Part shown: positions 1 through 64,000 of the stretch, piece by piece | How positions within the stretch are numbered: the first letter of the stretch is position 1 | Layout: each line of letters begins with the position of its first letter | NCBI GenBank assembly: GCA_051294905.1 | Contig: CM119381.1 | Location: 21,824,001 to 21,888,000, forward strand | Source: Botryllus schlosseri | Taxonomy: Eukaryota | Reading direction: 5' to 3' | DNA length: 64,000 nucleotides | Made by a program: the position numbers and the translations under genes | The notes under the pieces: model-generated | What the model was told of the DNA's origin: nothing | Databases searched by the model: none | What the model saw: only the letters and a program-made list of their open reading frames with translations

Positions 1-3000
1 AGTACAAGATTTTATGGCACAGATTGCTGTTTCTAAGGTAATTAATTTGCAGAGGTTATAATTCAACCTTGTACTAGCTCATAATATCACTTGAGATTCC
101 GACAATGGTAACATTACATTTCAAACCGCAAGGAGACACTAACCCGGCGGTTACTTATACGCAGCTATCATTTATAAGTTTCTCTACTCCAGAAGAGAAA
201 GATGATTTTCGCAGTAATATCTGAGATTCGCCAAACAGAATCGCATTGTCCATTTTTTTACTTCACGACCTCAAAAGCTGTAATAAAGGTTAGAATCCGA
301 AATTTAACCGTGAACATCAATAATGAATATTATGTTGATTTTGTGTAAATCATTACGAAAACCCGATTCGAAAAAGTTACAAGGTGTCGAATGATGAGTA
401 AGAAGCTTCTATGCAATGACAAGCTGCATATTCTCTAACAATATTACGCATCAAGCAACCAATATTCTGTCATCATTTTGTTCCTGTATATTCCGAAATA
501 CCATAACCCGCACCAAAAAGCCGAAAGGAGTAAGCTGATACATTGCACCAAACTAGCAGGATCAGAAGAGTTTATGATAAGGATTGTTTTTGAACGACTC
601 GATAAGTGGGAATTTACACTACACACAGATAATCGAGGGAGATATAGAGCGAACACGATTGCCTAATTTTGTTTATACTGTTTTCTTTTCATCTTAACAA
701 TCGAGTGTCGCCCACCGTGATAGAATCGAAGTCGCCTAAAATGGTACACTACCTCGTAATAAACGAATTCAACACGCATCCACTGTTGTATTGTAGAAAC
801 GACAACTGTATAAATAATAGAACGGGATTTCATAACTTCAACTATACAGCATAAATGCTGTCTTGATGATGAACGTGATATACGCTTTGAATAAAACTTC
901 CGCCGGGCAATACAAAGGTAAAAGCTTCTTCTAGATTCATTATAGTGTAATGTGGATACACCTGTATTGCCGTGAAGGGAGATTATTATACGATGGTCAA
1001 GCGAGCACGGCACATTGTCCCGAAGACGGAAGCCATTTTGTTTATCCAACGTATGCAATGGAAGGCTCATGGTTGAATTTTAACGTAGTTCTATAGACCG
1101 GTTTCTTTCACAGATAGGCACATCCAGTGTTCTAATTGAATACGACCTAATACAGTGTAAGGTACGCTATAACCATATACAAAATAATATAATAGTCACA
1201 AAAATATCCAAGTGTTCGAAAGTTGCGACTTCCGAAATCTAACTACATGTGGTTTTTCCTGAAATGTTAGTACTTCTGATTCACGTGATGATTAATAAAT
1301 ACACCGTACAATAAATTACTTGATATATCAAATATTGTTGCACCACCATTTTGTATTATCACCCCTACGCCACTCCAGACATGGTATGCCCGCAATCGAT
1401 ACGGTTATTACGAATAGCTAGTATCATACACGGGGTAAAAACTTATATACTCACCGGAGCTATGGGTGGAGCAAAAACAACGCAATTTTCTATTTGCAAC
1501 TAAATAACACATCATCCATTCTGTCTACTCGGAACAACTTCTAACTATAATACATTGCAGATGTATTAGGCGTACCAGTCAAACGTGAATGCTAGAATCA
1601 ATTTACAGTTAGAGAGAAAGGTCTCATTTATCGTAACGAGCACTTTGCCCTATGGCTACTAAATTTATAAATTTGACGACACTTAGTACAGAGTATTTGT
1701 TAACTGTTTATCGAAATTTATACAAGCCTTTCTCGCAGATGTCAGCGTGAATAAGCCTAAATAAACGTACGCTTGCAAAACAAAACCGCAGTATCAGAGT
1801 TCAAGTTGAAATATGTCTGACGTCATGATCTGAGTTGGTACACCCGACGGGGCCCTTTGCAAAGGAATCGATTCACTGATTTTAATTAAGTAAGGCTTAC
1901 ACTACGCAAAGCTGCCTAGTCAAGAGCCCCTCTCGGAATGAGCAGCGGGTCGGCCAACGCTGTATAGTGGGAGACGTTCTCGTTTTGAGAATTCTCTAGA
2001 TACGTTTAGTCAATCACTTAGGTTCTCGCCATCTTCCATTTACTAATTTTTTCAACTCAACACTAACCTAGCATCCACGTCTAGACTAACAGAGCATGTC
2101 AATTCTAAGACACCTCCTTTTGCGTTGCGAGAATATTTGTGAATCAACCAAGCGTAAACTAAAGGGGGTAGGAATCAAAGGTAACCTCTAAACCGCAAAA
2201 GTGAATTCTTTAACAATCATCCATTTTAGATGCGTACCCTGTTTTGATTGAAAGATTCCCCGCGAAATTAGCTCGCAACGTACTAGAGGACACTGTATTT
2301 CATCAATATGATTAACACTAAACGGGTATAAGTTTAAGTGACATCGAACGCGTGCTACGTAAAGTATGATATATGAGACGGGGTACGGGCGTATTTCTCT
2401 CTCGCGTACCGCTACGCAGCCGTATCTCAATGGCGGGATCTGTTAGTATCCTGTCACTTCCAGCCTGGGACCTGATTAATTATGATGGATTGCCTCGTAT
2501 CTCCGCGACAGCCTGGGAGAACTGCGCCCGATACGCTCATGACAATCTCGCTCCGCGAAAATGGACCGAAGAGAATAAGGATACAAAAGCGGTCGAGAAT
2601 ATATGAGAGTTTCAAGTGGGCGACCCGTGTTATTTCGAGGGAAGTCAGTTTCAAGGGTTACGCTGAATGAATTTTATGAGCAAAGCTGTTCTCTAGCGTG
2701 GCGATAACGTTTCTTGGACGCGCGTTGATTTTTTTCACAGTACAATACATTTATTAAAATGCTCATGATTCCGCGAAAAGCACTCGTCGAAATCAGGGTC
2801 ATGGTAAATACGGGCAAATATTTAACAGTCACTGAGGTGTGCAAGGTAATTTATGCGATTGCCATTCCCGATGGCTGCGCAATAATATCAACAAGAAAGC
2901 GTGATTTGCAACAGGCCGGATATATCATCGGGTGCAATGTTTTTATCGTCATCAAATGTTGAAAGAACGCGCGTCTCTGTTGACGAAAACATAATTTCGG

Positions 3001-3919
3001 ACGAGGCCTTCAAACCCGGAACGTACGAACATTATTTTCGCCCGGGAAACAGACTAATTTTCCACTAAATTGAGCTCATTCTTAATGGCAGAAATGCTTT
3101 GGTGCGCCGAAAGTATTGAATATCAACTGCCTTTACTTTCTCGCACTTAACAGCAATCGCGCATAAATGGAGACCATCATCCGTCATGCAGGAATTTCAA
3201 ATTTTTTCACCAGCTGATTTTCTCCAACTTGAAATAAGTACCAACCGACGATGCATTATATCTATCATATCATGGCCGAAATGGAATTTCTACACTAGCT
3301 AACACAAAACAAGAGTGAATTACGTAGTTCGCAACATTAAATATTACTTCAAATACCATGGGCGTTTATCTCCACCCACTTGGGGTACTAACGAGAGTAC
3401 AAAGGACACCGACACCATTGTCAGGGTAAAGTTAAAAATCTACGTGCTCGATATATTAGCTATAATACAAGGGTCTACCTATAGGATGTTACGAAACTCA
3501 CCTAAATTACTGAAATCATTGTTAAAAGGTTTTCAGAAGAAATATCATCAAAGGATTTTCCAGACACTTCATGGCATAACTTTATGTGACACCTAATCTG
3601 AAAAAAATTAAATACAACCACCACTTGCACAGTATAATATTGTCTTGTCACATTTTCACAATTACAGATCACCCTAATTTTTCTTGAGGAAGAAGTTTAA
3701 CGATACGTACAAATCACATATTCAATATGGTGTCGTGATATTCATGGCGCTATAATGCCCGGAATTACGCATTTGGTCGTAAAAGCTAATATAAAAAATT
3801 CGTTTCCTGCCGTTACCCCATAGCGATTACGCCCACGAATGTATACCTGAATTGATCTTATAATAATGATTGGTTTGCGATAGATTTGTGAGAGGTGCAT
3901 GCGACCAGTGGACTTGGGC

Positions 3920-4355
3920 TAGGGTTGCATTTAAAACAGAAATCAATTTAAAACAAACATTTTTAAAACAAGGCCCTTGTTTAAAACCTGTTTTTTTTAT
4001 TTTTTTTCGAGCCATGACGTCACGAATATTCAATTGTGACGTCATAGTGAATATTGACAATTGAAAATGTAGGGTAAATATAGCTCTTTTGACGAAATAC
4101 CTGTACTAATGCTTATGAACCGACTATTTTGAGGGTTCCAACCTCCCCACGTAGATATACGTCAGCTATATCGGGTGTTAATTGTCCGTAGGCTCATACA
4201 ACGTGTTTATTGGAAAGTATTTACACTATTATGGCATAATTTACCAACTTAAAAAAACGGATTTTTATTTTATAAAGGTCTTTGTTTAAAACACTGTTTA
4301 AATCATGTTTTCAACAAAGCGTTTTAAGACACCGTTTGTTTTAAATAAAACTCTA
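3920..4355. mobile_element. Degenerate hAT-type MITE
   Basis: Imperfect TIRs TAGGGTTGCATTTAAAACA / TAGAGTTTTATTTAAAACA. Flanks ACTTGGGC vs ACTGGGAC (6/8). Internal TTTAAAAC repeats. Confidence 0.55.
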
Positions 4356-7300
4356 ACTGGGACACTTCAATTATACGCGTACATTTCTATTTGTACATGA
4401 TGTGTCGGCGGTAATGCGATCCCACCCCAAATTAGGTATATTAGGCTATGCCATGAATAATTACTTTGGTTACATACCTGTTCTCTATAGATACGGGATA
4501 AATTAACTCGTAACACATTTCGTATGCCTCTTTTCAACAATTATCCAGCGGAGTATAGCATGGTCGGCGTATATTTTGTATGCATTGCACCGCTGAGTCC
4601 AACATAATTTATGTAATGCCCCAACAGTGTTACACAGACCGCGACAACGATTAAACGGACCAAGCATACATGGAATCACTAACCGCCATCTTGAACATTT
4701 TGCAGCGGGATATGTATCGCTGCCGACGACTAACTAACTGAGTAAATGATCGGTCTGTCTATTCCCTTTTGATGGTACATCCCTTTGGCGTATAGAATAC
4801 GAAGAACGTAAATTGAATGCAAGATTATCGGAGTCGCAGTGACCGACGTTGGTATGTCACGAAGGTGATTTAAAATTCCAAGCATTGCTCACCGAATACA
4901 GATGAGTCTGTCTGTCCGTAACCAACGTCAACACCAGAATAATCACCATCCATATGTCGCGGAAACAGACTATATAGTAACGTTTGTTTTATCTTTAAAA
5001 CTCCATTATTCGGCTCGGTTACCATCATTATTTAATTTATACATTACCCAAACTGAGTATCCATCTCTCACACAGACTGAAGTCATTGAAATTCGCAACT
5101 GGCTGACGAAAGATTCAGATAGCGGATAACATCATAAATTATGTGGCCATTGCTTCCATACTCATCATGCAATTTAGGTGCCAAGAATAGAAGGTTGTGT
5201 TCCAAACGAAAAAAGGTTGGGTCGTAATTATAATTTTAACGCGAGCTAATTTTAGAGTTTGTTTTTTTGATTGTTGAAATGCAAGGAAACGATAGCGCAT
5301 TGATTTTCATGTCGATAAAATTGCGATCCACAGTTAATTTACTGCTTTCTTCATACCGTGATAATTGCAAGGCATCGCGCCATTTTAGACATGTATTTGT
5401 TTTTCATTTCTATTACAGATGATTTGCTGATTAGGAGTGAGCTAACACAGGACTGCCGCTTAGTTCATGATTGTATAAAAAAGAATCAGGCTCAACGAAG
5501 ACATGTATTAATTATTCCTAGATTTAGTGGATGACACTTAACTTACGTCATCTAAATGTACCATGCTGAGAGCAGTGATATTCGAACAGCAACGACAAAA
5601 CATATTGTGTTCCTTGCCACAAATCATGTTGAACATGAAGGGCTGAACAATTTTAAGGAGAGTGATTATATATGCACGTTAATATATATATTATTTATGC
5701 TGGGATCTTTACCGTTTTTTCTATTAGGCCAACCATTTGGTGTATAATGATTTACTTGCTTATTATATGCATATTATATTGAAGGTGAAGGCTGTAATCA
5801 AAAATTCCAAAAAAGATTTATGTACGGTAAATATGAGTTGCATATTGTTGCGGTACCTCCACCTGAAAATACAACTGTCCCTCGTCATATATCTGGTAGA
5901 ATCTAATTTAATTTCCGGCGGTGTGAATATATTAAAACGCTTTGCCAGGTAAAATAATGTAGAGAAATGCAAGCAAATAAAAGCAAAGCGTTATTGAGTC
6001 ACTAAAAATCTTGTAATAGGTACCAATTATTATTGTGTCCTATAATATCCGGGATACTAAAGGAAATTTTCACATATCAAATTGAAAGGTATTTATTTTT
6101 ATCTGGATTTCAAATTGGCACTATGCTATACCTATATCAATGCTACTATTTCGAATTAGCGATGCTGCAATGCATGAAAAATGTTGACCATAGATCTTAA
6201 ATGTAATAAACTATAATAAATCTTGTCAAAATTAGGCTTTGAAAATATATCAAACAGATATTCTGCACTCAAAAGTAGCTGCAGCTGGCTTTGCAGTGTT
6301 TTATTTGGAATGTTTTAAATAAATCGTTGAATGCAGCGAATTTCAGCGGTCGTTTAAAAATGAGAAATTTTGCATGCTTCTTCTCATCCTGTTGATTAGC
6401 GCATAAGTGCGTTCGACATTTATTTCTAGTTGCCATGAAACATCGACTTTTCAACGGGTTTGACTAAGCGCTCGAAGATTTCAAGTGAGTCGAGCTCTCT
6501 CGCGACGTAATTCCCAATATCAAAGAGCGGTGTTTATGGGTGGTCTCGTTCTATCTCTTTCTCCATCAATTAGAATCGAATATGTTCTCAGGTATGCTAA
6601 CAAGACGATATAAACAACGAATTTTTGTATGAGTAAACAATATCGCGATGGGGTGTCGCGGGCAATTATGTCCTTCAACGGTATGTCGCACTTCTCGGAA
6701 ATCTTCGTGGCAAGCCCCGTCACGACAGTTGTTCCTTGAATACGCGATCTGGATGACGTGAATCTGTTTACTGACGACTTCAATATTGTATTCGTTCAAT
6801 CAAATTTCTGCGAAGCAACTTCGATGAATGCGTGTATGGAATCATGAAGACTAAGAATGCAATAATCGGACAAGTGAACGCCCTATATCAGAATTTGAAC
6901 GACAGCCTTGGACTTCTAACATGATTCATGACCCTATACTGAACGCTGTGTGGTGTAATGTTACTTGTGGATAAGATGCATCACAACCTGAATGCCTGAG
7001 CCACAAAAATCTTTCCGACAGTATGAAAACTAAGAATAATGATCCGCCATTTTGTATCTAAGACGATTGAGAGAACAAATGTTTCCCGAACACGTATACC
7101 ATAAATCTGGCGTGATGAACGAGAAATGGCCGACGTGTCTAAAATCGGCCATCAGCAGTGCATGCCACAAAAGTTTATGTAAGAAAATATCATTTATTGT
7201 AAAATTCGGAAAATAATATGATGGATCGACCGACTCCAAATTTATTTATAATATCAAATCGGTGTTGAAGCTTCGTTGTTTCGAGGTAATTTTGCTATTT

Positions 7301-10106
7301 CAAAATCACGAATATGGATTCCCATTCGTCAGGTTATGAAGTCTACAGCCTCCTAGACTTTAGTGGTATCTACTAGTTGTTTCCTGGTTAGCACCAAGAA
7401 TCCGGGTAGACCGCAGATACCCTAAAGCCTTATCGCTGAGTCTTTGAACTTTGCCCCGATGCAAAATCGAGCGAAAGCGCACCCAGCTGTGCTTTTAACA
7501 CCGCATAATACTTTGCAATTCTCTATCTAAAACCTACTCATTGTCTAACCTTAGAATTAAAACCTGGGAAAACAGCGCGTAATGACCAGTTTACGTTATT
7601 CTGCATTGGTTGCACGAATCCAAAGCAGGTAATTACACGATGTCGCTTGATAACATGATTCGATCTCGGAAAAAGTGAAAGCGACACTTCTACCCGCGGC
7701 GAAAAAGCGAGTTTGTACGAGCTAGTACCATAAACAAACGCATGTCACGCCGAAAACTTGAGAAACAGATAAATTAAACAACTCTCCGGTCTTATTCACG
7801 CGGTCTGATTTTTCGCAGATATCGTCATCGCTCCATAATATAACTAATTTTGCTGACATACTATGACGAAATCATTCGTAGATGAAAATTGAAAGTATGA
7901 TATCATGAGTTAGAATTTTTTTATCAGAATTTTGTAACACGGAAATGTCGAGAACACACTCGCGGATGACGAAAGTCATGCTGGTATACAGTACTGTTTA
8001 CAACTTAGAAGTCTTAAATTCTTTGTTACACGGTGTGATTGCTATCTAACATATTCGACCGTGAATGAAAATAGCTCAAGTCGCTATCACTTGAGAGAAT
8101 GTTACATTTCACTCACCTGTGTTGGTATTTGTTGTGTTGATTTCGGCTGCTTACTACGTAATCTGACAAGGTTGATCAGATTTAATGCGGTAAAGTACTC
8201 AGAACATGTAAGCTTATTCCTTCACTTTAAGTTGGCTCTAAAAAGGTATCAAATCCTAAACCTATTTCATCCTTTCCCCACTATACGCTTACCAACTCAG
8301 AAGACGATCGCTTGAAAAATTCGGATAATCTAGTCTGAGACCACTTCTTGTTATGATGGCGATTTTGGTGCACCAACGTCTTTTTTCTTCCGTCGCCGAC
8401 GCAGTTGCTTATTTACTCTACAGCGCTCTCGCCAATACTTTCTCTCTTTTTGTTACCAGGCCATTCGCTCAATCTGATTTTTTGCCTGCACCTATTCTTT
8501 ATGTTCCGCTACCGAACACTGTACACTGCAGTCTATGCGAAGGGGTCGTAAAACGGTCCTATAGTCGGTCATGCGTGTATTAATTTTAATCTTATTGAAC
8601 GTTTGGAAATCCTGCTGGTAGAAAATGCGTGATACGTCCCACCATCATGATATTGGACGTCGTCGGAGATTACGGATTAATAACAACAGAAATGATCGGT
8701 TTAATCCCTGGATTAGGAGTACAGAAAACGAAAAATGCCATTTTAATTAATTCACCATATATCCAATAATTGATCTCGCATATGGGATTTATAATGATCG
8801 CGGTTATGAGCAGTTAGTAGCTGTTGTAAATAAAATGCCGCCTGATTGGAATTGTGGAGAGTGCTTGAATGATCTCAACTGCATTTAACGGATTGGTATC
8901 TCCAAGAGGGAATCTAAGTTCACAGATTTGAAATATCGGGGACGGGAAAAGAGATGTTCAGTATTTGATAGAGCACGTAAATCTACACTACTGGAGCCAA
9001 CGCATCATTTTTCATTTACAGAATTCCAGAATGTCATATATATCGTGTTTGATGCTCAATTCTCAAAGTTTGTTATAACTTCGTGTAAAGATGGTATCCT
9101 CTGTTACGAAAATGCTCACTGTATACATACGATTAAGCCAATCTGTGAGATTCGATAGTTTAATCTTAGAATTACCCGCCATTGCAAGAATCCATTACAT
9201 ATGTCAACTGCATCATACCTATACAACAGGTGTTTTAAACCGGTGGGAACATTTTGAGGTGACTCACATACGGCTATTTTGAAAGTTTTGGAATCCATGA
9301 AAGTATAGTACGGTTGTATTACAGATACAATGCGAATTGTATTCCTCGCTTCCGTATCCTGCTTATCTTAATAACGCCAAAATTGTTTGAATCAATCCAG
9401 GCGTGTGTTTAGTTATCGTAAGTATATACATACCCCAACCATGATTGAGCTAAGTACCCCTGTCACCACCCACACAGTGGAGAAGAGACAAAAGCATTAT
9501 AATTCATCAAATTATGCATGTGCTGACTTCAAACATGAATATGTTTGATATAAGCGGGTGACCTTTACGTAGTAAAATATTTGACGACTTAAAAATTGAC
9601 TCGCAAATTTGTCTCGAGTCACGAGTCATTTTAAGCCTATGGCTCGAGTCAAGTGAGGTCGCCTACAAATCTATATGGTACAAACTATAAATGGCAATAA
9701 ATTTTATCATGTATACAAATATCATAAACTTAAAGGACTATGTAATTGCTTCGAAACCATCCAATTTCATGATATTCTTCAAATGTCATGTCACTGTTGT
9801 GACACAAGAACCTAATCCATTCATATGCTTCAAGCAAGACCTATGTGTGTCACGAAATGTTTTCAAAGTGGCAAGGGGCCGACGAATTAAAAAAAAGGTT
9901 TAGAACCATCGATATACAATATACAACATATGCATACATATGAGCCAGTCCGATTGGGGTTCACTGTTTTTCAATTCATATTTTGTTCCAAAATCTTAGG
10001 GACAACTGCATCAGGATAACGAAGTATAGGAAGCTTCACCAACTTGAATGTCGATCTTGCATGCTAGTTATCAATTTGAAATATGAACACAAATCTTACT
10101 GATTAG

Positions 10107-10453
10107 TAAGGCGATTTTTTTTTGACATTTTAAAATGAGTCAAAATTTTGTCAAATGCGTGATGTAACTACTGGAATTCTTCATAGGTCCAGATTTCGCG
10201 AAAATTAAGTTTTTTAATGTCAAAATTTGTCAGTTTTTAAGTCAAAAAAGTTTTTTTTCAAGCCAAACTACTTCGTAAGGACAAATAGTTCCAACCAGAA
10301 ATGAAGATAAGTTGTAAAATTTTAACATTTTGCGGGAAAACACCTAATTTACATACATTAGGTCAAAATTAAGTATTTCAATGTCAAAAATGTCAAAATT
10401 TTGATTTTCTAGGTCAAAATCTTCCCTTTTTGAGGTCAAAAAAAATCGCCCTA
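10107..10453. mobile_element. hAT-type MITE with internal GTCAAAA repeats
   Basis: TIRs TAAGGCGATTTTTTTTTGAC / GTCAAAAAAAATCGCCCTA. Flanks CTGATTAG vs TCGATTAG (6/8). Confidence 0.7.
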
Positions 10454-12016
10454 TCGATTAGATATCCTTTCACCCTGGACACTACGAACTATAGCAATGT
10501 TGTCTGAGATTTTCAGTTTACTTGCACTGTAGTATACAGTATAGTATACTGTGTAGTGAACAGTGGTGTCATATTGTGCCGTGCAGGGCAAGCTCATCCT
10601 TTATAGGTTAAGACGACATTGCCCATATTTCTAGAGAAAATCATTCTGCAACATGATAATTTACTGCGTTTTATATTTCTATTGAATGATCTAGTTTCTG
10701 TGTATTCAAATAGTACGAATTTAGAAGTGTAGAGTATGCGACCACACTAACGGCGGCTACAATTCGCAGTTCAAGTTTTTGTTTGAGATCTCACGTCAAG
10801 ATCATAGAATTTGCAAATACTTACTATCCAATTAAATCCACTTGCCGAACAGCAAACATATAGGAGAAATGATCAAAATTTACATTGCTCTTTTCTGTAT
10901 AGTAACTCTGCTGCTGCTAACTGGTGCTTCACTGTGAACATTTGCGGTTACTGAAAAGCTGTTATTTTTCAGGAAACCTTATGTTAAGATGTAACATATA
11001 CTGTAATTAGTTAGCTCTGAAGCCTAAATTATTGAGTTTAGAAAATGATATACCAACTGCTCCTGTCCTGATAATGTGAAGTCGAGCCATCTCTGTATAA
11101 AGATGCTCGGACATCAGCCAAATTATTATCAAAGTGGAACTTTCAATTAAAACTTCACTTCAGACCGACACATTCGACTTCGGTGGCCAGAATTAAGTGG
11201 TGGCTTGCTACTCTTATACTTACAGTGGAAGGCAATTTTCTATGTAAAATGCAATAACGTCTAATGAGCTCAATTTTTCTTTCATCATTTGGTACATTTA
11301 AGAATTGCTATAAAATGACGGTTTATATAATCAACAGTTACGACTTGTTGTAGTAATATTTCCATGTGGTTTGGTTCAAGTGCAACCACTCAATTATTCG
11401 CACAGCCCCCGATAGCACATGACACTTTGTATGACTTGAAATTCTTCTTGAAATATAAATTAGAGCTTTGATTCGATTTTGTATTATATTATGGGGATCA
11501 AGTCATTAAAGGAATCAAAAATAAACGGGACGGACATTTAGATGAATAGTATCAGACAGATATTTGTGTCTGGCATCGAGAATCTTATGTCAAAAACATT
11601 TGACAGCTTCGTACTTGCGTGTGTGGTGTAGATGCTGTGTAACAGACGCTGTTATTCAATCCGGAAGAGCATTGTTCTACAAACCGTTTTCATTACATAC
11701 AAATGTCGATTTTGCGAGAAGTTTCTATGTGAGTTGTTCCTATTTCGGTATCGTGAAAGTCAAAAACGCGAAAGCAAATAATAACATGCACTTGATTTTT
11801 GAATCAAATACAAGATGTGGATACAAGATCGTAGGTCACTGTCATTTCAGAGAGAAGAATTCGTTATTAGGTAGATTAGATTTGCAAATGCGATAGCTCT
11901 ATCGAGCTTAGCCTTGATAATGTGAATTTTTATTCGGAAAGACTAATATCGTCCTTTCAAAACGGTGTGCATGTAATAAAGGATAAGCGTATTACGCTGC
12001 TCCCACACTTCATTAC

Positions 12017-12544
12017 TAGGGCTGGGCATAATGATTCGAGTACTCGATTCTGAATCGAGTATTAATTTTAATGATTCGAGTCGAGTAGTAAAAGACGATT
12101 TTTTCGAGTAATGAAATTACACGCTCCTCTCCACTGAAAGATAATTTATCGACAAGAATTGTAGCTTCGATACTATTTCCACTGTGGAACCCTTGAAACC
12201 TCGATTGGCCGCATCGCAACGTACGAAACATATAGTACAAAGCTACGCACGTTAGCGAAAGTAACACATTTCCGAAGTCCTGGTCATCCCACCACATTGT
12301 CACAAAGTGCAATGAAATCAATATGGTCTAAAAAATGCCTAAGTATAGTAGATCATATACCTAAGTATATATACCTAAATATATCATTGGTTGGCATAAA
12401 AGGTATTCATTTGATCCTTGACATAGGCCTACTATATTATGTTATGACGTCATAATGAGTGATACTCGAATACTCGACTCGACTCGAAGCATTTTACGTG
12501 ATTCAGAATCGAATCACTCAGGTACTCGATTTCGCCCAGCCCTA
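12017..12544 (+). mobile_element. hAT MITE, TAGGGCTGGGC family, copy 1
   Basis: TIRs TAGGGCTGGGC / GCCCAGCCCTA. Perfect 8-bp TSD TTCATTAC (12009-12016, 12545-12552). Homologous to 18812-19326 and 36737-37110. Confidence 0.93.
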
Positions 12545-15506
12545 TTCATTACAAGTGATTTGGAGAAGCATCAAAAAGTAAGTTTACGGAAACGGAATAA
12601 ATGGAAACCAATCGCCCGGTTCTACATCACTTGGGATTATCTGTTACGTTAGCACGGTCTCAAAAGCTTTCGAAAGTGACAGATTTGTACAATCTCCCAT
12701 ACGGCTTATATGGATTTGAGTGGCGCGTTTGAATATTTCATATCCAAGAATGATCAGTCCGCATCCAACAGAATCGCGGTTTTAAGATATTGATGAGTTA
12801 CGAAACCGGGTAGGTGTTGTGGTTCCATGGTCTGTATCGATAAGTAAAATCATGGTAACCATTTGAAAGTTGAGCACCATTCTCACCGCTCAAATTCAGC
12901 ACTGAAAGGAAGGGTCAAGTAAGTCACATCCACGGATAAACTAACCTCATTGGCGAGTAATGCCTATAGAAATAAACGAGATGGACTGCAAAATGCACTG
13001 ATCATGCCATATCTCAATTTACTGTAAAATCCAAGTGGTCAGATAAAGGCGGACGTATTTCCACGCTACATGTGCTTCGAGCGGGCAGCTGAGGTTTCTT
13101 TGGATTTGATTTCGGCTTACGACGGTTCCCACATTGTGCAATGCACTCGGGAAAGATTTCGATAACGTAATTCAATAAATGCACATGGTTACCAATCCCA
13201 GATTACGTAGCACTAAGTCGATCAAGATATTGAAAACCGAGCACAGCGGTACAGAATCTCAAAAGGAAGAATTGCCCGGCTTGCACAATTTGTCGGGATG
13301 CATTAATTGCGATATGATACGCTGTTTAATAGTGGTGGCATTGGATTAACAATATAAATACTAGTTTAGTAGGGTGGGAATGTAGTGGATTTAAACTCGA
13401 AGAAGCATCGTGCAATATGCTGGCATGAGACGATTATACATAGGCGAATGTGTGTATTGTATAGAGTGCGGTCTGTAGCAGCAGATATCAACAATTCCTT
13501 GGCCTATGTGTACGACCCGACTTCAATAATAACGAAAATCGGTGATCATGTCATTTGTAATATCTGTGGTTCGTGAATAATTGTTGCACAGAAAGTTGTT
13601 GGCGACGGCGCATGGCAAACGGTGGAATTAAATCTAGGAATGATAGTTTCATTATAATAATATGATATGTATGATCTGCTCCTTACTGCAGACATCACAT
13701 TGGTGACTCTGTCAATCGCAGTATACAGTGGTTGCGGATATTCCGTTAAATCTCCGGGGCCATCGTAACAAATATAACGTGTTAGGCAAGAAATTTGAGA
13801 AAGAGCGGATATCGCTGATATTTCCGCAGTCACAATTTGTACCGGTACGTCCTTTGTGTCATAAATTCCAAACGAAACGTCGCACTTAATTAAACTTAAT
13901 AGCAATGAAGAGATATATCTTTATGGCGTCCGTCAGATTTTCGCTGGAATGGCAAAAAAAATGAAAAACGCAATAACGTGCAGCCTAGTATGAATCATGA
14001 AACCTTTGATACGGAATGAGGATACCGACGCAACATTCTACTACATAAACCAATGCTTGACATTTCAGCAAATGATGACCGGTACACCGCACGATGCCGC
14101 CGTAATACGCCGAGAATATCCAAATCCTGGATAATATCATTGTAATCACGCTAACATCCATCTTCATGTCACAGGATAAGTGGGTTATACCGGCGGCTTC
14201 ACGTAATCAAATCCATGAAATCCGGATGCCAGTTATTGAAATAAGTGCGACTGAACTTTTGGTTTTCAATATAGCAACATTACAACATGTTTTTACTATA
14301 AACCGCATTTGATTTGTGGCGACTTTACTGTGTTAATATGGATCCTTTGTCGTTAGACAATATCAAGTACAAGTTCTGATCAGTGACTCATTGCGATTGA
14401 CCCTGTCAGCGTCGTCGTCCAGCCACCGTTGTAATCCATGTTTTACAAGTTCGAGTGTCAAAAAATATTTATGAATACTGATGTTGTGTCACTTTCAAAC
14501 CAATACAAAGTAACCCATAGTGTCATCCAGCTTCAATAAAGCGCTACTACTCTATACACTCATACCATTACCATGATACTAGATCACCGCTGTTTTGACC
14601 ACCAATTTGTAGTAGAGTGCTATATGAAGCTATATGCAGCTCAAGCCTGTTGACTCGACATGTCTTAAGCGCATTCGATGCAGGCAAATGATGATTTGCC
14701 CCTACCCTATGCCCAGAAAAGAGTCATCGGATTATGAACATCTTGGCACATTCCTTGTGGTAGCATATGCTTCGCGTTGTCCGGTGAACATGTGTCGGCG
14801 ACTGCGACTTTCAGGATGGAGGCTTATAAACGACACATAAATATACTGGTTTGTATCAACCCCGCCCATAATGTGTCTTGCAGTCGCGCATAGCGCTACA
14901 GAGTATACACAGTAATCCGATTGAGAAAGACAGGTGTCAAACACAGAGAAAAAATCTGCAGCCCAGGCACCGCATCACGAGCCAGACACCACGACACCGC
15001 ACCGCTGTCACCCACGTTTGTAATAGAATAGAATATTGATATATATATATATTCCCGACTTTACATTCCGAAGCAATCACTCGACAGGCTCTTCAGCTCC
15101 GAGAATAAGCCCGTATTCACAATGGAACAAGACCACTCGACGATTCTCGCGAGCTGATGGAGCTGACGGTCGAATGCGATTCAAAGTCAGTTATACAGCC
15201 AGAGTTTGATTGACAGAACTCGGGGCGAGCGGGAATGGCTCTTGCACGTCGTTGAAAGGCAAGGGCAATATACGAGAACCCTCGTCTTGTGGCCAGCTGT
15301 AAAAAGGCGTGAACGAGATGCACTTCAAAACAAAAACTTGTTGGTTTTCATTTATGAATAAAACCGAACTTCACACAGGATTCACAGAGAGTCTAATGCT
15401 GACGTACTGAGCTATTTAACCCTCTGGTGGTCTCCAGCTGCGGCAAATAACGTTCTTTTCAAGAGATCTCAACTGATTGAAGATGGAAGAGGGTTCACAA
15501 TCCTAC

Positions 15507-15914
15507 CAGGGCGGAGCAGATGCACCGGAGCCGGATCAGCACTTTCTCTGATACGGCCGGAGTCGGATCGGAGCCGGATCAGTACTTTTTACTAAGAATA
15601 TGACAGCCTTACCCTGTTCCCCTCTCGAATCAACAGTTAAAGTGAAACGTTCTAGGAAATAAACCACAAGCTAATTGCTAAGTCCGAGTCGGCGAAATTA
15701 CTTTAGATAAGATCTTTGAGTTTCTAACTTCCTGTTTGCATTGTTTCAATCCATATTCAATACCATCCTGTGAGTAGAAATTATTATCGGAGTTTTTCGG
15801 ACCGGGTCACGAATAATTCTAGTATCCGGCCTAGGAGTAGGACCGGAGTCGGAGCAGAGCGTTGAAAACAGGATTGGAGTAGGACCAGAGTATTTATCGA
15901 TCCGCTCCGCACTA
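15507..15914. mobile_element. hAT-type MITE with CCGGAG(C/T)CGGA repeats
   Basis: TIRs CAGGGCGGAGCAGAT / ATCCGCTCCGCACTA. Flanks AATCCTAC vs AGTCCTAC (7/8). Confidence 0.75.
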
Positions 15915-18344
15915 AGTCCTACTATACCTATACGTCTTGCAACATTTCAGACCAGATCACACTCCGACATTTCGTTAGGCGATCGTTTATACGCCCCAGA
16001 AAGCCGGAGCCATTACGGGCACTATATCGTCTTGAAAGGCGGCTAGAAAACGGAAAAAATGGTAGAACATCCTATTCCTCCCAAATTTCACGGTACAGTC
16101 GCTAGAAATCAAGAATGTCGTGAAATACTAAGTGACAAATATTTATTTCGCTTCGATCGTAATTATCATGATCGTTGTGCATTTTTAGCTGTAGTTAGTC
16201 GTGTGTAAAATGTTGATGCGATGATAGACCCTGATCAAAACAGACCTAAATAAGGCGTGGAGAGACCGACACTGTCTCCATTGAGTTCGTCGAATCACAG
16301 GTCCATGACAAACGCGGCTTACCCCAGGAGTTCAAACAAGCGGAAGCGAACGAATGACATGCTCCATTGGTCGTGTGCTTGTAAATCAATCAGGTGACAA
16401 GAATCACTCAGGGGAAATCCATCATATGCGCGTATATACCTGCCGCGGTGCTACCTATCTATGATACGACGATCGCCTGGTCCTATTCGGTATCAAAAAC
16501 GCATTTGCTCATGGTGAGAAAAATGTACGAATGGAAGAGGGGGAATGGTCGATTCGGTCTGATAAAAACGCCTCGGAATCGCCACCCTTGCCTATTTTCT
16601 TCACAGTTTATTACACATGGAACAATCCCGTTCAGAATAAGTCAGTTATATCAATAGTCCGTGTTGAAACTACAGGTCTTCGAGTCTAATATTTTCACCC
16701 CGTCACTGATCCAGAGACGTGTTCAAGTTCAATATGTCAGAAGAAATTTCTCAAATGGACGCGCTTCAGTAATAAGACAACTTCGTCAATACGTTTTCCC
16801 ATGGACCAATGAATGCGAAATCACAGGTGTGACACAGCACTAGATCGTGGCATAGTCCAGAATATATAGAATTACATATGGGAAGAAGATTTTATAATCC
16901 AGAAAAAATTGAAGTATACACCAATGCGTATCATGTACCAGGAGAAACAGTTGTAGCGAAACCACCGCTATTGGTGGGTATAGCGACTGGCGCCGTTGGC
17001 CAAGACATATGGACGCAAAAGAGCGCAATGGGTGGAAGAGCGCGAGAATGAAAGATGCACGAAAAGCTTCCGAAGGCCTATGGTCATTATAATGATTCGT
17101 TGTCTTGGAGAAAATGACCTAAGACTACAAGCTGCAATAAAAATTAAAGACAAAGACCAGGAGATTAAAAAAAAACTCTGCTGCATCAACTATAGGCCTA
17201 CATAGTTGCATAGCGCTAAATTTGACAGGAACTTATTCATGATTATAAGAAAAAGTCATACCATACACAAACATTGCACACATATGGCGTAAGTTAAGGG
17301 ATCCGATCTATCTATGGCCATCGGCCAACGCATGGACATTTAGCATAGCTTGCAAAGCATACGCTTCGCATTGCCCCGCCATCAAAACCAGGTCGACGAT
17401 ACACATACCAACGTCGAATGAAAGAGAAAAGCTGGTTTGCTGCGAACTCGAATGGACAACAATTTTTTATAATTTGCTTGGCTTGACCATTATCCCATGC
17501 ATATGATGTGTCACGTGGCAATGTTATGCGCCATTCTAAGCACTGATTTTTTAACCAATTTTCAAAATGGTGGATGAAGAACATGGCGAAAGTATTGCCA
17601 AAATATTGAAATGGATTTGTGGCTGCCTTCTCGCTGTGTGTTTTTATGAAAGGACTTAGCAGGCAGAAATTGTTGGAAGTGGATATGCCGCAATGACATC
17701 GCTTCTTCGACACCCGCCTTCGAAACGTAAACATCACGAGTAACTGATAATCGGATTGCTGAAGTCACAGCAGTTTGTAACTGACAATCAATGAAGTTGA
17801 AAACCCAGTACCGGCACCGAGCTAGGCGGTGGCCCGGAATAAAAGTCGGTACTTCATAGTAGACCTGATATACGCAACAGAAAGTCGATGATTAGTATAA
17901 TAATTCGACAGTTGAAAATTGTTCTGCCCAACTGTATTAACACATTCAGGCATTAACACATTCCGCTCGTTAGCAGAATGGCTACGCCCATGCGCGGTAA
18001 GTATAGCAGCAAGGTACGATATTACCGTACAAAATAGACTATATGTCGATATACGATACGGCTAAAATTATAACGTGACGGCAGATTTTATACCCGAGTG
18101 TTTCTGATCCAGCTGTCGAGACAATTGCTCGGATTGTGAACGAAGAAAGGTAAACAATTGCCGACCTAGTCTAATATGTTACAATCACCGGTCCAATTCA
18201 CATAATGATCTTGATAATACTATAATAAAAATAAACTCCGTGGGACCGTAGCATATTTTATTCCGGATAATATAGAAAACCGCAACACCGTGTGTATAGC
18301 AATCTGCTGCTTACTTATATATCTTATCCCCACAGCACATAGAC

Positions 18345-18653
18345 CAGTGGTTCTCAATCTTTTTTTAGACACGCCCCCCTTTATGATAGCGATAAATTTC
18401 GCACCCACCTTATCGTCATATCACAAAATCCAACCAGGATGCTAGCAACCCCAACAGATTGTTTGATGGCATGGAAGGTTATGGCTGTTGATGAGAGAAT
18501 TTAAAAATATAAAATTACGTCTATATATAGAGAAACACGCCAGAATTGGATGTAAATCGCGCAGAGCGCGAAATTTTTTTCAGTTGACCGCTTCTTCGCG
18601 CCCCCTTCAGATGCTTTCACGCATTCGCCCCCCCCCCAGGTTGAGAACCACTG
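18345..18653. mobile_element. hAT (Charlie/Buster-type) MITE
   Basis: TIRs CAGTGGTTCTCAA / TTGAGAACCACTG. Perfect TSD ACATAGAC. Subterminal CGCCCCC motifs. Confidence 0.93.
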
Positions 18654-18811
18654 ACATAGACAGAGAAGTGACGTTTGCAGAACGTATGAATCTGATAGAA
18701 ATTCAGAGTGGGTGCCATATTGCAAGTCCGCCAACAGAGGTTCGCCCGCGGAGAAAGATCAATGGTGTAATGTCTAAATTGTCCAAGGTCCGCGTCGAAA
18801 TGCTACGAATT

Positions 18812-19326
18812 TAGGGCTGGGCACAATGATTCGAGTACTCGAATCTGAATCGAGTATTCATTTTAATGATTCGAGTCGAGTAGTATAAGACAATTTTTTC
18901 GAGTAGTGAAAATATACGCTCTTCGCAACTGAAAGTTAATTTGCTAACGAGAATTATAGTTTTGATACTATTTTGCACTGAGGGAGCCTTGATACCTTGA
19001 TTGACCGTGTTGCAGCATCCGAGACATAGTACAAAGCTACGAACGTTACTGGAAATAACACATTTCCAAAGTCATGATCATCCCACAGCATTGTCAAGAA
19101 GTGCAATGAAATCGGCATAGTCGAAAAAATACCGAAGTATGTCAAATGTAACGGATAAAAGGCATTATGTTCTTTGTGGTGGCATAAAAGGTACATATTT
19201 GAACTTTGACATAGTACAGTTTGCTGTGACGTCATGATGAGTGATACTCGAATACTCGAGTCGACTAGAAGCATAATACGTGATTCAGAATCGAATCACC
19301 CAGGTACTCGATTTTGCCCAGCCCTA
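18812..19326 (+). mobile_element. hAT MITE, TAGGGCTGGGC family, copy 2
   Basis: Both TIRs intact and colinear similarity to 12017-12544. No recognisable TSD. Confidence 0.88.
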
Positions 19327-21552
19327 GCTATGATATGTCAACACTCGATAACTATACCACGAGAATATTTGTTCCATGCAACATGGAAAATATAAGGCGG
19401 ATATGGATCGATTAACACATGGGAACGACGTAGTGCAGATCCGCCGTAAAGTCAGTATAACATTCAAAACCAACTATATGGACAAAAGCAATATGATATC
19501 ACGCGTGATTGCGACTCTTGTTGAGACTTCCAATAACGTACGGGATGTTGTATACGCAGTCACTGAGATTTGGCCACCGTGATCGTAACCGTTAATTAAT
19601 GTTTGTACTCAGAAACGTTATTGGCTCGAACAAGACACAATAGTATAATTACCGCCGTATTTGCGAGTATGACTTTGTGGATTTCATAGCTATAATGTTG
19701 CATTCCGAATAGCACATTATTTTAGAGACAAAAGTACATGAATTCCATGTGATATTTCCAAACATACACTAATATGAGCGCATGGACAGTAAGATTGCGA
19801 ACAGAAGCACGTATCAAACGTTAGTAATAGATAGTTAGCAACGAAGTACTTAAGTAGGTCTTACCTATACTTGCACTACTTACACAAGCGGTTGCATCTT
19901 GACTACTATCAATTGTACCTAACAGTTTTCAGGCAAATCTAGTCACTTTTTAGACTTTGCATTTTGTAATGTAGAAAGCAGTTTCAGGATATGTTTCCAT
20001 CACGTTTTTGAGTGATATTGTCACAACGACTGGGTGAATCAAGGTAACTGAATATATTTTGAGAAATCGCATCAATTTGTAGTGGCATATTTCCTTTTGG
20101 GGTAGTTGTGATGATGGCACCAGGCAATTCCGAATCAGGCACCTTCGGTCGGCTACTAAAAGTATATGCGAAGTTACGACCAAACCAACTTTTTGAAGCA
20201 ACTGATGCTTGATTTCTTTCAAATCATCATTTTATACTTCCATTTGAAGTAGTCTACGTTACTTTTACTCCCACTGGAGTACCAACGATGACTATACTTT
20301 GGCCACCTCTATACATTTAGTGTAATGGTGTATATAGCTAACCGATGATGAGGCTGTAAATTGCTATTGCAGTCATCATTTTTGCAGACCGCAGAGATGC
20401 GGAGCCGGTTATTATAAGCCAGAATCTACGTAATGCCGTTCATTTGTGCTCTAATCCTACTTCAACAAAAGTCACCAATGATATCTGAGATATCACGTGT
20501 CTCATTTAGATCTGACTAAAATGATGCTTGAATAGTGCTATATCATTTTACGCGACGACTACGTTGAAGCAATAAGTCACTTTCTATAGTTAGAGTAACG
20601 CACTGTTTACTTGACAAGCTAAGTTTAACCACTGGGGGTTTGTGATTATTAACATTTTGCCACCAAAGATAAATATGTACACATGTTCACAGTGCAGTAT
20701 GAATACGAACTGACTCTATTGTCACAATTCAAGTTTTTCAATCCAGCATTTCGAACTGACAACGTTCAAGTCATGTTTCAGCGCGACAATACCACGCCAA
20801 AAATACAGTTTCGATTCGGCCGTATCCATGGTTATAGGCCACCATGACTGTTTTCAATTGCAATTGCAACTCAAAACACGTTATTGGTTCGCGAAAGTAT
20901 ATAATTGGCGGGGAATTACAAGTGTACTGGTTCTACGAAAGGCTTGTGAATCTGAGTGGAAATGATAACGAAATATCATTTGTTTACATGCAATGGAGGG
21001 TCGGTATGATGGTAGATGTCTCAACGCATCAAGTGATTTCCTATGCAGTGATTCATACCAACAGGTTTAATGAAATAGACACTTGATAATGATAAAAAGA
21101 TACGACGCGTGGAAGCATAAATTCAAGTTTCCTAAAACAATAATAAATTCTGTAAGAGCAACTGTGTCGCGCGGTGCTTAAGGTTGCATATTCGGATAAG
21201 CGTTGTTATAGGTTCACATCTTGCGGTATCGTGAATATTTTAAGCTATCCGTGAACCGATATGTACTTTCGAATGGATTTAGCTTTACTACAAGTCAAGG
21301 TCAACACCGCATGGCGCGTCGTTCATGCTTGTACTATCAACAATGCGTCAACTGATAATAACAACCACCGCGATAACTATTATGATATAATTTCCCATAT
21401 GTCAATGCATTCCCAAATCCAGCTTCGGATAGAGATGTAGCTTCATTCATAAATTAATATCAAGTAATGTACATCTCTTTTAGAAGCAAGTTAGGTAAAG
21501 CTATACAAATAAAACAATCATAGTATATAAAAGACAGCGTTGGTGCATGATC

Positions 21553-21735
21553 CGGCTAATATAATATGATTCTGAAGCTTGATCACAATTAGTATGGTTA
21601 TAAATGCTGTTTGACGGAATTTTCAATCCAAAGGAATCTGTCCAGAATCAGAAAACCGTCAAAAAACAAAACAGAGGTACGGCTAATATAATATGATTCT
21701 GAAGCTTGATTAGTATGGTTATAAATGCTGTTTGA
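21553..21735 (+). repeat. Direct duplication (62 bp and 56 bp copies) separated by a 65-bp filler
   Basis: 21553-21614 and 21680-21735 are identical except for a 6-bp indel (CACAAT). Confidence 0.9.
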
Positions 21736-23686
21736 TTTCTCATAACAGGTTTTGATTGTTTATCGAAGTGCCAAAGCGAGAAATTCGGAAAATACAAATT
21801 TCAACATCATAAAGAACTGTCATTTCCACAAACCTTCGTCTATCAAGACATATATCTTAATTCATCACAATATTGCCAGGTTCTACTATACATAATCCTG
21901 GTTAAGACATTGGATTATATAATGACCCGAAAATCTGCGGTTGTGAAGTAACGACTAAATGCCATTGCTTTCGAGTAAAGTTGTGTTACTGTGTCGATTA
22001 GAAATGCTATTGACATTGTTATCTCACATTCAATTCTGTGCTTAGGAATGGAGGGAGAGAGTCGCTTCTGAAGTAGACGATCTGTCGATCATAAGCCGTC
22101 ATTGGAGTACTCAGAAAGAGAAAAAACTCCAAGCTTCACAGTATAAGTATAACTTACTGAGACAGGACAGGAAACGCTGTCGAGACCGCCTGCGACATTA
22201 AGAACGCGCCGTTTGATTTCAGATATGCCAATACATAGTAAATGTCAGCAGTTTGGTACTGCATATACATTGGGTTGAGGATAAATTTTTCAAGAAGATC
22301 AGCTTTGGACAAAACGCATATAATAGATGATCTGCTTGACCCACATCGCATTATTTATTCGCCGCGTTACGTGATCTGTTTGTGACGTCGATAAAACCTT
22401 GTCATTTTCATATTAGACAATATTATGGCAGAAATAAAAGCTGCAATTATTGTATTAAAGATACGTAACCGCACATACGAACTTGAACGCACACTTGCGG
22501 GCACAATAAGATTTTCCCACAACCCGTACTTACAAAAGCTCATCTCATAAGAGGCCCGTGTCAGGGAAATAGCGCACACAGTTATTTCTTACATCAACAT
22601 CTTCGCTATTTCTAAGTAGCGATGCATGCCAATAGAATAAGGGATTTCGGTATTTTTAATTTGGCAGCACCAAAATGGCGCCTAGCTGGAAAATCCGGGC
22701 GCCAATGTTATACAAATGTGATGCACGGAACGCAGCAAGTGACGCCAATTGCTGCAAGGTATTCTGACATACGTGGGCCTTATGACTGTTGGTTGTGTGA
22801 CCCGCTTAGAAAACCAATCATCCTTATAATTAAACAGCGGTCTATCACCGTATCAGAAACGATCAACAACTGCAACAAATCGAACATGCGAAAACGCAGA
22901 AGCATGAGTGAATTCTCCACATCGTCATCATATGTACTTTTTATTGCAATTAAGAAAATCATTCGTATTAAACGATAACAAAATCGATTAATTTTGCCAA
23001 GCGCACACCTGGTCTCGCGGTTGTGTAGCGAAGGCAATAATAGCAAGAATTATATCATTAGGCGCGTAGTTTTGTTGTCAGTCACTATGAACTGCTTTGA
23101 ATTCGTGTACAATTAAACGTGGAATTTCCCCAACGCCATTCAAATATAGATACATCAGGTAACAGTTGCAAAGCTTTCAGACTGTGGATGGCGAGTCGAT
23201 TTATTTTACGCAAGTCCGAAAAATCTTCGACATTCTGGAAGTGTGGCCTAAAACATTAGGTATACATTCTGATTCGGCTGTAGATTCGCAAGTTACACAC
23301 TCAAATCAACAGTAATACCTTTCTGATTACAAGTACAAATAGAGATATATCGAAATTATGGAAAAAAGTGCTACGAAATAATGATATTATTAAAATAATA
23401 CCAAGAGATGAAATACCAGGACAGACGAGGCGAAAACAATACAAAATATATAACAACGGGATTTTGCAGATAGTTTCTGCTAAATCAGTGGTAAAGCTGG
23501 AACCATAGGAGCTTGTCATAATGACCCGTCTCGATAGGAATGTAAGTCATCAAAGAAGAGCTGGGTAAAACTTGCACTTGGATCACTCTGCAAGTACTAT
23601 TCATTACTGACCATATTGTAGCCTAGGCACGACTAATGCCTGTACCATCGGTAATTCATCATAATTTATCAAATTTCCAATAACAG

Positions 23687-24039
23687 TAGGGTTACCATGC
23701 GTCCACCTTTAGGAGGATTTCTCCTCCTTTTTGAAGAAATGTCATCCTTTTTGACAATTCATCCTCCTTTTTAACCTACAGTGGCCCAAAAGACCACTAA
23801 AGACGTTAAATTTCGGCCTAAAAGATAGACGACTAGTTGCGTGGAAGTTAATTATGAAAAATGACTATTTTGTAAGTCAACACCACAGAAGTATCGTAAA
23901 AAGTGGGTAATGCGGGATTCGAGTCAACAGAACAAGATTTACAGAATTAGCTATTATCAATTTCGGTAAACTAACTTTTTATGATAATATAAAAGTGTCC
24001 TATGATTATTTATATTCTTAATTGAGTAAGGTAATCGCA
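23687..24039. mobile_element. Degraded MITE related to 30036-30494
   Basis: Starts TAGGGTTACCATGCGTCC with TCCTCCTTTTT repeats like the 30036 element. Right end is degenerate (TAAGGTAATCGCA). No TSD. Confidence 0.5.
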
Positions 24040-24094
24040 TTTTAAAAAATTGTGACATCACCACGTATATAAAAGTAATTCAATACTATAACTA

Positions 24095-25487
24095 GGGGAG
24101 ACCGGGGACAATTGTAACACTTTTTGGATTTTCCAACATTACGTGTTGTTCTCATGGAAATTTCAGTTCCAAAGTTTTATATAAGGAAGCCAACAACTCG
24201 ATAGTTTATATAGAAAATAAAATGGAGCTCAATCAACACTCAATCATGGAAATTTTGGGTCGCGAAAGTCGCCGCTCAAATGTTACAATCGCCCCGTACC
24301 CAGGGGCAATTGTACCACCCATGCGGGGCAATTATAACAGTGTTATTTGTAAGTGAAAACAACAAAATGAACAACGAAAACGGGACCACAACTTGTATTA
24401 TTGCATCAAACTAAAGAAATAGAAGTTTGAACGCTTCCAGGCTACGCCCCATAGCGGTTTGGCATTTAAATACAATATCACCCTTCGTGCCTTCTTCATG
24501 AGCTCAAAGTGTACAAGAACCACATTCATTCCATCATCTCCCCACATATATAAGGCATCTTCTACCAAGGTGCTGTTGCTCAGCGTTCACAATGGGTTGG
24601 GCATTGGGTCACCTGCGAAGGTGCGAAACTGAACTGGCTAAAATATTTTGGTTGAATGCGCCGATGATAGTGTAGCAAAACGAGGACACAACATTTTGTG
24701 GAGTCAAAGCTAATGGCATTCTCCTGTTCTGTACGAAATTAATAGTAATTGTTCACAACAAATGACAAAATGTTATTGGGCCATGCTCAAAGGCAGAGGA
24801 TGAGGATTCATTCATGGGCAAGTTCTTAAGTGACCATTTAAGGTTGACACACCAAAAGTCGATCAACATGAGAAAGGGTGGCAGAATCACGGAAATAACC
24901 GAACCGTAAGATTCACATCACCACTGCTGTATGGCCATTCCGACAGATGATCATGATAGAATTGGTATGGCAAGGTGGTATCTGTTCTGGTATTGAACTT
25001 CTGGCTGTTTCAAGATTCATCTGCAGTAGATAAATGGTTATACCAACATATGAACAAAGATATTCAGCATTGACAAGATGTTGTAACGGGGCAAAAGTAA
25101 CAGAGTGTTACGTTTGCCCCTGACACGCTCGACCATGATTAGTGTCTCAGTATGGTACCTTTCCGGCGATGCAAGTCCTAGGTTTTCGATCATCAAGGTA
25201 GACTGTGGTAACATTGTTCCAGGTACATATATTACGTTGTAACCACTTGAGGTAATATTCGTCTGAACAAATTATTCCAGATCAGAAAATATTTACTCAG
25301 ATGTCCAAAATTTCGTTTTTTTCAAATTATTTCGTAGTGTCGCGTCGTATCTCAACGTAACTTCAGATATGTTAGGAGAGATAACTACCACATGCGCACG
25401 CAAAATATCAAGGCGATTTATCCACCCTACTAGCGGTGAGGTCGATTGTTACATTTGCCCCTAGTTACATTTGTCCCCGGTCTCCCC
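24095..25487 (-). mobile_element. Internally deleted pogo/Tigger-like (Tc1/mariner superfamily) DNA transposon, 1393 bp
   Basis: 24-bp TIRs GGGGAGACCGGGGACAA(T/A)TGTAAC with one mismatch and TA on both sides. Repeated subterminal GGGGCAAWTGTAAC-like motifs. Decayed PHD-like coding remnant at ~24455-24560. Confidence 0.85.
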
Positions 25488-28400
25488 TACTTACAAAATT
25501 AACTGTGCAGATCAGCTACAATCACAAATAACGACTAAAAGGACTCTCTAATTCAAACAGGCTGTTCAATCCTCATATTCTGTTCGGTCCCTGCACAGTA
25601 TACCCCGATGAAGTCATCGCCTGAACAATGTGGGGTCCATTTTGAAAGAACAACATTAAAACCATTATCTCTTGAGCGCTCCATTGCAAATGACTTCGTC
25701 CGAAGTATATAGGATGTGGATTAGGGGACGCATAGATAGCCCCACATAGGAAGACCTATAGGAGGCGATATCTTGCGCAGAGAGATTTTCTATGGAGTGA
25801 AATAAGTTAAGTAAACTCCCAATGAGAGATCAGATAAACTGCGCCTTGATAACGACGGGCAAAGTATCTCGGGTGTAATTCTACACCGTGAGATTTACGG
25901 ATTTACAAACATTAACTCGGCGTCTACAAAATATATCCGTTAATAGTTATTTAGGCCTAAATTCATTCGAGCTCGTTTAAATACAATCGCAAACAAACGT
26001 AACCAATTAGTGTAGAAGCTAATCTTTTCTTCTTTCATTTTTCTGCTAAAAAAGTAAATAATGCGTCAAGATATTTGCTGGAAGAGCAGCAGGGCAATGC
26101 ATGCTTAGTGGTCGACCGATAACCGACCAATCCAATATTCAGGGTTTAAGCAACATCGGTGACCTTCCAACTGTCGAAATGTGAGCCGATATTGTTTTGT
26201 TTTAATCAGATTAAATACAATTTCATTATTACGTTATCCAATCCATGATATATTTGCGTAGCAGAACATTGCATATGTGGTCCACAGTGTGTCGTCGGCC
26301 TATCTAATAGGAAATAGTTGATATCATCCTTCACATACGGTGCCACCGGTTACAAATAAGATACCGGGTTACGCACCAGAGGAAACCCTGAATCGAGATA
26401 ACTTGAATTTGCATCATTGTTTGATCCTCCATGTCGACAGAAATGACTGATTTTCTTAAGTCGTGATAAGAAGTTTATCTTCATTGGATGGCAATTTATA
26501 GCCACAACACAAAATCCTCTTAGATATTCACCGAATTATCTCTAAAACCGAGGAGCGATGTTAGAGGAATCGGATTATCCCGGTGGGTTACATTACGGAC
26601 CTGTTATTACATGCTGAAGAGGCATCGAAAATCAAGCTTAGAAGTACAACACACAATGTTTGGACATAGCACGGCTTGACGGCTATAATAAGACAATAGT
26701 TTTCGGAATGCAGCGGTACAAATGTATATGTGGCTTACGGTACGTGCTTCAGTTCGATTCTGTCTATAACTCGGGGTTGATTTGTAATTTGCGAGAATGT
26801 AAAGAAGGAAGTAATATTGACGAGCTATATACATCAGAAAACGGTTGTCTTTTTATTGGTGCATTTAACAATATCTTATATAGTCGAAATGTAAAAGAAA
26901 TCCTGCAGTTCGTTGATCAGCCAAATTATCTTCAGAAGACTTTCATTCATTCACATAGATAGGCTATTCATTAAATACATCCATGAACTCCACGCACATC
27001 AACTGCGTACATTTCATCCTCATAAGTACTAATTATAGGCGAGGGCCGTATATAGCCGAGCCCGTAATACCGTTGATTAATGTGTGCAGCAGAATACAGA
27101 TTTTATATGCGGCGGTGCACTGTCTAAGATGCACCTTTTCGCATCGGAAACCAAACAGAACATTATATTCATTAATTCGGACTTGTCGGTTACCTGATCC
27201 TGCGTGACATGAAATATGCGGCTGGCGTTTGCGCATTATCTATTTCAAATTTGTTCAATACGAATGAAATAGTATCATACATATCGGGCGTTAAGTCCAA
27301 TCCCATTTACACGCCACCTAAGCCAATTTAGGGAGCTCGTGAATGTGTTTAAAACAAGCGGTGCGTTCATAATTTCAATTTAATCCCGAACGCCCAAAAT
27401 GACAGCTCTTGTCAAAGCACATATGCCACGTGAGAGCGTTTCTATTCGGCAAGTTCCACGGAGATTTTGATCGAAACGCACAACTAATTGTCCTATAGGC
27501 TGAGGAACAAATAGTTCATTGGTGCATTTAAAAATTATTGCATAAGGTACGAAAATTTGGTCCACAACCCACGTAATATTCGAGGCAATGGAACTAAATA
27601 AGATTGTCATTGGAACCCTACCAAGAATCAGTCATTTTGAATGATATGAAGACGCCATATACTCGTTCACTTGTGCTTTCCGGTCGACAGAACCATTCGA
27701 AATGTATGCTATTATTTTTACGAGAATAAAATAACTATCTTTTAAAACCGATATCAGTCTTTACCAGGAGCTATAGCCAGAAGTAGAAAATGGTATATAT
27801 CTCAATCACAATCGACATTTCAATAGGTTAATGGCGACGTTTCACTTTTCAGAATACATAGAAGATTGTAAAAGGAGCATGTCCTGGTCATGGCATGTCT
27901 TACCATGGAGAAGTATGGGAGATTCTCTGGGATATGTGATGAATTCTTAACAACAATCTCTTACGGATTTATCATTTATCCTTCGGCCACGAAGCCCTAC
28001 AATCGCAATCTGGATTCCGGACGTACCGATCAGCAAACACATATAACTAGGATAAAGTCAGCAAACGCAATATGCATTATATACCGTGGATATAGGATTG
28101 GAGTATTCTTAACCATTTTTCTGTTTAGCAGTCTCCATTTTGCCTCCCGTATCTCGAAATTTCTCGATTTCATGAATCGTATTTCATTATTCATGTCAAC
28201 GGCATCCCCGCGAAAAATAGTTCAGAGAATTACATGGAACTCGTACCCTGTTATTCTCAGTTCAAGACCAGGCCTGTCCATTTCTTGACCGATAACTGAA
28301 CTCTATGTATCATCTCGAGTTCGTCAAAAGCCATTTTGGAGGAGCAGGGTCATGGATAAGCCTAATAAATCGAGTCTTGTTATGCTAATAAATAAAGTCT

Positions 28401-28929
28401 CAATTTTATTTGTTGTTGAACATGCAGGATAATCCGTAACACCACCATCCCACGAGACATGATATTGACTTGTTACAATATCAGGTGCCAAATTCAGATG
28501 GTTATTAAGTTCGTACAGGCAAATTAATACTACTCGACACTTGCTTCGCACAACCTAAGCAAATAATATGCAATTAATCTAGTTTAGCAATTCAGGATGT
28601 TTCCGATATTTATAGTATATAGTTTGTTATTACCTAAAATAACATCGTGATCCCCTCTATACTTGAATTAGTATGAATTCCATAAACAAATACCGCTTGG
28701 GTAAGAGGGATGTTTCGTATACGTTACGACTTACGTTAAACTGAAGTCATCAAGCACAATCAGGTCAATTGAATGCCAGGTTATAAGACAGAATAAACCG
28801 CGGCTATATAAAGTTTCTTCATGTACAGACGCAGCTCAAACCTTAGATTGAATTCTATAGAATAGTGGCACCATTTGCACCAAACTAATCAATCATTTTT
28901 ATTCGTTAGTAATCATAAACGGTAATCAT

Positions 28930-29346
28930 TAGGGCAAGTTTTTGCAACTTTTGCAACTTTTATTTACAGCTTCCGGCAGCTTCCTAAATATTCGTAAGAT
29001 ATGTAGAATGCTGTTTTAAGCTGTTTGAAGGAATCTTATAGTGCAACTTTTTGCAACTTTTGCCCATTTTTGTCATGCAACTTTTTGCAACATTTTGCAA
29101 CTTTCTCGATTTTTCATGAAAGTATTTTCGATTTTGGTGGGGACACGGCCGAATTCGACTGAAACACCGTAAATCAGCACCGAAGTAACGCTTTTACGGG
29201 TATTTCGGGAGCTGAGCCGCAAAATTGACCTTTTGTTTAGTCAACCGAGTAAAATGCGGTCAAAATGCGACTTCTGCAACTTTTGTTGAAATTAAAAAAA
29301 TAAATGCAACTTTCTCAGGTTTTTACTGCAACAAAAACTTGCCCTA
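28930..29346. mobile_element. hAT MITE with TTTTGCAAC repeats
   Basis: TIRs TAGGGCAAGTTTTTG / CAAAAACTTGCCCTA. Perfect TSD GTAATCAT. Confidence 0.92.
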
Positions 29347-30035
29347 GTAATCATCAGTCACTTCGGTCGCTGCGTTGTCAATTACTTCGCGTGCGTTCTT
29401 TTATCTACAGTGTTTGTATTGCTGTTGTCAAGAGTTTTTGATCAGCCAATACAGCTGTTTTTTAGAATGTTGTAGTAATTTGATATATTAATGGCTTGGT
29501 GCACGAACACTGATTTATATTTATCCACGTAATCAAAGCCTATACAGTAAAGGCTATTTGTTGATCGTACCTTAATAGTGATAAGACGAAATGAACAATC
29601 CGAGAATCAGTGTTTCACTTTCTCTCCGTTTGAAGAGGGTGGACAGTGGGACACGTAACACCCGATTAGAATGCTGAGTGCTGGTGTCAGGACATCACAG
29701 AGAGACCAATGTAATCGTACGCTTGGCTGATTGAAACGGCGACAAGTAAGCAATTAATATCCATATGCGAGGCAAATTACGGGCTCGCGGTATTCTTGCA
29801 ACGACATCGCCTCCTTGCAAACGTTATTGGCATATTTACAAACGCGCTAGCCAATAACTTATTGTGAACGTCATGTAGGCAGCGAGCCTGCGTAACGTTA
29901 TGGAATGCTCTCGCGCTAACATAAAATAAGCTTTGCTGACGCTTCTAGTATTTAGGAAAATGCAAGGGGCACAAGATTTGTGCACGGCCTACTCGAATAT
30001 TCCAGGTATATGTTTCCGTATTATTCATCATAATC

Positions 30036-30494
30036 TAGGCTTACCATACGTCCTCTTTTAAGAGGATTTGTCCTCTTTTTTGACTTTTTTGAAAGTGTCC
30101 TCGGAGGACGCCCTTTTGTCCTCTTTTTTGAGATTTTGTCCTCTTTTTTGAAAATTTAGGTCAGATTTAGAGGAAATTGCGAGTGATATGCCGTAAATTA
30201 GCGCAGAAGTGAAGCTCCGGCGGGTATTTCGGAGGGAAAAGTGGTGATTTCAGCTCTGAGCGAAAAGAAGACCTTTTTTTTCTAGTCATCCACCTAGCAA
30301 TGTGGAGTGAAAAACGTGTTATTGAGCTCTGAGCGGAAGTGATGACCTTTTTTTTTTTTTTTTTTTTTTTTTTAGTCAACCGATCATGAAGCGGGTGAAA
30401 TTTACCTGTTTTTGAGAATTCTTCTCCAGTTTTGCTTGTCTGAAATTTCTGAAAAAGTGTCCTCTTTTTTCATTTCCGAAATATGGTAAGCCTA
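30036..30494. mobile_element. hAT MITE with GTCCTCTTTT repeats and a 26-T run
   Basis: TIRs TAGGCTTACCATA / TATGGTAAGCCTA. Perfect TSD TCATAATC. Confidence 0.93.
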
Positions 30495-30547
30495 TCATAA
30501 TCCCATTCACCAATTCCATCCAACGCTATTTTACTGAACCTCCCAAT

Positions 30548-31058
30548 AAGGGTTGTAACCAAGTCACTGGATTCGGACTTCCGAGTCACAAGTCAATTTG
30601 CCTTTTATCGCATCGATTCGAGTCAAGTCGAGTCATTTTCACTTCACCACCGAGTCAAGGCCGATTCCAAGTCAGGGAGCAACGGGTCGGGTCCGATTCA
30701 TAGTGTTAAGACTCGAGTCCGAGGCCAAGTCATAGAGTTTACTGTTCTGTATCGAGTTCAAAACAGGTTCACTCACTCTCAGGTAGTATCGAAGGTGTCG
30801 AATTCATAATGTACTGATTTTTCTCACTTTAAACAGTTTAATGCAAACAGATAAAAGACAGCCTATTTTTCCATTTTCGGTCCTGATACAAGAAACTTGC
30901 ATAAGTCACGTAGAATGTGTGAACTGTGGAGTCATGCGCGATGACTCAAGTAGGTCTGGAAGTCGAATCAATACACAAATTGACTCGAGTAGAGTCAAGT
31001 CAAGTCAACGAAAAATCGCTACTCGAGTCGATTCATGACTCGAGTCATTACAACCCTG
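30548..31058. mobile_element. hAT MITE with GAGTC/GACTC repeats
   Basis: TIRs (A)AGGGTTGTAA / TTACAACCCTG. Perfect TSD CTCCCAAT (30540-30547, 31059-31066). Short related GAGTC-rich remnants near 6470-6500 and 9595-9660. Confidence 0.87.
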
Positions 31059-32143
31059 CTCCCAATTTTCTTGAGGATAGCCCATAGCATAAAAACACCC
31101 TTCGCAGAAATACCCATACATCGCATGAATGATATCAAGCGCACCGCAATGCGAGGCTGTCCATGGTCCAAGACCTGCGACATGAGCCATAATCATTGAA
31201 GCGTACGATCAGTGATGCAAAGGAGCACTCATAAGTACCAAAATACGACGAAATGGCAAGGGCGTAGCCAGACAAAATGCTTGGGAGGGGCAAAAATTCG
31301 ATGACGTAAATGAGCCTCCCACCCCTTAAAGATAAGTAAAAAAGAGGTAAAATACGATGGTCTTGGGCTCTTATTGGATGATTAACACAACATCTGGGGC
31401 GATTGTTGTACACATATTCCACTCACAGACATAAAGTGATGTGGTAAACGATTGTTGAAATCTCGGACGTCAACACAACTTTTTCATGGTTGATGAATGA
31501 AATCGGTTCGTTATATTGTTACTTGCATATAGAAAATACGTTTTTATTATCAGATTTACCGGTAGGGCTGATAGAAGTGGTGTCATCAAACATTCAGTGG
31601 GCACTTAATTACTCATCTTGAACTATATGTTGATACCACACGGCAGACTATTATGAATTTCTATAGGGTGGGCGACGGGCGGTACAGCTGTCATTTATTG
31701 CTGTTACTTCATGAATTGCGGAGAAAGCTGTCACCAATAAAAAAATCGCTCGCTCACTCACTCGCAAGGCCGTAGCGCCACGTAGCCAGAGCTTGGGGGA
31801 GGTCCCCCGTGGAATCACCTCACAGAACCGTACACCTTTTCATGGGAAATTTCATCACTACCCTTTTATACATACGATTCTTAGACGCACACACACATAG
31901 GCTACCCTATGGAAGCTTCCAGTTGCCAGCTATAGCTTGTATTAGGCGATCGTTTCAAGGACGAGCCCAAATCGCTGACATTAGGTGATGAACAATCGGT
32001 GTGAATTTCGGACCCAGTCACGCGGCGCGTGACTTTTTTTTTGAATAAATCAAAGAATTTGATCAATAATATTGGTGCGTGTCTGTGTAATTATAAGCAA
32101 GTTGTGGGCATTCTTATTAATTACTTCGTTGAAGCACGGTTAT

Positions 32144-32470
32144 TAGGGCTGTTCAGAAATAACTTTTTTTCAGGATTCCAGCCATTCACTGATTTAATTG
32201 TCAGGTTACCCTAAAAAAACGCTGCACACCAAATTTGGTTCAATTCTAACAAGTATACGACTCCGCAGATCCAATTAAAATTTTTAATTTATCAAGGAAA
32301 ATTATTAAAAAAATCAAATTTTTCTGTCAACCCCGTGAAATGGTTGAGCTGTATTGAAAGACGCTGCAAAACAAATTTGATTCAATTCCAACTAGTAGAA
32401 GCGGGGTTATTTGAGTTTTTCGTTGATAATTCTCGGATTATCCTTGATTGGTGGATAATACTGTATCTAC
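32144..32470. mobile_element. Interspersed repeat (MITE-like), homologous to ~41310-41630
   Basis: Shares AAACGCTGCACA(C/A)CAAATTTGG, AAAATTTT(T)AATTTAT and CCCC(G/A)TGAAAT blocks with the 41.3-41.6 kb copy. Boundaries are approximate. Confidence 0.55.
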
Positions 32471-33942
32471 TGGTAGGCCTATTGTTGTATTCTCATAATT
32501 GAGAATGCAGCTAAATTCAACTATGGGTATTTGTGTGGGATTTTTTTCGGTATACCGATGATAAAATGAAGACATGTATGGACTGGACACTAAATCGCGG
32601 CAAGCGCGAAGAAAAATTTAGGTTGCATACATCTGCCCCACAATACTGTAATAGGCCTATGTATTGATTTTACGAAAATTTTCCAAATATTTGGGGGAGC
32701 GATCGCCCCTTTCGCCCTCCCCTGACTACGCCAATGTAAAATGGGACTTCTCCCAAAATCTTAGGTGGCTTAAGATGCTACGTGGATTGTGTTTGACTCG
32801 GTATGCACCCACAAGAAATAACGAATTGATTCTGGACTAATAAACCGGTCGGTATCTATTAATGACTGCATTGTCGGAATAAAATCTAAAGATGCGGCAT
32901 AAGTAACGCTTGCTGCTTGAAATCACCGTAACATGTCTCTTATCCAATTGACACCACCGATGATGATGATATCGCAATACTTAGTTGACGTAGTTTCCAG
33001 TAGCTCTCACTACGCTTTGTCATGCCGCATCATAATTTGTCGCGTTCTGTGACAGATTGCTACGATCCTCCATACCATCGAGTTATTTATTATTAATTTG
33101 ATACTCGCCAAATAAAACATTACAATTTGAATACAAGTCTTTCTAACTCAGCGGTTGCTGACAAAACAGTACCGGTACTTATGTTGGCACGGTACAAAAC
33201 GTCGACTCGCAATATCCGCGTGGATCGTAGCCTAGGTGTGCCGAGCCGCAATATTCGTTACAGTAGAATTTGGTGCTCATTTTGTCTCATTCCCTTATGG
33301 TCCTACACCTTCAGCGGTGTTTTTTAAGTTGTAAAATCGTGCCATAATTGCCACACTTTATCTAAGATTTGAATATGGTATCAGCCACCAGCTAACCGCA
33401 TTTGAGAATGGGCCATAGCTAGAACGGAAATTGGCGGGGGTTGCAAATCGATAGCGACAAGGTAACGAATTGAATATATATATCGTGATGAAGCATGACA
33501 GCCATGTCACAATTTTTCGAAAGTTCTTCCCTCACGATGCAGTCTCATCTCAATCGCTATATTGTCTTCGCATATATGCCCAGTGCCCACTGTTCAAGGT
33601 TCAAGTTCAAGGACGAAAAATGAATGTAATCGTGATTATCTTTTCATCGTAATCTACCATTCAAAGTGCGGATTCTCTGACTACATCAAGATCGGCATGG
33701 TCGGGATTTCCGAAAGACTCGCGGGATATATTTCGGGTATTCCCTGTCGGGCCAATGCGTACTTCCGACGACATCTCACATTCCTGGATCTAATAAAACC
33801 TTGCCTGGCCTGTCTCCCTATCCCACTATACAGCGCTGATTTAAAGGCTCTGATCTGAAGTAATAACTATATACTTTTGGCGGCCATATAAAACAATGAA
33901 CCGTCCCGTTCGATCAGACGCAGCAAATCATTCATTATTATT

Positions 33943-33948
33943 TTTATT
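33943..33948 (-). terminator. Probable EHBP1 polyadenylation signal (AATAAA); 3' UTR about 33920-34675
   Basis: First minus-strand AATAAA downstream of the stop codon. The intervening sequence is UTR-like, including a short (TTG)n tract near 33995-34010. Confidence 0.5.
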
Positions 33949-34675
33949 GATCAAAAGAAAATTGGTGACCATGGACTTAAAAAATGAATATCGTCAACAA
34001 CAACAACAACAGAACTATGACCGATTGGCAAGGCCGCAAGGCTTCGACAGGAATACATATAATATAGAACATTCGATAGACTATTATTATTATCAACAAT
34101 TACTCAGAACAAAAAAGAATCCGCCGGGCGACTCGGAATGCAACCGGCCCGAGACGCGAAAGAAAAGTGACAAATTAACGCGCGCAAAACGGACGAAGAA
34201 TACACGCGGTATTACCGCGATCAATATTAGTGCTTCTAGATGGAAGTATAGCTAAATAAATTGAAGCGAATGAGAAATAGTATGCTGAGGTGCTAACGCG
34301 GCGCGAAATATCTGATGTTTCATATACAAACGTGAATACTTGGAGACTAATCATCACTGCGAAGTTGGTTTTTGGGTAGGCCTACTACGGGCAAAGCGCA
34401 GGTTATACATACGGGGTGGCAGTATAGTTCAAATAATATTGCTGTGAATGTTGAAACACACATCCATATACTACACTACACGAAAGACTGTAAGTTGACC
34501 GGTATTGACTCTTTTCGCCCTCGCAAAGGCAGTTGACACAAAAATGTAGAAACACTGTTAGTAACGCGAAAAGAAAACTGCTGCAGCGAAAAGAAAACAC
34601 GCTGTGAACAAGGAAACGGACGAAAGTTTGAACTGGGGGGCGTATATACGCGCACGGCTGGAGCGAGATTCAGCG

Positions 34676-34769
34676 TTACATAACGACGCATTTTTCTTGG
34701 TCTTGATCGAATACTTTCGGGATGTTTTCGTTCAGGCTCGTCTGCACGTGCATGTCGTCTTCCAACGCC
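34676..34769 (-). CDS. EHBP1: EHBP1 last coding exon: (M)ALEDDMHVQTSLNENIPKVFDQDQEKCVVM*
   Basis: Acceptor tctcgctttcgcag, 94 nt, TAA at 34676-34678. Ends in the CaaX box CVVM. EHBP1 proteins end in a CaaX box (human KCVLQ), which favours EHBP1 over MICAL/MICAL-L. Confidence 0.9.
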
Positions 34770-35410
34770 CTGCGAAAGCGAGATATTCGTTGATTTGGGG
34801 TAGTAGAGTAAATTATTTGGTTTCAGCATAGGCGGCCATCGTTCGAGGTCAGTTTGAAACCGGGATGCGAAAAGATGTGAAATCTAGCCTAGACCACTAC
34901 GGGAATGGGAATTAGCTTACAGCGGAATGTATCAATTGTTATCAAGTCTGCTGTCGAGATGATCCCTGCCTTGTGATAGATATAGACGGACGCTCCGTCT
35001 ACGAGTGGCCGTCCTGATTGGAGTCTGCAGCCACTATAAACAGTGCAGTAATATCCGGGAAAGCAGCCATGCTTAGAATTATAGTGCTCAAAATCAATGA
35101 TAATTATATTTTGAAATTTCCAATAAATCTCTTGAATCGACGCATGATGTGTATGCTTTACTGAGCAGCTATATCGTGACCTTATAGTGTACGAGCGGGA
35201 ATAAATTTTAAACATTGAAGATTTGTGATAACAGTTTCATTTTGAAACCAGACAACAGAGCAAAAGGGGTTGCCGACCGCTGTGGCAGTTGGCTGAGCGA
35301 TTAACGGGTCACCTATACAATCATGCATTGGTAGGCTAAGCCACCACGGTTACAGCAAAACGAACCAAACACTCCTGGAAAATGGCTACGAATGCGAACT
35401 GGAAACTTAC

Positions 35411-35525
35411 ATCTGCTCGTTCTCGCCAATCTGCTGACACAAACGGTCTCTTTCGTTGACCAACGCCACCAGCTCGTCCAGAAGCGAGGCCTCTTGCTCT
35501 TTATGGGCTTCGGTTTTGAGAGATT
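35411..35525 (-). CDS. EHBP1: EHBP1 exon, bMERB helix 3: (E)SLKTEAHKEQEASLLDELVALVNERDRLCQQIGENEQ(M)
   Basis: Acceptor gtgcatttag, donor GTAAGT, 115 nt (phase 1 to 2). LLDELVALVNxRD is essentially identical to the EHBP1 motif LLLDELVALVNKRD. Confidence 0.95.
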
Positions 35526-36736
35526 CTAAATGCACGATACGGAACACATTAAATCTGTGTGTAAGTTAGTTCATATTAGGAAAATTGCTGGCAATGCCAT
35601 TATGCGTGGCATTATGAACGATGCTTGTATCCAGAATGAAGCTAACTATTACAGGGTTGGGAAAAATGGTTGATAACCTAATTTGTAATATTTTAAATTT
35701 GAGAAACAGGAAGCTATTTTGCTTCAGAACTGCCAAAACTTCAGAACTCGCATAAATAGAATAACCGTCAGAGATGAAATATTCTACTGTGCAAACTCAT
35801 TCTAATTGCCAAATCGCAAATAGCCCAATCATACAAATATATTGCTGATTAGAGGTGTTCTGTTGGGGTTTTGGAAAAAATTGTTAGCAAAAATCTATTT
35901 TTTCCTGTGATAGGCCTATACATAACCGCTATTCCAGGATAACTTCAAGATGAGCTGCTAGATAGAAAATACGAGACTGGACGTTATATTGGTGCCATAT
36001 ATGTTGCGATGATACCCAGACGTCGCCGGAAGCGCTACCCGTTTTTATTACGTTCGCCATCACCTATCTTTGTGGAAACGTATTTTCGGCGCTCGCTCAT
36101 ATCAAATCGACGGCGAGGATTTTCAAGACACGGCCGCGGATTTCAAGAAATGGAGCTACAGAATTCGCTTTGAAATAATAAAAGTCTTCCCAAGTTCTAC
36201 ATAAATAGTAGTTGCTATTTTCAAGAAAGGTAATTTTGTAGCTGTTTATCACTGGCATAAGTTGATATTTGCACATAATGCACAAGACAGATAACGGTTG
36301 CACGATAATAGAGCTAAATTAACACTAAAACTTGGTGGTTGGGTGGGGGGGATCCGCGGGGGTCCGTGATAGGGCTATAGGCGATGACAGGAAAAAAATG
36401 GTAACTACACTTGATAATATAAAATCATTTAAAATTTGTAAACACTGACATGACATCGAGTTCTCTACCCCACTTCACAAAAATTTCGCTACGGTAAAAC
36501 ATCCCTAATGCCCATGCCCAGGCTAGTGTCAGCCCTACTTACTACAATCTGCCTAACGGCGCCAAACCCACACCTGACCGTGGGCGACAATACTATAACT
36601 TTCGCTTTCTATAACGTCAAATCGTGACTGAGAACTATTCAAATTACAGTCGCAAATCGACCGTCTCTAATTTTAAACGTCTGGTAGCGAAATGTATCAC
36701 GTCAACATGCATTAAATGACAACAGCTAAGGACGAC

Positions 36737-37110
36737 TACGGCTTGAGGAAAATCGAGTGAATGTGTGTTCAATCCTGAAGCGAGTATATTAGACATCGGG
36801 TCGAGTCAAATATCACTCATTGTAACGTCATAAGAGTATGAAAGATGTGGAACGTTCAAATATGTACCTTTATCCAACCACAAAGAATATAGTACCAGTT
36901 GTACACCGCGTAAAGGTAATTTGTAGCCTTATAATTCATGTTCCACATGCTTTGATACGACCAATCGAAGTTTCAAGGCCTCCGCAGTGCAAAATACTAT
37001 CGAAACTACAATTTTCTTTGACAGGTTACCTTTTAGTGGCATGCGGCGTACGAGATCAGTACTCGACAAAATAGTCTCTCGCTGTGCTCGAATCATTGTA
37101 TCCACCCCTA
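36737..37110 (-). mobile_element. Old inverted copy 3 of the TAGGGCTGGGC MITE family, in an EHBP1 intron
   Basis: Reverse complement aligns to the internal blocks of copies 1 and 2. Termini are eroded. Flanks AGGACGAC vs ACGATGAC (6/8). Confidence 0.7.
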
Positions 37111-37440
37111 ACGATGACCAACAGTATACGCGTAGAATCGACTGATCTATTTTTATTTCGTCGAATTTCATCCTTGAAAAAGACCCGCCGAACCACGCCG
37201 ATTACTTCACCCACACGCCAGTAACTAACGACAATCGAAAGCGTACGGATCACAGCATTAAAACAACACAAACGTGAACAGCTTGATAACCACAGCGCGC
37301 GTACGGCAATATAGACAGGCCGCGTGTACCGTGACAAGAAGAATAGTTTCTTATCTGGGTGGGCTGCGGGTTGAATAGAAAAGCTAGTTGTAACCCACCC
37401 CGACGATACAGTACGAACATATCGCACGCAGAGTTAAATT

Positions 37441-38161
37441 TAATCCCATTAATACGAATTCACGAGAACGGGACTGCGCCAGTAAGGCAAGCGACACCGG
37501 TAATAGGCTTAGAGCCAGATCTGAAGGCTCGATTGCCACTGAATATATTGCCTCGCCGAGGCCCGTTCTTAATTTCGTTAGTCGAGGATTAAAAGGCGAT
37601 TAGGTTGACATGGACAGTCCGGTAGCAGATGCCAGCCCAAAGCCGCGATACTGCCAAGTTTGGGGCAGATATACTAGAATTACGCCTTGTAACCCGGCGG
37701 ATAAGCCTGGATTTTCGGGCTCAAGGAATCAGCGAGCGCGCAGCCGCGCTCTCGAAAGACGCGCGCGTTTATCCCATTATTCGGCCTAAGCCTATATTCT
37801 TAATAACCGCAATCTTGTCTAGAATTTCGAAACGCAAGATCTCAGACCTTGCACGGCCGCATTGCGGGCAGAATTGTTTGGCAACAATTCGCATTTCATT
37901 ACGGAACGCTAATTATCGTGTAATTAAAGGCTTAGGCCAGCCCGGTCTATCGTAAGCCCAAATTAGCCTCGACATTGTGCGGGCTGCAACCGCCGACGAC
38001 AAGTGCGAGTATCGCCGACATACGGAGCGGACAGGCCTGGAAAATCGCGACATTCGCGTATCTGACCCGGAGCAGAAAACAGGATTAAATTCGCCCGGAA
38101 TTTCGTTCGGTTTCGGAGCCCTTTTCAATCCGGCGGGTGCCTAGCGCGCTGAAACTAAGCC
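37441..38161. promoter_or_regulatory. Candidate intronic enhancer rich in K50-homeodomain sites
   Basis: Three TAATCC/GGATTA, six TAAGCC/GGCTTA and two TAATTA sites in ~720 bp of CpG-rich non-coding DNA. Confidence 0.35.
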
Positions 38162-38417
38162 TATTATAGCAACCGTTAGCAGCGACAGCCGTTTGTTATT
38201 TGGAACGATGCGCGCGCAGTTTAATGAAAATCTTCGGAAACTAACACTGTCACGGTTCAACTGTGACGTCATAACGGTATAAATTGATTTATGCTCGACA
38301 ACTCATTTGGCGCCTCTCGGCTGACGACCGACTAATAAATCCAACACTACGGCAATGTTCGGATTCTTGAATTTAATGGAGTTTGGAATAAAGCCGCTCT
38401 TTGCGCATGATAGCGTG

Positions 38418-38585
38418 CGACACTTCGGGATGCAACACACGAGCATGTGGGTTAAATTACGGGTTACGGTAAGGCTTAGGGTTAGGATATAGGGGTTAAT
38501 TTCATGGCTATGTTTCGGATTAGGGTTAGTTGTTGGTTTATAAAGTCACATGCTGAAGTGGCGCACGCAGAGGTGTCCCATGCTC
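38418..38585. repeat. Degenerate telomere-like (GGTTAG/TTAGGG) hexamer tract inside short inverted motifs; probable non-autonomous element remnant
   Basis: GGGTTAAATTACGGGTTACGGTAAGGCTTAGGGTTAGG...ATTAGGGTTAG, flanked by GACACTTC/GAGGTGTC and GAGCATG/CATGCTC inverted pairs. Confidence 0.4.
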
Positions 38586-40167
38586 ATTGCTCAACTGTCG
38601 TTTTCTATTGTGTCGCATGCTCAATGCTCATATGTCGGTCAACCCTTCTTTGTGACTGCCAAAACGCTGTAAAATTAGTTGGAAGTTGGGACACTAGTCC
38701 GAAGAGAGGTTTTATTCCCGTTAATGCATCGTTTCTGTGACTGATCCAATGGTATATTTCGCAGAAGATAAATTTCCGAAAACAAAGCCTCTCAAAACAT
38801 TCAGTTTTTGCAGTTCCAGAAAATAGAAGGAAGAGCTCTTTCGGCCTAGTGCCTGAAGCAGAATGTAAAACAGCGAGAAAGCCGGCCCGCATCAAACCCA
38901 ACACATCAAGTGGGATTACTCCGCTCACTTGCTGCGTCACTCATCGAAAGCGCCGCCTCGACACAGAACCGACAACAAACACGCTGACTCACGACGCGCA
39001 AACTTGCGCGCGACACGCAAATCCCGCTCCCACAGCCCGCGGACCCCACAAGACTCGCCAGAACGCAGAGAACACAGATCAGAAGAGGCCGTTTTTGATG
39101 TCGGATCAAAATAGGGGAGGCGGAGACAGATTGTCTTGGTTTCTGACAGATGTTGCATCGCTATTTTTACGGGCGAAGTCGGCTTACATCAGGTGGGCTA
39201 TAGTGACGGGCGTAAAAAACAACAGGAGGTATTCCGTAATACCGTAGGGTACCGCTACTGCGCGCGCAGGCGCATTGAGCGCGCGTACCGCGGAATCATT
39301 GCCTTGCCTTGACCATGGAAAGCGAGGATGCCAAATCAGGCGTCGCGGCCAACACATTGCATTGAATATTACGCTTCGAGTCGAGTTTCCGTTACACACG
39401 GGCAAGCTATTATATTTATCTTCCATTCAACCTCAAATGATATATATCCAATTCAACTTCAACAGAAATAAATAAATTTCCTACGTGTCTGCCCTAAATA
39501 TGACATAACGCATGGCAGCGGTGCTGCCTGACCGCTACATCAAAGAAATGTCGAGAAATCAATAACGCAAAGGCACCGGTCTATAATACGACATCAAGAT
39601 GGATCAGATAGAAACTGTGAAAATCCCCAAAAGAGCGATTACTATAATCTTCCGCCCGTGTGGATTCCCTTACATTCACCACTAGCCTAGAAGCGATGCC
39701 TATACTACAAATCCGCAGCGCCGCATTAACTTAACATAAGCGGCTATTAAGGAAAGCAAACACGATCAGATAATACCGGCTACTTATCGCGTTAATCCCG
39801 ACGATAACAATGCGCCCCGACCCGAAACAGCTGAGTTTCAGAGCCGCCGTCACGACAAACTATCCCGGAATAGCTAAATTATTAATCATCCGCCGGCCGA
39901 GGGCGAAAAGTTGCCAACAACCTCGAGACTTATCGGCAATTAGCGGGATTTCGCTAATTCGAGATAAAGGCACGCGAACGATACGATGATTCACGATCTC
40001 ATTGGATCAGAATAAGAGTGGATTTGGATTTTTAAATGTTCTAACCGGGGTCGGATTTACGATGACTAGTGCCGACCCGGTTTAGCGCCTGCATGGCTAG
40101 GGAACTTGGGATGACATTCAACATGCACCCGATTTTCATACACATTTTGGTCGCAAAACAGGAATTC

Positions 40168-40580
40168 GAAATTAAATTTCTACACAAGTGCAAGTAGAGT
40201 TTGGGATATCCAAGTAAGTACTGAGTATTCTAGGTCCATAGTTTTGTTTAAAAAACGGAGAACAGAGATAGAAGTAAATTAAAATAATAGCCACTTGAGT
40301 CAGCAGAGTAAAGAAACAAACCTAAGCCTAAAACTAAGTCTAAAACTAAGCCTAAATCTAAGCCTAAACCTGAGCCAAAGCCTAAGTAAGTATTCTGGGC
40401 CTGGTTTTGCCCGAAAAACTGGAGACTGTGACGTGGAAGTACAATTTTTAGTCGCTATAAGTCCGCATTGAATATACACAGAGGTTATAAAAACAGTCAT
40501 CGTCGGTACCAGAGCAAAGGCGTACGTAGCGATTTCCAAGTACGTTTAAAAGTGAGTATTCTAGGCCTATAGTTTCGCCT
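40168..40580 (+). repeat. Diverged tandem triplication with ~165-bp period, containing a degenerate (CCTAAR)n tract
   Basis: The motif GTATTCT(A/G)GG recurs at 40225, 40390 and 40556. The sequence after it (GTTTTG...AAAAAC(T)GGAGA...GAAGTA(C)AATT) also aligns between units 1 and 2. Confidence 0.7.
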
Positions 40581-40818
40581 ATAAGTTATGCACGTTGATA
40601 AAAAGTAAAGCTATTTCGTTACTGGCCACCTTTGAAAGTATAATCAATCAGAACACTAATACAACAAAAGCAGCACAGCTTGTACAAGGTGTAAAGGGTT
40701 GCAGGTGAATTTCATCGGCACGAAAACCAATCAATAACTAACATCTGTCGACCCGCGCGGTCACGTCTGCGCGCGATCGGCGTCAGGTCGAGTTCAAAGG
40801 CACGCGAAACGCACAAAC

Positions 40819-40892
40819 CTTCCGTTTCCATGAACGGCCGCAGTCGCTTATTAACTTCCGCCATCTGCTTGTTCAGATCGTACTCTTGCTCC
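40819..40892 (-). CDS. EHBP1: EHBP1 exon: (K)EQEYDLNKQMAEVNKRLRPFMETE(E)
   Basis: Acceptor ttttcgtttttccag, donor GTTTGT, 74 nt (phase 2 to 1). Aligns to human EHBP1 EKEHDLERRYELLNRELRAMLAIE (sequence recalled, not searched). Phases match both neighbouring exons. Confidence 0.9.
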
Positions 40893-41309
40893 CTGGAAAA
40901 ACGAAAACGCGCTGTGAAGAAATACGTTTCGGAATACGCCACAACAGATACCGCTTGCGACGCCTGCTTTAGCGTTGAGTAGCGGGGAATAGTTGACCTC
41001 CGCCAGCTATCGACACTAGTGTGATTTTTTCGCGTACCGACACGGCTAAGATATTCCAGAACTGGTGTGATTTTTGACGCGATCGAAATATCCACAAGCG
41101 TCGTTTACAGTTTCTGAACTCACCACTTGCACGCGTGTGGCGAGCCTTATGTGCCTAAGTCGTTTTTTTGTACACGGTTAACACCATGGGTTGAGCCGCG
41201 CATCAGCTTAATGTGCTCTTCTAGCGGCCCTATTGCTTCCAAATGTACGTTTGAGTTGTTTATAGTAGTAGTATAATGCAAAAATGTGTATTAACGGAGC
41301 CATGTGTAC

Positions 41310-41630
41310 TGGGGTAGCTCAAAAATAACCTTTTCCTTCAACTTTTTCTGGCTAGTTGATCAAATTGTTGGGTTGACGAAGAAACGCTGCACAACAAATT
41401 TGGCCCAATTCCGACCTGCTGAAGAAAACAATTAGAATTCGAAAATTTTAAATTTATTAAAAAAATTATTTAATCTTTGCTGGTGACCCCATGAAATTGT
41501 TCAGTTGCATAAAAGAAACATACATAACAAATTTGTCACAATCCCAACCGATAGAAGAGACGTTATCGGATTACAAAATATCGGATTTGAAAAAGCAGTA
41601 TTTATGGTGGAAAATTCTTTAATTATTAAC
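41310..41630. mobile_element. Second copy of the 32144-32470 repeat family
   Basis: Block-wise similarity to 32144-32470. Boundaries are approximate. Confidence 0.55.
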
Positions 41631-42138
41631 GTGTTTATTTTCAAATCGCCGCCGAGGAAATCTGGCACACACAATCCACCACATGAAGCTAGTCGACTAT
41701 TCTCACTGTCATTAACTTTCTACTGCAGTAGTTGTGGAACATTGTGACGCCCGCGACCAATTTAGCCGCAACCACGCGCGCGAAACGGACAGAATCATAT
41801 CTTTTCAGCGACGAATAGTGTATTACGTTCGCGCATGCGACCGCCAAGGCCGCCGCGGATAATTGCGACCCGCCGCGCATGAATAAGTGAACGGCCACGT
41901 CAAAAGGCACACCGTGGGACACGGCTTTGCACTTCTACATAATTTAATAACCGCGTACGCGTTCGATTGTTACACGTATCGTTGGCCTGGCAGGAAAAAA
42001 AGCGCTGGGAAAAGCGCGGGATATACGGAATAGTTCAAAAACAAACCCTCCTGTGCGAGAGTGCGCAGGTGTAGCCAGAGGGGGCTGGCAAATGCGTGCT
42101 TGGCACCCACAAGTTTCAGATTTTCAGAATTCTATAGG

Positions 42139-42372
42139 TAGAGATTGTTAGTAACAAAGTACTTCTACATTTCGGAGTACTCAAGTAGGCTTCAAGCACT
42201 CGGCACTCCCATACTCAAGCGCACGGTTTTGATTTCATACAACTCCCACTTCTACTCAACAGTTTTCAGTTTTTTAGCAAAACTCGCGTCGAAATACTTA
42301 ATTTTCGACCAATCCAGAAATCGTTACCTTTTACTACTAGAGTATTAATGAATACAATATCGATCACCTCTG
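42139..42372. mobile_element. Degraded hAT-like MITE, AAGTACTTCTAC family
   Basis: AAAGTACTTCTAC...GGAGTACT block shared with 57778 and 63782. Right end CGATCACCTCTG is the reverse complement of the CAGAGGTG start at 63782. No TSD. Confidence 0.5.
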
Positions 42373-42433
42373 ATTTTGGGACACGTTAGTTCGTGACGTC
42401 AGAGTATATATGACCTCACTTCACCGTTTAAAT

Positions 42434-42723
42434 CAGCGATTCTCAAAGCGGGCGCCATCGCCCCCCCTCCCCTGTGGGCGATTTTGAGAAACGGGGCTAA
42501 AATAACAAAGGTGCGATTGGGGGCGAAAATGTTACAATGTCCAGTCATATATACTCGAAAATTACCCGGCAACCAGCGCAAAACACAGGTGAAAATAAGA
42601 AAGCGTTTTAAACAAGGTCCATATTCCAAACATGTTTGTTTTACATTGATTTTTTAAATGCAACCCAAGTATATGTCGAGCTTGGTAAGGGGAAGATGAA
42701 TCGAAGAAGGTTGGGAACAACTG
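42434..42723. mobile_element. Degraded Charlie-type hAT MITE
   Basis: Ends CAGCGATTCTCAAA / TTGGGAACAACTG resemble CAGTGGTTC(T/C)CAA. Subterminal CGCCCCC motifs. TSD not recoverable. Confidence 0.6.
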
Positions 42724-43197
42724 GCGTTTATGTTTCGTCAATCTTCACAGTATAGCACAGAGTCAGTATTGCGGAATACCGCCTCAATCATGAAACATAA
42801 TCCAAGCGCCTAAATCTATAGTTGGGGTCGCCATACAGAGCTTATATCTAAGATTTATCTTTGTTCTAAAAGGCGACGCCTCAGTCTATAAAACTATATT
42901 GTCCTGATTTCTATGATTTGTCAATAATTTCGACTATTGCCCATAGCATGTCTTATTTTCGTCAATGAGGCCGCGATTAGTTCTGTGGGCGAAAGTTATG
43001 ACCTTTTTTTAGTCAACAGTTTACAAATTTCACGGTCAGGCTACTCAGCGTTTATAGCTGTCCCAAGCGTTTGATAGAAGCCGATGGTAATGGCAGCCAT
43101 ACCTATAGTATCACGAAGACCCTGTTCCCATAAAATTATCGCTCCCTACTCTGCGCCGTATCGTAGTCTGTTACATCACTAGACACGCATCACTTAC

Positions 43198-43303
43198 TTC
43201 AACTCTAACAGGTCCTGCTGCCGCACGATCGCGTTTTTCTTCTGCACCATCTGGAACCATTCCTGCTCCAGGTCATCTTCTCTCTTCGGATCCTTCCCGC
43301 GGC
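43198..43303 (-). CDS. EHBP1: EHBP1 internal exon, bMERB helix 2: (G)RGKDPKREDDLEQEWFQMVQKKNAIVRQQDLLEL(K)
   Basis: Acceptor tctgcacgcgcag, donor GTAAGT, 106 nt (phase 1 to 2). The ExEWFxxVxKKNAxxR signature matches the bMERB domain of EHBP1/MICAL. Splices in frame to 40819-40892. Confidence 0.93.
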
Positions 43304-46300
43304 CTGCGCGTGCAGAGACAAGATTCACGAGCCTGATGGCACCGATCATCGCCGATCAAGTCGACCGAAATGAGGGAGAAAGTTTGTATCAACAGAAACA
43401 TTCCGGGCGACGGAATCCGCAGACGACGCGAAGCGCGATGTTTTTGTAGCGCGGCCACACGCAGACCGCGCCGTTCCGATCGCGGGACGCGTGGATTTAC
43501 GATAACGCGGACGGAGACGGCCGGTGTAACGCGGGGAATGCAGGGACAATGTCCCGCGGGCTAGCGGCACAATTGAGCGTGGCCGTCGGACGATGTGGTC
43601 AAAGTGGGAATAGTTTGTGTTCGAACAGAAGTAGGAGTGATGACGTATATTGCTACTCAATTACAAGTAGAGATAGCGACGTCACAGACATGTCGAAACG
43701 GTACTTCAATGGGCGTCCAAAAAGGAAGACCCGGAAAATATTCGAGTAGTCTCAAAACGTTGATTTGCTAGACGGGTCGCGTACTTGTATCACTCAATCA
43801 GAGATTTCGAAGTTGCAAGACGTAAAATCACCGTTGACGCCACAAATGGGCGCAGTTTCCACAAATGTATTCAGTCACGATGGTAGGGGGGTTATTTCGC
43901 ACGCTGTCAATGACGATTTCACCCGTGAAAGCCATGCGAACATATGCTGAACCCATTTTCTGCTTTACGAAATACAGATTGAATGAAGGAATATTTTCAC
44001 CTGAAAATTGTTCTGGTAGAAGTAGAAGTAGTCAACGAACGTAAATATACTTGAGTAAGCAGAACATGTACGCAAAATCTGGCCCAGTACTACGATGAAG
44101 TAGACGTACTTCATTACTGCTCGCCTTAGGCGGTCGAACAGGCTTCTGGTGATTGAGTATTTGCAAGATAGGTACTTCACGCCCAAATCGAATCACGACT
44201 CTATCCCCTAAAAGTAGCATTTCAACGATTTCGATGGCGCTGAAGATGGGTTTAGGGTTCGGGTCGTAATTGCGACCCGGGGGCTACATCAAGACTAATC
44301 CCTCGCCACAAATACCACCCGCATGAAGACGATGTACGCAAGATATACATCGCAAGATTCCGCGATTCGAAGCCAAAAAATCGACACGAATCACGGCGAG
44401 TTTGTTCAACGTCCGTCAGCCGTACACAACCCACCATAAATTACATTTTTCACCGTTTGTACACCCCCAACCGACCGCGACGCGCTAAATCAATACCGAT
44501 TCCATAACAGCGCGCGGTGGGACGCACGAAAACAAAAGCCCTCGACGCTGCGCCTCAGTCACGAAACACGAGACAGCCGTCAAACTGTGTTTTCAAGCGA
44601 TAAGAACATGACGAATCGCCCGGCCGTCGAGTGCGCCGCAACGCAATCGGGATGACACTCGAAAGACGGAAGTGGCAAATTTCCGATGGGAACACCGTTC
44701 GGGTGAAGCAACCGATCGATATTGTTTACAATATCAATGGGCCGTTGAAGTGCGGAGAGTGACAAGTGTAGGTCGGTTGAAATCGTTGGCATATTGTTCG
44801 GATCCAAAATAAACCCGGGCCGAAGCGTAGGCCGTCGCGGTAAAGTGCCGTGGGAAAAGACAACACCGTTTTTGTGTCCCTGCGAGCAGGCGAGGGCCGG
44901 ATGAGACGTATTCCAGCCCGCGGAATAGCTTTTTGATGAAATTGCACTTGACTGAGGTACCCGTGTGAGGAAAGATGCGGGTTTCCTTGTGTAAACCACT
45001 TTAATTTAGCATTTCTACGCAGACGGGCGGGCGTCGCCGCGCTTCGGTTCCCACGAATGCCCTACCTCACTGCTCTGGTCAAATTCTGGCCAAATAACGA
45101 AAGTAAAGCACGCTTTGGTAACTAAGCGGCGATTCGTACAACCGCAGGACATCCCAAGCGAGAAATATCATGAAATATCGCAGACTTGGCATTCCCACGG
45201 ATATTTACTATTTGACGGCTGATTAGTGATTATCTATAATTCACGCGTGGACGCCTCCTTTCACGATCGTTCGGAAATGTCAAGGGATTGATTCCCGCGA
45301 TTGATTATTGTGTCAAATATCTTCAACCTGTGCGCGTTGGTTCGCAACTGTAGAAGTCAGATTGCAGAATGCAATGCGGTTCTTAACATCGCCATCCTGA
45401 AACCAAGCTGTTTCGCCCATTTGACTTTGATTTGATGTTATATTCGCCACCACTGTTTTCCTATCTCAAGACAATGTCAATAAGAACCCGCAATCAATGT
45501 TGGCGCTACAAACGCGTTAAACAACGAGGTTCACATATTTGTTCCCAATCAATGGCAAACGAAATCATAACAGACCGGAGAATTAACGATCTAAACCGAA
45601 GATTACCGTATTTTCAACTCCCCAAAGCGTCCACAAGCGAGAGAACGCGTACTATTTTCAGGGAAAACAAGCGATCCGAATTAACTCAAGAGCCGAAATG
45701 AATGCTTTGACAAAAAAAAGGCGGTGAATCGACAGATACCCGGGGAAACCTACAACAAAACCAATGCGCATCGTCAAAGAACGCTAAACCGAATCTCGGA
45801 TCGTCTAGGCGCGCTGACCGATTACCCGTCATCAAGCCCTAAAACAATTGTTACCTGTCTAAATAATGCATTGATACCGCGACTCGGCTAATCGCGTTAA
45901 TAAAGAATAATCCGTAAGAAAAGAGCTCTCGCGACCGCCGTCAAACGTGGGAAAACTATGACGAATGACCCCGAAGAGGGATTTCAAGAGCGGTTTATCC
46001 ATGCAAGTGCCTTTTCATTCCCGTCGAATGGGGGATACTCTAGCGTCTACCCGCAGGACCGCTGCTCAGCGCGAATGTTACAAATTACGTACGACAATCA
46101 ACACGGACCCATGAACTTACATATTAATGACAATATATAAGAAGTTCACATCAGACACCTCCCTATGGTTATCGGGAATCACGTATCAGCATCAGTTTAT
46201 TTATAATTTCAACACATCGAAACATCACAAGATTTTTATACAATGAAAAGATAGGAACTAAGGAAGATGTCAAAACGACTTGAAGTTATCTTTTAATCAG

Positions 46301-49300
46301 ACACCCACCTTGGCTGAGAGAGCATGTTAAGAAGCATACACATTGAATGGAAAGTGATGGAAATTAACATAACCAGGGCAAGTGATGAGAATAGAGTGGT
46401 ATATGTCGGTCGGCGAAGTCGATCAGTCAAGACCGTGGTCCTGTAAATCTCGAGCGCCGAATAGACACACGGCGGAAAGCACGACTTTCCGAAATCCGCA
46501 ACAATTCTCAGTCATACAATGCAAATATGGCCCTGCTTGCATTTATAGATTGTTCGTTTCTGTTCTTCATGCGTGGGGTCGGAATCAATAACTACATATT
46601 TAAATGTAAATCCTTGAATCAGAAACCATGTCATTCAATCATGTTGCCAACACAACTTCAAATTTAGCATCACTAACGACCCAAACCGAACTGCACATGA
46701 CCATGGTAAAACTGGTGACTGCGCCAACCTGCAATTACCCATGCATAAATATCTTATAATAACCCAAAACATGTAGCTGTAGCTCCACGTTGACAATAGG
46801 AGATAAACGTCGTGTGTCGCATACCACCGTTAAAATTCGCAATTCAAAACTGCTATTAATCCATATATATGCAAAAACTTGATATCAAATTGAGTGCATT
46901 TTATTATGGGTATTTCCGATGAATAGGACAATAATTTCCTTGTGATATCGACGGAATTACTACACTAAAACCGAAAAAAACTCGGTTTCGATACCATCAC
47001 ACCTGGCCGATAGATCACAGCCTGAATCCTCTCAAATATCGCCCAATCGATTAGTCGATTAAAGATTTGAAACTAGTAATTTTGCCGCTTAAACCTTTGA
47101 AACCGTCAATTCGGCGCGGGACAGTCGACTTCAAACGATACCGTGGCTTACCGTACGCGGCGAGCGTACGTCCCTAATTAGAGGCTTCAAATAGTTACTA
47201 AATTCGGATCGCGAGCAATCTATTTGACAACGGTAAAGATCCTCAGATAATTAAATGTGATAGCACTGAAAACATGGTCCATAACGACGCAGGACAGCCG
47301 AAAGTCTGGCGGCGTGCCGACCCAAGTTTCCGAGTCCTTGCTTTCTGTTTACCCCGCCTTTATTGCGCCCCGTCAAATTGAAGTAACTGCGCGCATTACG
47401 TGTTTGAAGGCAGAATGTTAACGAGAGATCAGGCTAATTTCGGGGTTTACTCACGCACCGTGTTACACGCGGGTTGCAGCAAAGTTTATAGGCTATTAGG
47501 CATGGGAATGTTAGGTTAATTACACGCTTGTTCTTGCCGATACGACGCCGGTTGATACATTACATTAAAACGGGGCGGCACATCGTCAAATGACACTTGA
47601 TAAATAGGCCTATACAGCGTTCTATTTTCTTCGCCACAGTCGACCAATGAAGCCGAATTCGACTCGCGTTCATTATTCCGTTATATATAAGTGAAAATAC
47701 AATCCCGTAAGCCTTCGTAATGATTCGGATCACATTTGTGTTACAAGACCAAAATCGGGTATAATACGGTTCAGGGTATTAGATCAGAAAGGATAAGGTA
47801 ATCCGGGGTAGAAGCCTGCGTTCATTATTTTACGTACGTACGTCACGTGCCGACCAGAAATCCAATTTTTCGAGCACATGAAATGAGACTGTGAGGGACT
47901 TGGGTATATAGCGATGCTAATTCAAAAGAGTTTCTCCCATACACCTTCCATTCCGCTAGTGTTGACATATTTCGACACGACCCGTTACAGCGCAGTGTCT
48001 CGACGATAACGCTCGTATATTTTTAGCGTTCGGGCACAAATAAATACACTTTTTATCAGCGGAAGCCTATCATATCGAAACACCACCAAACACCGCAAGT
48101 GGTACGAAATAGGTATACGACAGACCGATTCTTCCACGCCTTTGCGGCCTGGACATCGCTACTGCGGGACAAATCAAATCACATCAGTACTGTGACAGTG
48201 GGACAACAGCGCCGTCGAGTGGTGGAACATAATGTTTCATAAGATCTAATCGTAGGTGTTAATAATCCCGAGCCTTGAGGTATGCAACTATGAGTATTTT
48301 AGGGTTTACAATGGAATGCCGGTAAAACCTGCACATACACAACCCACAGGCCAAATCGGGACCATGACGCCATTTTATTTGGCCTAAGAGAGGGTATAGG
48401 GAAATCAGTACAAATAAGATATGATTGTTTAGGTGGACGACAGTGGCATAACCCCTTGAGGACAGACCTCACTGGATATGTATCTGACGCCAATGCTTTG
48501 CCACCAGAGTGTATGGTGAACATGTCAGGCCGTAGAATTGGGTCCTGTGTTACCGAACTGAAGTTACAATGTGCTGACTATACATTTCTTGATGACCACA
48601 TGCGGATGAATACTAGTGTGGGCGACACATTTATCATACGCTCACGACAAGCTCCAAGGACAAACAATATTTTTTGCGCGCACGTCCGCAATGACGCGAG
48701 CGAAACTTCCGGACTCTTACGAATGCCAGAAATTATTAATTTCGTGTTCAGAATTTGATTGGTAAACAGCTCCGAGTATTAAAATATAACAACAGGTGAC
48801 GAAGACCGGAGAATGCGAACAATAAGATGAGGTAATGGCTACCGTTTAAGAAAAAGGGAAGAATTGAGGAAACCGTAATAACTGGTCTACAGGAAGGATG
48901 GCATACTTGATATTTAGAAGGTGTCATGTCAATCATATGTGACCTTACAACAAAACTAACACACTGCATATGACACTGATCTTGTACTCATGATGTATGG
49001 TGGAGTGATGGTGCTACTTCGGCCCCAATACTTCCACGCTGGAGTATGTGGTGGAGGGATATAGGCTGGGGCGGAGATATTGACAAAGGAACTCTTAGAA
49101 AGAGGGGTGAGTGGCTTCCGAACCGTACACAGAGAAAGATGAAATATCATAACAACATTAAGGTGATGACGAAGCAAGAATTCTTGAAAAAGGTGGCAAA
49201 AAAAATCAAGCCTGCCGATTAGAATAAGGCGAAGAATTCAAGTCAAGAATAAATTGTCCGGTCGTACATAACATAGCCACCTGACCCGCAACGCTGACAG

Positions 49301-51819
49301 ATAAAGTAATCACCGAGCTTGTTGAGGTTGAAGTTCAAAATAAACAAATCAGATAACACAAGCAAAACTTGTTTACAAAACACCGTGACACGTCCACGAT
49401 AAATCTCAAGAGTATCAGGAAGAAATTCAACTATTTTACATACAGGCAGGCGTTGTTGTAATTAATAACATGACCATGTATTTTGCCAAAAGAAGTTTTA
49501 TTGCGCTTAGTCGGAAGACATACGACAGCCATGACATTGTATATAGTTTCTGTTATTGTCTAAACAAAGTCGCTGTGACGAACGCGACATTTCTGCCAAA
49601 CAGGCAAACACTGGAAATAATATGGCTGGCGATTGCCTGGCCTTTTAATAATGGTAGCATCTGTGTGTTGAGATCATCCATGGAGGGTTACGACTCGCTG
49701 GGAGAAAGATGCAGCGCTTCAAGCGATCTCTTCAAGATCTTTTAACAGATAAGTTCGTATTTCAAGCCGATGACTTTCATGGCTCACGACACGGAGACCG
49801 CATTGCTGTGCGCAGCGGTGGCGTATCGGCTACCCAAGAAAACGAAAACTCCGACGCGGTATAGATGCACCACGACGGCTGACAAAGAAAACGAAACGTG
49901 CGGCGAATCGCCGATCACGACTCTGTACGGAATGTAGAGTTTGTGTTTACACCAAACATATACGCGATGTTTCATTACGATATTGTCATTGTCATGCTGC
50001 GTCCCGCTGAATGTTAATGGACTCGGGACTTACAACCTCATTACGGCCGCATTCGTAGAGGTATGACTTCATGGGCGTCTTTAAACAAACAATAGCCGAA
50101 GCCTAATGATAAATCAACTGTCACACGCCAGATGCTTTACTAATTTTGTGTATTACATCATACTTATACTTGCGGATAACCAACATCTTACATTGCATGT
50201 ATGGAATTGGATAATAATTCGCACTGAAATTCATTGTATATTGAAGTTCTCTACCTCCAAGTGTCTCTATGGATGAAATCGTCTCCATATTCTTCTCGAA
50301 AACAAGACCACGCCAATCCCCATCGCTCCCATACCCGTGTATACCCTACCCTGCATCACTTGTCCACCCCTAAAACTGAACTTGCTTATCTTCTTCGAAA
50401 CTGTTTTCTCCTAGTCGCTCGTAATAGTGTGACGAGCTCGGCCAAAATCACGCGCCAGATTTCGTCGCAATAGTGGCGTCCCGGCGTATATAAGGCAGTA
50501 GGAATCCACCGTATAATGTTCTTAATCGATCTTGTATAGTACGGCTACCATCATTTGTATACAGTAAAGAGTTGATCAAAACGCGCGACAAGGAGCTTAC
50601 ACGGGAGTTAAGGCGATTTACGGATCCCTCCAGATCTTTATCTGAAATGCCACAGTGTTCACTACGACACGCGTTGAAAGCGTTCAAGTATCAAATTCAA
50701 GCTAGGAGATCGGAAATTGCGGATTACCGCCGCAGATTCACTCGATTCAAACTGACACCATTCACTTTAACGAAAGAGCGATGCTACAATTGCGCGGCGA
50801 ATTATCTGACACGATACAACGGGAACACTAACGGTTTAATCGGCTATGTATTCGTTGAGCAGACTATATGAAGAGATAAAACAAGCTATCCAACTAATCT
50901 TCCGCGACTCGCGAATGTATTTTCTGGCTTAATTTCACTAACAACAACAAATATTACGTAACGAATACTTAAAAATATCACCGTGATTCCGATTCTACAG
51001 AGGGAATATAAAGGCCACGGCGATATGTCTTGATAGCGTCGTATCCATTTCTTGAGTTTTTCGCACCGCAACTACAATTTTAGTAATGATTGTTTGTGAA
51101 AGGTAAAAAAACATGTATATAATTAGCCGTCATTGGGCGGGATATATGTATCACAGTGTTAGCGCTAATTAGTATTCGCTCTAATTAGAATACTAGTGTT
51201 ATGTAGTCCGGTCTTTATGACAAATGTCTTGCAGCAAGTAACACTAAAGCACATACTGCCCGCATACATACGACACAGCCGGCGGGGTGTACATGTACAG
51301 GTTGCGTGTGGTCTACAGTTGGAGGCATTGAGTCATAGCACCCGTGGGACTTCCAGCGTATTGTCTCCGTTTCCGAATTCGCTCCGGTAAGTGAATTACG
51401 GGCGACTAAACGTCAAATCGAACAAGTGCGTGACGAAATTTCGACGTCACAATATCCTTAGGTGGTCAGCGACCGCGCAACTGCGCGACGCGGAGTTTTT
51501 ATCTCGAGAAGCTTGAATCTATACCGCAAATACAAGGGATCGCATCTTCCGCCTACCTAGACATGGATGACTTGATAATTCTAATCAGAGCGAAACGCCA
51601 TTAACCTACCTCTCATATAATTTGTGATATGTCCCTGTCCGATTCAACTCCAATTTTTGCTTTTCCTGAAAGTGCCACAGAACTGTATAGTGCGAAACGA
51701 GCAAAGCTCGGTGTGCAGACATATTCCGTTCGCATGCTTATAAGAATGAACTGACCTATATTTTTGTTGTATTCCGTTATAATTGAAGAGCCTCTTGGAG
51801 GTACAGAACTTCAATTTAC

Positions 51820-51873
51820 AATTGAATAGTATATTCATATTGAAATATTTCAATATGAATATACCATTCAATT
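51820..51873. repeat. 54-bp AT-rich palindrome with a perfect 34-bp core
   Basis: TATATTCATATTGAAAT|ATTTCAATATGAATATA (51830-51863) is a perfect palindrome. The 10-bp flanks pair with one mismatch. Confidence 0.9.
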
Positions 51874-54800
51874 CTTTATAATTCGAAATTTAGGTAAATT
51901 TTCCGAGTTTTTTTCAAATTCAGTAATTTGAATCGTTATAGAATTTGGAAAAAGCTCGTGTAGCTATAATTCTAATTCTAATCGACTTTGGAAAAGTTGA
52001 AAATTTTCAAGCTGTCCAGTGTCCATGTCCATTGTCCAACTATGTAGCCCCGCTATATCGATGCGATGCGAGAGAAATACAAACAAAATGGCGGACTACA
52101 GTTAGATTCGCGTATTTTAACCCAGGCGTCGGTTGAAGGCCCTCGTTGCATACGCCATCGGGAACGCAAGCGTGGCGAGCCGTAAGTTTCGAATCATCAA
52201 ACGCGCGGGGTTAACAATTTCGTTTATTGTGATTCGCGGTAATGAATTTCCGGCAAAAAGACAATGAATATCTTATACTGCGCACAAGTCATTATTACTG
52301 CCGCGCAACGGTAGCCGCCGGTGTGTTTGTGGATAAACACCGTCCCACTATTTAAGCACACATAATAAATCGCCAGAAGTGTTAGCAATAACATGTCTCA
52401 CCATGGGCGCAAGATAAGCCCATCAATGCCAGCCGTATCGCCATTTACGAACGACGCAAAGTTTCATGTACCAACAAACGATCACGTTTTAACCTTCGAC
52501 GGGTGGTTCCGCCCGCTCCCTCGGTCCTCGCGCGACATGTATAAAACCGGGATTACATAAAGGCTTAACGCTCTCATTGCGATCGTGTTATGAAATCGAA
52601 AAAAACAATCCAGCGCTGCCGCGCTTTCCTCGAAGTATTCGACCCGTAATGCAATGGTAGACTGTAATGGCGAAAAGAAGATAGCACAGTGGTTCGTACC
52701 ACAGCTATACAACGCCAATATGTTGCGGTTAAAGTCAGACCGAGGTCGATTCCAAATAACCTATGCCTCGGTGTTGAAATCTTTTTCCCGTCATCCGACC
52801 CGTGTTAGCTGTGTTAAAAAGCCTAGGACGAACGTGGGCCGTTCTACAAGTAAGCAATTATAACAGCATGAATACTATAAAGAGAACAGTAAAAGGGTAC
52901 GTGGCCGTTTGTTATACTGAATGAGATCGGGTTCGTATGCATGTGCTCGAATATTGCTCTACGGAATCGTTTCTTGCGATGTCGGAAGTCATGTGATGGT
53001 GGAATTCAAAATGGTGAAATTGACTCTTCGTTTTCTCTTACGAGACACTACAATCTTAAAGACAGAAGAACTATACTGGATGCGCTAGGCCCGCATCAGC
53101 ATAAGTGACAATATCTGCTTCCGGTGTTCCAAAGAACCACCAAACTGAACCAGCGACATGCGAAATCGGGCCATCACGCATTGCTTGTAAGTCCCGGTGA
53201 CACTTCGAGCGCTTATTAAACACTCGAAAGGTGTGACCTGATACGAACGCGTCTTGATAAATGAGTACAGGCATGCGGCCTCCGACCTATATTTAAAATC
53301 CGTTGACAGCACTCGAAACGTCCTTTTGATCAAGGCAGGCCCGCCACGGCTGCAGCCAAGACAATCGCCACGCGAAAATTCGTCGACGGATAATCTAAGA
53401 TAACAGTGTCTTAGTGCCAATCAAGTCGCAAGAAAAACAGCGAGGCTCGACGACCAAAAAGATGGAAACGCTGCTAAAAAGAATCGGAATTTCGCTTTGT
53501 TTGGGCCGGAAGGGAGGTCATTAACAAGTAAACACATCGCGCATCGATACCGTACAGAACTATCGAGAAATCTAACAACGGGATTAGACGTGTCGGCAAC
53601 ATATTAAACGGTGGCCAGATCCACTGCAGACAGACGTGAAGCAAGTCCTTGTTTATTTGGAGTCGAAACATACACGCCCATCGCGCAAAGTTTACATATA
53701 ATTGTAACTACATAGCAATGGCACGAACCAAAATAATCAAACCAGAACGAGATTGGCTGCGGTCAAGGTTTCGCCGTCACAGCCGTCGAGAATCCAGCCG
53801 GCATTTAATTAAAAGAAGACGGTTAACATAATTGCAAACGGAAAATGCGTTCGGGCGTAGGTCGAGAAACCCATTCAACACCAACTGCTCAAGGGATGGA
53901 GTGATGACATCGTCACTGCACTAACGGCGGCGGGACAAATATCGCGAACAATGCACACTGACAGACAGGCAGTTGTGACATGAAAAGGGTCTTCTATTCA
54001 AAACGGTGTCTCTCCTCTGTGTCCTACCAACTGATGACATGGGAAGGAGGAAATGTTTTGATTTTATTTCTTAATTTTAATATCGTCTGCCCCATCAAGG
54101 TGCTTGGGCGATGGCTATGCGAAGAAACCGGAACGTTATATCCAGTCAGCACCCCAAATTTCACCCTCCACGCTGTTTCGGAGCGCAGACTACCCGGAGG
54201 GAAGCCTTGAATATCACTCTTACAAGCAAATCATTGCGTCTGCCCCAGTCCGTGCACAACACCACACACTACCGATCGAGAATCTGGTCACTATAACCAC
54301 GAGTGGTCATCGTTATTAAAATCACGACTTGAAGAGCAGAGACGCACTGATGATTTATAAAGTATTATGGGGTGCATTTATTCTCTTTTTGTGTGGGCCT
54401 CTGCGACGTATCACTCCTTTTCCACGACTGAAGACTGTGGTCTTGGGTGGGATCAGAAGTGTATCTGTGTGTCCCTACATTCCATGCCATGGCTTCTGTG
54501 GGGCTTAATGGTCTGCTTCCATTTTACCATTACGGTATTGGGTGTGGTGAATGTGCATATCTGTGCGTCCCTATATCCCCTGTCAAAGTCAATGCTTCTC
54601 ATACACGTCACGAGCTCATGGGAGGACTCGAAATCCACAATACCGCGGACATTATAAGGCGATAAACCGCAGACGATGCAATCATTCAACGCGGAGCGTT
54701 CGGAACGGGCGAAAATCTCGAGTCAAGTGGCATAATCGTCCACCCATTAGCGAGATGACTGCCGCCTTGACAGGCGCAAGCAGACGGACGGCTTAGTCCT

Positions 54801-56985
54801 TAGGATCAAATGCGCGCCGCGCCTACATTACGGGCGATACTTCGCCGAATTAGCGCGTGAGTTTATATTGACACTTGTGCCTAATGAAAGACGCGACAAC
54901 AATCACGACGGCGAGTCAACAAGATCTCAAACGGATCGCTGGAAGATGACGTGGCCGCGTACGCACGCGCTGATCCTCCAAAACAGAAGGTGGGGAAATA
55001 TCCCCAACTCAAACAGAGCGACAAAGTCTCCTTATGTGCGTAGCGAATTACGGCATTACTGACTCGCTAAAAACCCGACAAGAGCAATACAATACAAACA
55101 GGAACACGGGCTGGGAGAACACAAGTCAGAATCCTATGTAGTCAACGCTTCCGACAATTCATCCTGAGAATGACGATGGGCCTCGTTCGGCCACGAGCCC
55201 AGGCACAAAATCAGTAACGTAGCGCGGTCCACCTTCGAGATACGGCAAAGATCCCGTGTAGAATTTGATAACATGAGTCAAGCAGATCACCTTGGAAAAC
55301 CTTCGTTCCAGTCTACAACAATCAAAATCGACTCCAAGAAACTACACTGCTACGACCTATATGTTTCAAGGTCGTAATCGACTTGATGTGAGTGGCGAAG
55401 AAATAACTAAAGGTCCACGGTCCACTGTCCAGTGCTTTCGTAAATAAGGCGAGAAATTCATCACCCTTAACAGCCCAGGTGTGTAGGATATTGTAAAATG
55501 CTTTCCATAGGTTCAATAACGCACCGACGTAACGCGGCTCCCACAAAAGCCATCCAAAGGAAACACATCGCCACAAATCTTCGACACAGCATTGTACGCG
55601 GGCAACTTTCGACGAACTTGTGTACGTTGCGGACAATCATCAGTGACGACACACTGTTTGATAAGGGTTTACCGGGTCTCCGCATGTTTGACATCACACG
55701 TCACAGCCTACATGACCAAAGTACGTGTGGAAGGGATTTTAATATCCATCCAACTGAGGCGTGGAGCGGGACGCCTCCGTTCTGATCACGGCCGATTTAT
55801 TTTCCAAAGAGATTAAGGCACGGGAGCGCGCCGGCGTTTTCCATTCTCGCCCGAACCCTTCAATACATCTCATCACAAGGCATTGTGTGTGGTCCCCGGG
55901 CTTTTCAACACAAAACGCGAAGTTAACAATAGGGAACTAAGAAAGAAAAGTATATTACATTATCTCGAGGAAGTCGTTTTCGCCTGCCGCCAAGTCTCTG
56001 TATCATTTCGGAACCAACTACGTTTTAAATAAATCCCATGCAGCCCGAAGGCTGGCGAGGGGTCGCCGAAATTTTCCAGCCTGTAATGATGTGAAGCTGT
56101 TCGACCACCGACGACACGCATGCCCCGGATTAGAAAGATTAACAGTGTGATCCGAATTGCTGACATGACTTAAATCGGCAGGGGTCTCTATGGATGATAA
56201 TCCGAAAGGGAATTTGCATATCCGAGTCTCGTACACCAAACATACATTAGACTGATTAGAGTAACTACTATTTTCAGGAGATTCATGCAAGTATAGCCAC
56301 CTTGTCCAAGGCGTGATAATTGCGGACAACCGATGTCAAAACGGACCACCGAAGTCGCTATCCGCGAAAAGGTCGCCTCCGATTTTATGGTGTCACACGC
56401 GATTACAAGAATCCCTAATTCGACGCGATTAAAAGCAATCTCTCCACGACAAAGTACGAGTCCCGCGCGTTCCTGCTTTACTGCATGCGCCGCCGTGACT
56501 CATTTCGAGCGTTCCGCGCATTTTAGGAGATGCATATCATATCGGATGGACTCCCCTCGCCCGGCGAGTGAACAAACACAACCCTACACGATATTTAAGC
56601 GAAGCTTGTTTTACCCCACACATCATCTAGCCATTCGGCTGAAAGCGGTCAGAAAAAAGGTCACCTCGGATGGACAGGGGAGTCGAATTACCAGCCGGTG
56701 CAGAAAGCGTGACCGAGATTATACAAATTGCAGACGAAGCGGCTTGCTAACTTCAAACGGCCTCCATATAGCAAATTTTTTGCTTCTTCATCTTTACTCA
56801 TTTTCTCCGCATTCCAAACCTAACGTGGGCGACTCAATTATATATCAACCGGGACAGGGAAATTGGACATACATATAGCGAAATTTGACATCACATTTTT
56901 GCCCAAGTTCTTTGTTATGAATATAGAGGTAATAATAAGCGATTCCAGTAGATATCATTGAGCCACATACGGCAAAGATGCATAC

Positions 56986-57179
56986 TGCTAATTTTTCTGG
57001 GTCATTGGATATGTAACAGCGTTACGTGCCAATCCAGATCCTATGGAAATGACCTATGTACACTGGGTACATACATATCGTACTAATTGCTAATTTTTCT
57101 GGGCCATTGGATATGTAACAGCGTTACGTGCCAATCCAGATCCAACGGACGTGACCTGTGTACATACATATCGTACTAA
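56986..57179 (+). repeat. Two-copy tandem duplication, unit ~102 bp
   Basis: TGCTAATTTTTCTGGG(T/C)CATTGGATATGTAACAGCGTTACGTGCCAATCCAGATCC... starts at 56986 and 57088. Confidence 0.92.
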
Positions 57180-57329
57180 GGCTTGGAATTCTCACGTTCG
57201 ACAACCGTGTTTACGCCACACACCGGAAAAAACATGAAATTCCACATTGCCGAAGCCAGCATAGAAACAACGATCGTCCTCACACAACCACAGGAAATTG
57301 ACGCGGGGGCCCGCTATGTTTTCATTTAC

Positions 57330-57344
57330 CTTGTGTTTCGGCGA
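57330..57344 (-). CDS. Candidate 15-nt alternative microexon of EHBP1 (TCGCCGAAACACAAG)
   Basis: Acceptor cttcgtcttattctag, donor AAG|GTAAAT, branch-point-like TACTGAC at 57405-57411. Length is a multiple of 3 and the phase-1 reading (V)AETQ(G) is open. No transcript evidence. Confidence 0.3.
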
Positions 57345-57777
57345 CTAGAATAAGACGAAGCGCTTTCTCACGCGATCGCTAGCAACCATCCCCACGATGA
57401 GTCGGTCAGTAAGTGGTTTAATCCAGCAGGGACCCCTTGATCATCGCTCCCGGGTCTATTTGCCCAATTCATTTTCTATGCATCGTGCACCGGGATGAAA
57501 AGGCGGGGCTCGGCCGTTCCCGTGTGTCATAACGACGAGAAATCAGAGAGCCGAAGTGCGAGTCGGTTTATGAAAGCACATCTCCGTCGACTTGTGAATG
57601 TAAACAGCAATTTGCTTCGCTTCGCTGCCGCGAATCAAGAACCGCGTGCCGAGACACGGTGCTAGACAAGAGGAACCACACGGTCAGTTTGCGGTGTTTG
57701 GTAGTTCTTGTTTACGGAAATACAGACTGGCCAGTCGTGCATAGTGGAGCGTCCGGGGAGAACTTATGAGTATTAGG

Positions 57778-58225
57778 CGGAGGTGGTCGGTGACAAAGTA
57801 GAAAGTACTTCTACTGCTGTTGCGGAGTACTGAAGTACGTTTGTCTGCTTGCAATGCCTACTCTAGTGGGTGTTTTTATATGCCGAAACAGTTTTTAAGG
57901 CGCAACTGCTAGCTTTTCACACATTGGCGTAGGGCTGAGCTTGCGCCAATTTCACGAATGCAATCGTCGTGAGAAATGGGTAAAATTGGGGCACCAATTC
58001 ACAGTGTCTTTCGTCATTTTACGTGGGATGACGCACTCTGCGACTTGGAAAGTAGCCCATGCTAAGAGTATTCGGTATCTCGACCAAATACGATTTTTGA
58101 AACTACTTGGGTACTTTTCACCCTTTCAATCATGTTGTTTCGACATGTCTCGGAAATCACTAGCTCTACTTGCCATGTATTGATATTTAAAACGTTACTA
58201 TAAGCCTACTTGAGTACCAACCCTG
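57778..58225. mobile_element. Degraded MITE, AAGTACTTCTAC family, possibly with a nested fragment
   Basis: Starts CGGAGGTGGTCGG...AAAGTACTTCTACT and ends GAGTACCAACCCTG. No TSD. Confidence 0.5.
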
Positions 58226-60147
58226 AATACATTGACCAACTCTGGTATTCAGAACTTGGGTATTTCATAGCAGGCTAGCCTGGTGAGTTTGCCCGGGATT
58301 GAAATGTAAAAGGCGGAACATATGTGCTTGGTAACAAACCAATATCTTCCCTCTCATGGAGAGGTCTAGATATGATATCCAGATGTGACAGAATCTCCAG
58401 TATTAAGCGCTGTCTACCCTTTTTCAAACAACGCCTCAGTCGCTTACTGCGCCAACGATGCATCGTCCGGCGTAATGAGAGCTATTTTCAGTTATCAAAC
58501 AGCGCAGTATCCATTATTCGGCGCTAAGCTGCAGAAAACAGCTATACATGCAACATCGCCTTCCATTAGCGCCTTGCCAAGAAGATTTGAATCTCTAATC
58601 CGACCTGATATGAGAACGGTACGCAAAGGCGAATCGAATCTTGATAGATTTCCAAGAATTGTTGAACGTAGAGAGGTCAAAACGTCCCTCATTAAATCGA
58701 AAATTGAAATTCATCACTAATCTAGTTTCACTCTAGATTCAATTCATAGGAATTCCATCGCGCGCATTTTAAAGTTAGTCCAAGAAGCAGTTCGCAACTA
58801 TGTCCACCGACGCCATCTAGCGGTTGGCGTAAAACGCGGTCACTTATTACGAAATAACACACATCGACAAGCACTCGATTTCGTTTTCAGTCGTGCGGCG
58901 TACGGCCACGAATCGACATATCACCGACACCGAAAGCACTTCGTGTTTGACACCTTTGTAAACAAAAGATAAAAGGCTTCAAAACCGTGTTATCAGTGGC
59001 AAGACCAAAGAATTGGGACCCGGTTTTTCGGCGACGATTACCGCCAATTAGCGTTATCTCGGGAGCGGGCGTCTGCGACCGTACAGTCGTTGGCACGACC
59101 ACATGATAAAATCTTAAAAGCGTCGGATGAAGGTCGAGATTAGGGTACGTGTCGGGGTATGATTGAGTCTTTGCAACGCAGTCGACATTAAAATGGCGAA
59201 CTGATGCATTCGATACCACACGAAATTCTCTCGGAGCTAAATTTTGACTGCGCATAAACGCAAGTTTTATAAGTAGATCCAATGCGGCCACGCGATATAT
59301 TGATTTAGATATCAGTGTGAATATAACGTATCGGGTAAAAGGATGATTATATCACATCGGAAAGTTACACGAAGAAAACCGATGACTTCACAAAACGCGT
59401 AATTTTTGTTCTACTCAAGTCCGGAGCCGACATATACGAAAATAACCGGGATCGCCGGACCGGGAAAGGGTTAATTTTACGGCGCGGTCTCAAATGCCAT
59501 TTTTTCGCCGCGGGATCGCGCGGCTAGTAACAATTTAATCGCGGAAAAATACGATAAGGAGTAAATGGCCGCACTCACGCGATCGGTAATTGGGCGCGGA
59601 ACGAAAAAGGGACGCCAAAAAAATAGGTGTTATCCGCCATTTTGTTTCTAGCCAGCGAGAAAACTCAAAAATCCATGCAATCGCGCCAGGGAGACTCACG
59701 TTCGTGCCAACATTGCATTGGATATATCCGTGTTTCACGGACATCTCAACGATGATCAGAAAAATTGCCAGAAATCGGAAGGTACACGGGCACGCTGCTA
59801 TGAATAACTACAGTGACTTTCATATTACGCAAAAATCACAAACATATTACTGCTTAGCTTTTGTAATCTGATTATAGTACGCAGCGTGCGGAAAACAACA
59901 TTGGTCCATCAGAAATACCACACTTTCACACTGATCACAGCAGATTTGTGGCGACAATTGTCATAATGATCATCGCGTAACGGCCAGAACAACAAAAAAT
60001 CGTATTATTCAAAACTGCATCCGCGGTACCTACCAGCAATTCGTACGCACGCAAGCTGTCAGGCAAACCGTATCTGCATCTCTTGCGTTAAAATCCATTG
60101 AGAATAATTCCAGATATCGCGTCACACGCGATGTAGCACGACACCCA

Positions 60148-61001
60148 TAATCCAACAGCAAGGAAGCATCTGACAGCCCCGCACACCTTTCCCGCATTGG
60201 CAAACCACAACTCTACATCGTGTAATCAATCCCGGCCCGATATATACTCGGGTAGCATCCGTAATCCGTCAGAAAATCCTCATGAGATACCTTCGCACGA
60301 AATTTGTAAGGCGCATCTTAGCGCGGATCCCAGAAGGCCTAATCCGACTTTCTCTGACATAAATACCTTCCCTTTTACCGTCGCGTCACCCACGACAAGG
60401 CCGGGCACGGCCGGAGCGGCTGCGCAAAATCCCATCAGCCCTGTAATCTCGCGCTTTCCATTAAATCTGCGATGGCATTATGCGCCTTTCTTCGACTCAG
60501 GTGGTTATTTTGTTTGGGTTTTTGCCCGGGAAAAAAAGATTTGCGTCTTCCCCCGGCTTCATTTTGTCTTAATTTTTAATCTGGCGATTACGGAGAATTA
60601 TAGGATTCAGTTTTCAAGGCCGCGACGCAGTGTTCCCATCGTTTCCGAAATACAGTTTTTACAAATCGATTTCTCAAAGACTCTCAAGCCTGTCGTGAAA
60701 CATAGTGATCAAACGTTAAAAACAACACGTCGGATGATTGAAAATACATCAGTTTGGCATCAAAAAACGATCCGCTTCGAATAGCAGTGTCGCCGGGATC
60801 ATGAAATGAATTCAGGGGTTCGGACGGTGGTTTTGATGATTTTGTAGCAGGGTTTGTATGTTGTGACACCTGTAAGGCGATAAGGAGATGAAGGCCGTCG
60901 ATAGCCGGCAGAAGCCGGATTATCCTTGACATTGCGCGTCTTCCATTGATAGGAATCGTGTAGTTAGTGTTTCGTCATAGGCGAAATTCGATGACGGATT
61001 A
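60148..61001. promoter_or_regulatory. Candidate intronic enhancer with clustered TAATCC sites
   Basis: TAATCC/GGATTA at 60148, 60262, 60340, 60917 and 60996; TAATCT at 60444 and 60577. Confidence 0.35.
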
Positions 61002-63559
61002 ATATCAAACGCGCGCGCCGAGCCCTGGGTTATAATCAATAAGTATTGGCTTAGTAAGATACCACCAACTGTGTAGTACATTGACTTTACAGTTCCTATT
61101 GAACTTCAGCAATCGAGATTAGTTAATCTCATTAAACCGTGGAGCTAAAGCACGACACGCTATTGCTGAAAGGTGAAAAGCTTTCGAAATTGAGTAAACG
61201 TTTCGGAAATTAATAAAAAGGCGGCACATGAAGACTCGACACAACGGCGAACTTGTTTCGCAGCCAAGAGTTTCACCGTAAAAATAGTTTCCACCCGATT
61301 TCTCGAGTTAAACACATCGGCCCGTCGCAGATTTACGATCGTAATCGCATAATAATTCGTACCAAACCTTTTAACAAATCGGGTACATCCTTTTACTTGT
61401 AAACGTGGTTGCCATCGACATGGATCAAATTTCAAGGACAGCCAACAATTCCGAATAGCCTAACGACGGAATTTGGGTGCTGATTACTGAGAAAGGTCGC
61501 CACTTTCGCGCAGGCCTCTTCATTAGCAGTCGGAGTGCAGTTATAAGTGTTCGTGTTAGTGTGGCTTGTGGCCTGTGGTGAGCACTGAGAATAAGACCAA
61601 GGTCGACTCTAGAATCCATACCTAAGCGTTGGGGGTTTATCTAGGCTCCCCGGCAGATGCGGAATCATAATAAAGCATGACCGGCCTGGTGTAAATAACC
61701 ATCGCAGTCGAAAAACACCATGAACGCCACAAGCAGCAACGAGAATAAGCCAAAATCAAGACAAATGTTATAAATAAGGACGATGTAGATTTGAAAACAT
61801 AGCCCTTCAAAATAGACAGATCTTGTAAAGAAGGACGGTATGGCAAACCTACCCAATGCCCATGCAAGTTATTTGTGGGAGAGGAACCACAATTAGCCAG
61901 AGAACAACCAGAAGATGGAGAAAACTCGAAAACCATGCCCGGACACCAATCCAACAGTGTCAGTCAAAGGGTAACATCGACGCAACCAATTGACACGCTA
62001 TGCATCAAAAGACGGCGGTCGTTACCACCCTTTCACGTTGTCAAACGCTTGACAACACAGACAAGACAAGAATGCCAACGCCAACGCCGCAAAAACGCAT
62101 CCAGCCCACTGCGCCGCGCCGGGCGCGGTTTTCCAATCCAAAAATACGGGTGGCAAGCATCAGACTACGCGAGTATTGTCTCAGGTAATCCCTTAATCGG
62201 CTTAGCCGCGCGCAAAAGACTTCGTAATAAATTGAAGGGGGGTTACCGGATCGGGCGCGAGCGTCGTTACTCTCCCTGGGGGGCAAAGAAATCTCGGTAG
62301 TCGGAATACGAACGGACAAGCGAAGCGTTCCGCGAATCAGGAGTTGGCAAACGACGGGCTGCGCGCCCACGATCTCGGCCGCCATTTTATCTGCGCACAG
62401 ATCGCGTAAGCCGGCCGGGGAACTGCCAATTACTGTCGCCCGGACGCGGGGAATAAATTCGCGAGACATAGCCTCATAAATAAATAAATACGCGGCCCCG
62501 ATATAGGCATACCCGGGCGCTTTCTTAACAAGATCAAAAGGGCCACGCCTCGATGTTGCGAGTCGATAAAAAGCGTCGGGAAGACGCCGCGTCTGGATCG
62601 CGGGTATCGTACATATTTCAAACGAATTACAAGTCTATATGGATGTGATTGAAACATGTAGTTTTCAGCGTGTCAAATGAATTGGATAATACCTATCACG
62701 GAAGATCACGACCATCCTTCCCAGGACTGTATTAACAAGGTCCCAGAGGGGATCTCGCGTGGGCGTTACGGGGATCTTGCTCCCGTCAATAATACCAGAT
62801 TATGAACAGTCCGAAATCGATCTATTTCAGCCGCTAATTGTGTTTACAGGATTGCCAGTATCGCTTATGAATCTCTGTAAATCCCAGACGGACAGATATC
62901 GTGAAGCACATGCACGATTTCATCGCTACTATAACTTTATTTCAGAGGAAAATACCTTATTCGTTAAAAAAAAGTTGACAAAAGGAACCACTTTCGTGTC
63001 ATTGTAAGCACTTCCACACCGCGACAAAGGCGACAGGAACCGCTGCTTTGTTGGCGTCGCGTGTCTGAGCTGATGTGCCGCGACAATGTCCAGAGTGCAT
63101 ACTTCAGATGGGGCTAGAGGGCGTCATTTTTGGACACGTCCATTAGGACGGGTGCTGTTTCTGATGCGCTAAGCGCCACAAAATCCCCGCATGCCTTCTC
63201 TTTACATCGCCCAGGCCCAGATGGGTGTCTGCTTTCAAAGACTACTCCAAGTGGTTACGAAACCTCTCTACCTTTTCATTGTATCGCAGTCTTGTAGTGT
63301 ATTGAAATGATTAAATTACTAATAACGAGACCCTGATGCTGTAGCGAGTGTTAGCAAGGTCCAGAAACATTTCACGCCGAAGCGCAATGCTCAAGTACGC
63401 CGTAAATATGCAGTCGATTGCAGAGCATGCGCATCGTGCGGAAAGTTGGCGGATAACGACCGCATCCTGACCGCGATCCAATCAACTTTCCCGCCAAAAC
63501 ACCATCGCGGCGCGATATTCGAATGAGCGAATGTATAATGTATATACTTAGCCCGCGTG

Positions 63560-63595
63560 AGATAAACGGATTATCTCCCGGATATGACGCCGGAA
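63560..63595. promoter_or_regulatory. Candidate GATA+ETS composite element
   Basis: AGATAA-ACGGAT-TATCT-CCCGGATATGACG-CCGGAA: two or three GATA cores and three (A/C)CGGA(A/T) ETS cores in 36 bp. Confidence 0.3.
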
Positions 63596-63781
63596 ACTGC
63601 GCGGGTGCCCACGCCGCAAAGACGAAACGGGGTTCTTCCTCGAGAAACCTGGCCTCCGCGCGAAATCGCGAGAAGCGATTAGGGTGGTCGCGGAGGCGAT
63701 TTATTTACGCGTTCAACGGAAAGCAACAAACAGATTACCGTTACGAGGGTGCGTCTCCGACTTTGCGGTGTGTATTCTCTA

Positions 63782-63870
63782 CAGAGGTGGTCAGAAACGA
63801 AGTACTTCTACTTTTTCGGGACACTGAACTGGGTTTCGTCTACTTGAACTAAATACCCAAGTACTTGTGA
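63782..63870. mobile_element. Fragment of the AAGTACTTCTAC MITE family
   Basis: CAGAGGTGGTCAGAAACGAAGTACTTCTACT matches the starts of the 57778 and 42139 copies. Confidence 0.45.
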
Positions 63871-64000
63871 TTTTAAACTAATTTCAATTCTAATCAACGG
63901 TTTTCAGATTTTGACCAAAACTAGGGTACGTATCATTTCACTTAGTTGGAAATCTGCGATCGCTACGACTACGTTACTTCTAAGCCTCCGTCTCCAAGTC

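What the first reader, a model, noticed from the sequence alone, without database searches (positions are those of the whole stretch)
37100..64000. CpG-rich EHBP1 introns look like an Otx-type genomic regulatory block
Seen: EHBP1 exons of 74-115 nt are separated by introns of 0.6, 5.3 and 2.3 kb, and I found no further identifiable exon in >20 kb above 43303. The region is CpG-rich (spot count: about 20 CG in 43381-43500 vs 3 in 10801-11100). It has no MITE with a perfect TSD, whereas the left half has five, and it holds several TF-site clusters. Known: EHBP1 neighbours OTX1 in vertebrates, and Otx-Ehbp1 is a reported ancient microsyntenic pair in which the bystander gene's introns hold Otx enhancers. 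Inference: these introns are an unmethylated, insertion-intolerant enhancer landscape for a nearby developmental gene.
Basis: partly seen in the sequence, partly recalled or inferred. Interest (0 to 1): 0.7.

Follow-up and report, generated by a model that had tools for sequence, protein, structure and literature searches.

The report
Otx control region inside EHBP1 introns
The CpG-rich stretch is the 3' half of a sea squirt's EHBP1 gene, mostly one 21-kb intron lying just upstream of the head-patterning gene Otx, and comparison with a second sea squirt shows conserved non-coding elements there, so it is very probably part of the ancient Otx-EHBP1 regulatory block already known from vertebrates and amphioxus.

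Summary
The window comes from a stolidobranch ascidian. EHBP1 lies on the minus strand (24 exons, window 34,676 to about 98,142). Its last exons are 97, 106, 74, 115 and 94 nt, and its last introns are 21,221, 2,305, 5,293 and 641 nt. RNA contigs join 43,303 directly to 64,525, so 43,304-64,524 is one intron.

A K50 Otx gene lies just left of the window, about 41.8 kb downstream of the EHBP1 stop on the same strand. That is the vertebrate EHBP1-OTX1 arrangement.

Window 36,001-67,500 is a coherent CpG-rich domain (o/e 1.35 against 1.06 around it). It has no coding-like ORFs and few young repeats.

In Styela clava the two genes have the same order, strand and spacing (39.4 kb). The orthologous intron is 22.1 kb, although S. 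clava's other introns total half of ours. CpG o/e switches at the same exon (0.55 to 1.19). At least seven colinear conserved non-coding blocks lie in the big intron, against essentially none in the 5' introns.

The genomic-regulatory-block reading is supported. Enhancer activity, Otx as the target and the methylation state are inferred, not shown. It is a new member of a known kind; the added feature is the conserved switch in CpG depletion inside the gene.

The parts
34676..34769 (-). EHBP1 last coding exon, ending ...EKCVVM plus TAA stop (CaaX-type end)
   Evidence: tblastn of ortholog P0036; splice sites and in-frame spliced translation
35411..35525 (-). EHBP1 exon (115 nt), bMERB domain
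   Evidence: 71% identical to the S. clava exon at L030:54424-54546
40819..40892 (-). EHBP1 exon (74 nt), bMERB domain
   Evidence: the loose end of the RNA contigs at 43197 reads into this exon
43198..43303 (-). EHBP1 exon (106 nt), bMERB profile positions 31-60
   Evidence: Pfam PF12130, 27.2 bits; RNA-type contigs of runs X17, X19 and X5 at depth 42-77, with both splice junctions
43304..64000 (-). In-window part of the 21,221-nt intron (43304-64524). It is the longest EHBP1 intron, four times the next longest, and splits the bMERB domain.
   Evidence: P0036 residues 1344|1345 are contiguous across it; the junction is seen in RNA contigs; no Pfam hit in the 10 longest ORFs, and ORF lengths are near shuffle expectation; no Rfam family or tRNA; the S. 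clava orthologous intron is 22,058 nt
36001..64000 (.). In-window part of the CpG-rich (not CpG-depleted) domain 36001-67500: CpG o/e 1.35, GC 0.45-0.46, 17 CpG-dense patches
50558..50646 (-). Strongest conserved non-coding element: 83% over 89 nt to S. clava L030:44308-44395, with a 32-nt perfect core. It lies 7.3 kb (ours) and 6.9 kb (S. clava) upstream of the next exon.
   Evidence: single copy in this genome; no stable RNA fold (z = +1.8). It is flanked by AG ... GTAAGC in both species, so a 41-nt cassette exon is not excluded.
60853..60959 (-). Conserved non-coding element: 72% over 111 nt, E 2.6e-11. It holds a perfectly conserved GGATAATCCGG (K50/Otx-type site) and conserved GATA words.
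   Evidence: 59500-61000 is single copy in this genome
60548..60608 (-). Conserved non-coding element: 75% over 63 nt, with conserved inverted TAATC / GATTA half-sites
59529..59645 (-). Conserved non-coding element: 66% over 119 nt, E 2.7e-5
51305..51449 (-). Weaker colinear conserved block: 61% over 153 nt, 35.4 bits (null maximum 29.7)
45939..46017 (-). Weaker colinear conserved block: 70% over 83 nt, 35.4 bits
44823..44866 (-). Conserved non-coding element: 80% over 44 nt. It lies 1.5 kb (ours) and 1.6 kb (S. clava) from the next exon.
38078..38171 (-). Conserved non-coding element in the 5.3-kb intron: 67% over 104 nt, with a conserved TTTAATCCTGTT
25886..25996 (-). Colinear conserved block in the EHBP1-Otx intergenic region: 67% over 120 nt. 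It lies 8.7 kb (ours) and 7.5 kb (S. clava) downstream of the EHBP1 stop.
1..34675 (.). In-window part of the EHBP1-Otx intergenic region. It carries MITEs, has CpG o/e 1.14, no CpG-dense patch and no coding-like ORF. The Otx ATG lies at about -7.1 kb.

Best explanation
The region 36-64 kb, continuing to 67.5 kb beyond the window, is the 3' half of the bystander gene EHBP1. It is dominated by one 21.2-kb intron inside the bMERB-coding part. It belongs to the cis-regulatory landscape of the neighbouring Otx gene, that is, to the ancient Otx-EHBP1 genomic regulatory block.

Proposed mechanism: short conserved elements in these introns act as long-range enhancers, looping 43-75 kb to the Otx promoter downstream on the same strand. 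Some of them carry K50-homeodomain and GATA-type words. Because the block is occupied regulatory chromatin, it would escape the germline gene-body methylation that depletes CpG in the 5' half of EHBP1 and in the housekeeping neighbours. It also tolerates few new insertions or length changes.

Shown here: the gene models, the synteny, the CpG domain, the conserved intron length, and the colinear conserved elements.

Inferred: enhancer activity, Otx as the target, and the unmethylated state.
For: Gene models.
- EHBP1 has 24 colinear exons against the full-length ascidian ortholog P0036, which carries NT-C2, CH and bMERB domains and ends in CVVM.
- Its 3' exons are exact. The 64525|43303 junction is seen in RNA-type contigs of three runs.

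Neighbour.
- Otx has a K50 homeodomain and a WKFQVL end, and its best hits are ascidian Otx.
- It lies about 41.8 kb downstream of EHBP1 on the same strand, with nothing coding-like between.

S. clava synteny.
- EHBP1 (P0157) and Otx (P0002) sit on the same contig and strand, 39.4 kb apart.
- The orthologous intron is 22,058 nt against 21,221 nt here. The remaining introns sum to 18.3 kb against 38.2 kb.

CpG.
- Domain 36001-67500 has o/e 1.35 against 1.06 outside; LLR 39.3 against at most 19.2 in permutations.
- The effect is CpG-specific and mirrored by lower TpG/CpA.
- In S. clava the 5' part of the gene has o/e 0.55 (TpG/CpA 1.25) and the big intron 1.19. The switch falls at the same exons.

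Conservation.
- Seven intron-to-intron hits exceed the reversed-sequence null, and all are colinear with offsets of at most about 1.2 kb.
- One more lies in the 5.3-kb intron, one in the intergenic region and three upstream of Otx.
- In the 5' half, the strong colinear hits are all exons.
- The tested elements are single copy in this genome.

Literature.
[quoted passage not shown] An ehbp1-intron enhancer drives an Otx-like pattern and contacts the otx1b promoter in zebrafish (PMC3514665).
- An Otx-Ehbp1 contact is reported in amphioxus (PMC7530604).
- Sharp methylated and unmethylated domains are described in Ciona (PMC3827831).
Against: - There is no direct evidence of enhancer activity, chromatin accessibility, promoter contact or methylation state. 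CpG o/e is only a proxy.
- The Otx gene and the 38-kb intergenic region have lower CpG o/e (1.14-1.16) than the intron. The domain is therefore not simply an extension of a uniform Otx domain.
- The contrast in this genome (0.98 vs 1.35) is much weaker than in S. clava.
- The conserved elements could serve EHBP1 itself.
- The best element is flanked by AG...GTAAGC in both species and could be a cassette exon.
- One run shows intronic RNA-like coverage at about a quarter of exon depth.
- Word counts for GATA and ETS are at expectation, and the TAATCC/Fox excess is weak.
- Old repeats are present in the domain.
- The linkage could not be checked in Ciona: EHBP1 is not within 10 kb of its Otx, and no Ciona EHBP1 protein was retrieved.
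Confidence: 0.62

Rival explanations
1. The conserved elements and the special chromatin of the 3' introns serve EHBP1 itself or another neighbour, not Otx. Examples are tissue-specific enhancers, an internal promoter, or splicing control of the bMERB exons.
For: The elements lie inside EHBP1. CpG-dense patches could mark internal promoters. One run shows intronic RNA-like contigs (43738-45980 at depth 16.9 against 68.6 on the exon).
Against: The same pair of genes in the same order is kept in S. clava and widely in animals, with tested Otx enhancers in ehbp1 introns (PMC3514665). Two elements keep perfect K50/Otx-type TAATCC sites. Housekeeping-type genes rarely need 20 kb of constrained intron.
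Confidence: 0.15
2. Some conserved blocks are transcribed parts rather than enhancers. In particular, 50558-50646 may contain a 41-nt alternative ('poison') cassette exon that shifts the frame before the bMERB domain. Alternatively, the intron may host a non-coding RNA.
For: AG ... GTAAGC flank the 41-nt core in both species. The core is open in the phase-1 frame of the intron. Low-level intronic RNA-like contigs exist.
Against: The pyrimidine tract before the AG is weak in both species, and conservation runs about 40 nt past the putative donor. There is no stable RNA fold and no Rfam family. Raw RNA reads gave no intronic signal, but at very low depth. This reading cannot account for the other six or more blocks, the CpG switch or the length conservation.
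Confidence: 0.12
3. The domain is a neutral compositional feature with no regulatory role: a GC-biased gene conversion tract, an old TE-poor sequence, or a generic property of large introns in this genome.
For: GC is higher in the domain (0.456 vs about 0.40). CpG o/e there exceeds even the Otx region. Another unverified scan note reports a CpG-enriched ORF-less domain in a large FAK intron of the same genome.
Against: The switch sits at the same exon in S. clava, where GC stays low (0.36) and the contrast is 0.55 vs 1.19. Intron length and internal spacing are conserved while the other introns doubled. Colinear conserved blocks are confined to this part of the gene. The domain is not made of diverged tandem or dispersed repeats.
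Confidence: 0.06

Closest known systems
otx1b-ehbp1 genomic regulatory block of zebrafish and other animals (Irimia et al. 2012, PMC3514665)
   Same: A trans-dev gene (Otx) sits next to the bystander EHBP1. The bystander has very long introns, and those introns carry conserved non-coding elements. EHBP1's 3' end faces Otx's 5' end on the same strand. From my own memory, not checked here, this is also the arrangement of human EHBP1 and OTX1.
   Different: Here everything is about ten times more compact: a 21-kb intron and a 42-kb spacer. The conservation was measured between two ascidians only. No histone marks, 3C or reporter data exist for this locus.
Otx-Ehbp1 contacts in amphioxus, and Otx1/2 gene deserts in vertebrates (Touceda-Suarez et al. 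2020, PMC7530604)
   Same: An invertebrate chordate keeps the pair, with Otx-promoter contacts reaching into the Ehbp1 locus.
   Different: That work rests on 4C data. Here only the sequence signatures were available.
Mosaic gene-body methylation domains of Ciona (Suzuki et al. 2013, PMC3827831)
   Same: There are two classes of sequence, CpG-depleted (methylated-type) and non-depleted, with sharp borders. Constitutive genes belong to the depleted class and tissue-specific genes and intergenic DNA to the other.
   Different: In Ciona the borders are described at the ends of transcription units, and genes fall into fully methylated or unmethylated classes. Here the border lies inside one transcription unit, at the same exon in two species.
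Other bystander/trans-dev pairs noted by this scan in the same genome (WWOX-Maf, Scaper-Islet)
   Same: An expanded 3' intron of a bystander gene lies next to a developmental transcription-factor gene.
   Different: Those are unchecked notes on other windows. CpG and conservation there were not examined by me.

Membership tests
Genomic regulatory block (criteria of Irimia et al. 2012) | A trans-dev gene paired with a non-developmental bystander gene | tested here: met
   Otx (K50 homeodomain) lies next to EHBP1 (NT-C2/CH/bMERB), with no coding-like ORF between them.
Genomic regulatory block (criteria of Irimia et al. 2012) | [quoted passage not shown] | tested here: met
   The intron is 21,221 nt against at most 5,293 nt for the other 22 introns. 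The S. clava ortholog is 22,058 nt against at most 2,978 nt.
Genomic regulatory block (criteria of Irimia et al. 2012) | Short highly conserved non-coding regions in the bystander's introns | tested here: met
   At least 7 colinear blocks in the big intron and 1 in the 5.3-kb intron score above a reversed-sequence null. The best is 83% over 89 nt. Exons in the same comparison are 63-77% identical.
Genomic regulatory block (criteria of Irimia et al. 2012) | Conserved microsynteny of the pair across lineages | tested here: met
   S. clava has the same contig, strand and order, with 39.4 kb spacing against about 41.8 kb here. Ciona could not be checked. Wider conservation is taken from PMC3514665.
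Genomic regulatory block (criteria of Irimia et al. 2012) | Enhancers in the bystander's introns that act on the trans-dev gene | not testable with these tools
   No ATAC, histone, 3C/4C or reporter data could be reached. The conserved K50 and GATA words are only suggestive.
Germline-unmethylated domain of a mosaic-methylated invertebrate genome | No CpG depletion relative to neighbouring gene bodies, with the reciprocal TpG/CpA signal | tested here: met
   Here: CpG o/e 1.34-1.42 against 0.93-0.98, and TpG/CpA 0.95-1.01 against 1.13-1.14. S. clava: CpG o/e 1.19 against 0.55, and TpG/CpA 1.10 against 1.25.
Germline-unmethylated domain of a mosaic-methylated invertebrate genome | Direct absence of 5mC (bisulfite, EM-seq or CXXC capture) | not testable with these tools
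   No methylation data were available. The listed runs carry no library description.
EHBP1 protein family | NT-C2, CH and bMERB domains in that order, with a C-terminal CaaX | tested here: met
   CH exon 41.5 bits. bMERB exon 27.2 bits. The NT-C2 exon scores only 18.7 bits alone but aligns colinearly to P0036, which has all three domains. The spliced end is CVVM.
Otx/orthodenticle family | Paired-like homeodomain with lysine at position 50, and the Otx tail motif | tested here: met
   The homeodomain reads [48 protein letters not shown] | VWFKNRRAKCRQ, and the protein ends in PWKFQVL. It scores 53 bits on PF00046. Best hits are ascidian Otx at 57-82% identity. Pfam TF_Otx was not detected in it, nor is it listed for the ascidian Otx hits.

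The most novel reading that the evidence does not exclude
In ascidians the regulatory landscape of a developmental gene may override transcription-coupled gene-body methylation inside a neighbouring, constitutively transcribed bystander gene. This would produce a conserved methylation border within one transcription unit. Here the border falls at the exon before the giant intron, in two species whose coding exons in this comparison are only 63-77% identical at the DNA level. If this is general, a step in CpG o/e inside a gene would be a sequence-only detector of enhancer-bearing bystander introns in mosaic-methylated invertebrate genomes. It would also give a natural system for asking what excludes DNA methylation from transcribed DNA.
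Probability: 0.35. Interest if true: 0.7.

Novelty: new member of a known kind. Interest (0 to 1): 0.55.

Why it matters
Otx-EHBP1 is one of the textbook ancient bystander/trans-dev pairs. Tunicate genomes are heavily rearranged: Irimia et al. count only 54 conserved ancient pairs in Ciona. A retained pair with a length-conserved intron and colinear conserved elements is therefore good evidence that the linkage is held by cis-regulation. It also gives concrete, short candidate Otx enhancers to test in an animal group where electroporation assays are routine. The conserved intragenic step in CpG depletion is a cheap, sequence-only signature. If confirmed by methylome data, it would show that regulatory landscapes can exclude gene-body methylation from part of a transcribed gene.

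Tried and rejected
- Insect origin. High CpG o/e first suggested an insect, but protein hits show an ascidian.
- Whole-genome Pfam bMERB search. It missed the window's gene because its bMERB exons are small; an ortholog was needed.
- Apparent conserved element at 36013-36114. It matches DNA near S. clava Otx but is an interspersed repeat (1,713 first-look candidates, at least 39 copies at 82-86%), so it was rejected as a conserved element. It also showed that my local repeat mask underestimates repeats.
- Random genome sample for a CpG and repeat background. The background is therefore only the 220 kb of flanks.
- S. clava EHBP1 (P0038). Not on record; the look-up succeeded only through its cluster member P0157.
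- Ciona. EHBP1 is not within 10 kb of its Otx, and no Ciona EHBP1 was retrieved with the last protein search. Clavelina Otx is not on record.
- A third ascidian Otx contig (L028). It shares only exons with this genome.
- The closest relative's EHBP1 fragment (P0033). No DNA was available.
- Hidden genes or RNAs in the intron. No Pfam hit in the 10 longest ORFs, no Rfam family, no tRNA.
- Hyper-diverged or tandem repeats as the cause of the domain. Rejected.
- GATA, ETS, Zic, Sox, CRE and E2F word counts. All at expectation.
- Bulk RNA raw reads (X23). Only one read was laid, so they say nothing about intronic transcription.
- The literature library holds no paper linking bystander genes with gene-body methylation borders.

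Full report
**Where the window lies.** It is G000:C11:21824001-21888000 of a 495.5-Mb assembly. Protein hits identify a stolidobranch ascidian. The last exon of the neighbouring homeobox gene is 82% identical to an unnamed transcriptome protein, 65% to Styela clava OTX and 57% to Herdmania Otx.

**EHBP1 gene model.**
- EHBP1 is on the minus strand. Pfam scores that exon at 27.2 bits for PF12130.
- A CH exon and an NT-C2 exon lie beyond the window, at about 86.4 and 93.1 kb in window coordinates.
- A large linker exon (71354-72451) found the full-length ascidian ortholog P0036 (1,472 aa; NT-C2, CH and bMERB; ends CVVM).
- tblastn of P0036 places 24 colinear minus-strand exons from 98142 down to 34676.
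- Splice sites and the in-frame spliced translation fix the 3' exons at 64525-64621, 43198-43303, 40819-40892, 35411-35525 and 34676-34769. The introns between them are 21,221, 2,305, 5,293 and 641 nt.
- P0036 residues 1344|1345 are contiguous across 64525 to 43303. Contigs of three RNA-type runs carry exactly that junction and the next one.
The stretch is one intron, four times longer than any other intron of the gene.

**The intron shows no sign of hidden genes.**
- Its longest ORFs are barely above shuffle expectation (215 aa against at most 189 aa) and have no Pfam hit.
- There is no Rfam family and no tRNA.
- It is not built of tandem or diverged repeats.

**The neighbour is Otx.**
- A whole-genome homeodomain scan found an exon at C11:21816153-21816290(-), 7.8 kb left of the window.
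- It reads [48 protein letters not shown]. The next exon continues VWFKNRRAKCRQ (lysine 50) and ends PWKFQVL.
- The Otx ATG is at about -7.1 kb.
- The order on the minus strand is EHBP1 then Otx, about 41.8 kb from stop codon to ATG. No coding-like ORF lies in between.
- Irimia et al. report this pair as linked 'from placozoans to humans', with an ehbp1-intron enhancer that drives an Otx-like pattern and contacts the otx1b promoter in zebrafish (PMC3514665). Touceda-Suarez et al. report the contact in amphioxus (PMC7530604).

**CpG.**
- Over 284 kb assembled from the window and its flanks, CpG o/e is 1.34 in the big intron, 1.27 in 34.7-43.3 kb and 1.42 in 64.5-68.3 kb.
- It is 0.98 in the 5' half of EHBP1, 0.93 in the housekeeping-type genes beyond, and 1.14-1.16 in the intergenic region and Otx.
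- GpC does not follow this pattern, and TpG/CpA is reciprocally low.
- A scan for the best segment gives 36001-67500 (1.35 vs 1.06; LLR 39.3 vs at most 19.2 in 100 permutations).
- Seventeen CpG-dense patches of 300-700 bp lie between 37.7 and 67.3 kb, and none in the 48 kb to the left. CGCG-containing words are 3-8 times enriched.
- A tissue-type gene body at -120 to -92 kb has o/e 1.25. The domain is therefore best read as 'not depleted', and the 5' half of EHBP1 as mildly depleted.

**Repeats.**
- Inverted-repeat pairs of MITE type cluster in the left half. One has a perfect 8-bp target duplication (18345-18653). A 515-bp family (18812-19326) has at least 40 copies at about 91% identity.
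- First-look repeat candidates number 21,486 for 1-20 kb against 7,883 for 44-64 kb.
- Within the 284 kb, detectable repeats cover 5% of the big intron, 11% of the intergenic region and 29% of the 5' half of EHBP1. That mask is incomplete.
- Old SINE-like copies do sit in the domain: 35990-36140, 46183-46447 and 63189-63325.

**Comparison with Styela clava.**
- Through a cluster member (P0157) I obtained the whole S. clava EHBP1 locus (L030). It lies on the same contig and strand as S. clava Otx (L026), with 39.4 kb between the EHBP1 end and the Otx ATG.
- The orthologous intron, between the same bMERB exons, is 22,058 nt. All other S. clava introns are at most 3 kb and sum to 18.3 kb, against 38.2 kb here. 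The big intron kept its length (ratio 0.96) while the rest doubled.
- S. clava CpG o/e is 0.55 (TpG/CpA 1.25) over the 5' 19 kb of the gene. It jumps to 1.19 in the big intron, then 1.14 and 1.07 downstream and 1.21 upstream of Otx. The step falls within about 1 kb of the intron's 5' exons. The same exons mark the step here.
- Intron-against-intron alignment gives seven hits above the best score of a reversed-sequence null (29.7 bits). All are colinear, with offsets of at most about 1.2 kb: 60853-60959, 60548-60608, 59529-59645, 51305-51449, 50558-50646, 45939-46017 and 44823-44866.
- The best (50558-50646) is 83% identical over 89 nt with a 32-nt perfect core. Exons in the same comparison are 63-77% identical.
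- The best element, and the 1.5 kb holding three others, are single copy in this genome.
- Further colinear blocks lie in the 5.3-kb intron (38078-38171), in the intergenic region (25886-25996) and upstream of Otx (-2.9, -3.6 and -5.3 kb).
- In the 5' half of the gene, the strong colinear hits are all exons.
- Two elements keep perfect K50/Otx-type TAATCC words (GGATAATCCGG and TTTAATCCTGTT). One keeps inverted TAATC/GATTA half-sites, and several keep GATA words. This hints at autoregulation but is not a test.
- Domain-wide motif counts are at or near expectation.

**Reading.** The four sequence-level criteria of a genomic regulatory block are met:
- a trans-dev gene paired with a bystander;
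- a very long bystander intron;
- conserved non-coding elements in that intron;
- conserved linkage.

The functional criterion, enhancers acting on Otx, could not be tested. I put 0.62 on the regulatory-block reading.

Rivals:
- the elements serve EHBP1 itself (0.15);
- some are transcribed, notably a possible 41-nt cassette exon in the best element, which is flanked by AG...GTAAGC in both species but has a poor pyrimidine tract and no stable fold (0.12);
- the domain is a neutral compositional feature (0.06).

The neutral reading is hard to square with the shared step, the conserved length and the colinear blocks.

**Novelty.** The block itself is known, so this is a new member of a known kind. 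What I did not find described is the conserved step in CpG depletion inside one transcription unit. In Ciona, genes fall into fully methylated or unmethylated classes, with borders at gene ends (PMC3827831). If methylomes confirm the step, regulatory landscapes can exclude gene-body methylation from part of a transcribed bystander gene, and such steps would flag enhancer-bearing introns from sequence alone. Other notes of this scan report expanded 3' introns next to Maf and Islet in this genome. I did not check them.

**Limits.**
- Conservation rests on a single comparator species.
- Ciona could not be examined.
- The RNA evidence comes from contigs of uncertain library type, plus one raw read.

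Noticed in passing
window 18812-19326: 515-bp MITE with TAGGGCTGGGCA terminal inverted repeats. At least 40 copies at 89-92% identity are spread over the chromosomes. A related copy lies at 12012-12549.
   Followed up: partly
window 18345-18653: 309-bp MITE with CAGTGGTTCTCA inverted ends and a perfect 8-bp target duplication ACATAGAC, which looks hAT-like.
   Followed up: partly
window 35990-36140: SINE-like interspersed repeat of about 150 bp (1,713 first-look candidates, copies at 82-86%). About 70%-identical copies sit in tandem 3.4 kb downstream of S. clava Otx (L026:16363-16573), so the family predates the split of the two species.
   Followed up: partly
window 63189-63325 and 46183-46447: Another high-copy repeat of about 137 bp (at least 39 copies at 81-88%), with an older inverted copy in the same intron.
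   Followed up: partly
window 43738-45980 and 46941-48198: Run X5 (library type unknown) has contigs covering these intronic stretches at depth 17 and 9, against 69 on the exon. This could be nascent RNA, an intronic transcript or DNA carry-over.
   Followed up: no
window 43001-49000: Contigs of other samples differ from the reference at about 1.3-2.1% of intronic positions, and at 3-5 of roughly 100 exon positions. The species is highly polymorphic, or the samples are from a divergent lineage.
   Followed up: no
left of the window, about -2.9, -3.6 and -5.3 kb (loci L015/L007): Three colinear conserved blocks upstream of the Otx ATG are shared with S. clava (L026:5488-5562, 6055-6203, 7322-7445). 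They may be the promoter, a 5' UTR or proximal enhancers.
   Followed up: partly
right of the window, about 76-88 kb (loci L016, L008): The 5' introns of EHBP1 are 45-59% locally repeated sequence, in sharp contrast with the 3' introns.
   Followed up: partly
flanks: about 99.1-99.6 kb (-), 102.5-103.9 kb (+), -69 to -58 kb (-), -95 to -91 kb (-), 142.7-144.6 kb (-): By eye from ORF translations only: prefoldin-subunit-like, cysteine-desulfurase-like, MutS/MSH2-like, Na/Ca-exchanger-like (Calx-beta) and RPA70-like genes. The first, second and third sit in CpG-poorer DNA, and the exchanger sits in CpG-richer DNA.
   Followed up: no
window 40318-40387: Short (CCTAAG)n-type microsatellite. It accounts for the top enriched 8-mer, AGGCTTAG, in the domain.
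   Followed up: no
flank 144-160 kb: Tandemly repeated ORF-bearing units (about 470-bp spacing at 145.6, 146.0 and 148.1 kb) with very high local self-similarity and several CpG-dense patches.
   Followed up: no
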